Source: Octopus sinensis (lineage: Eukaryota). From it: a DNA stretch of 64,000 nt. The notes under the pieces were generated by a model, which was not told the origin of the DNA, made no database searches, and worked only from the letters and a program-made list of their open reading frames with translations. The stretch lies in assembly GCF_006345805.1 (NCBI RefSeq), contig NC_043014.1:44082001-44146000 (forward strand), in the 5' to 3' direction. Made by a program: the position numbers and the translations under genes. Shown here piece after piece: positions 1 through 64,000 of the stretch. Positions within the stretch are counted from its first letter, which is position 1, and each line of letters starts with the position of its first letter.

Positions 1-520
1 TATTCATTTTTTTTCTCTCATAGCAGACAGAGAGTTAATAAGAGATTGTATTGAATCTCTTTCAATGACCTGAGGTTAAGTAAAGTAATTTAATTTCTAT
101 AAATGGTTGGAGGTTAAATAACAGAAAATGAGGTTACTCACAGCTTAAACACGCCAAGTATTCGAGTCATTATCAACAGCAAGTTGCCATCCACCAATCT
201 TGGAGAATCTAAGGGGGAAAAAATGGCTAATATTCAAATGGAATTTATGAAAAAAAAACAAATCTATTAGATTTTCATCTCACAGCTAGAGGTAAAAATA
301 ACAAAATATTCAGTCAAAAAAACAATGTTGGTGAAAATAATATCTCTTGTATTCTGCCCACTGCCTTTTAAAGTTTTAGAATAGAATCCTTCAGGCCAAG
401 AATATTGGTCTCTGATGTTGAAATAGATGTGGCCCTCAACTTGAAGCTCCATTCAAGCATGAATCGAAAAGCAGAAGTTTAACATCTGAAAATGCAACAA
501 AAAATGAGAGCTTGAAAAGC

Positions 521-1174
521 AAACTCCACCCATCTAACACCCGTGGACATATCCTTTTCAAACTCCACCCATCTAACACCCGTGGACATATCCTTTTCAA
601 ACTCCACCCATCTAACACCCGTGGACATATCCTTTTCAAACTCCACCCATCTAACACCCGTGGACATATCCTTTTCAAACTCCACCCATCTAACACCGTG
701 GACATATCCTTTTCAAACTCCACCCATCTAACACCCGTGGACATATCCTTTTCAAACTCCACCCATCTAACACCCGTGGACATATCCATTTCAAACTCCA
801 CCCATCTAACACCCGTGGACATATCCTTTTCAAACTCCATCCATCGAACACCCGTGGACATATCCTTTTCAAACTCCACCCATCTAACACCCGTGGACAT
901 ATCCTTTTCAAACTCCACCCATCGAACACCCGTGGACATATCCTTTTCAAACTCCACCCATCGAACACCCGTGGACATATCCTTTTCAAACTCCACCCAT
1001 CGAACACCCGTGGACATATCCTTTTCAAACTCCACCCATCTAACACCTGTGGACATATCCTTTTCAAACTCCACCCATCGAACACCCGTGGACATATCCT
1101 TTTCAAACTCCACCCATCTAACACCCGTGGACATATCCTTTTCAAACTCCACCCATCTAACACCCGTGGACATA
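521..1174. repeat. 39-bp minisatellite (~17 units) derived from CR1 ORF2 sequence
   Basis: Unit TCAAACTCCACCCATCTAACACCCGTGGACATATCCTTT; one 38-bp unit near 693; explains the repetitive ORFs on both strands. Confidence 0.97.
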
Positions 1175-1443
1175 TTTACAAAGTCAGAAAACAGCACAGC
1201 TCCCTTGACTTCAGGAAACATTTTTTCACGCTGAGAGTTGCTGAAGCATGGAACAAACTGCCGGCATCAGTCGTTAGTTGTCGGAGCACTGCATCCTTCA
1301 AAACTTCCATGCTTCCTGAGATTCGCCAACACTACACCTGATTTTCTCCCCTCCATACACACACAAGCATGTATCAGACAATTGTACATTACTGCATATA
1401 CTCTATACGCACTTTCTGACAAGTTGTGGTGCACCTGAGCACT
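1145..1443 (+). mobile_element. CR1-clade LINE 3' fragment (ORF2 C-terminus + 3'UTR)
   Basis: Translates KLHPSNTRGHIYKVRKQHSSLDFRKHFFTLRVAEAWNKLPASVVSCRSTASFK, the typical CR1 TRGH..R..FF..RV...WN.LP..VV end; stop ~1341. Confidence 0.85.
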
Positions 1444-1444
1444 T

Positions 1445-1990
1445 TACTTCTACTTGTTTCAGTCATTTGACTGCGGCCATGCTGGAGCACCGCCTTTAGT
1501 CGAGCAAATCGACCCCGGGACTTATTCTTTATAAGCCCAGTACTTATTCTATCGGTCTTTTTTGCCGAACCGCTAAGTGACGGGGACGTAAACACACCAG
1601 CATCGGTTGTCAAGCGATGCTAGGGGGACAAACACACACACACACATACATATATCATCGTCGTTTAACGTCCGTTCTCCATGCTAGCATGGGTTGGACG
1701 GTTCGACCGGGGTTCTGGGAAGCCAGAAGGCTGCACCAGGCTCCAGTCTAATTTGGCAATGTTTCTACAGCTGGATGCCCTTCCTAACGCCAACCACTCC
1801 GTGAGTGTAGTGGGTGCTTTTTACGTGCCACCTGCACAGGTGCCAGGCGGGGCTGGCAACGGCCACGGTCAGATTGGTGTATTTTATGTGCCACCGGCAC
1901 GGAAGCCAGTCGAGGCGGTGCTGGCATACGACAGGCTTCTTTCAGTTTCCGTCTACCAAATCCACTCACAAGGCATTGGTCGGCCCGTAT
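1445..1990 (-). mobile_element. SINE (CORE-like family) with nested RTE-tail-like element at ~1656-1925
   Basis: Reverse complement of the element at 8655-9050; nested segment carries GGATGCCCTTCCTAACGCCAACC. Confidence 0.7.
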
Positions 1991-2385
1991 ACAATAATTT
2001 CATTATTATTATCATTAATACAATCTTTGTCAGAGTGGCTGCTGGATAAAGCTTTCTTCAAATGAAAGGCTTTGTCTGTCATTCTGTGACCACACCAACT
2101 AATCCAACTCAAAGCTGTCTCTTGTAAAAAAGTAAAAAAAAAAAAAAAAGGTGCAGTGATTCATGTCCTGAATCGTTTTCATGCACCAGATCACTTTATG
2201 TGAGGCATCAACAAACACTAAAATAAAAGTGAAGTGGTGAGCCTCATAGACATGGCTGTGTGGTAAAAAAGCTTGCTTCCCAACCACATTGACCCAAGTT
2301 CAATGCCATTGTGAGGCACCTTGAGCAAATGTTTTCTATTATAGCCTTGTATGTAGAGTTGGTAAACAGAAGCTGAAAAAATGAA

Positions 2386-2770
2386 GGCGGCGAGCTGGCA
2401 GAAGTATTAGCACGCCGGGCGAAATGCTTAGCGGTATTTCGCCTGCCGCTACGTTCTGAGTTCAAATTCCGCCGAGGTCAACGTTGCCTTTCATCCTTTC
2501 GGGGTCGATTAAATAAGTACCAGTTACGCACTGGGGTCGATATAATCGACTTAATCCGTTTGTCCGCTCTGTGTTTAGCCCCTTGTGGGTAGTAAAGAAA
2601 TGGGTATTTTGTCTGCTGCTACGTTCTGAGTTCAAATTCTGTCGAGGTCGACTTTGCCTTTCATCCTTTTGGGGTCGATAAATTAAGTACCAGTTGTGTA
2701 CTAGGGTCGATCTAATCGACTGCCCCCTCCCCCAAAATTTAGGGCCTTATGCCTAGAGTAGAAAGAATTA
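2386..2770 (+). mobile_element. GGCGGCGAGCTGGCAG SINE, tandem A-B-B array
   Basis: tRNA-like head with GTTCAAATTCC B-box; tail CCCCTTGTGGGTAGTAAAGAAAT. Further copies at ~3254-3485(+), 9165-9540(-), 13791-14206(+), 23015-23237(+), 23539-23901(+), 31595-31826(-), 36190-36555(+), 42696-42850(-), 46068-46288(+), 54562-54927(-), 60041-60272(-). Confidence 0.9.
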
Positions 2771-3500
2771 TCTACAGTAAGCTTATACTATGAAGAATAC
2801 TGTTGACAAAATTTATCTACATACGGGCATAAACTTGTAAATATCAACACTTATTGCTGTATATGTCTGTCTGTCTATATATATATATATATATCTTTCA
2901 ATCTGTTTATCTACCTATCTGTCTATTTCTTTGTCTGTCTATCAGTATATCTGTTTGTCTGTCATTGTTTACAGTTGAAATTGAAGCATATAAAGTTATA
3001 AATAACAGTGTGTAAATATTAATTCTAAAAAAAAACCATTGTATAGAAAAAGAATGTTTAAGATGTGGGTTCATGTCCTGCAAACTACCTTTGACTTTTT
3101 CTTTCCAAAGGATTTTGTTTTTAACCCAATATTTATACGCTATTATTCATAGCTTCATCTTCTTTCTGTTCAACCATTAAAAACAAATCATTTCACCTTC
3201 TCTCAAAGTTTCTAAATTCTTATGAGGTAAACTGTGTATATATATAATATATAGGGCGGTGACCTGGCAGAAACGTTAGCACACCGGACGAAATGCGTAG
3301 CCATATTTCGTCTGCCGTTACGTTCTGAGTTCAAATTCCGCCGGGGTCGACTTTACTTTTCATCCTTTCGGGGTCGATAAATTAAGTACTAGTTACGCAC
3401 TGGGGTCGATGTAATCAACTTAATCCCTTTGTCTGTCCTTGTTGGTCCCCTCTGTGTTTAGCCCCTTGTGGGTAGTAAAGAAATATATATATATATATAT

Positions 3501-4432
3501 CAGTCCCACTGCATCACAGATCCTCCTCCATGTTTAACAGTTGGAAGAAGGCAGTCTGGGTCAAATGCGTCTTTTAGGGGGGGGGGCTATATCTTGGAAA
3601 TGGTTTCCCTTCATGGCAGAATTAATAGTCAAGACTATTTAAGCATTTTATCTGGTCAAATTCATCCTATAGTTGCGGAACTATTTCTGGAGGGTAACGT
3701 AATCTTTCAGGATGATAATGCACCAATTCACACAGCTAAAGTTGTTACTGAATGGTACGAGGAACATTCTAGTGAAGTTTGAACATTTCATCCGGCCACC
3801 ACAGCCCCCAGATCTCAATATTATTGAACATTTATGGTGTATTTTAGAAAAATAAGTAAGGAGTCGATATCCTCCACCATCATCACTACAAGAACTGGAG
3901 ACTGTTTTAGCCGAAGAATGGAGAAAAATTCCTTTGGAAACAATACAAACTTTGTACAAGTCGATACCTTGTAGAATTCAAGCTGTAATTACTGCCAAAG
4001 ACCATCGTGAAGAAACGAGTTGGCACTGTCATGCTTTTAGTTGTCAGAAGTGAAAGTAGAAAAATCTGACGTCAACTTCGTGTATTTACGTTGTCAGGTT
4101 TATACCTTCGTTAATTTACGCCGTTTATTTACGTACCACCACGCTGTTAGGGTTATAAAACTATTGCAGTTCAGTTTAAAGTTTATAAATAAATGCATTT
4201 CATTCCATGTTCTGTTTAAACTTTATAAATAAATAATATTCTTGCAGTGTGTGTATATGTGGCTAATGTGTGTGTGTGAAAAATAGTTGTGGTCTTCATC
4301 GGTAAAAGTTGTTTACAAGTTCTAAATGCCCCAAGGCAGCGTTTCTCAACCATCTGTTACCCAAGGACCCCATATTAAAATAAATTTATTTGAAATTTTA
4401 AGGTGTTTCCATTATTTTGTCCCAACCCCTGT
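3501..4432 (+). mobile_element. Degenerate Tc1/mariner transposon fragment
   Basis: FQDDNAPIH...PPQSPDLNIIEHLW catalytic motifs at ~3590-4000 with stops; inverted piece at 3501-3575 encodes PTVKHGGGSVMQW; Tc1-like TIR at ~4400-4432. Confidence 0.9.
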
Positions 4433-4444
4433 ATATATGCGGTG

Positions 4445-4784
4445 GATCTGATCAACGGAACAGCCTGCTCGTGAAATTAACGTAAGTGGCTGAGCACTCC
4501 ACAGACACGTGTACCCTTAACGTAGTTCTCGGGGATATTCAGCGTGACACAGGGAGTGACAAGGCCGGCCCTTTGAAATACAGGTACAACAGAAACAGGA
4601 AGTAAGAGTGAAAGAAAGTTGTGGTGAAAGAGTACAGCAGGGATCACCACCATCCCCTGCCGGAGCCTCGTGGAGCTTTAGGCGTTTTCGCTCAATAAAC
4701 ACTCACAACGCCCGGTCTGGGAATCGAAACCGCGATTCTACGACCGCGAGTCCGCTGCCCTAACCACTGGGCCATTGCGCCTCC
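4445..4784 (-). mobile_element. tRNA-Arg-headed SINE (octopus OR-like)
   Basis: Head GGAGGCGCAATGGCCCAGTGGTTAGGGCAGCGGACTCGCGG..GGTTTCGATTCCC; near-identical to other copies in the window. Confidence 0.9.
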
Positions 4785-4934
4785 TGTATATATGTACACA
4801 TACGTATATAAATGTGTGTCTTTGTGTCTGTTTGTTCCCTACCACCACCATCGCTTGATAACCGTTGTAGGCATGTTAATGTCCCCGTAACATAACGGTC
4901 TGGCCAAAGAGTAGGACAGAATAATACTAGGCTT

Positions 4935-5355
4935 GGATCTTTTCGGTTTGAACGGCAGTTTTTTCTAGCGGTGTCATATGAAATTGTCACCCATAATTAT
5001 GACCCTAGTATCGATCTATTGCATTTCAATCTGTTTTAGGGTTAGGGTTAGGGGTGGGGGAAGGGCATATTTTTTTCTTCACAAATGTAAATAAACCCAA
5101 TCTGTTTCTTAAACGAGGGACATATTCATACGGCACAGAATGTTTTTTTTTTACCTCAATAGACGTCATTGATTGGTTGAAATTGCAGAAATTGAAGAAA
5201 AAACCTCACAAATATCTTACAAACTATAGAATTTTCTCAATAAAGCCAAGAGAAAAAGATGTTTTATAAACCCATTCTACCAGTATACGAAGTTTTAAAA
5301 TTTTTCAGTTACCTAGAAATTATGTTAAAAACTGCCGTTCAAACCGAAAAGTTCC
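4935..5355. mobile_element. ~420-bp MITE, Merlin-like
   Basis: TIR GGATCTTTTCGGTTTGAACGGCAGTTTTT; 8-bp TSD CTAGGCTT; internal TTAGGG repeats. Other copies: 10666-11084, 11386-11797 (TSD ATGTAATC), 11954-12362, 12735-12895 (partial), 20111-20530 (TSD CGACTTTG), 25269-25685, 26985-27377 (TSD CTGGAGGG), 29535-29942, 36723-37147, 40467-40887, 46412-46805, 46986-47398, 53289-53380 (partial), 56955-57317 (partial), 57672-58083. Confidence 0.9.
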
Positions 5356-5774
5356 CTAGGCTTGCAAAGAATAAGTCCTGGGGTCGATGTTTTCGACCAA
5401 AAAAATATTAAAAAAAAAAAAACCTTTAAGGAGTTGCTCCAGCGTGGCTACAGTCAAAAGACTGAAACGAGTAAAAGCGTCATTGCTTTGAGAACATTAA
5501 GCCAGGTTTATCTGCTAGAATTCATAAATCTGATTCAACACAGTACCTGAACTATTTAGTCTTGTTGTTCAGTTTTGATTTTATGCAGTGGATATTTGAT
5601 AATTAGGATATGGTAAACATAATTACTCGTGGGTCAAAAGATTCCGTTCACTTACTTGAAATGGTTTTAATTCCGCGACAGGACAAATCTATATTACGGA
5701 GGATTTATGTATAACTTCGTTTTGAGAGTATTTGTGACCAACAGCCGCTGTCAATCAGTTAGGTTTAAAGAGCA

Positions 5775-6147
5775 CGGGAGAGAGAGAGAGAGAGAGAGAG
5801 ATGGGGAGTAGAGAGGACGAGAGGGGTGAGTGAGAGAAAGAGGGGGAGAGGGAGCGGGAGGGAGAGATAGGTGGGATAGAGAGGGGAGTGGAGGGAGAGA
5901 GAGGGGGAGGAGCGGGAGGGAAAGGGGGGGCGGAGCGGGAGGGAAGGGGGGGCGGAGCGGGAGGGAAAGGGGGGGAGGAGCGGGAGGAAAGAGAGGGAGA
6001 GAGCGGGAGGGAGAGAGAGGGAGAGAGCGGGAGGGAGAGAGAGGGTGGAGCGGGAGGGAGAGAGAGGGTGGAGAGAGAGGGAGGAGAGAGAGGGTGGAGA
6101 GGGAGGAGAGAGAGGGTGGAGAGAGAGGGAGGAGCGGGAGGGAGAGA
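5775..6147. repeat. GA-rich polypurine simple repeat
   Basis: (GA)n and GGAGCGGGAGGGA units; near-pure purine strand. Confidence 0.95.
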
Positions 6148-7473
6148 ATTTTATATTCGTGCCTTACTCAGTAATCAATAATGGTAGAATTATGATTGGG
6201 TATTAAAACTTTAGAGACTGACTCATAATAAAGCTTATAGAAATGTGTTTTGATCAAAAACGTTTCCCTATCTCACACACAATTTAAAAGGTAATTCAGA
6301 CAACTAGATATAATCTTTGAACATATTTAATGAAATAACTTAAAATCAGAAATTACAACTGACTTGCAATTAGCAGCCATTTTCCCTCCCTTCAACGTAG
6401 ATTCACACAATATCCACTAAAAATTATTATAAAAAAAAAAACATCGTGAAGAAACGAATTTAATATGTGTGTGTGTGTGTGTGAAGAAGATAGTTGTGGT
6501 CTCCATCGGCAAAAGTTGTTTACAAGTTCTGTATGCCCTAAGGCAGCGTTTCTCAACCAAGGACCCCTTTAATATTTTATTCTGGTGGACCTCCATACTC
6601 ATTCGATATTTAAAAACTACACTTATAGAAACTTCTTTCAAAATCTCTCTTTTGGTTTTTTACATATTAACTTACGTAGGTCGAACTATGTAAAATGTAA
6701 AAGAAAGAAGCCCAGCTGTTTCTTTCAATACATACCAATACATATATCTAAAGTAAAATTTTTTTTCATATACCCTTAAAATACTATTGTCTATCTTCAG
6801 TTTATTATATTGTATGAACCCCCAAAAGTCTTATATGGGCCCTGTGGGCTATATGGACTTCAACTGAGAAATACTACTTAGGAGACACGAGTTTTAACGT
6901 TTTAAGCAGAAACTTTCGAGCACTTCCACTCCACCATTACAGCAATAGTTCACAAAATGGAATAATTTTTATTCTACAGGAATCTGGGTTTCGTGTAGTA
7001 GACATAGTTTAAGTATTGAATCCTACATTTCTGACATCGTTTAAAACATAAAACTTTCTGCAAAGCTTTAAAAAATGGAGGTATAAAACTAATGCAATGA
7101 TGTTAAGAAATATTGAAAAAAATAAATATATAACGTTATTCAGGTTTTAACCCGTGACAGTGTAGACACCGTATTTAAAATATTCGGTTATATTTAGTTA
7201 TTTTTAATTAACTTTTTTTTAAATTCAATTGAAATATTAAAAGCTAAAGTACATGAAAGTAAAAAATTGATAACGGCAATGATTGAAATGTAACTGTATA
7301 CAACGAAAATAGATGAAATGTATACAATAATTTCATTATTATATACATTCATATATTATATATACATTTCATATAAATGAAATGTATGCAATAATTTCAT
7401 TATTATATATACATTTCATATAAATGAAATGCATACGATAATTTCATTATTATTATTATATATTTAAAGTTCG

Positions 7474-8076
7474 TTATAGATTTTGAACAACTTTGAAATT
7501 CGACATCATCCTCGGTGCACACAACAGGATAAAGAGTGCGAAACAATTGATAAGAATTGTCAGCATAAGCCAGTCATGTTGTAAACCGAAGATAATAGTT
7601 GCGGATGCCAGCTTAAACGAAGAGCATATGAGACAGTGGACGAGGGTGCGATTTGGTAAGGCCGCCTTTCGTTTCGTAAACGGGAAAACCATGCAGAAGA
7701 TTATCAACGAACCGGCCGATATAGCCAAGTCTAGCGGGATGATTAAATACTCGGATATGGTATACGAAAGTTCGTGAGATAATTTCAGCAGATGTATGAT
7801 GCTGCTGCAGAAATTGAACATAGATAACGCCAGATAGATGAGTAGATAGATCCAGTGTGGTTCATAGTGAGTGGGAGTAATGCGTTGTCGGTTCGTATGC
7901 TGCTGAGATTCTCCTAGCTCTACCATTTCTATGTTCTCTTCATCGTTACGATTGCTGGAAGCAGGTGGTGGTTGTGATGTTGCCCACGAATCATTCGAGG
8001 ATCGTAGTAAATTGTTCATACTCGGACTACTCTCCAAAGCATCCATATCTACATCAGTTCTAGAACCATCGTCCAT
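7474..8076 (-). CDS. Uncharacterised 4TM membrane protein, family copy 1 (200 aa)
   Basis: First ATG at 8076 (MDDGSRTD). Four hydrophobic segments: HWIYLLIYLALS.., EYLIIPLDLAI..FCMVFPF, LVHCLICSSFKLASATIIFGL, DWLMLTILINCF. Paralogous to the other copies. Confidence 0.85.
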   Translation of the reverse strand: MDDGSRTDVDMDALESSPSMNNLLRSSNDSWATSQPPPASSNRNDEENIEMVELGESQQHTNRQRITPTHYEPHWIYLLIYLALSMFNFCSSIIHLLKLSHELSYTISEYLIIPLDLAISAGSLIIFCMVFPFTKRKAALPNRTLVHCLICSSFKLASATIIFGLQHDWLMLTILINCFALFILLCAPRMMSNFKVVQNL

Positions 8077-8344
8077 TCTTTCTCGAGATATAATCTTCTT
8101 TAGCCGTTTTGGAACCAAATGATGTGAAAACTTTCCTCCGTTTGAAATCTTAGCAGCCGGTTTTGTTTTGTATTTGTTCTCCCGGAAATGGAAATTAAAA
8201 AAAAAAAAGAAGAAAAACTACTTCCCTATTTTTCTTTTAAATTGTAAAACTTACCTTAAATGAATTAGTCCACCATTTCGGCTTGCGTCTTGCTTTCCAT
8301 TTTTTACCTGCCATTTTCTTTGGTTAATTACTATACGTATTTTT

Positions 8345-8402
8345 GCATTCGAATCCACAACACAATTTCAATTCTTAGTGTAGGTCATCAAACTTCACTT
8401 AG
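8345..8402 (-). promoter_or_regulatory. Conserved upstream module of 4TM copy 1
   Basis: Sense AAGTGAAGTTTGATGACCTACACTAAGAATTGAAA; same motif found upstream of the paralogues. Confidence 0.6.
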
Positions 8403-8654
8403 GTTTTTAATGTTGTTAGAAAAATAATGAATACCACCTCTCGATTTGTGTCCAGTGGCGGAGGCCTGTAACTCAGTTGTTAAGGTGTGAGTAGCCATGA
8501 TCATAAGACTGCAGTTTCGATTCCTGGGCCAGGTAATGCGTTGTGTTGTTGTGTTCTTGAGCAAAATATTTCATTTCACCTTGCTCTTGTCCACTCAGCT
8601 AGTGAATGAAGTAAGAATAAAATGAAAAATGTTTTTGGAGGAAAAAATAAATGA

Positions 8655-8805
8655 TGTGTGGTAAGTAGCTTGTTTACCAACCACATGGTTCCGGGTTCAG
8701 TCCCACTGCGTGGAACCTTGGGCAAGTGTCTTCTACTATAGCCTCGGGCCGACCAAAGCCTTGTGAGTGGATTTGGTGGACGGGGCCTGAGGGAGGCCCG
8801 TCGTG

Positions 8806-8854
<49 letters not shown>

Positions 8855-9050
8855 CTGTGTTTGTCCCACCAACATCACTTGACAACCGATGCTGGTGTGT
8901 TTACGTCCCCGTAACTTAGCGGTTCGGCAAATGAGACCGATAGAATAAGTACTAGGCTTACAAAGAATAAGTCCTGGGGTCGATTTGCTCGACTAAAGGC
9001 GGTGCTCCAACATGGCCACAGGCAAATGACTGAAACAAGTGAAAGAGTAA
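8655..9050 (+). mobile_element. CORE-like tRNA SINE with internal (TA)n(TG)n
   Basis: tRNA-like head, then ACCTTGGGCAAGTGTCTT CORE-like segment; related copy at ~58200-58470(-). Confidence 0.8.
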
Positions 9051-10070
9051 AGAGATATAAAAATTAAAACTTGCCTTGTAAAATGTTTTTACAAGGCATA
9101 AAACAAATAATTCTAACTTTTGTACAAAGCCAATAATTTTAGAGGGGGTAGGGTTAGATAATACCATCCATATCTAGTGTTCAGCTGGTACTTATTTTGT
9201 CGATCCAGAAGGAATGAAAGGCAAAGCCGACCTCGGTGGAATTTGAACTCAGAACATAAAGATGGCCAAATGCCGCTGAATAGTTTGCCCAGTGCGCTAA
9301 CGATTCTTATTTCTTTATTGCCCACAAGGGGCTAAACATAGAGGGGGCAAACAAAGACAGACACAGGGATTAAGTCGATTACACCGACTCCAGTATGCAA
9401 CTGGTACTTCATTTATCGACCCCGAAAGGATGAAAGGCAAAGTCGACCTCGGCGGAATTTGAACTCAGAACGTAGCGGCAGACGAAATACTGCTAAGCAT
9501 TTCGCCCGGCGTGCTAACGATTCTGCCAGCTCGCCGCCTTGCTCGAGGGACACATTGAAAACAAGGGAAGATGAAACATTGACTAAACCTTCCCCTCAGA
9601 TTAGAGGCATTGTGTCTATACTAGAAACCGTTATTAAAGTGTGGTGGGCTGGTAGATTTCTAAGAGAGTCAAGCAAAATGCCCTGTGGTCTTTTGGCTCT
9701 TCACGATCTGACTTCAAAACATTCTGTTCTCTGTTCATCTCTCCGAGTCCCATACAGGAACTACCAGTCAAGTACCAGGATGGGGTAGGATCAATGATAC
9801 CATTTTACCGATTCCTTTCAAAATTACGAGCCGTGTACCTAAATTAGGAAATTGTTATTAGAACGGTTGGATTAGCATAATTGTTAGAGCGTTTGATGAA
9901 ATCCAATGGGGGCATGAAGGTATTTGTTGTGGCTATCTATGGTTTGAGTTCAAATCCCGCAGAGGTCAATTTGGCTTTTTATATATTCGGGTTGAGAAAA
10001 ATGAACCAGTGTCTATTTATTGACCGTTTCCTTCTCTGAAAATTGGCGGCTTGTTGTGTCTTCTACTGGT

Positions 10071-10430
10071 GGAGGTGCAATGGCCCAGTGGTTAGGGCAG
10101 CGGACTCGCGGTCATAGGATCGTGGTTTCGATTCCCAGACCGGGCGTTGTGAGTGTTTATTGAGCGAAAACACCTAAAAGCTCCACGAGGCTCCGGCAGG
10201 GGATGGTGGTGATCCCTGCTGTACTCTTTCACCACAACTTTCTCTCACTCTTACTTCCTGTTTCTGTTGTACCTGCCTTGTCACTCTCTGTGTCACGCTG
10301 AATATCCCCGAGAACTACGTTAAGGGTACACGTGTCTGTGGAGTGCTCAGCCGTTAATTTCACGAGCAGGCTGTTCCGTTAATTCGGATCAACCGGAACC
10401 CTCGTCGTCGTAACCGACGGAGTGCTTCCA
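10071..10430 (+). mobile_element. tRNA-Arg-headed SINE (OR-like)
   Basis: Full copy with TSD CTTCTACTGGT. Others at 12905-13473(+, internal duplication), 19377-19682(+), 34843-35025(+), 44627-45009(-), 45330-45695(-), 56248-56632(+). Confidence 0.9.
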
Positions 10431-13400
10431 CTTCTACTGGTAGAATCGTTAGAACTTCAGACAAAAATGCAACCAAATTTTGAGTTTAAACCTTGTCAGC
10501 GACAAATTGACCTTTGTTGAATTTCATATATATTATAATAGAGTTAAGAAAAAAACCCCAGCTGTATTGTAGGAATTGTGGACATTTGAGAGCCAAATGA
10601 ACGTATCCTGCTTTTGTAAAATAAATTTTATTGTTTCTGCCTCATTTCGGTTGAGTAGATTTATGGGATCTTTTCGGTTTGAGGTAGTTTTTAACATAAT
10701 TTCTCGGTAACTAAAAAATTTTAAACTTCGTATACTGGTAGAATGTGTTTATAAAACATCTTTTTCTCTTGGCTTTATTGAGAAAATTCTATGGTTTATA
10801 AGATATTTGTTTTTTTCTTCAATTTCTGCAATTTCAACCAATCAATGACGTCCATTGAGGTAAGAAAAAAACAACATTCTGTGCCGTATGAATATGTCCC
10901 TCGTTTAAGAAACAGATTGGGTTTATTTACATTTGTGAAGAAAAAAAGATACCCTTACCCCCACCCTCCCTAACTAACCCCAAGACAGATTGAAATGCAA
11001 TAGATCGATTCTAGGGTCATAATTATGGGTGACAATTTCATATGACACCGCTAGAAAAAACTGCCGTTCAAACCGAAAAGATCCCTGAATTCAAACGTCA
11101 CCGAGGTTGACTTTACTTCTTACCTCTTTGGGGTCGATAAAATAAGTACCAAATGAACACTGGAGTTGATGTAATCAACGATCCCCTCACTTAAAACTGC
11201 TTGTTGTGAGCCAAAACTTGAAACTAAGAAAGGTGGCGAGCTGGTGGAATCGTTAGTGCATCAGACAAAATGCTTAACGGCATTTCTCGCGATTCTGTAT
11301 GTTATGAGTTCAAATTCCGCCGGAGTCGACTTTACTTTTCATTGATAAAATAAAGTTCCTGTCAAACACTGGGGTTCATGTAATCGGATCTTTTCGGTTT
11401 GAACGGCAGATTTTTCTAGCGGTGTCATATGAAATTGTCACCCATAATTATGACCCTAGTATCGATCTATTGCATTTCAATCTGTTTTAGGGTTAGGGGT
11501 GGGGGGAAGGGTAACTTTTTTTCTTCACAAATGTAAATAAACCCAATCTGTTTCTTAAACGAGGGACATATTCATACGGCATAGAATGTTTTTTTTTACC
11601 TTAATAGACGTCATTGATTGGTTGAAATTGCAGTAATTGAAGAAAAAACAACAAATATCTTACAAACTATAGAATTTTCTCAATAACGCCAAGAGAAAAT
11701 GATGTTTTATAAACACATTCTACCAGTGTACGAAGTTTAAATTTTTTTAGTCACCTAGAAATTATGTTAAAAACTGCCGTTCAAACCGAAAAGATCCATG
11801 TAATCAATTAACCCCTCCCCCCATTGATGCTGACCCTGTGCTAAAATTTGAAACCCTTCCTATGTAGCTGGCTTAATTGACTCAAAGAGGAATTTTGTGT
11901 GTCCGTGTTTATTGAATTTGGATATTCTGTTTTCGTAAGACAAAAAAAATAAGGGATCTTTTCGGTTTGAACAGCAGTTTTTAACATAATTTCTAGTAAC
12001 TAAACAATTTTAAACTTCGTATACTGATAGAATGTGTTTATAAAACATCTTTTTCTCTTGGCTTTATTGAGAAAATTCTATAGTTTCTAAGATATTTGTT
12101 GTTTTTTCTTCAATTTCTGTAATTTCAACCAATCACTGACGTCCATTGAGGTAAAAAAACATTCTGTGCCGCATGAATACGTCCCTCGTTTAAGAAACAG
12201 ATTGGGTTTATTTACATTTGTGAAGAAAAAAAGATACCCTTCCCCCCACCCCTAACCCTAAAATAGATTGAAATGCAATAGATCGATACTAGGGTCATAA
12301 TTATGGGTGACAATTTCATATGACACCGCTAGAAAAAACTGCCGTTCAAACCGAAAAGATCCAAAATGGGAATTGCTCCATTATTTTTCCAGAGCAAATT
12401 ACGAGAACTCTATTTGTATTTTATTAGGCAAAATATAATCACGTTGAAAGCATTGGTTTTTCGTTCGACCATCGAAGTTAAGCAACGTCGAGTCAAGTTA
12501 GTATTTCGATGGCTGACTGCTTGGAACCTAAATGCTGAAAGTCTTAATTTTCAAGGCGGTACACCAGCATGACCGCAGGCCAACGACTGAAACTAGTAAA
12601 AGTTAAACGATCTAAACTTGCTCCTGAGCAAATGCACCTCTTCACCCTTTTATTGTTCGGATCAACTTCATTCTCACTTTATCTCCCTCAATGTTTTGGA
12701 TCCGAACTCTAAAGACAGGATCAATAAAATATTGGGATCTTTTCGGTTTGAACGGCAGTTTTTTCTAGCAGTGTCATATGAAATTTTCACCCATAATTAT
12801 GACCCTAGTATCGATCTATTGCATTTCAATCTATTTTAGGGTTAGGGGTGGGGGGAAGGGTATCTTTTTTTCTTCACAAATGTAAATAAACCCAAACTCC
12901 CTTTCCGTGATTAGGGCAGCGGACTCGCGGTCATAGGATCGCGGTTTCGATTCCCAGACCGGGCGTTGTGAGTGTTTATTGAGCGAAAACACCTAAAAGC
13001 TCCACGAGGCTCCGGCAGGGGGTGGTGGTGATCCCTGCCGTACTCTTTCACCACAACTTTCTCTCACTCTCTTACTTCCTGTTTCTGTTGTACCTGTATT
13101 TCAAAAGGGCCGGCCTTGTCACTCTCTGTGTCACGCTGAATATCCCCGAGAACTAACGTTAAGGGTACACGTGTCTGTGGAGTGCTCAGCCACTTACGAG
13201 GCTCCGGCAGGGGGAGGTGGTGATCCCTGCTGTACTCTTTCACCACAACTTTCTCTGACTCTCTTACTTCCTGTTTCTGTCGTACCTTGTATTTCAAAGG
13301 GAGCCGGCCTTGTCACTCTCTTCTGTGTCACGCTGAATATCCCCCGAGAACTACGTTAAGGGTACACGTGTCTGTGGAGTGCTCAGCCACTTACACGTTA

Positions 13401-14722
13401 ATTCCACGAGCAGGCTGTTCCGTTGATTCGGATCAACCCTAACCCTCGTCGTCGTAACCGACGGAGTGCTTCCAATCCAATATTCTTCCCATTGATAAAA
13501 ATCTTCATAAAGGAAAAGAAAAAGACAAACACGATGCTGGAATCATTCGTTCGCACGAGTGAATCTAGTAAATGTATATCGAACTTAATGTTCCTGGATT
13601 AGGCTGCACCAGTGTCATACACTCACTGCAATTGCTAAGGTTCTCTACAACTCTTCAGTATTTGTTGATGCAGTATCTGATTATTCGAGGAGCCTTGTCC
13701 TGGAACCAAGACAATATTTCAATTTTCTTTAGTATGTTACGAAGCCATATTTCTCAGTGTTAGTAAAACGCCAGGTTTGTTTTATATCGAAGGCGGCGAG
13801 CTGACAGAAACGTTAGCTCGCCGGGCGAAATGCTTAGCGGTATTTCGTCTGCCGTTACGTTGTGAGTTCAAATTCCGCCGAGGTCGACTTTGCCTTTCAT
13901 CCTTTCGGGATCGATTAAATAAGTACCAGTTACGCACTGGGGTCGATGTAATCGACTTAATACCTATGTCTCTCCTTGTTTGTCCACTCTACGTTTAGCC
14001 CCTTGTGGGTAATAAAGAAATAGGTATTTTGTCTGCCGTTACGGTCTGAGTTCAAATTCCGCCGAGGTCGACTTTGCCTTTCATCCTTTCGGGGTCGATA
14101 AATTAAGGACCAGTTATGCACTGGGGTCGATGTAATCGAATTAATCTGTTTGTCTGTCCTTGTTTGTCCCTTCTGTGTTTAGCCCCTTGCGGGTCGTAAA
14201 GAAATAGATTAGTTTCATATCATATTTTATTTTTGATGGCTATCAATGCCACAAACCAGATGGATCCAATAAATAGTATCGACTACATAAAGCAGACTGG
14301 AATTTATTCCTTAGATTATCCCGCTTATAATTACATTACTTATTTTCTTTTTAAGAACGACATAGATTTCTCCCTCCCCAGTTCTTTGAGTATGTTACAG
14401 ACAGTCACATTACAATCGCTTGCTTGCTTGTATTCTACAGTTTTAGTATACAAAAAGAACGTTATGAGTTTTATAAAATGGACAATAACATTTTGAAAGT
14501 GGAAAATGTGACGTTGTGTCACCGTTTTCAGCTTTGTTTGATCGTAAGGACACCATTTTGTTGAAATATTTTCCCAGGTCTGTTTTGGAACGCCTAACGT
14601 TAGATTTACCATTTTGGAGAGCAGTTGTGAAAGTTCAATAAGTTGACAATACGAGTGCAGTTTATGTGTTGATTATAATCTGAAGAAATTAGTGGTTTCC
14701 TACAAGCTCTGTACAGCGTAGA

Positions 14723-14942
14723 GCAGTGGTTTTCAACCAGGGCTCCACGGAACCTTAGGGTTCCGCCAGTACAGTCCAGGGGTTCCACAAGAAGTTACAA
14801 AACTGCTAAAATCGGCAGTAATTTTTAATTCTCCTGTGCAGATATGTGTGCATAAGACTATTAAATTATTGCACAGGGGTTCCTCGAGCCAGTGGAATGT
14901 TTCCTTGGGGTTCCGCTCCAGCAAAACGTTTGAAAAGCACTG
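14723..14942. mobile_element. hAT-like MITE
   Basis: Termini CAGTGGTTTTCAA..TTGAAAAGCACTG; GGGTTCC subterminal repeats; similar decayed element at ~6543-6875. Confidence 0.7.
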
Positions 14943-14989
14943 GTCTAGAAAGACGAGAAAAAAAAAGAAGCTTCTAGCAACAGCCTTCA

Positions 14990-15340
14990 GATAAGAAGTG
15001 CTGTGGGTTGGATAGTTCAATTGACGCAGTGTAGTCCGATGGTCTGGCAGTGGCAGAGATGGTTATACTCTGGTAACGGGTAAGTGTTGAGGTGAGAAAG
15101 ATAAAGAGTGTATGGGGTGTTCGAGTTTCGATCCAAAATACAAGTAAGGGATGAAACACGTTGACGCAGGCGGCTGATAACTGCAAAAGATTTCGCTTCC
15201 GCATCGGTGTAGGCGGGGGATACGAGAAACACGAGAAGTTGTGAGCGTTGAAATCGCCGTAGACGAGAACTCCGGAAAGTGGTGAAGTGATGATATGAGA
15301 GAGAACCTCCAATGCAAGCGGTGATATTGTCAAAGAGTTA
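14990..15340 (-). mobile_element. Decayed LINE APE-endonuclease fragment
   Basis: VLVYGDFNAHN motif; homologous relic at ~56700-57400(+). Confidence 0.65.
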
Positions 15341-16035
15341 CTGGTGGTTTGAGGAGTTAGAAAAGCACATGTACTTATCTGTTATTGGTCACAAAATGTT
15401 AGTGGTTGTCTTCAACAGTAAAATTTATTTTGTGACAGTCTTTATTGTCGGAAGGCGAGAATCTTGACGTTTCGAGGAAAGAATCTTTCCCTTACAATTG
15501 TAGTTGGTCGCAAATGTAGTTCGTCACATTATGTTTGAATGTGAATTTGTGCGTTTGATATATTAGGATTGAATATCACGTGCATTTATTATAGAAAGAC
15601 TAGAGGAGTCCCATAACACTAAACGATGTACAATTCATTAATGTATAGCGTTTGAAAAATTATGATTAATTTACAGAAACTATTTAAGAAATAAGCATAA
15701 AATCACTACTACGCGAGAGTGAAGTCCTTATTTAAAAGGTTTGGTTACAAGTAATTTTTTGAAAACATTTTTTTTTATACACAAAATATTAACGCTAAAC
15801 GATGCAAAATTGATTAATGCAAAGCGTTTGAAAAATTATGATTAATTTACTGAAACTATTTAAGAAATAAGCATAAAATCACTACTACGCGAGAGTGAAG
15901 TCCTTATTTAAAAGGCTTGGTAGCAAGTTATTTTTTGAAAACATTTATTTTTTTATAGACAAAACACTAAAAAGTTGAACTATATAAAAACCGAAAAACA
16001 AAATACAAACGATCGTATGTATTGAGAAGTAGAGG

Positions 16036-17169
16036 TTATCGATTTTGAAGAGATGGGAAATTCATCCGCAAGCCCAGTAAACACAACAGAGTCAAAAGTG
16101 TGATGCTGTTGACGAGAACAGCCAACACAATCCAGTCCTGTTGTAAACCAAAGCTAACTGTAGCAGACATGATTTTAAATAAAGTACATACGAGACACTG
16201 GATGAGACGGCGGTTGCGCAAAATCGCTCCCCGTTTCGAAAATGGGAAAATTATACAAAAGATTATCAACGCACTGCCATCTATAACCAGGTCTAGAAAA
16301 GCACTCATGTATTCAATTACCGTCTTTGGAAAGTTGTAAGCTATCTTCAACAGATGTATTGTGCTGCATGAGAAACTGAATACGCATAACGTCAGACAGA
16401 CGAGTAGATAGAGCCAGTGTAATTTATAATAATTCGTAGGGAGCCGTTGGGGCCGCTGTCGGTCGTATTGCTGGGGTTGCCGAGATCCTCTTCGTGTAGT
16501 CATTTCTATGCTTTCTTCGTTGCCGAGATTGTTGGAAACGAGTAATGGTGAGGGTCTTGCCCACACAATATTCGCGGCTCGTTGCAAATTGTTCATACTT
16601 GGAGCATTATACAAATTAACCCGCATACTATCTTCATTAGCTCTCAAATTATTATCAGGTCTATCTCCATCCGTTATCAGATTATCTTCAGGGTTATCTC
16701 CATCCGTTACTAAAATATCTTCAGGGCCATCTCCATCCGTTCCCCTATCTTCAGGGCTATCTCTATTCGTTATCAAATTATCTTCAGGGCCATCTCCATT
16801 CGTTCCCATATCTTCAGGGCTATCTCTATTCGTTATCAAATTATCTTCAGGGCCATCTCCATCCGTTCCCATATCTTCAGGGCTATCTCCATCCGTTCCC
16901 ATATCTTCAGGGCTATCTCTATTCGTTATCAAATTATCTTCAGGGCTATCTCCATCCGTTCCCATATCTTCAGGGCTATCTCTATTCGTTATCAAATTAT
17001 CTTCAGGGCTATCTCCATCCGTTCCCATATCTTCAGGGCTATCTCGATTCGTTATCAAATTATCTTCAGGGCTATCTCCATCTGTTCTTAAATTTTCCTC
17101 AGAATCGTCTTCATCCGTTCTCAATTTTCCCCTAGAATTGTCTCCATCAGTTCTTTCCGAGTCCTCCAT
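16036..17169 (-). CDS. 4TM family copy 2 (377 aa) with expanded acidic N-terminal repeats
   Basis: ATG at 17169 (MEDSERTD); in-frame (GTDGDSPEDNLITNRDSPEDM)n repeats; NAPSMNNL, EESIEM, HWLYLL, FCIIFPF and FGLQQDW motifs. Confidence 0.85.
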   Translation of the reverse strand: MEDSERTDGDNSRGKLRTDEDDSEENLRTDGDSPEDNLITNRDSPEDMGTDGDSPEDNLITNRDSPEDMGTDGDSPEDNLITNRDSPEDMGTDGDSPEDMGTDGDGPEDNLITNRDSPEDMGTNGDGPEDNLITNRDSPEDRGTDGDGPEDILVTDGDNPEDNLITDGDRPDNNLRANEDSMRVNLYNAPSMNNLQRAANIVWARPSPLLVSNNLGNEESIEMTTRRGSRQPQQYDRQRPQRLPTNYYKLHWLYLLVCLTLCVFSFSCSTIHLLKIAYNFPKTVIEYMSAFLDLVIDGSALIIFCIIFPFSKRGAILRNRRLIQCLVCTLFKIMSATVSFGLQQDWIVLAVLVNSITLLTLLCLLGLRMNFPSLQNR

Positions 17170-18356
17170 TCTTTCTAGGGATATAATCTCCAGCTGCTGA
17201 TATGAAACCAAACGGATCTCAAAATTTTCTTCCACTGCCCAAGCTTTGTATTTCTTATCTAAAAAGCAGCAATGAATTTAACAAAAAAAAAAAGTCTACT
17301 TATCTTGTTCGGTGTTCAAACTGTCTTAAATGAACTAGTCCAACCCCCCCTCTCTCTCGTTTATTATTCGAAACTACGACACGGTTTCAATTCTTAGTTA
17401 AGTCAAAAAATAAAAAAATTATTTGATGTCCTTGGAAGTGCATGAACGACATATCCTTTCTGTTTGTTTCTCTTAGAATAAATTACTTCTATGTCATCCA
17501 CATTGCTATTTATTAAATCTGTGGTACCAGCCTACCCTTTGGCGTCACGCTCCTAAAATTTTACTTATCAAAAATCAGATGTTCGCATTCTCACCGCGGT
17601 TAGATTTTAACTAAAAACATAAACACCAGAAAAAAAAAAAAAACATCAACCGACGATTTAAACGCAGTTTCATTTTGGCGGAATCTACTTTGTGGCAAAC
17701 ATCGAAACCAAGTCCCAGGTCTGGAACTAACTTCTTTCAATCGTACCATCAGTATCGTCCTGGGAAGGGACATAATCGTTACTCTCTTATTAAGACACAT
17801 GTAAGACATCAAGTGAAATGTTCTCAGCCATAAAGTGAAACCAAGTGGCTTTTACAGCTTGTCAAGAGCTTACCTTTTACTCTGCTACTATCAACACAAT
17901 TCTAATATTGGCTTCAAATTTTGGCACAAGGCCAGCAATTCCAGGGAAGATTTAAGTCGATTACATCTACCCCCAGTGCTCAACTGGTACTTATTTTATT
18001 CTTTTCTACATTAGGCACAAGGCCCGAAATTTGGGAGGAGGGTGACAGTCGATTAGATCAACCCCGGTACGCAACTGGTACTTAATTTATCGATCCCGAA
18101 AGCACGAAAGGCAAAGTCGACCTCGGCGGAATTTAAACTCAGAACATGAAGACAGACGAAATACCGATTTCTTTATTACTCATCAGGGGCTAACATAGAA
18201 GGTACGTGCACAATATCGGGGAACTAAAATTATAAAAAGGAGGCATAAAGAAAGAAGCAAAATTAAAAGAAACGAACGAATCATGAAAAATATGATATAA
18301 TGAGGCGGAATGCCCACTCGACCCCTGAAGTCGAATGGTTACAGAATAAACTTCCT

Positions 18357-18771
18357 TTTGACCCACTTTTTATGTGCTATAAATGGGAAAGTCACACAAA
18401 ACGTAAAAGATGTGTTAAGCAATTGGTACGATCATGAAGATTGTAATTACGCGGTTGTGGATGGTGATGATATGGACTTATTGGTGAGAAGGTTTGAGGA
18501 AGAGGGTGTGTGTTGGAAGTCAGTGCAAATGAAGGATAAATTGATAGAGAGGGCTGAAAGAAAAATGAACGTTGTGATAGGTAAGCAAGGAATGCTAATT
18601 GGAAATGGGTGAAAGGACAGGTAAGTGATGCTGACGGATGGGGCCGTCGGCATCGCTTTCATATATCATTTTTCATATTTCATTTACCCATATATATGTA
18701 ATTGTGATGTTCTGTGTCCCCAATGTTTGTAACGTCCCCTCTGTGTAGCCCCTAGTGGGTAATTAAAAATC
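18357..18771 (+). mobile_element. 5'-truncated ORF1-only element (diverged subfamily)
   Basis: ORF C-terminus HFLC..WY..YAVVD..IGNG matches 50386-51777; 3' hairpin and tail present; TSD ACAGAATAAACTT(T)CCT. Confidence 0.8.
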
Positions 18772-20682
18772 ACAGAATAAACTTTCCTGGGCTATAATAG
18801 ACTCGGGTACCCCACACTAGTTGCGCACTGGGGTCGATCTAATCGACTGGCCTTGTGTCTGCAGTAGAAAAGAATATCAATATTACGAGGACATGCGCTA
18901 TCACAGCGCGTCGCTGCACCCGCCATTTGTTAGGGATTTCCTACCCTTGGTGAATGGCACCTTTACTGATGAGGGTTCTACAAGGTCGGAGTGCAAATCC
19001 TACCTCAACTTCTTTCAGTCGCTTTTTACGACTCGCAGAGGAAGCGTTGGATCTATTCTTTGGCATGCCGCTTGCCATACAGTTCTAGAGCAACGTGAAA
19101 TGAAGTGTTTTGCTCAAGAGCACAACACATCGTCCGGTCCGGGGATCTAACCCACAGTCTAGTGATCGTGAGTGTAACAGCCCTGACCACTGGGGCCACG
19201 TACCTTCACGAGTAATCATTGAGTTTAATTACTCAGGGACGCTACGGACGTGAAGGACATAAGTTAAGTTAGTGTTAACATATCTAATATAGATTTTAAA
19301 TTTTGACACAAAGCCAGCTATTACAGGGAGGGGGCATGTCAGTTATTTTGACCCATGTATTCAACCGGAGTTTGTGGAGGCACATGGCCTAGTGGTTAGA
19401 GCAGCGGACTCGCGGTCGAGGGATTGCGAGTTCAAATCTCAGACAGAGCGATTTATGTGTGTGTGTTTATGAGCGAAACACCTAAGCTCCATGCGGCTCT
19501 GACCGAAGGTAATGGCGAACTTCTGCTGACTCTTTCGCCACAACTTTCTATCACTCTTTCCTCCTGCATCTTGTAGCTCACCTGCGACGGACCGGCATCC
19601 CGTCCAGGTGGAGAACCTATACGCCAAGGAAATCGGGAAATCGGCCCTTATGAGCCAGGTGTGGCTCGAGAAGGAACAAACAATTCAACCGGAACTTAAT
19701 TTATCGACCCCGAAAGGATGAAAGGTTAAGTCGATTGGCGGAATTTGAGCTCAGAACATAAAGACAGACGAAATGACGCAAAGCATTTTACCCGGTGTGC
19801 TTAACATAGCTAATATAGGGAACATAAAATTTCCAGTTTGATTTATGCAGCGCAGAAAAACCTTTGTTAACTCAAGGACTAATATTTTAATCGTTTCGAT
19901 AAATATGAGAAACCATTTCAGTCATATTTCTTTGTTACTAGACTGGTAAAGTGTAAGCGTCGCTGAAGAGATCTTATAAACCGAAATATATCCGAAATTA
20001 TGTCCAATATTAACCAAAATGATTAGCATAAATCATGGAGCTATTGAGGCCTTTTCTTCGTTACATAATCATTTCCAATTGGAGTTTTAACAATCGTTAT
20101 TTCGACTTTGGGATCTTTTCGGTTTGAACGGCAGTTTTTTCTAGCGGTGTCATATGAAATTGTCACCCATAATTATGACCCTAGTCTCGATCTATTGCAT
20201 TTCAATCTGTTTTAAGGTTGGTGTTAGGGTTAGGGGTGGGAGAAGGGTATCTTTTTTTCTTCACAAATGTAAATAAACCCAATCTGTTTCTTAAACGAGG
20301 GACATGTTCATACGGCACAGACTGTTTTCACCTCAATAGACGTCATTGATTGGTTGAAATTGCAGAAATTGGAGAGAAAAAAACAACAAATATCTTACAA
20401 ACTATAGAATTTTCTTAATAAAGCCAAGAGAAAAAGATGTTTTATAAACATTCTACCAGTATACGAAGTTTAAAATTTTTTAGTTACCTAGAAATTATGT
20501 TAAAAACTGCCGTTCAAACCGAAAAGATCCCGACTTTGTTAACTTCACTCTGAGTTAACTAAATGGCTAGGACTTTGAAAACTAGCGGACAATTTCTTTT
20601 TTCCGGTTGCACTGTGGTAGTTTTATTTGATAGATTTCGACTTTATTTTTTATGTTGCTGAGTTTCTATACAGTTCTATAGT

Positions 20683-20985
20683 TAAGAGATGAGGAATTAT
20701 GTACATTATTTAGAATTGACGGATATTTGTCCTCATCTTGTTTGTTGTTAACACAACGTTTCGGCTGATATACCCTCCAGCCTTCATCAGATGTCTTGAG
20801 GAAATTTCGAACTTGGTTCTCGTTCCTAAGGTATATTTTGATGTTATTACTATTAATATCATTATGCTCCTAACCACTATGCCCACGGGTATATGGCGTA
20901 GTGGTTAAGAGCGCGGGCTACTAACCCCAAGATTCCGAGTTCGATTCCAAGCAGTGACCTGAACAACAACAACAGCAGCATCTTG
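20683..20985. mobile_element. tRNA-headed SINE with Penelope-like tail, head-to-head inverted arrangement
   Basis: Minus-strand tail at 20683-20840; plus-strand head TGGCGTAGTGGTTAAGAGCGCGGGCTACTAACCCCAAGATTCCGAGTTCGATTCC. Confidence 0.7.
20750..20795 (-). ncRNA. Minimal type I hammerhead ribozyme motif
   Basis: GACAU-CUGAUGA-A-GGCUG(gaggguauau)CAGCC-GAAAC-GUU-GUGUU: both core boxes, helices I and II, and palindromic AACGUU helix III. Confidence 0.7.
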
Positions 20986-21406
20986 AGTTAGGTGTCATCT
21001 ATCATAACCTTGAGTTAACCGAGGCCTTTCGGAGCGCGATTTGGTAAATGGCTACCAAGTGGAAGCTTGTCATTATTTTTAGAAGCAATGAAAAATATTC
21101 ATTTCAAATTCTGGTACAAGGGCTGCAATTTCGTGGGAGGGGTGATTCGATTACATCGACTCCAGTGTTCAACTGGATGGTTCTTGTTTTATCGACCCCA
21201 AAACGATGAAAGGCAAAGTCGACAACGGTGAACTAAGAACGTAAAGGTTGGACGAAATGCTGCCAAGCATTTCGTCCGGCATGCTAACGATTCTGCCAGC
21301 TCGCCGCCTTAACAGCAATTAAAATACTGGAAGTTCATAACAAACTAAATCAAAAATGATTTAAAAGAATTAGCAAAAACGATCGAATGTAGACAGTTGA
21401 AGGTGG

Positions 21407-22029
21407 TCACAGATTTTGAGGATATGTAAAATTCGACCTCAGCATCGGTATACATAACAGAGTTAAAAGCAAGATGCTGCTGCCAAGAACAGCTAGTATA
21501 ATCCAGTCGTAATATAAACCAAAGATGATGCTGGCGGACACCAGATTACATAGAGTGCATAGGACACATACGATGAGATTGCGGTCTGGGAAAACTAAAC
21601 TTTGTCTCGGAAACGGAAAAACGATGCAGAAGATTGCTAACGAGTTGCCGGCTATAACCACATTTAGAACAATACTCCAGTAGCCATATACGGTGTTTGG
21701 AATATTGTGAGCTAGTTTTAACAGACGACAAGACTAAAGGTTGAACTGAACACAGACAACGCCAGATAAATGAGTAAATAGGCCCAGTGTATACGATGAT
21801 TGGCAATGTGGTCTTTGTTCTCAAGTTGTTGGTGGTGGTGGTGTTGATGCCGTTGAGATCCTTCAAGCGCGGTCATTTTTAGGTTTTCCTCATTATGGAT
21901 ATTGAAGACAAGTAACAGACGACGTGTTTTCCACGATTCAGTCAATATTCGGAACAAATTGGCCCTAATTGGAGCGTTATTCAGATTTTCAACTTCACAG
22001 TCTGCATTAGTTTTTTCAGAATTTCCCAT
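21407..22029 (-). pseudogene. 4TM family copy 3, single-base frameshift (pseudogene or assembly error)
   Basis: ATG at 22029 (MGNSEKT..HWAYLLIYLALS); adding 1 nt at ~21727 restores LLKLAHNIPNTVYGYWSIVLNVVIAGNSLAIFCIVFPF..DW..QNL. Confidence 0.85.
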
Positions 22030-22373
22030 TCTGCGATATAATCTTTCTTCAGCTGTTTTGAAGCCAAATTTCCTCCGTCCCAAATATTGACAGTTAATCA
22101 AGTTTTAATATCTATCGTTTTTGAAATAATGGAAATTAATATTTTGCTTTGATTTTAAAAAGCTATCTTAAATGAACTATTCCATCATTTCACCTTCTGT
22201 TTCTTTTTATTTGTGTTTTTTCATTATTCAATCACACTTTCTTGCATCCACAACACAGATTCAATTCTTAGGGAAAGCCATCTAATCTCACTTTATTTTA
22301 TTAAATTTGCCACAAGGGCAGTACATAGAGTAAGGTAGCTTGCGGGCTGGACACGGACATTAATGAGATGAAT

Positions 22374-22863
22374 TCCTTATTAACCTATAAAGGTTTTACA
22401 CAGAGGGGACATTCAAAGTACAAACTCGCTTCTTACATACAGAGTAAAAAACCGGATGGATTTACATATATTGTGTATGAGGGTTTAAAATATACATATG
22501 AACGATGATCGGATGAGTTTTGGGTCCGGGTTAGTGAGTTAACCCGCCGGCTGGTTATCCCTTTTTGGTAATTTTTTTCCTTCCTTTTATGCTCCGACCG
22601 ACCGTGCAAGCACAGCCTCGTGCGTTCTCATCTTTCTTACTACTGTCGTCCATCTTTTTCCAAACGCTCTTTGCGGCAGGCTCCTCCTCTCCATACGGAT
22701 CTTGCTGGACAGATGGGCAGCGAAGTAATTATTCACCAGCCCACGTCCGGAGAGGAACTGACCTGTCGCAATCCCTTTTGCTCGCGTCTTCCATACCACA
22801 TCTTTCAGTATGGTTACTACGCAGAGAAAGGCTACCTTTTTTTCTTTGGTGAAAGATGAAGGT
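22374..22863 (-). mobile_element. Tx1/L1-like LINE ORF2 3' fragment with 3'UTR
   Basis: FLCVVTILKDVVWKTR..F.AHL..KIRMERRSL....KRW aligns to 35529-35984; TSD GACATTAATGAGATGAAT; tail GTCCCCTCTGTGT..AATAAGGAAT. Confidence 0.75.
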
Positions 22864-24169
22864 GACATTAATGAGATGAATGATAACGATACATCTAATC
22901 TCGTTTTCTTTATTTCCTATAAAAAGGATACATAGAGGGAACAAACAAGGACAAACAAGGGACATATAGAGGTCAGACGCACTCGTTACACAAAATTAAA
23001 GCGAATGGGTTTAACTTGGCAGAAGCGTTAGCACGCCGGGCGAAATGCTTTGCAGTATTTCGTCTGCCGTTACGTTCTGAGTTCAAATTCCGCCGAAGTC
23101 GACTTTGCCTTTCATCCTTTCGGGGTCGATAAATTAAGCACCAGTTACGCACCGGGGTCGATGTAATCGACTTAATACCTATGTCTGTCCTTGTTTGTCC
23201 CCGCTATGTTTAGCCTCTTGTGGGTAATAAAGAAATAGATATGAAAGTTAAAAATATAAATGATCATTTTATAACAGTATTTTTTCCGGGTTAGTGACCT
23301 AACCCGCCGGTTGTTTTCCTTCTGGTAATTATTTCCAGGAACCCAACCTAGACCCCCATATCTACGGCGTTCGCCGCTGGAATAAGGAGTGGTTGGAGAT
23401 CACGTGGTCGTTAGCCTTGAATCGCCAGGCCTGGTCGGCGTTTGTGAGAGATGCAGCATTGAGGATGAATGAAGCCAGCTCAACCCACCCCGGGTGAATG
23501 CCGTAAGAAGAAGAAGGAGAAGAAGAACTGTTCACATTGCCGAGGTCGACTTTGTTTTTCATCCTTTCGGGGTCGATTAAATAAGTACCAGTTACGCATT
23601 GGGATCGATATAATCGACTTAATCCGTTTGTCTGTCCTTGTTTGTCCCCTCTGTGTTTAGCCCCTTGTGGGTAGTAAAGAAATAAGTACTTCGTCTGTTA
23701 CTACGTTCTGAGTTCAAATTCCGCCGAGGTCGACTTTGCTTTTCATCCTGTCGGGGTCGATTAAATCAGTACCAGTTATGCACTGGGATCGATATAATCG
23801 ACTTAATCCCTTTGTCTGTCCTTGTTCGTCCCCTCTGTGTTTAGCCCCTTGTGGGTAGTAAAGAAATAGGTATTTTGTCTGTCTTACGTTCTGAGTTCAA
23901 ATAGTTTGACGAATTATTAGCAACTTGTTATTGGCATTGCGCTGTCTCTGCAGTCTGGTAGCCTGAGTGCAAAATATGTATGGGCCAACAATTAACTTTT
24001 CGTAGTTATGCTTTGGTTGACATTGGCATCAATCGAACTCACTTTGACAAAGAAGCCGTCGATCGTCTGTGAGCCTTTTGATCTTCAAGAAGCGCTTCTC
24101 TTTCCGTCTTTATTCTCTTCATACAAAATACAAAAAGAGTGTGGGGGTATCGATGAGGCTCAACGATAA

Positions 24170-24830
24170 GGCGGGGAGCTGGCAGAAATGTTAACACGCC
24201 GGGCAAAATGCTTAGCAGTATTTCGTCTGCCGTTACGTTCTGAGTTCAAATTCCGCCGAGGTCGACTTCGCCTTTCATCCTTTTGGGGTCAATAAATTAA
24301 GTACCTATTTTTTTATTACCCACAAGGGGCTAAAAACAGAGGGAACGAACAAGGACAGACAAACGGATTAAATCGATTATATCGACCCCAGTGCGTAACT
24401 GGTACTTAATTTATCGACCCCTGAAAGGATGAAAGGCAAAGTCGACCTCGGCGGAATTTGAACTCAGAACGTAACGGCGGACAAAATACGGCTACGCATT
24501 TCGCCCGGCGTGCTAACGATTCTGCCAGCTCACCACCTTAATTAAGTACCAGTTACGCACTGGGGTCGATGTAATCGACTTAATACCTACGTCTGTCCTT
24601 GTTTGTCCCCTCTATGTTTAGCCCCTTGTGGGTAATAAAGAAATAGGTATTTCGTCTGTCGTTACGTTCTGAGTTCAAATTCCACAGAGGTCGACTTTGC
24701 CTTTCATCCTTTCGGGGGTCGATAAATTAAGTACTAGTTACGCACTGGGGTCGATGTAATCGACTTAATCCGTTTGCCTGTCCTTGTTTGTCCCTTCTGT
24801 GTTTAGCCCCTTATGGGTAGTAAAGAAATA
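24170..24830 (+). mobile_element. SINE array with nested inverted copy (24306-24539)
   Basis: Inner TSD AATTAAGTACC; outer duplicated flank GGTATCGATGAG. Confidence 0.85.
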
Positions 24831-25685
24831 GGTATCGATGAGTCAACACCGTTGCTGGATTCATTCGTTCACACGGATGAATGCAGCGATGGCTATCAAA
24901 GTTTAGTTTGTCACGTTTCACTGAAAATGGCACGGTTCTTTGCTCCACATCTATTCGAGTGTTTGTTGCTGCAGCACCAGATGAGAAATTTAATTCCGAA
25001 AGCCAGACATTGTATAGTAGGATCAACAAACTAGAATTTTTCATTTTCCCCCATAACTTGAGGCGAAACAGAATTTTCTCAGGGTTATGAAATGACCTTC
25101 TTAGTTTCCAAGTATACATTTCTTTATTATAATTGGCTGTCAAATTGAACTAATAAACTATTTCAACCGCGACAAACTACTTGCAATCTATTCCTTAGAG
25201 TATTATAAGTTAATTACCACATTAAATTATAAATATTTCAAACTATAGCTCTACAGTTTTTCTATTTCAGATCTTTTCGGTTTGAACGACAGTTTTTAAA
25301 AATAATTTCCACGTAACTAAACAATTTTAAACTTCGTATACTGGTAGAATGTGTTTATAAAACATCTTTTTCTCTTGGCTTTATTGAGAAAATTCTATAG
25401 TTTGTAAGATATTTGTTGGGTTTTTTTCTTCAATTTCTTCAATTTCAACCGATCAATGACGTCTATTGAGGTGAAAACATTCTGTGCCGTATGACTATGT
25501 CCCTCGTTTAAGAAGCAGATTGGGTTTATTTACATTTGTGAAGAAAAAAAGATACCCTTCCCCCACCCCTAACCCTAACCGTAAAATAGATTGAAACGCA
25601 ATAGATCGATACTAAAGTCATAATTATGGGTGACAATTTCATATGACGCCGCGAGAAAAAACTGCCGTTCAAACCGAAAAGATCC

Positions 25686-26300
25686 GAATTGTAATCTTAT
25701 ACTCCAAGCCGTTTATTATGGCTGCCACCAACCAAGCGGAATCTACTTCGAGTGGGATATCTCCTACCCTAATTTTGGAAGTTCGCCTTCCAAGATAAAC
25801 ATGTAGGAGAACCACTTCCTCAGTTTTTAATGGCTCCGTTGAAGTTTGCTTTGCCTTTTCCTCGGTTTTAAAACGGACTTCTATTGCGGCACACTTCACT
25901 CATCTTGTGTTGAATGCCACGTAGTTACAAACTGAACGGAGGAACAGCTCCACCGCCTCTTTACTTGCGTTGTCCAGTTTTTACTTTGATCATATATGAT
26001 TTGTACATCACGGTGCACCGCAGTGCATTCTGCGCGGTTTCACTGGGAGGGGTAATCACTGTTTCGCTCCCCTCCCTTTTCATCATACCCTTGTATTTTT
26101 CGAGCTCTTAGCTTCTACAATTTAACTTTCTTGAAACACCGTCCGCTGCTGCAAAATTGCTATCTTTTCTTCCTTGCATAAAGTCTTCTGTTGGCATGCT
26201 AATTAAAACTTGTGCTGTCTTCTATAATATCTTCATTTGTGCCAGGTACACTTACAGTTCTTGGTTTTACTAGGTGATTTGTCTATTTTATTTTTTTTTT
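25686..26300 (-). mobile_element. Decayed ORF1 homologue (diverged relative of the ORF1-only elements), truncated by a MITE
   Basis: VRFKTEEKAK..VVLLHVYLGRRTSKIRVGDIPLEVDSAWLVAAIING aligns with VHFKSESAAR..VTLLPTYLNRRITRIRVEGVPPNVEAEWIVAAVISG; upstream limit approximate. Confidence 0.75.
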
Positions 26301-26474
26301 TTGAAAGCTACAAACCCGCCTCATTTGCACAAGGATGGGGGGAAAACGTTAAGAAAACTCTTGCCACAAGCAGAAAAATAGGTGTTTAAAAGAAAAAAAA
26401 AACTCAAAAATTCAACAACGTAATTAATCAACAGTGCAAATTCAATTAAACATAAATATTACAACTGTTATATA

Positions 26475-26587
26475 TTTAAGAGATTAGGAATTTTGTACAT
26501 TATTTACATTTGACGGATATTTGTCTTTATCTTGTTTGTTAACAACGTCTCGGCTGCTATAACCCTTCAGCCAAGGACGAAGAGGGG

Positions 26588-26618
<31 letters not shown>

Positions 26619-27450
26619 ATCCCTCAAACCGTTGCTATCTATAAAATAGACAAAGCTATGTTGGCGAACCGATTAAAAAACAAGGGATTTCTGAGGAAAG
26701 ACTTTTCCCCACTAATGTCTTGGGGAAATTTGGAACCTAGGTTCTCATTCCTAAAGTATTTTTCGATGTTATTATTCAGGTCACTACCTGGAATCGAACT
26801 CGGAATCTTGGGGTTAGTAGCTCGCGCTCTTAACCACTACACCATATGCCCGTAGTGGTTAAGAGCGCGGGCTACTATGATGCGAAGTTCGATTCCAGGC
26901 TGTGACCTGAATAACATCGAAAAATACTTTAAAAATGAGAACTCGGGTTCGAAATTTTCAAGACACCTGATGAAGGCTGGAGGGGGATCTTTTCGGTTTG
27001 AACGGCAGTTTTTTCTAGCGGTGTCATAAGAAATTGCCACCCATAATTATGACCCTAGTATCGATCTATTGCATTTCAATCTGTTTTAGGGTTGGTAGGA
27101 AGGGTATCTTTTTTTCTTCACAAATGTAAATAAACCCAATCTGTTTATTGAACGAGGGACATATTCATACGGCACAATGTTTTTTATCTCAATGGACGTC
27201 ATTGATTGGTTGAAATTGCAGAAAAAACAACAATAATTATCTTACAAACTATAGAATTTTCTCAATAAAGCCAAGAGAAAAAGATGTTTTATAAACACAT
27301 TCTACCAGTATACGAAGTTTAAAATTTTTTAGTTACCTAGAAATTGTTAAAAACTGCCGTTCAAACCGAAAAGATTCCTGGAGGGTATATCAGCCGAAAC
27401 GTTGTGTTAACGAACAAGATGAGGACAAATATCCGTCAAATGTAAATATT
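26475..27450. mobile_element. Inverted pair of tRNA/Penelope-like SINEs; the plus copy's hammerhead is split by a MITE
   Basis: Head-to-head tRNA-like heads near 26840; GACACCTGATGAAGGCTGGAGGG [MITE] TATATCAGCCGAAACGTTGTGTT. Confidence 0.75.
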
Positions 27451-27918
27451 ACAACTTACGCCAAACCTTTCGAACAACGCAAAAACGAGAATGACGATCA
27501 AGTCGGCGAGATGATTGTAAACGATGGACGAAGCCCAACGATAGATCAAATTACCAGACATGAAAATATGTACTGTGGTTGATTTATCCAACTAAATGCT
27601 TCAATGCGATTATTTTTAAAGATCATCCCGGAGCGAGGCCGGGGTGACCGTTTCGCCTTTTCACTTTATTCATTTTCATGTGTTGATTGTCCCCCATATA
27701 TGTGTTTCTGCCCTGTATGTCGGCCCCTTGTGGGCAATAAAAAAGTTACGCACTGGGGGGGGGGGGAGGGTCGATGTAATCGATTTAATCCCTTTCTTCC
27801 TTGTTTGTCCCCTCTGTGTACGTCTTGTGTGTCTGCCTGTTCTTTCAGACCCTAGACGAGATTGCGAATCCTCTGTACCCCAAGATGCCCCAGAATGGCC
27901 GCACTCCAATTAAGCAAG

Positions 27919-27957
<39 letters not shown>

Positions 27958-28226
27958 TCCGACTATTGTATAACATTCCGACACCAATTTACGTCTGAGC
28001 TTTGATCCCCAAAGATTTTTAACTTATTGCAGGGGGTTTTCTTAGTTATGAACTGTTGCGGCTTTGAAACCATTAGAGTTAGCGCGAATTGAGCTGTTTC
28101 TTCTATGTCATGCTGTTAATGTCGGGATTACAGTGGTTTCCAAAATTAAACATTCCAAAGCCTAGGTTTCTTTATTTTGTAAATCTATCGGGGGCTATCT
28201 GTACAATCATTTCGAGGCCTTAAAAG

Positions 28227-28262
<36 letters not shown>

Positions 28263-28803
28263 CGAAGAAAAAATATTTTCTCAGCGGTTTGGTCATATTT
28301 TATACCTGATGCATTGTCAGGTGAAACTTTCGACAGATTAAAAAAATATTTTTTTAATGTTACAACAAACTAACGAGAACATTTCAAGTATTCTTTATTC
28401 AAATAGTTACAAAATTTTCAGTTAAATTTCTAGTGTAAAATTGCAATAGATTTAAGAAATTACAAATTTAGAAAAAGAAAAATCAAAAAAATCTGAAGGT
28501 TTTACATGTAATAGGGTAGCCAGGGTATTTCAAATATTTTAGTTTATTCAACTATAACGGTTCAAATCTTTGCAATTTCGAGAGAGGATTAAGTTGTTAA
28601 CAACCCATTCAACTCTTATTGATCGACCTCGATTGATCGACCCCGAAAGAGGAAAGGCAAAGCAGAACTTAGCGGAATTTCAACTCGGAACGTAAAGATG
28701 GACGAAACGGCGCTAAAGCATTTTGCCCCGCAGGTTAACGAGTCTGCCAGGTGGCAGAAAATAAGACCCGAATAATTGACTCTAAAGAGTTGAAGTTAGT
28801 TTG

Positions 28804-29177
28804 CAGATTTTGAAACTTGTAAATATTCGACATCAACGTCGGAACACATAAATACAAAAAGTGTTATATTGCAAACTGAAGTCAAAAAATAGCGGACAAC
28901 AGTTTAAATAAATCACACAGAATACAGTGGACGAGAGGGCGAGTTGAGAAAAACTGACCATCGTTTGAAAAAACGAGAAAATGATAGAGAAAAAAAATCA
29001 AGTTCTAATTGTTGGTTTTGATATTTAAGGTGGTGTTGATACCGAGATGCTCTTTGATGGAGGACATTTATGTACAGCGACGGTTTTTAACAGCAAATTA
29101 TTCGATGTTCGTAGTAAATTGCATGTACTTAGATTACTTTTGAAGCTACAGGTTTCTGTTCCAGCAAAATCATCCAT
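28804..29177 (-). pseudogene. 4TM family copy 4, decayed pseudogene
   Basis: Fragments MDDFAGTE..SNLSTCNLLRTSNN, LVHCILCDLFKLLSAIF and LCVPTLMSNIYKFQNL, with stops and deletions. Confidence 0.75.
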
Positions 29178-30094
29178 ATTTCTGAGGAATTCACTTCTGC
29201 CGATATAAAGCCAACTGACATAAAAAAAAAAAAAAAAAAATTTCCTCCACCAAAAGCACCTTCAAGTAGTTGTCTTTTTTCTCAACTGCGTTACCTAAGA
29301 AACAATGGAAAATAAAAGAAAATTTACTGGTTTTCAATTGATAAACGGTTTAAAGAAAGGACTCGTGTTTTAGTCATTTACCATTATTACATACCTATCA
29401 TTTTATGACGTGGTATTAATACTTAAAGTTATTCTTTAGCTTGTAATAACATTGGAAATTTAAGAAAATTATGTCCTATTAGTAATCCTTGGAAAATAGA
29501 AATGGACGTTAAGTGTCATAAGGAGTCAGTATTAGGATCTTTTCGGTTTGAACGGTAGTTTTTCTAGCGGTGTCATATGAAATTGTCACCCATAATTATG
29601 ACCCTAGTATCGATCTATTGCATTTCTATCTGTTTTAGGGTTAGGGGGAAGGGTATCTTTTTCTTCACAAATGTAAATAAACTCAATCTGTTTCTTAAAC
29701 GAGGGGCATATTCATACGGCACAAAATGCTTTTTTTTTTTTTTTACCTCAATAGACGTATTTGATTGGTTGAAATTGCAGAAATTGAAGAAAAAGACAAC
29801 AAATATCTTACAAACTATAGAATTTTCTCAAGAAAGCCAAGAGAAAAAGATGTTTTATAAACACATTCTACCAGTATACGAAGTTTAAAATTTTTTAATT
29901 ACCTAGAAATGTTAAAAACTACCGTTCAAACCGAAAAAATCCGATTTTAGTAGATTCATTGTGTAAATTGGTCTTGTAGAATGCATTTTAGTATTCCGTC
30001 CTACATGTACATACACCATATAAAATGTTAGACGTTTCCTGAGAGTAGAATTCACTAAATAGATATTAAAACAGATATTAGAGTTAAATAGATG

Positions 30095-30928
30095 TTAAAA
30101 CAGAATTTTCTCCGACAGTATACTCACTTTTTTTGGCAGTGTCTGGGTAAATTTATCTGCAAAATAGGACATCAACCATGGTATATACAGCAGAAATAAA
30201 AGCATGGTAGAACTGATAAGAACAGCGACAGGTACCCATTCCCTATGTAGATGGTACATAACGCCAGCAGATACCACATTAAGAAAGGAACAAAAGAGAC
30301 AGATTAAGAACATGCGGTCTGAGAAACTTGCTCTTTTGTTTGCAAGATGAAAGATAACACAGAAGTTTATCAACGAGTTGATGGCTATAACCGTGTCTAG
30401 AATAATATTCCAAGAGTTTGGCATAGTTGAAAAATTGCGGATTCTTTCCGCTAGATCTATACAGCTGCAGAATAAGGTAATAAATGATAGCAACATGTAG
30501 GCTACCGTATGGAGCAATTGTATACTATGATCAGTAGTGTTCAGCTGGGTTTGCTGTTGAGCGCTGGATTCAGGTTTCGGAGATGGTTCTAACGCGGTCA
30601 TTCCTATAGTTTCTCCCTCGCTGCTGATATAAGAAACAAGTGACAGACGACGTGTTGGCCCCGAAACACCCGTGGTTTGTGACAAACTGCTTGTACTTTC
30701 ATCTGCTTTCTCATCACCACCACCAGGATTGGCTTCCTTATTTACATCAGAAAAAAGTGATGGACGACGTGTTGGCTCTGAAACATTCGTTGGCTTTGAA
30801 ACATCCGTTGGCTTTGAAACATCCGTTGGCTTTGAAACATCCGTGGTTTGCGGCAAATTGATTGTATGTTCATCTGTTTTATTATCACCATTTGGACCGC
30901 CTTCGTTACTTCTTTGATATTCTGCCAT
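30095..30928 (-). CDS. 4TM family copy 5 (277 aa)
   Basis: ATG at 30928 (MAEYQRS); PTDVSK repeats and a duplicated PTRR block; four TM segments with FCVIF and LHREW. Confidence 0.82.
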   Translation of the reverse strand: MAEYQRSNEGGPNGDNKTDEHTINLPQTTDVSKPTDVSKPTDVSKPTNVSEPTRRPSLFSDVNKEANPGGGDEKADESTSSLSQTTGVSGPTRRLSLVSYISSEGETIGMTALEPSPKPESSAQQQTQLNTTDHSIQLLHTVAYMLLSFITLFCSCIDLAERIRNFSTMPNSWNIILDTVIAINSLINFCVIFHLANKRASFSDRMFLICLFCSFLNVVSAGVMYHLHREWVPVAVLISSTMLLFLLYIPWLMSYFADKFTQTLPKKVSILSEKILF

Positions 30929-33758
30929 TCCTTCTCTAGACGTAACCTTCTCTTGCTGACACAATGAAAAATAATGTTTTCCCCCTCTGATATTTATAAC
31001 CAATTCACCATGTTTGGTTGTCTTAGGAAACAATAGAAATTATTAAAATACCTTGAGTTGAGTTTTTAAAAATCACTGAAATAAACTATTCCATCGTTTC
31101 AACTTCAGGGTTTTTTTTTACTCCAAGTCAATCACATTTTGCAGATCATTCTAATCCACGCGGTTTCAATTCTCGAGTTGACATTATCAAATTTAATTTG
31201 TGCTGCAAAATATTATTGGAAATATATGAACACTACTTGTCGCTCATATTCACATTGTTTATCACCAGTGGTATTCCATTTCACTGTTCAACTCGCCTTT
31301 TGTTTGGTATTTTGATTCATAATTCTCAATTAACAAAAAAAATAAACTGATGTCGATGTAATTGAATAACAACTTCTGCCTCTAAAACTGCTTGTCTTGT
31401 GTTAAAATTGGAAACAAGTAAGGACGGTGGATTTACAGAACTGCTATAATGTCGAGCAAATGCCGTGCTATATTTGTCTAGCTCTTTACGATCTGTGTTC
31501 GAATCCCAGTCAGGCCCATTTTGCCTTTCGTCTTTTGAATGTCGATGAAATAAAGTACCATTCAAGTACTGGGGCCGATTTAATGGACTTAACCTATTTC
31601 TTTACTACCCACAAGGGGCTAATCACAGAGAGGACAAACAAGGACAGACAAACGGATTAAGTTGATTATATCGACCCCAGTGTGTAACTGGTACTTAATT
31701 TATCGACCCCGAAAGGATGAAAGGCAAAGTCGACCTCGGCGGAATTTGAACTCAGAACGTAACGGCAGACGAAATACCGCAAAGCATTTCGCCCGGCGTG
31801 CTAACGATTCTGCCAGCTCGTCGCCTTTAATGGACTTAACCCTTCCCCTCAAATTGCTACACTTGGGCCTAAATTAGAAGCGATTCGCACTTTTTCCATA
31901 AGCAGAATCGGCAGAGAGTCGGACAAAATAGTTTTCAGGATTTCTTTAGGCTCTTTATGTTCTGAACTCAAATCCTGCCAAGTTCAACTGTACTTTTTTC
32001 CTTTGGGAGTTGAGAAAAAGTACCAATCAATCACAGGGTTCGATAGTATCAATTACAGTCCAGCCACTTGATCGTCGTCGATGACTAAAGCAGTCGCGAA
32101 AACGCCGTTGCTCTTCCCAAACAAGAGTCTTCAACAGAACACCAATGTAGAAGCTCCAACGATCGCATTTCTTTATTTCATTTAATTTGCCACAAGGGCA
32201 TCACACAGATGGAAGCTTTGCGGGCTGGACACGGACATTAATGGGATGAATGATAATGATGCAAAAATGATGATGATGGGAGAAGACGAAAAACGCCCGC
32301 CGACTTTCGCTTCTCTAAAACAATGTTCTTTTTTTCCTTTTCCCCCCAAAACACAATGAGGCAATAAACCTCTTACTTAAACAACACAATGTTCAGAATT
32401 CTTTTTTCTTTTTTAAAACACAATGAGGCTGTAAACCTCGTACATTACACAAAAAGTCACATATTTCACATTTTGTAGACTCGTTCAGGTTATCCGGCCG
32501 ACCATTATCCTTGCTTCATTGAAGCATGTACTCGGTTCCAGGCCGGACCACACAGACATAAATCTGTAGGAGTCCTCCGGGAAGGAATTCATGATCCTGC
32601 ACAGATCATTATCTCATAGGACCTCCGCAGCCACCTGCGAAGGCCACTCAGGGTCCTCCGTGCCAACGATCGCATTTCTTAACAAGTGAGTGCCTGTCTA
32701 CAATGCAGTTGCTATACACCTAGTGTCATTCTTCCTTTGACCAAGATCTGCAGATTAATCAAGGATATAAGCTGTAGAAAAAAAAGTACCCCACACAAGA
32801 TGCTCATATCTGCACACTGCTCATGAATCAGTGTAGATGACTGCCTCAGTGCAAGTATGGACATTACTAGTCACAACAATCCGAGCTCTCCAACCAGAGG
32901 ATAGTGAGAGCTGGTGGACTGCCAGACAAGCGACTGCCAAGAAGCTCCAAATGTGTCAAACGAGAAACAAAGCAGATCACGGCGGTCAAGCGATAATGTA
33001 TAACGGAGGTGACATATGTCTGCAACATCTACCCCACCTTTCAAAAATAGCTCCCACTCGGTGCATTTCTGGGTGAGATTGGCTCTGCTTCCCTCCGTCC
33101 AACGCCCCACAGCACTATCTGACGGCATGGACTTACTTAAACAGGTGCCGAACTGTAAACCCACCAACTTGTTCCTGTTAAGTTTTGACTCTGTGCAGAT
33201 CTTGTGTTCCACTTCGATTTTCATGGTATCAAACTCCAGGAAGATGACAGTCTGCATATATCGAGTCGGCGCTTTCGATTCCCCGTTTGAACGAGGTGCC
33301 CTCCAACAGCTCCAATTTCTGCATTAGTGGTTCGAGAGAGTCATTTCGTATAGAAAAAAAACGAGAGAAGACATCCTTGACGAACCAAACGCTTGATTTT
33401 AAACGGTTCCGATAGGTTTAATTTGAGTAAATGCCGTTGAAGAGAGGACGGTAACAGTCTTCCTAGAGCCGCTAAGAATCAATGGTGTAAGCTATCAAAA
33501 TTGATCCAAGTTTATTTGCTTTACACAAATCCAGGTTTACTACTAACCATCTTACAGTGTATCGCATAAAAACGAGGATCGGTTATCTTGGATAGACGGG
33601 GTCGGTATCGTGCACATTTGCACTTTCCCGAATGCGCTACTGACAAGTATCAACATTTTCACTCGCATCTTGGTTAAAAATCTTAAACTCTGTTTTATCG
33701 GAAACGGCATGTGGAACTGAGAACTCGCCCGTTTTGCCGCTAATTGCGGTAGACGTCT

Positions 33759-34537
33759 TATTTCTTTACTGCCCACAAGGGGCAATACACAGAGGAGACA
33801 AACAAGAACAGACAAAGGGATTAAGTCGATTACATCGACCCCAGTGCATAACTGGTACTTATTTATCGACCCCGAAAGGATGAAGAGCAAAGTCGACCAC
33901 GGCAGAATTTGAACTCAGAATGTAGCGGCAGACGAAATACCTATTTCTTTACTACCCACAAGGGGCAACACACAGAGAGGACAAACAAGGACAGACAAAC
34001 GGATTAAGTCGATTACATCGACCCCAGTGCATAAATGGTACTTATTTATCGACCCCGAAAGGATGAAGAGCAAAGTCGACCACGGCAGAATTTGAACTCA
34101 GAATGTAGCGGCAGACGAAATACCTGTTTCTTTACTACCCACAAGGGGCAACACACAGAGAGGACAAAGAAGGACAGACAAAGGGATTAAGTCGATTACA
34201 TCGACCCCAGTGCATAACTAGTACTTATTTACCGACCCCGAAAGGATGAAGAGCAAAGTCGACCTCGGCAGAATTGGAACTCAGAATGTAGCGGCAGACG
34301 AAATACCTATTTCTTTACTACCCACAGGGGGCAACACACAGAGAGGACAAAGAAGGACAGACAAAGGGATTAAGTCTATTACATCGACTCCAGTGCATAA
34401 CTGGTACTTATTTATCGACCCGAAAGGATGAAAGGCAAAATCAACCTCGACGGAATTTTAACTCAGAACGTAGCGGCAGATGAAATACTGCTAAGCATTT
34501 CGTCCGGCATGCTAACGTTTCTGCCAGCTCGCCGCCT
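33759..34537 (-). mobile_element. Four-unit head-to-tail SINE array with one head
   Basis: ~180-bp units joined at AAAGAAAYA|GGTATTTCG; single outer TSD TAATTGCG..GACGTCT (33741-33758 / 34538-34555). Confidence 0.9.
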
Positions 34538-35299
34538 TAATTGCGATTGACGTCTGGCAAGACTCTGGCAAACAGTACAGGTATACATGCGCAAAGCTCG
34601 TAGACCAGGTTTTTTCTAAGCAGGTGATCTGCGCATTGTACAATCAGTAACCACATCCCGCATTACATTTCGCATCCATCTTCCGCCGTGAGTCATGCCA
34701 AGCCGTGGAGATTGGCTGTAAAGTCCACCATTGTCTCCTGTCAAGCCGCCCGTCCGCTGAGCAGAAAAAAAAATGTTTGACAAGACAAGCAGACCTGCTC
34801 ATAGTTATGGAACTGCGGTTCAAGTCAACCTCAGCATAGTTGCAATGGCCCAGTGGTTAGGGCATCGGACTCGCGGTCGTAAGAACGCGATTTCGATTCC
34901 CAGACTGGACATTGCGAGTGTTTATTAAGCAAAAACACCTAAGCTCCACGAGGCTCCGGAGTGGGTGGGGTGAACCCCGCTGTACTCTTTCACCACAACT
35001 TTCTCTCAATCTTTCTTCCTACTTCTGCCACAAAGCAGAGGAACCGTGGTGTAACCCACTGTGGTGTGGTAAACTTTCAGACCCTAGACTAGATTGCGAA
35101 TCCTCTGTTCCCCAAGATGGTTCAGTTCTTCACCTGTTAAAAGCCACCGTTTACGGAATGAGGATAACAACGTAGCCTTCGCGCCCGTGCAACCGCCAGT
35201 CTATCGCGTGTGGTGGGTGGATCTTCAAATTGCCACACGCATTCTTAGGAGCTTAGAGTAGGCTCGAATTAGAGATTATTCTTTGTGGCTAATGGCGTG

Positions 35300-36190
35300 A
35301 GTCCTGATTGGGAGAAGAAGAAGACATCAACCATTTTACAGCATGTACCGGGTGCTTTTTTTATGCCAGCGGTGGGTGTTCTACACGTTTTTTATATAGT
35401 GGGTTGGTAGAGTCTGAATGTAACGATGGCCTGGGGGCGACTCTAGGTCTCAGGTATATTCAACTCGACAGCCTGTTCCACCGTACATTCGGGTTGAGAA
35501 CGTTGGACAATTTCCAAAAGTCCTTGACTTGGCAAAGTCCTTGCTCGTTTGGGATAAACTCGCAAGACATGGAAAGTCTCACTCTCCGACCTGTCTAAGA
35601 TGCTGGGGGGATAGGAAAACCATCCCTCACGCTATTGTCCAGTGCCCGGAGATATCTGAAATGTGGGTTTATGCTGAACACCTGTTGTCCGGCGAAGGAA
35701 GAGTTCAGCTATCGACTGGGTCAATTGACCCACCGGAATTTTTAACAAATGAAAGTAAGAACTGTTTTCTCACGGTTGTAGCAATAGCGAATGAGGCAGT
35801 ATGGATGACTAGGATAAAAGAGATTAAGACGGATAACATTATCTCCGGTCACGAGTTAAGATCGTTCTTCACTTTTCACTTGAAAATGAATGTGAGGCTG
35901 GAGAAGAGATGCCTGTCGGAGAATGTGTTAAAAAAAAGATGGAAGCATGTTGCACGAGTGCTGTGCGTGGAAGGAACCATATGAATAAGACGAAAAAAAA
36001 AGAACAAAAGAATAAAAAGGTACCAGCGATAGATCGGGGCTTGTGGGGTCGGAGCATGGCCTGATCATCGCTTCATTTGTATTGTTAATTTCATTCGATT
36101 TTTTATATTGTATTTAAATTTTTAAAGTCACATTATATGTAAAATCATATCGCTTTACTGATCCCATCAGTTGTTCTGTCCATTTCTATG
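35300..36190 (+). mobile_element. Tx1/L1-like LINE ORF2 3' fragment
   Basis: CLRC....ETIxH...CP-type zinc motif (CLRCWGDRKTIPHAIVQCP), then A..AVW..R; frameshifted upstream. Confidence 0.8.
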
Positions 36191-37513
36191 TTAGCACGCC
36201 GGGTGAAATTTCGTCTGCCGCTACGTTCTGAGTTCAAATTCCGCCGAGGTCGACTTTGCCTTTCATCCTTTCGGGGTCGATTAAATAAGTACCAGTTAAG
36301 CACTGGGGTCGATATAATGGACTAAATCCGTTTGTCTGTCCTTGTTTGTTTCCTCTATGTTTAGCCCCTTGTGGGTAGTAAAGAAATTGGTATTTCGTCC
36401 GTCGCTACGTTCTGAGTTCAAATTCCGCTGAGGTAGGTTTTGCTTTTCATCCTTTAGAGAGGGTCGATGAATTAAGTACCTGTGACACACTGGGGTAGAT
36501 GTAATCGACTAGCCACCCCCCCTCAAATCTGAGACCTTGTGCCTCCAGTAGAGAGGATTATTACTAAGTCAGTCAGTTGGTAGAATCGTTAGCAAGCCGG
36601 CTTTAGGTTCTAACGTAAAATTTACGTTCCGGCTTTACCTTCTGAGTTCTAATTCCACCGAGGTCGACTTTACCTTTGATCCTTTCATGGTCATGTAAAC
36701 TGATATTACGAGGAAATTTTTAGGATCTTTTCGGTTTGAACGGCAGTTTTTTCTAGCGGTGTCCTATGAAATTGTCACCCATAATTATGACCCTAGAATC
36801 GATCTATTGCATTTCAATCTGTTTTAGGGTTAGGGTTAGGGGTGGGGGACGGGGACGGGTATCTTTTTTTCTTCACAAATGTAAATAAACCCAATCTGTT
36901 TCTTAAACGAGGGACATATTCATACAGTACAGGATGTTTTTTTTACCTCAATGGACGTCAGTGATTGGTTGAAATTGCAGAAATTGAAGAAAAAACAACA
37001 ACAAGTATCTTACAAACTATAGAATTTTCTCAATAAAGCCAAGAGAAAAATATGTTTTATAAACACATTCTACCAGTATACAAAGTTTACATTTTTTTAG
37101 TTACCTAGAAATTATGTTAAAAACTGCCGTTCAAACCGAAAAGATCCTGGTTATGAAATTACAAATTTGTATAAAAACTTCAGTGCTTAGGGTTTAACCC
37201 AGGTTCAGATTAAGGACCCACCGAGACCCTAAGCACTGAAAAGATTTTGATGCCCCCATAAAAGATTATGCAATTCAAAATATAAACAAACCATAAAATA
37301 AATTTTTATTTTTCTAAACGAAATAAAACAGTAAGAGGGAAAATGTTTATTTTTGTATACTTCCACTTTATTTATATTTGAAAAGTTTCCTCCTACTTTT
37401 TTGAATTGCTGAGTCTTTGATCAGATCCTCAAAATTAATCTTAGGTAACACACCTGCATCTATACTTAGTAGAGGTAAAGGAATCTCGAATATTATTTTA
37501 GTAAGTTTAAAGT

Positions 37514-37757
37514 GGGAGGCGCGTGGCTTAGTGGTTAGGGTGTTGGACTCATGATCGTAAGGTTGTGGTTTCGATTCCTGGACCGGGTGATGCGTTGTGT
37601 TCTTGAGCAAAACACTTCATTTCACGTTGCTCCAGTCCACTCAGCTGGCAAAAATGAGTAATCCTGAAACGGATCGGCGTACCGTGCAAGTGGGGAATTT
37701 CTAGGCCACTGAAACCGGGAAACCGGCCCTTATGAGTCTGGTTTGGCTCGAGAAGGA
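37514..37757 (+). mobile_element. tRNA-derived SINE (second OR-like family)
   Basis: GGAGGCGCGTGGCTTAGTGGTTAGG..GGTTTCGATTCC..TTCTTGAGCAAAACACTTC; related pieces at ~8455-8610(+) and 19085-19210(-). Confidence 0.8.
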
Positions 37758-50385: not shown

Positions 50386-51777
50386 CTAACGGCCCCCTCC
50401 GCCAGCATCACTTACCTTTCCGTTTCCTATCACGATTCCAAAGTCTTTCACCTCACCTTTCATTTCTCTCTCAAACCTCTCTATCATATCATTTCTCATA
50501 TATTCTGACAAACAATTTATACGTAGTTCATTGCACTTGCTCATCAAAGAGCCCATGAGTTCGAAATCGAATACCGCATAACTTCCGTCCTCATACTCCT
50601 GCCATACATTGTCTTCAAAAAGCCTTCTTGCATTCTCTGTATCTCCCTTCCTCACAACACACAAAAAGTAGGACTGGGGCTTTTGTATGTTTTGTATGTC
50701 TGATTTCGTTTTTCTTGTAGGCGGGGAGTGGGTGGGATTGCTGTTTGCGGGGGCAGGATGGGTCTCCAAAGGTGTGGGTGGTGTTTGGGTGGGTTGGGGC
50801 TTCACACAGTTTTTCCTTTTCTTTCCTTTTCTCTTCTTTCTGACCTCTTCATACTCTTTTTGCGTCTCTTCCTCATCTGTCGTTTCCCTTTCCATCTGCT
50901 TCTCCTTGATTTCTTCTTCTTTTGGGGCTTCCTCTTTTGGAGTTTCCTCAACAATTTCCTTTTCTCCCGGTGGGGGAGGGCAGAAGGCTCTTATGTGGCC
51001 CCTCAGGCCACACTTGTAACAACGTGGAGCTCTGCCCTCCACCCACACTCTCATAATCACGTCTCCCAATTTAATGCTCTCCGCCAGGTCCGCCAGCACC
51101 TCACTCTCCGCCTGCACGTTCAGCTCCACTGTTACTCCTCTCCAGCCCTCGGTCCTGACCGAGGCATGGAGAATATCAACTTTCTCCTCGTGGCCGCTGA
51201 TCACAGCCGCCACAATCCATTCAGCCTCCACGTTTGGTGGCACTCCCTCCACCCTTACTCGTGTAATCCTTCTATTCATGTACATAGGTAGGAGTGTTAC
51301 CTTTTCTGACCTCACCGCCCTCACCGCCATCTTCCTCGCTGCAGTCTCACTCTTAAAATGTACCACTACGGTACCGTACTTCGATCCTCGAGTCAAAAAA
51401 ATGATTTCCTCCTCCGATTTTCTCAGGGCCTCCTCTATCCATTCCATTTTTACGATCTCTATTTTCTTTCTTTCGTTCAGGAACACCCTGTAAATTATAG
51501 TCCTCTTATTGTACCATTCCTTTCTCTTTGGCGGTGGTTCCAGTTCCACCTCGCCGCTGTCCTTCCTCATATACCTCTGGAAACCTGGCAATTTTTCTAG
51601 GTTTATTTCATTTTCCTGTTTCGTCTTCTTTTTTGCAACTCCTGCGTACGTTTTCCTGTTTTCAGTCTCCACATTTTTTACCTCACCGATTTGCTCGTTT
51701 TCAGAGTTCGATGTCTCCGACAAGCTCTCAAATATCCATTCTTCCTCCGACTCCTCCACAAGGGAGTGGTCATCCAT
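50386..51777 (-). CDS. Intact LINE ORF1/gag-like protein (463 aa) with CCHC knuckle
   Basis: ATG to stop uninterrupted; followed directly by a ~130-bp 3'UTR and tail, with no ORF2. Confidence 0.88.
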   Translation of the reverse strand: MDDHSLVEESEEEWIFESLSETSNSENEQIGEVKNVETENRKTYAGVAKKKTKQENEINLEKLPGFQRYMRKDSGEVELEPPPKRKEWYNKRTIIYRVFLNERKKIEIVKMEWIEEALRKSEEEIIFLTRGSKYGTVVVHFKSETAARKMAVRAVRSEKVTLLPMYMNRRITRVRVEGVPPNVEAEWIVAAVISGHEEKVDILHASVRTEGWRGVTVELNVQAESEVLADLAESIKLGDVIMRVWVEGRAPRCYKCGLRGHIRAFCPPPPGEKEIVEETPKEEAPKEEEIKEKQMERETTDEEETQKEYEEVRKKRKGKKRKNCVKPQPTQTPPTPLETHPAPANSNPTHSPPTRKTKSDIQNIQKPQSYFLCVVRKGDTENARRLFEDNVWQEYEDGSYAVFDFELMGSLMSKCNELRINCLSEYMRNDMIERFEREMKGEVKDFGIVIGNGKVSDAGGGGR

Positions 51778-52094
51778 CTCCTCCCGCCTGACAGGCCGAA
51801 AACGGCCGTCAAAACAGAAAAAGTGTAACGCGCAGAACCAGCGGAACGCGAAACCGCGTCAACGCCGTTCAGAACTTCCACAACAACAACAACGCTTTTT
51901 GTTCTTTTTTACCGAATTTTACGAGCGTAAAAAAAACACGACCGAACTCAAGCTCTTTCTTATTTCTTATTTCTTTATTACCCACTAGGGGCGACACAGA
52001 GGGGGACACCAAGAGACATGGGGACATATAACATTATAATTAAACTTTATGAAAATGAATTGTTAAACGAAAAAATGATAAAATGAAAGCGATA

Positions 52095-52295
52095 CCAAGA
52101 AACAATATTGGTTACAGAAATTGATTTTGATTTTTTTTTAAATGTCTTTTTAAATAAACTATTCCAACGTTTCATTTTCGTTTTTTATTTTATTTTATTT
52201 TATTCATTCAATCTAAATTTCTTGCATGCATATCATTGTAATCCGCGCGATACAGTTTCAATTCATAGTGGATGTTATCAACTACCACTTAGGCA
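52095..52295 (-). promoter_or_regulatory. Displaced upstream module of 4TM copy 7
   Basis: Plus strand AAGAAACAAT..AAATAAACTATTCCA..GTTTCAATTCATAGTGGATGTTATCAACTACCACTT matches the paralogue modules. Confidence 0.7.
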
Positions 52296-52482
52296 TCTAA
52301 TGCCAATGTTTCATGACTCAGTATTTCTTTATTTAAGCACTCAGGCTCTTACGCAGAGGGGAGGACAGCTTTCTTTATTAGGCATAAAGCCCCAAACACA
52401 GAGGGGACACCACAAGGACAGACAAGACTACAGTGGGGACAAAAACCATAAACGAACGTAAATGAAAAACTGTAAAATGAAA

Positions 52483-53001
52483 ATTCCGCCGAGGTCGACT
52501 TTACTTTTCATCCTTTCGGGTCGATTAAATAAGTACCAGTTACGCACTGGGGTCGATATAATCGACTTAATCCGTTTGTCTGTCCTTGCTTGTCCTCTCT
52601 GTGTTTAGCCCCTTGTGGGTAGTAAAGAAATAGGTATTTCATCTGCCGCTACGTTCTGAGTTCAAATTCCGCCGAGGTCGACTTTGCCTTTCATCCTTTT
52701 GGGGGTCGATTAAATAAGTACCAGTTACGCACTGGGGTCGATATAATCGACTTAATCCGTTTGTCTGTCCTTGTTTGTCCTCTCTGTGTTTAGCCCCTTG
52801 TGGGTAGTAAAGAAATAGGTATTTCGTCTGCCGTTACGTTCTGAGTTCATATTCCGCCGAGGTCGACTTTGCCTTTCATCCTTTTGGGGCCGATTAAATA
52901 AGTACCAGTTACGCACTGGGGTCGATGTAATCGACTTAATCCGTTTGTCTGTCCTTGTTTGTCCTCTCTGTGTTTAGCCCCTTGTGGGTAGTAAAGAAAT
53001 A
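52483..53001 (+). mobile_element. Three-unit SINE array
   Basis: Units joined at AAAGAAATA|GGTATTTC. Confidence 0.9.
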
Positions 53002-53479
53002 GAAAAGCTGTAAAATGAAATCGATGATAATGAAAAGGCTGCATTGAGCCCCTCAAGCAGTACCATTTAACTCGTTTCTTTATTAGCCACAAGGGCCCAA
53101 GCAGTACCATTTAACTGTTAATTCATACAAGTTATGAATGTTTTTTTTTCCTTTCGCATCTTTTTTTCCCCGTTTGTTAAAGTCTATTTCCTCTTTTTTC
53201 CTTTTCTTTTTCTCCTTTGTTAATAAGTCTATTTCTTTTTTCGGTCCTCTTTCAAAGTACTCCTTTATTACCATTCATTAGATGTATTGGATCTTTTCGG
53301 TTTGAACGGCAGTTTTTAAATTCATTTATAAGTAACTAAAAAATTTTAAACTTCGTATACTGGTAGAATGTGTTTATAAATAGTGAAACGTTTGGTACAC
53401 GTTGTCGACAGCGTGGTCGAGAAAGCGCGCCATACAGACCGGTCTGTCCACGATAATCGAACATCTACTTCATGCGGCA

Positions 53480-53815
53480 CATCATAGAAAGGTTAGACAG
53501 GTTTTGGACATCGTAGAAAGGTTAGACAGGTTTTGGACATCGTAGAAGGGTTAGACAAGTTTTAGACATCGTAGACAGGTTAGACAGGTTTTAGACATCG
53601 TAGACAGGTGAGACAGGTTTTGGACATCGTAGACAGGTTTTGGACATCGTAGACAGGTTAGACAGGTTTTGGACATCGTAGACATGTTAGATAGGTTTTG
53701 GACATCGTAGAAAGGTTAGACAGATTTTAGACATCGTAGACAGGTTAGACAGGTTTTGGACATCGTAGAAAGGTTAGACAGGTTTTGGACATCGTAGAAG
53801 GGTTAGACAGGTTTT
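53480..53815. repeat. ~29-bp minisatellite
   Basis: Unit GACATCGTAGACAGGTTAGACAGGTTTTG, ~11 copies. Confidence 0.93.
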
Positions 53816-54961
53816 ACCCTTGCTATTGTTGTTGCTTGTCTTTGTTACTGCATGCTGTTGTCGTTGTAGAGATGATAGCGTGACTCCCTTTTCTTATTTC
53901 CTGTTTTAGTTGTGAGGGCAGAATATTCTCAGGTGGTTAGTTGTTCCACACGAATAACATATCGGTCTTTTGCCCTCTACAGTTACCCACAACTCCATCC
54001 AATTTGACACGGAGATGAGCTTTGGAGTCTTTCAGAAATGATTAGGTTTTATTAAGAGAATGAACATTGATATAGTTCAAGACTAGTTATGACGCCTAGT
54101 TCACTAACTCCATGCTGGCCAGTGTCCACCAAAGAGCCAGTACTTGTGGACCTCCTCGTGTTGGCAACTTCTTTGTCCATTTTCTCAAATAAGTGCGAAA
54201 GAAAGCAGCGTTTTCACAGCAACAGGTGACCCCCGAATACTGCAGTACGAGGAACTCGTCCACAAATGGGACTTCGACCGCCACCAATCTGCCTAGCTCT
54301 AGATATATACTCTTGCCTTGCCGTACATTGTAGAGGGCTCTTTCTACTATTTTTGTTCGAAGCCATCACCAGGCGACGGCTTTTTAACAAAAGCGAGTAA
54401 CATATTTCTAGTAGTTGCAGCCAAAATTTCAGGTGGGGCGTAAAGGCTGCCACCTCAGTATTCCTGAATAGAGTCCTAAAGTTTGGTTCATTTGTCTTCT
54501 AGGGAGAGAATGCGCAGCTTCCTTGTGGAAACTATTCTTTCTCTGTTTATACATTTCCTAGTTCTTTACTGTCCACAAGGGGTTACACACAGATGGGACA
54601 AACAAGGATAGACAAACGGATTAAGTCGATTACATCGACCCCCAGTGCGTAACTGGTACTTATTTAATCGGCCCCGAAAGGATGAAAGGCAAAGTTGACC
54701 TCGGCGGAATTTGAACTCGGAACGTAGCGGCAGAAGAAATACCTATTTCTTTACTGCCCACAAGGGGTTACACACAGAGGGGACAAACAAGGATAGACAA
54801 ACGGATTAAGTCGATTACATCGACGGCCCCAATGCGTAACTGGTACTTATTTAATCGACCCCGAAAGTATGAAAGACAAAGTTGACCTCGGCGGAATTTG
54901 AACTCAGAACGTAGCGGCAGACGAAATATTCTCTGTTTATACAACTCCACTATCTTGAAGT

Positions 54962-55002
54962 GTAAGTGAAGTTTGATGTCAACTAAGAATTGAAACCGCT
55001 TC
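54962..55002 (+). promoter_or_regulatory. Conserved upstream module of copy 8
   Basis: GTAAGTGAAGTTTGATGTCAACTAAGAATTGAAACCG. Confidence 0.65.
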
Positions 55003-55247
55003 GTGGATTTGAATGATCTGCAAGCAAGAAATGTTGATTGACTAAAAGAAAAAGAAAAAAAGAAAAGGCACATGTTGAAATTATGGAATAATTCATTCGA
55101 GGCCGCTTTTTAGAGTGAAACAATGATTTTCGAACTTCATTTCTATTGGTTTTTCAGAGAATAAAGAATCAAAAAACACGGTCAGTTTAAACGGAGGAGG
55201 CTTTTCATAAAATAGCGCAGCAAAAGGCAATTACATTTCCAGAAAGA

Positions 55248-55895
55248 ATGGAGAATTCTGAAAGCATTGATGTAGCTAGTGCTGTGGAGAACTTGAATGA
55301 TGCGCCAAGTACGAGTAATTCGCAACGAAATCCAACTGAGTCATGGCCGACACGCCGTCTATCATCTATCAGCGAAGAAACCGAAGAAATGAACGACTTT
55401 GGAGAATTTGTGCAACAAGAACGCGGCGATCAGCCTCAGACGCAGCGGCGCATTACTAACTATTATAGTATACACTGGGTTTATATACTCCTCTACCTGG
55501 TGTTATCTGTGATTATTTTATCTTGCGGCCTCATCGACCTATTGCAACAAGTTCGCAATTTTTCACATACATCGGAATATTGGATTACTATTCTCGACGT
55601 GGTTATCGTCGCCAACTCATTGACAATCTTCTGCATCGTCTTCCCGTTTTCGAAGCGAAGATCCTATTTCCCAAATCACAATATCGTCCACAGTCTCCTA
55701 TGTACGATATCTATCCTGTTGTCCGCTACGATTTGCTTCGGTTTAAATTCTGATTGGATTATGGCTGCCGTTATAATCTGTTGTTTCCTACTTTTGCTTC
55801 TGTTGTGTATACCGAGTTTGATATCAAATTTTACAGCTCGTCAAACCCTGAACCAACTCCAGCTTTTTATGTTCAATCTTTCATTCCTGCTTTGA
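55248..55895 (+). CDS. 4TM family copy 8 (215 aa), inverted relative to copies 1-7
   Basis: ESWPTRRLS, IHWVYILLYLVLS, EYWITILD, FCIVFPFSKR and FGLNSDW motifs. Confidence 0.87.
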   Translation: MENSESIDVASAVENLNDAPSTSNSQRNPTESWPTRRLSSISEETEEMNDFGEFVQQERGDQPQTQRRITNYYSIHWVYILLYLVLSVIILSCGLIDLLQQVRNFSHTSEYWITILDVVIVANSLTIFCIVFPFSKRRSYFPNHNIVHSLLCTISILLSATICFGLNSDWIMAAVIICCFLLLLLLCIPSLISNFTARQTLNQLQLFMFNLSFLL

Positions 55896-56077
55896 AATAC
55901 TTTATCATATAATTTGTCAGAACAATCGAATAGCTTCCTACTTTTGCTTCTGTTGTGTATACCGAGTTTGATATCAAATTTCACAGCTCGTCAAACCTTG
56001 AACCAACTCCAACTTTTTGTGTTCGATCTTTCATTCCTGCTTTGAAATACTTCATCATATAATTTGTCAGAACAATC
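55785..56077 (+). repeat. 150-bp tandem duplication of the 3' end of copy 8
   Basis: 55785-55927 repeated at 55935-56077. Confidence 0.92.
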
Positions 56078-58659
56078 AAATATTTTGCTTTTAAAAACAT
56101 TTGATAAAATAAGTGTAACCAAACATTTTTAAATCAGAAAAATTAGTCTCCAATAGTTTAGTCTCATTTTTAATATTCATAACTTCTTGATAATTTTCCT
56201 TGCATCACCCACCACTAGCTTTTTCAAACTATCATACATAAATACGTGGAGGCGCAATGGCCCAGTGGTTAGGGCAGCGGACTCGCGGTCGTAGGATCGC
56301 GGTTTCGATTCCCAGACCGGGCGTTGTGAGTGTTTATTGAGCGAAAACACCTAAAAAAAGCTCCACGAGGCTCCGGCAAGGATGGTGGTGATCCCTGCTG
56401 TACTCTTTCACCACAACTTTCTCTCACTCTTACTTCCTGTTTCTGTTGTACCTGTATTTCAAAGGGCCGGCCTTGTCACTCTCTGTGTCACGCTGAATAT
56501 CCCCGAGAACTACATTAAGGGTACACGTGTCTGTGGAGTGCTCAGCCACTTACACGTTAATTTCACGAGCAGGCTGTTCCGTTGATTCGGATCAACCGTA
56601 ACCCTCGTCGTCGTAACCGACGGAGTGCTTCCATTCACATAAATACATCTACTCTCCGACCAGTTTGAATCACTAGCAACTCTTACAAAAATCTACCCTC
56701 TTGTATTTGTAATATGTCTCACATCATCCCACTCTGAAGTCCTCAATCTCGATTACTTCAACGCTCACAACTGATCATAGCTCTCACACTCATCCTACCA
56801 GTGCAGAAGCTAAATCTCTTGTAAATCTCAGCTCCTTGCATGAAAACTTGTTGCATCCCTTGTTCACCTTTTAAATCGATACTTATATACACCAAACCCT
56901 CTTGATCTCTTTCTCAGCTCACGACCAACGCATTACTGGAATATTTCCTCTCGGGGATCTTTTCGGTTTGAACGGCAGTTTTTTCTAGCGGTGTCATATG
57001 AAATTGTCACCCATAATTATGACCCTAGAATCGATCTATTGCATTTCAATCTGTTTTAGGGTTAGGGTTGGTTAGGGTGGGGGAAGGATATATTTTTTTT
57101 CTTCAGAAATGTAAATAAACCCAATCTGTTTCTTAAACGAGGGACATATTCATACGGCACAGAATGCCTTTTAACTCAATAGACGTCACTGATTGGTTGA
57201 AATTACGGAAATTGAAGAAAAAAAAACAACAAATATCTTACAAACTATAGAATTTTCTCAAAGCCAAGAGAAAAATGTTTTATAAACACATTCTGCCAGT
57301 ATAGGAAGTTAAAAATTCAAGACCCACGCATTACTGGAATATTTCCTCTCAGCTATCAAGTCATCCGTCTACAACCTTATCGTAAACCCCACGCACAAAG
57401 ATACTACACAACTCCCCAATTTCACCGACCCATTGCAATACAATATTAACAATAGGAAAATATTTCCTGTGTACTTGTGTTTACAAGGGGTAGACAAGCA
57501 CCCCCATCCAGCTAAGCCTTCTCTGAGATATTTAGAAATTTAATAGGAAAATATTTTCTCAGAATCACCTGCTTTATGGTTTGTAGATTTTCACGCGAAT
57601 TTTATGGGTTCAGACCACGAATTTCTTGATTACAACACGTGTATGATTGTGAGAGAAAAAACGCTGTAATGGGATCCTTTCGGTTTGAACGGCAGTTTTT
57701 TCTAGCGGTGTCATATGAAATTGTCACTCATAATTATGACCCTAGTACCGATCTATTGCACTTCAATCTGTTTTAGGGTTAGGGGTGGGGGAAAGGGTAT
57801 CTTTTTTTCTTCACAAATGTAAATAAACCCAATCTGTTTCTTAAACGAGGGACATATTCAAACGGCACAGAATGTTTTTTACCTCAATAAACGTCGGTGA
57901 TTGGTTGAAATTGCAGAAACTGAAGAAAATATTACACAAATATCTTACAAACTATAGAACTTTCTCAATAAAGCCAAGAGAAAAAGATGTTTTATAAACA
58001 CATTCTACCAGTATACGAAGTTTAAAAGTGTTTAGTTACGTGGAGATTATTTTTAAAAACTGCCGTTCAAACCGAAAAAATCCGAATTGCTAACTCAATT
58101 TTTTTATACATCTGTTTTCCTGCTTCTCAAACAATGGTCAGTTCTCAACTCCACCTTTCGTCCATCGTGCATTCTTTTTTTTTTCTTTTTTTTTAAATAT
58201 TCGTTTCAGTCATTTGACTGCGGCCATGCTGGAGTATCGTCTTTAGTCGAACAAAGCAACCTCAGGACTTATTCTATCGGTCTGTTTTGCCGAACCGCTA
58301 AGATACGGGGACGTAAACACACCAACATCGGTTGCCAAGCGATGTGTTTGGTGGGGACGGACACAAATACACACACATACGATGGACTTCCTTCAGTTTC
58401 CGTTTACCAAATCCACTCACAAGGCTTTGGCCGGCCAGAGGCTATAGAAGACACATACCCAAGGTTCCACAGACTAGAATATTTTAAGTACCCTGCCTAC
58501 ACTGTCATATGTAAAGCCCTCAGCAGTGTCAATCTTTTTTTTTTTTAATTTGTAATTTCTTTGTCCGGTTGCAATTTCACACTCGCAACTTGGATCAAAA
58601 TTTTGTAAATTTTTGAATAAATTAAGTTAATTTTTTGGTTCAAAAAGCAAGGTCATGTA

Positions 58660-58975
58660 GGGGTACAGGGTGGGTGGTCATACAAAGAGTTCTGGCCATT
58701 TCTGGTCAAGAGAGACTTTGAACCGAGCGGTCGTCGGCATCTTCACTATCCTCGTTCGGCAGCTTATTCCACGGATCTGCAATCCGGACGGAGAAAGCCC
58801 CCCCTCTCCTTCGATTGAGATGAAATCGTCGCAGATAGAGCTTTTCGGAGTGACCCCACAGCCGACGCTCTGGAGCAGGAGTGAAGAACAGCTCTTTCGA
58901 GGGGTTACACTTTCCGCTTATGATGTTGTGAGCGAGAATGAGATCACCACGGCGTCATCTGTTTTTCGTTCTCCT
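58660..58975 (-). mobile_element. CR1-clade LINE 3' fragment
   Basis: Minus strand reads GHSEKLYLRRFHLNRRRG..SVRIADPWNKLP. Confidence 0.75.
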
Positions 58976-59215
58976 TAATTGTTACAATGCAATCGTTTTT
59001 GCTACGCTGACTTATCAGTGCAGCTATCTCTCTCGAACCAAAGGTTTCTATGTTTCAGAATTCTCACCGGCTCCTGCATCAAATATGAAATCGGACCAAA
59101 ACGTCAAGGAAATATTTTTTGCTAATGATCAAATCAAATAAAATAAAATAAAATAAAATGTTCCTTGCAAAAACTTTTACATGACATGAAACAAATCCAA
59201 GCTCTGAAATATATA

Positions 59216-59631
59216 TATTTCTTTACTGCTCACAAGGGGCTAAACTCAGAGGGGACAAACAAGGACAGACAAAGGGATTAAGTCGATTACATCGACTCCA
59301 GTGCGTAACTGGTTCTTAATTTATCGACCCCGAAAGGATGAAAGGCAAAGTCGACCTCGGCGGAATTTGAACTCAGAACGTAACGGCAGACGAAATACCT
59401 ATTTCTTTATTACCCACAAGGGGCTAAACATAGAGGGGACAAACAAGGACAGACAAAGGATTAAGTCGATTACATCGACTCCAGTGCGTAACTGGTACTT
59501 AATTTATCGACCCCCGAAAGGATGAAAGGCAAAGTCGACCTCGGCGGAATTTGAACCCAGAACGTAACGGCAGACGAAATACTGCAACGCATTTCGCCCG
59601 GCGTGCTAACGATTCTGCCAACTCGCCGCCT
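59216..59631 (-). mobile_element. Two-unit SINE array
   Basis: Single outer TSD AAGCTCTGAAATA(T/C)ATA. Confidence 0.9.
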
Positions 59632-61120
59632 AAGCTCTGAAATACATAATTTTGGAAACGGCTGTAATCCTGACACTAGTAGCAAAAACGATATTAAGAA
59701 TTGACTGTGTGATAATGAAGGTCGCTTTGAAATCACGCAGGTTCGGCTTCAGTTCCACTGTGCGGCGCTGTTTGTCAAGCGGTGTTGCGGGACAAGCACA
59801 TACACAGTTCTCTCTCTGCAATGTTCATAGGTATTTCTGCGAAAAACAATGTCATAATGACTCCCCACCCCCGCATTCTAACGATTCTGCTAATCCGTCA
59901 ACCTTCCTCGTTTCTAATTTAAGCACAAGGCCAGTAGTTTGGGGGAGGGGCGGGAGGAAGTAGTTTTTCTATTACATTGATCCATCCTTACTTGATTGGT
60001 ATTTTATTTTATGGGCACTGAAAGTATAAAATAAAATACCTATTTCTTCATTACCCACAAGGGGCTAAACATAGAGGGGACAAACAAGGACAGACATAGG
60101 TATTAAGTCGATTACATCGCCCCCAGTGCGTAACTGGTGCTTAATTTATCGACCCCGAAAGGATGAAAGGCAAAGTCGACCTCGGCGGAATTTGAACTCA
60201 CAGCGTAACAGCAGACGAAATACCGCAAAGCATTTCGCCCGGTGTGCTAACGCTTCTGCCAGCTCGCCGCCTTAGTATAAAATAAAATACCAATCAAATG
60301 GAGTATTTGAAGCGCTTCGTTTTGCAACAGAAAGTTGAACATTGAAATGGGATACCACTAGTGATGAGCAGCGTAAATTTGAGCGCAGATATAGCTGTGG
60401 GATTCAGAACATTGTGGTTTCAGGTTAAATCCCTCTGCGTGATGCATTGAGTTAGTGTCTTCTACCATAGGTTCGGGAGGACCGAGGCTTTTAACCCTTT
60501 AGTGTTTAAACCGGCCATATCAGGCCAAAATTGTTTTCCTGTTTTATGCTCAAACCAGCCAGCTCTGACCTCTCACACCTACCCTACAAAGTCATTACAA
60601 AAATGAACAGGGACATCATCAAAATCCCGGAGTTACAAGATGCTGTACAATTCATTTAAAACAAAGTGATTAGAGAGGCTTTACATTTGACATCTGAATG
60701 CTAAAGGGTTACATCTGAATGCTAAAGGGTTAAGAGTGAAATTTGGGAAATGGTTATTTGGAAGCTCACCGAAGCGACCGTCCCTGTTTTGTGGTTGACC
60801 ATTTTAATAGTTATGTTCATTTATCATCATCACCATAATCCGATTCGAGCATTCGCAACAAGACCTCCAACAAGGAATAGCATCTTTTGTGTTGCCAATG
60901 TTACCCTGAAAGATTTTATGACCGCCACTCTCTTACCTGAAGTGTAATATTCTTAAACAAGAATTTAGACAGGAAAGTGTTTGCAGCTTGTTACAAAGTT
61001 TACACTCTTATTCTGTAATATCTCAACACATTTATAATATTGATATCTTGTCTCTAATATGTCTATAAGAAAGGGAAACTGGGGGAAAAAGTAGTGTTCA
61101 TACAGTTCAACTGATATCTT

Positions 61121-61318
61121 GAAATGAAAGTGAAGTTTGATAACTTCAACTAAGAATTGAAACCGCGTCGTAGATGGTAATGTACTCCATGCAAAACAAT
61201 AAGATTGTATAAAAGAAAAATAATAAGACGGACGTTGAAATTTTGGAATGGTTTATTTAAGGTCAGTTTCTGAAGTCAGAACAAAGATTTGCTTCATTTC
61301 TATTATTTCTTACAGAAT
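61121..61318 (+). promoter_or_regulatory. Orphan upstream module of a probable 9th 4TM copy
   Basis: GAAATGAAAGTGAAGTTTGATAACTTCAACTAAGAATTGAAACCG..TTTAAGGTCA..TTTCTTACAG; inverted paralogue of 42465-42662. Confidence 0.72.
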
Positions 61319-62908
61319 TTCGCTGGTTCTGCGAGTTACACTTTTTCTGTTTTGGCGGCCGTTTTTCGGCCTGTCAGACAGGAGGAAATGGATGACCACT
61401 CCCTAGTGGAGGAGTCGGAGGAGGAATGGATATTTGAGAGCTTGTCGGAGACATCGAACTCTGAAGACGAGCAAATCGGTGATGTAAATAATGTGGAGAC
61501 AAAAAACAGGTAAACGTACGCAGGAGTTGCAAAAAAGAAGACGGAACAGGAAAATGAAATAAACCTAGAAAAATTGCCAGGTTTCCAGAGGTATATGAGG
61601 AAGGACAGCGGCGAGGTGGAACTGGAACCACCACCAAAGAGAAAGGAATGGTACAATAAGAGGACCATAATTTACAGGGTGTTCCTGAACGAAAGAAAGA
61701 AAATAGAGATCGTAAACATGGAATGGATAGAGGAGGCCCTCAGAAAATCGGAGGAGGAAATCATTTTTCTGACTCGAGGATCGAAGTACGGTACTGTAGT
61801 GGTACATTTTAAAAGTGAGACTGCAGCGAGGAAGATGGCGGTGAAGGCGGTGAAGTCAGAAAAGGTAACACTTTTACCTATGTACATGAATAGAAGGATT
61901 ACACGAGTAAGGGTGGAGGGAGTGCCACCAAACGTGGAGGCTGAATGGATTGTGGCGGCTGTGATCAGCGGCCACGAGGAGAAAGTAGATATTCTCCATG
62001 CCTCGGTCAAGACCGAGGGCTGGAGAGGAGTAACAGTAGAGCTGAACGTGCAGGCGGAGAGCGAGGTACTGGCGGACCTGGCGGAGAGCATTAAATTGGG
62101 AGACGTGATTATGAGAGTGTGAGTGGAGGGCAGAGCTCCATGTTGTTACAAGTGTGGCCTGAGGGGCCACATAAGAGCCTTCTGCCCTCCCCCACCAAGA
62201 GAAAAGGAAATCGTTGAGGAAACTCTAAAAGAGGAGGCCCCAAAAGAAGAAGAAATGAAAAAGAAGCAGACGGAAAGGGAAACGACAGAGGAGGAGGAGA
62301 TGCAAAAAGAGTGTGAGGAGGGCAGAAAGAAGAAAAAAGGAAAGAAAAGGAAAAACTGTGCGAAGCCCCAACCCACCCCAACACCACCCACACCCTTGGA
62401 GACCCATCCTGCCCCCGCAAACAGCAATCCCACCCACTCCCCGCCTACAAGAAAAACGAAAACAGACACACAGAACATACAAAAGCCCCAGTCCTACTTT
62501 TTATGTGTTGTGAGGAAGGGGGATACCGAGAACGCAAGAAAGCTTTTTGAAGACAATGTATGGCAGGAGTATGAGGACGGAAGTTATGCGGTGTTCGATT
62601 TTGAACTCATGGGCTCTTTGATGAGCAAGTGCAATGAACTACGTATAAATTGTTTTTCAGAATACATGAAGGATGATATGATAGAGAGGTATGAGAGAGA
62701 AATGAAAGGTGAGGTGAAAGACTTTGGAATCGTGATAGGAAACGGAAAGGTAAGTGATGCTGGCGGAGGGGGCCGTTAGCATCGCTTTCATGTTATCATT
62801 TTTTCATTTTAACATTTCATTTAATCATAATTTTAATCGCATTGTTTTATGTCCCCCATGTTTTGTAATGTTCCCTCTTCGTGGCCCCTAGTGGGTAATA
62901 AAGAAATA
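61319..62908 (+). mobile_element. ORF1-only element with two in-frame stops
   Basis: ORF 61388-62779 nearly identical to 50386-51777, but TAA at 61511 and TGA at 62120; same 3'UTR and tail. Confidence 0.9.
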
Positions 62909-64000
62909 GGATATTTGAGAACTTGTCGGAGACATCGAACTCTGAAGACGAGCAAACCGGTGATGTAAATAATGTGGAGATAAAAAATAGGAAAACGTAC
63001 GCAGGAGTTGCAAAAAAGAAGACGGCACAGGAAAAGGAAATAAACCTAGAAAAATTGCCAGGTTTCCAGAGGTATATGAGGAAGGACAGCGGCGAGGTGG
63101 AACTGGAACCACCGCCAAAGAGAAAGGAATGGTACGATAAAAGGACCATTATTTACAGGGTGTTCGCAAACGAAAGAAAGAAAATAGAAGTTGTAAACAT
63201 GGAGTGGATAGAGGAGGCCCTGAGAAGATCGGAGGAGGAAATCATTTTTCTGACTCGAGGATCGAAGTACGGTACGGTAGTGGTACATTTTAAAAGTGAG
63301 ACTGCAGCGAGGAAGATGGCGGCGAAGGCGGTGAAGTCAGAAAAGGTAACACTTTTACCTATGTATTTGAATAGAAGGATTACACGAGTGAGGGTGGAGG
63401 GAGTGCCACCAAACGTTGAGGCAGAGTGGATTGTGGCGGCTGTGATCAGCGGCCACGAGGAGGAAGTGGATATTCTCCATGCCTCGGTCAAGACCGAGGG
63501 CTGGAGAGGCGTAACAGTGGAGCTGAACGTGCAGGCAGAAAACGAGGTACTGGTGGACCTGGTGGAAAGCATCAGATTGGGAGACGTGATTATGAGAGTG
63601 TGGATGGAGGGCAGAGCTCCACGTTGTTACAAGTGTGGCCTGAGGGGCCACATAAGAGCCTTCTGCCCTCCCCCACCAAGAGAAAAGGAAATCGTTGAGG
63701 AAGCTCCAAAAGAGGAGGCCCCAAAAGAGGAAGAAATTAAAGAGAAGCAGACGGAAAGGGAAACGACAGAGGAGGAGGAGATGCAAAAAGAGTGGGAGGA
63801 GGGCAGAAAGAAGAGAAAAGGAAAGAAAAGGAAAAACTGTGCGAAGCCCCAACCCACCCCAACACCACCCACACCCTTGGAGACCCATCCTGCCCCTGCA
63901 AACAGCGATTCCACCCACTCCCCGCCTACAAGAAAAACGAAAACAGACACACAGAACATACAAAAGCCCCAGTCCTACTTTTTATGTGTTGTGAGGAAGG
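62909..64000 (+). mobile_element. 5'-truncated ORF1-type element in tandem, runs off the window
   Basis: Begins GGATATTTGAGA directly after the previous tail; reading frame appears open to the window edge. Confidence 0.88.

What the first reader, a model, noticed from the sequence alone, without database searches (positions are those of the whole stretch)
8345..61168. Conserved IRF-element-like upstream module in front of the 4TM genes
Seen: ~210-330 bp upstream of the ATG (where not displaced) there is a colinear block, (GA)AAGTGAAGTTTGAT-n-AACTAAGAATTGAAACCG. It occurs at ~8345-8402, 17380-17405, 22250-22295, 31158-31200, 42612-42662, 52250-52292, 54962-55002 and 61121-61168; the first half is degenerate in some copies. 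It is followed by GGAATAGTTCATTTAAG and a pyrimidine tract often ending in AG, which looks like a splice acceptor. Established: IRF proteins bind AANNGAAA / GAAANNGAAA repeats, and molluscs encode IRFs. The copies at 61121 (GAAATGAAAGTGAAGT) and ~42650 (GCGAAAGTGAAGT) closely resemble IRF-E sites, and AATTGAAAC is a half-site. Inference: the cluster may be a co-regulated, IRF-inducible antiviral-type gene battery.
Basis: partly seen in the sequence, partly recalled or inferred. Interest (0 to 1): 0.72.

Follow-up and report, generated by a model that had tools for sequence, protein, structure and literature searches.

The report
Conserved interferon-type promoter of octopus genes
Every gene in a cluster of fast-evolving octopus membrane-protein genes keeps a short DNA signal upstream that changes far more slowly than the gene itself and mostly matches the binding site of interferon regulatory factors (IRFs), so these genes are likely switched on together in immune responses, though binding, induction and any antiviral role are untested.

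Summary
The block is real. It precedes all 16 genes of a tandem cluster (8 copies in the window, 6 on the minus strand); four more copies have no gene. The proteins are four-helix membrane proteins whose named relatives are all octopods. The 10-bp core AATTGAAACC evolves at 0.13 times the fourfold-site rate (0 of 2,000 simulations), so it is under selection and not just duplicated DNA. It fits the IRF consensus AANNGAAASY in 13 of 16 gene-linked copies. The genome encodes three IRFs. Against: G and T positions that IRF does not specify are equally fixed. Read backwards, the core is nearly the B-box of an abundant tRNA-SINE, so TFIIIC or a repeat-reading factor is a real rival. The splice-acceptor reading is unsupported. 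No binding, induction or start-site data exist here. Verdict: a selected proximal-promoter module (about 0.9), likely IRF-driven (0.55); antiviral battery about 0.3.

The parts
8202..8410 (-). Upstream module of gene g08; core 8363-8374 is degenerate (GAATTGAAATTG, not IRF-E); TATA-like box starts at 8262
8458..8608 (.). tRNA-SINE copy just upstream of g08; its B-box, read on the gene strand, forms an IRF-E 144 bp above the core
7474..8076 (-). 4TM gene g08 (200 aa)
17277..17406 (-). Module of g17; core 17382-17393 intact; first half lost
16036..17169 (-). 4TM gene g17 (377 aa, repeat-expanded N-terminus)
22121..22295 (-). Module of broken gene g22; core 22256-22267 no longer IRF-E
21410..22029 (-). 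4TM pseudogene g22 (reading frame split in two frames)
31020..31210 (-). Module of g31; core 31161-31172 intact
30095..30928 (-). 4TM gene g31 (277 aa)
42468..42667 (-). Module of g42; core 42619-42630 intact
41802..42401 (-). 4TM gene g42 (199 aa)
52094..52300 (-). Module of g48, displaced about 3.8 kb from its gene by stacked retroelements; core 52253-52264 is IRF-E
48310..52095 (-). Stacked ORF1-only (zinc-knuckle) retroelements between module and gene g48, including ORFs 50386-51777 and 48983-50107; ends approximate
47656..48252 (-). 4TM gene g48 (198 aa)
54953..55159 (+). Module of g55; core 54987-54998 intact; TATA-like box from 55094
55248..55895 (+). 4TM gene g55 (215 aa)
61069..61080 (+).
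61117..61315 (+). Module of g65 (its gene lies beyond the window, extended coordinates 64426-65679); IRF-E 61122-61131; core 61154-61165; TATA-like box from 61254
61317..64000 (+). Two tandem ORF1-only retroelements between module and gene g65 (continue past the window end)

Best explanation
The block is a conserved upstream control module of an octopod four-helix membrane-protein gene cluster, and its slow-evolving core is likely an IRF-binding site that would let the whole cluster be induced together. Shown: one module per gene; purifying selection on the core and on the GGAATAGTTCATTTAAG block about 100 bp downstream; same-strand IRF-consensus sites at about -190, -79, -28 and the core in the least-interrupted promoters; three IRF genes in the genome. 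Inferred: the downstream block holds a TATA-like box with the start site about 30 bp after it, so the core would sit about 130 bp before the start. An octopus IRF (IRF1/2-like helix) would bind the core, helped by the ISRE where it survives, and raise transcription after nucleic-acid or cytokine signalling. SINE and other insertions have trimmed the distal sites in most copies, leaving the proximal core as the kept site. Least certain: that the proteins act as membrane antiviral effectors (about 0.3).
For: Core rate is 0.13 times fourfold sites (p 7e-11; 5 non-majority letters in 150; 0 of 2,000 simulations under each of two nulls, counting the best of all windows). No 10-site window of third codon positions falls below 0.62. 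IRF-E AANNGAAASY occurs 25 times on the gene strand and 0 times on the other in 20 promoter windows; 10 of the 25 are not the core. A full ISRE stands at -79 to -81 in 3 promoters (rate 0.1, p 0.022 against the local rate). Background: ISRE in 0.44% of random 200-bp windows; 3 of 108 background IRF-E sites have two more sites including an ISRE. The one spacer change (g112) keeps IRF-E. The core is broken in 3 of 5 orphan or pseudogene copies against 2 of 15 intact genes. Three IRF loci exist, two with an FRCALNS helix. Oyster IRFs activate ISRE reporters (PMC5557890, passages). The HLA-B7 IRF control probe has the same AGAA-NN-GAAA layout when read backwards (PMC2132685, passages). Protein dN/dS is 0.56 over 105 pairs.
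Against: Positions IRF does not specify (the G before AA, the TT spacer, the G after CC) are as fixed as those it does. Read backwards, TTCRANNC survives in 15 of 16 gene-linked copies, IRF-E in only 13 of 16. The three ISRE copies descend from one ancestral site, so they are one event; the longest-run permutation p is 0.076, and the -190 site is lost in g65. Half-1 is neutral unless 5 copies are masked by eye. The exact 14-mer outside the cluster shows no IRF-site clustering (2 of 48 independent loci against 17 of 150 background sites). Positive controls at the IRF and RLR genes were inconclusive because their start sites are unknown. There are no binding, induction or start-site data.
Confidence: 0.55

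Rival explanations
1. The core is a B-box-like site on the opposite strand, bound by TFIIIC (an extra-TFIIIC site or insulator) or by a factor that reads the tRNA-SINE B-box; the IRF likeness is incidental.
For: 30 of 80 fetched off-cluster copies of the exact 14-mer are B-boxes of one tRNA-SINE family. The 12-bp core differs from that family's majority B-box (reversed) at one CpG position. TTCRANNC is kept in 15 of 16 gene-linked copies, and g121 has a canonical GTTCRANNC. This reading explains the fixed G and the spacer T.
Against: G53, a key yeast TFIIIC contact (PMC11724288, passages), is T in 14 of 16 copies. Positions free in a B-box are invariant. Module flanks are no closer to the SINE than to unrelated loci (29 of 50 and 45 of 50 score as high). 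g112 changes A58. It does not explain the ISRE at -79 or the -28 site.
Confidence: 0.15
2. The core is the site of another, possibly lineage-specific factor (for example a C2H2 zinc-finger protein) that gives tissue-specific rather than immune expression.
For: The invariant footprint is a full 12 bp, wider than either consensus. Other conserved blocks (TGCATGCA at 0.23-0.30 of neutral, TTTGAT) show a multi-factor module.
Against: It leaves the same-strand ISRE and IRF-E cluster as a coincidence of about 0.4-3%. No motif library was available, so no candidate factor was tested.
Confidence: 0.22
3. The block is ordinary duplicated or gene-converted DNA, or a UTR or splicing element, with no transcription-factor role.
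For: All copies are paralogous. Contigs of runs X7, X8 and X9 run across the module into the coding region, so the core may at times lie in RNA.
Against: Neighbouring module DNA evolves at about the neutral rate while the core is at 0.13. Module and coding trees share the main clades. GT follows the box in only 7 of 16 copies. The AG is unconstrained. No splice joint was seen. No Rfam match.
Confidence: 0.08

Closest known systems
IRF-E / ISRE promoters of vertebrate interferon-stimulated genes (e.g. HLA-B7 and VCAM-1 IRF elements; PMC2132685 and PMC5861432, passages)
   Same: AANNGAAA core; a full GAAANNGAAASY in three promoters; several same-strand sites within 200 bp of a TATA-like box; the core has the AGAA-NN-GAAA layout of the HLA-B7 probe.
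   Different: The most conserved site is a single site with fixed flanks and spacer. Only 3 of 16 gene promoters keep a full ISRE. No binding or induction is shown.
Oyster RIG-I/MAVS-IRF pathway (PMC5557890, passages)
   Same: Molluscan IRFs activate ISRE reporters. This genome holds three IRFs and an RLR.
   Different: In the passages read, the oyster work used human reporter promoters, not native mollusc target promoters. No oyster relative of this protein family was among the named hits.
Small interferon-induced membrane effector families such as IFITM and IFI27/ISG12 (recalled, from no call)
   Same: Tandem, fast-evolving, small membrane proteins behind ISRE-type promoters.
   Different: No Pfam match of the membrane domain over cut-off; four helices; only generic bundle matches. 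An analogy, not homology.
tRNA-SINE B-box / extra-TFIIIC sites
   Same: The reversed core is 11 of 12 identical to the majority B-box of an abundant SINE here.
   Different: T at position 53 in 14 of 16 copies; no SINE homology in the flanks.

Membership tests
IRF-regulated (ISRE/IRF-E) promoter | AANNGAAA(SY) consensus site | tested here: met
   13 of 16 gene-linked cores and 2 of 4 orphans; consensus from PMC5861432 and PMC2132685
IRF-regulated (ISRE/IRF-E) promoter | Full dimer site GAAANNGAAA | tested here: inconclusive
   Present upstream in 3 of 16 gene promoters (one ancestral site, plus a second in g112); the core itself has AGAA as its first half
IRF-regulated (ISRE/IRF-E) promoter | Site under purifying selection | tested here: met
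   Rate 0.13 of fourfold sites, 0 of 2,000 simulations
IRF-regulated (ISRE/IRF-E) promoter | Constraint confined to IRF-read bases | tested here: not met
   The flanking G's and the TT spacer are as invariant as AA and GAAA
IRF-regulated (ISRE/IRF-E) promoter | Located near the transcription start | tested here: inconclusive
   Only contigs were available; two low-depth 'RNA?' contigs from two studies begin near 55156-55162, downstream of the core, a weak hint
IRF-regulated (ISRE/IRF-E) promoter | Host encodes IRF with an intact recognition helix | tested here: met
   Three loci with PF00605; FRCALNS in two, FRNALNK in one; likeness to the vertebrate helix is recalled
IRF-regulated (ISRE/IRF-E) promoter | IRF binding and IRF-dependent induction | not testable with these tools
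   Needs EMSA, CUT&RUN, reporter and challenge RNA-seq
TFIIIC B-box | GTTCRANNC including G53 | tested here: not met
   1 of 16 gene-linked copies canonical; TTCRANNC part in 15 of 16; G53 contact from PMC11724288; the 9-letter consensus is recalled
tRNA-SINE remnant | Homology to the SINE beyond the B-box | tested here: not met
   No SINE-profile hit overlaps any of 20 cores; flank scores are no better than unrelated loci
snRNA-type (PSE) promoter | Match to this genome's U1 upstream motif | tested here: not met
   Best module scores -0.3 to 8.7 against 17-24 for the 10 training U1 copies; background 90th percentile 5.9
Splice acceptor / short UTR intron | Conserved GT...AG and a spliced joint | tested here: not met
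   GT in 7 of 16; AG at neutral rate; no joint in contigs of X7, X8, X9 or X4 laid on g55 only, run kind not on record for X7-X9
Known 4TM families (tetraspanin, claudin, MS4A, IFITM) | Profile or distinctive fold match | tested here: inconclusive
   No membrane-domain Pfam match over cut-off in 6 proteins; generic four-helix matches, top Z 14.4 (rmsd 2.1, 113 aligned) to a designed bundle

The most novel reading that the evidence does not exclude
This cluster is an octopod-invented family of interferon-type effectors: orphan four-helix membrane proteins, induced together through IRF sites kept across 16 duplications, giving cephalopods their own counterpart of IFITM-like restriction factors and a native IRF target promoter in a group where no interferon homologue has been identified.
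Probability: 0.3. Interest if true: 0.68.

Novelty: new member of a known kind. Interest (0 to 1): 0.42.

Why it matters
Molluscs have RLR-MAVS-IRF signalling but few known native target promoters or effectors, and no interferon homologue was identified in squid (PMC7665748, passages). A 16-copy natural footprint gives an exact site, natural variants that separate the IRF and B-box readings (g112, g121, g08), and a candidate effector family to test. If TFIIIC or a repeat-reading factor is, it shows a SINE-like box kept as a Pol II promoter element. The kind of system (an ISRE-type promoter) is well known, so the surprise is moderate.

Tried and rejected
RNA evidence: no listed holder is on record as RNA, and only contigs could be laid, so start site, strand and level are not shown. 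Depth differences between runs X7, X8 and X9 were not used. Positive controls: no viperin match in the genome (not proof of absence). Stretches of 30 kb upstream of the three IRF genes hold 8 ISRE matches, but their start sites are unknown. The RLR region has one ISRE-containing cluster 73 kb above the confirmed CARD exon, not assignable. A genome-wide regulon for the exact 14-mer: 103 hits against 56 for the reversed control; the excess is explained by SINE B-boxes, and there was no clustering in 80 fetched of 91 listed off-cluster hits. PSE promoter idea: rejected. SINE origin of the module: not detected. Rfam on 54900-61500: 0 matches. Word-indexed homologue search: none. Protein Atlas: best 0.79, uninformative. 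Fold search: no distinctive match; this absence excludes no family. More distant paralogues in the genome with three divergent queries: none beyond the cluster and two fragments. Literature: 'octopus' + 'ISRE' (3 papers, none on this by listing), LOC106882980 (0), and searches found nothing on this cluster by listing. No supplements were read; octopus immune RNA-seq tables there could bear on inducibility. PMC4139789 (one passage) was irrelevant. No JASPAR or other motif library was available, so consensus patterns were used instead of matrices.

Full report
1. Observation. All eight copies are present; six are on the minus strand, in the orientation of their genes. The window is G000:C18:44082001-44146000 of a 2.7-Gb genome. 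With 100 kb added on each side, the cluster holds 16 genes: 15 open and one split across two frames. A profile of the eight window copies finds 20 modules, one per gene plus four orphans lying 0.6-1.3 kb downstream of genes. A genome-wide DNA search gave 7 matches, all in the cluster. Coordinates above 64000 are the window's numbering extended. The core lies 228-315 bp before the ATG in the 12 genes measured.

2. The proteins. They have a disordered N-terminus and four predicted helices (model pLDDT 68.5; hydropathy). Identity to g55 over the membrane domain is 37-57%, and dN/dS is 0.56 over 105 pairs. A profile search of 1.84 billion proteins gave 19 hits. Of the 18 looked up, 13 carry names, all octopods: Octopus bimaculoides 1, O. 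sinensis 1 and Argonauta hians 11, seven of those on one contig. Five are unnamed. The remaining hit was a short repetitive match and was not looked up. No Pfam family covers the membrane domain over its cut-off, and fold matches are generic bundles.

3. More than duplication? I used the 15 intact genes, with a tree from the coding regions and 42 fourfold sites as a neutral yardstick. The core AATTGAAACC runs at 0.13 of that rate (p 7e-11), with 5 non-majority letters in 150. None of 2,000 simulated modules reached this in any window, under either null. The module tree gives the same result. The GGAATA...TTTAAG block runs at 0.35 and the stretch after it at 1.13. Module and coding trees share their two main clades, which argues against wholesale conversion.

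4. Is it an IRF site? The consensus is AANNGAAA, and the dimer site is GAAANNGAAA(G/C)(T/C) (PMC5861432 and PMC2132685, passages). The core fits in 13 of 16 gene-linked copies and 2 of 4 orphans. In 20 windows of -300 to +30 there are 25 such sites on the gene strand and none on the other; 15 are cores. The three promoters least interrupted by insertions (61150, 81453, 111001) carry a full ISRE at -79 to -81. Two carry a further site at -190, and two carry one at -28. It is one ancestral event, with a chance of 0.44% per random window or 3 of 108 given a site. It evolves slowly (p 0.022 against the local rate), but the longest-run test gives only p 0.076. The genome has three IRFs and an RLR. 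Oyster IRFs activate human ISRE reporters (PMC5557890, passages).

5. Results against. The invariant footprint is 12 bp and includes bases IRF leaves free. I fetched 80 of 91 listed off-cluster hits of the exact 14-mer (103 hits in all). Thirty are reversed B-boxes of a tRNA-SINE, and only 2 of 48 independent loci have a second IRF-E nearby, against 17 of 150 background sites. The reversed core keeps TTCRANNC in 15 of 16 gene-linked copies. It has T for the key G53 in 14 of 16 (contact from PMC11724288, passages), and its flanks show no SINE homology. Base-level variation alone therefore does not separate IRF from a B-box reader; the extra ISRE tips the balance to IRF. Positive controls were inconclusive.

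6. The downstream block. GT follows it in 7 of 16 copies, and the AG is unconstrained. Contigs of X7, X8 and X9 (one study; kind not on record) cross the supposed intron of g55 without a joint. The block ends in TATTTAAG or CATTTAAG in 12 of 16 copies, and a CA lies 28-30 bases from its first base in 10 of 16. I read this as a TATA-like box and start site; this is inference, and the copies are not independent. Two low-depth 'RNA?' contigs from two studies begin near 55156-55162, a weak hint. A U1-type PSE was tested and rejected.

7. Mechanism. Shown: a selected multi-block upstream module on every gene. Likely (0.55): IRF binds the core and, where kept, the distal sites, and co-induces the cluster. 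Speculative (0.3): the proteins are antiviral membrane effectors, suggested by tandem expansion, fast evolution and analogy with IFITM or IFI27 (recalled, no homology). Rivals: another factor 0.22, a B-box reader 0.15, no regulatory role 0.08.

8. Novelty. ISRE-type promoters are a known kind. I found no paper on this cluster or motif in the listings; no supplements were read. Verdict: new member of a known kind, interest 0.42.

Noticed in passing
window 48310-52095 (-), 61317-64000 (+); extended 106100-107400 (-): An ORF1-only zinc-knuckle retroelement family (654 candidates genome-wide) sits in sense orientation within about 60 bp after the TATA-like box of three different paralogues, at different junctions; one shows a 17-bp duplicated target. 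This points to a target preference near the predicted start site. In g48 it puts an open 463-aa ORF behind the module.
   Followed up: partly
window 8458-8608: A tRNA-SINE whose reversed B-box forms an IRF-E sits 144 bp above the one window core that has lost IRF-E in an intact gene. 18 of 31 scored copies of this SINE in 264 kb carry such a site, so the family scatters IRF-like sites.
   Followed up: partly
L160:2530-2635 (G000:C2:76302534-76302630): The only cluster of three same-strand IRF-E sites, including a full ISRE, in 150 kb around the RLR gene, 73 kb above its confirmed CARD exon; possibly the RLR promoter.
   Followed up: partly
window 31011, 42453; extended g73, g82, g86, g95, g112: An upstream ATG in a strong context lies 52-91 bp before the main ATG in 7 of 12 genes checked, mostly opening a short uORF; possible translational control.
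   Followed up: no
extended 74299, 104251, 112839, 119600: Orphan modules lie 0.6-1.3 kb downstream of genes, like the intact g86-g87 pair; likely relics of a second gene in an ancestral two-gene unit.
   Followed up: partly
G000 whole genome: No viperin match with TIGR04278; may be loss, introns or a search miss.
   Followed up: no
L010 (C6) and L020 (C24): Two dispersed fragments of the family with no module seen upstream by eye; the C6 one is 86% identical to g55 and follows a transposase-like remnant.
   Followed up: partly
window 16036-17169, 30095-30928; extended g65, g105, g112: The N-terminal disordered regions have expanded independently by different short tandem repeats.
   Followed up: no
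L121-L145: U1 genes fall into about four upstream families sharing one motif at -62 to -64, a candidate octopus PSE.
   Followed up: partly
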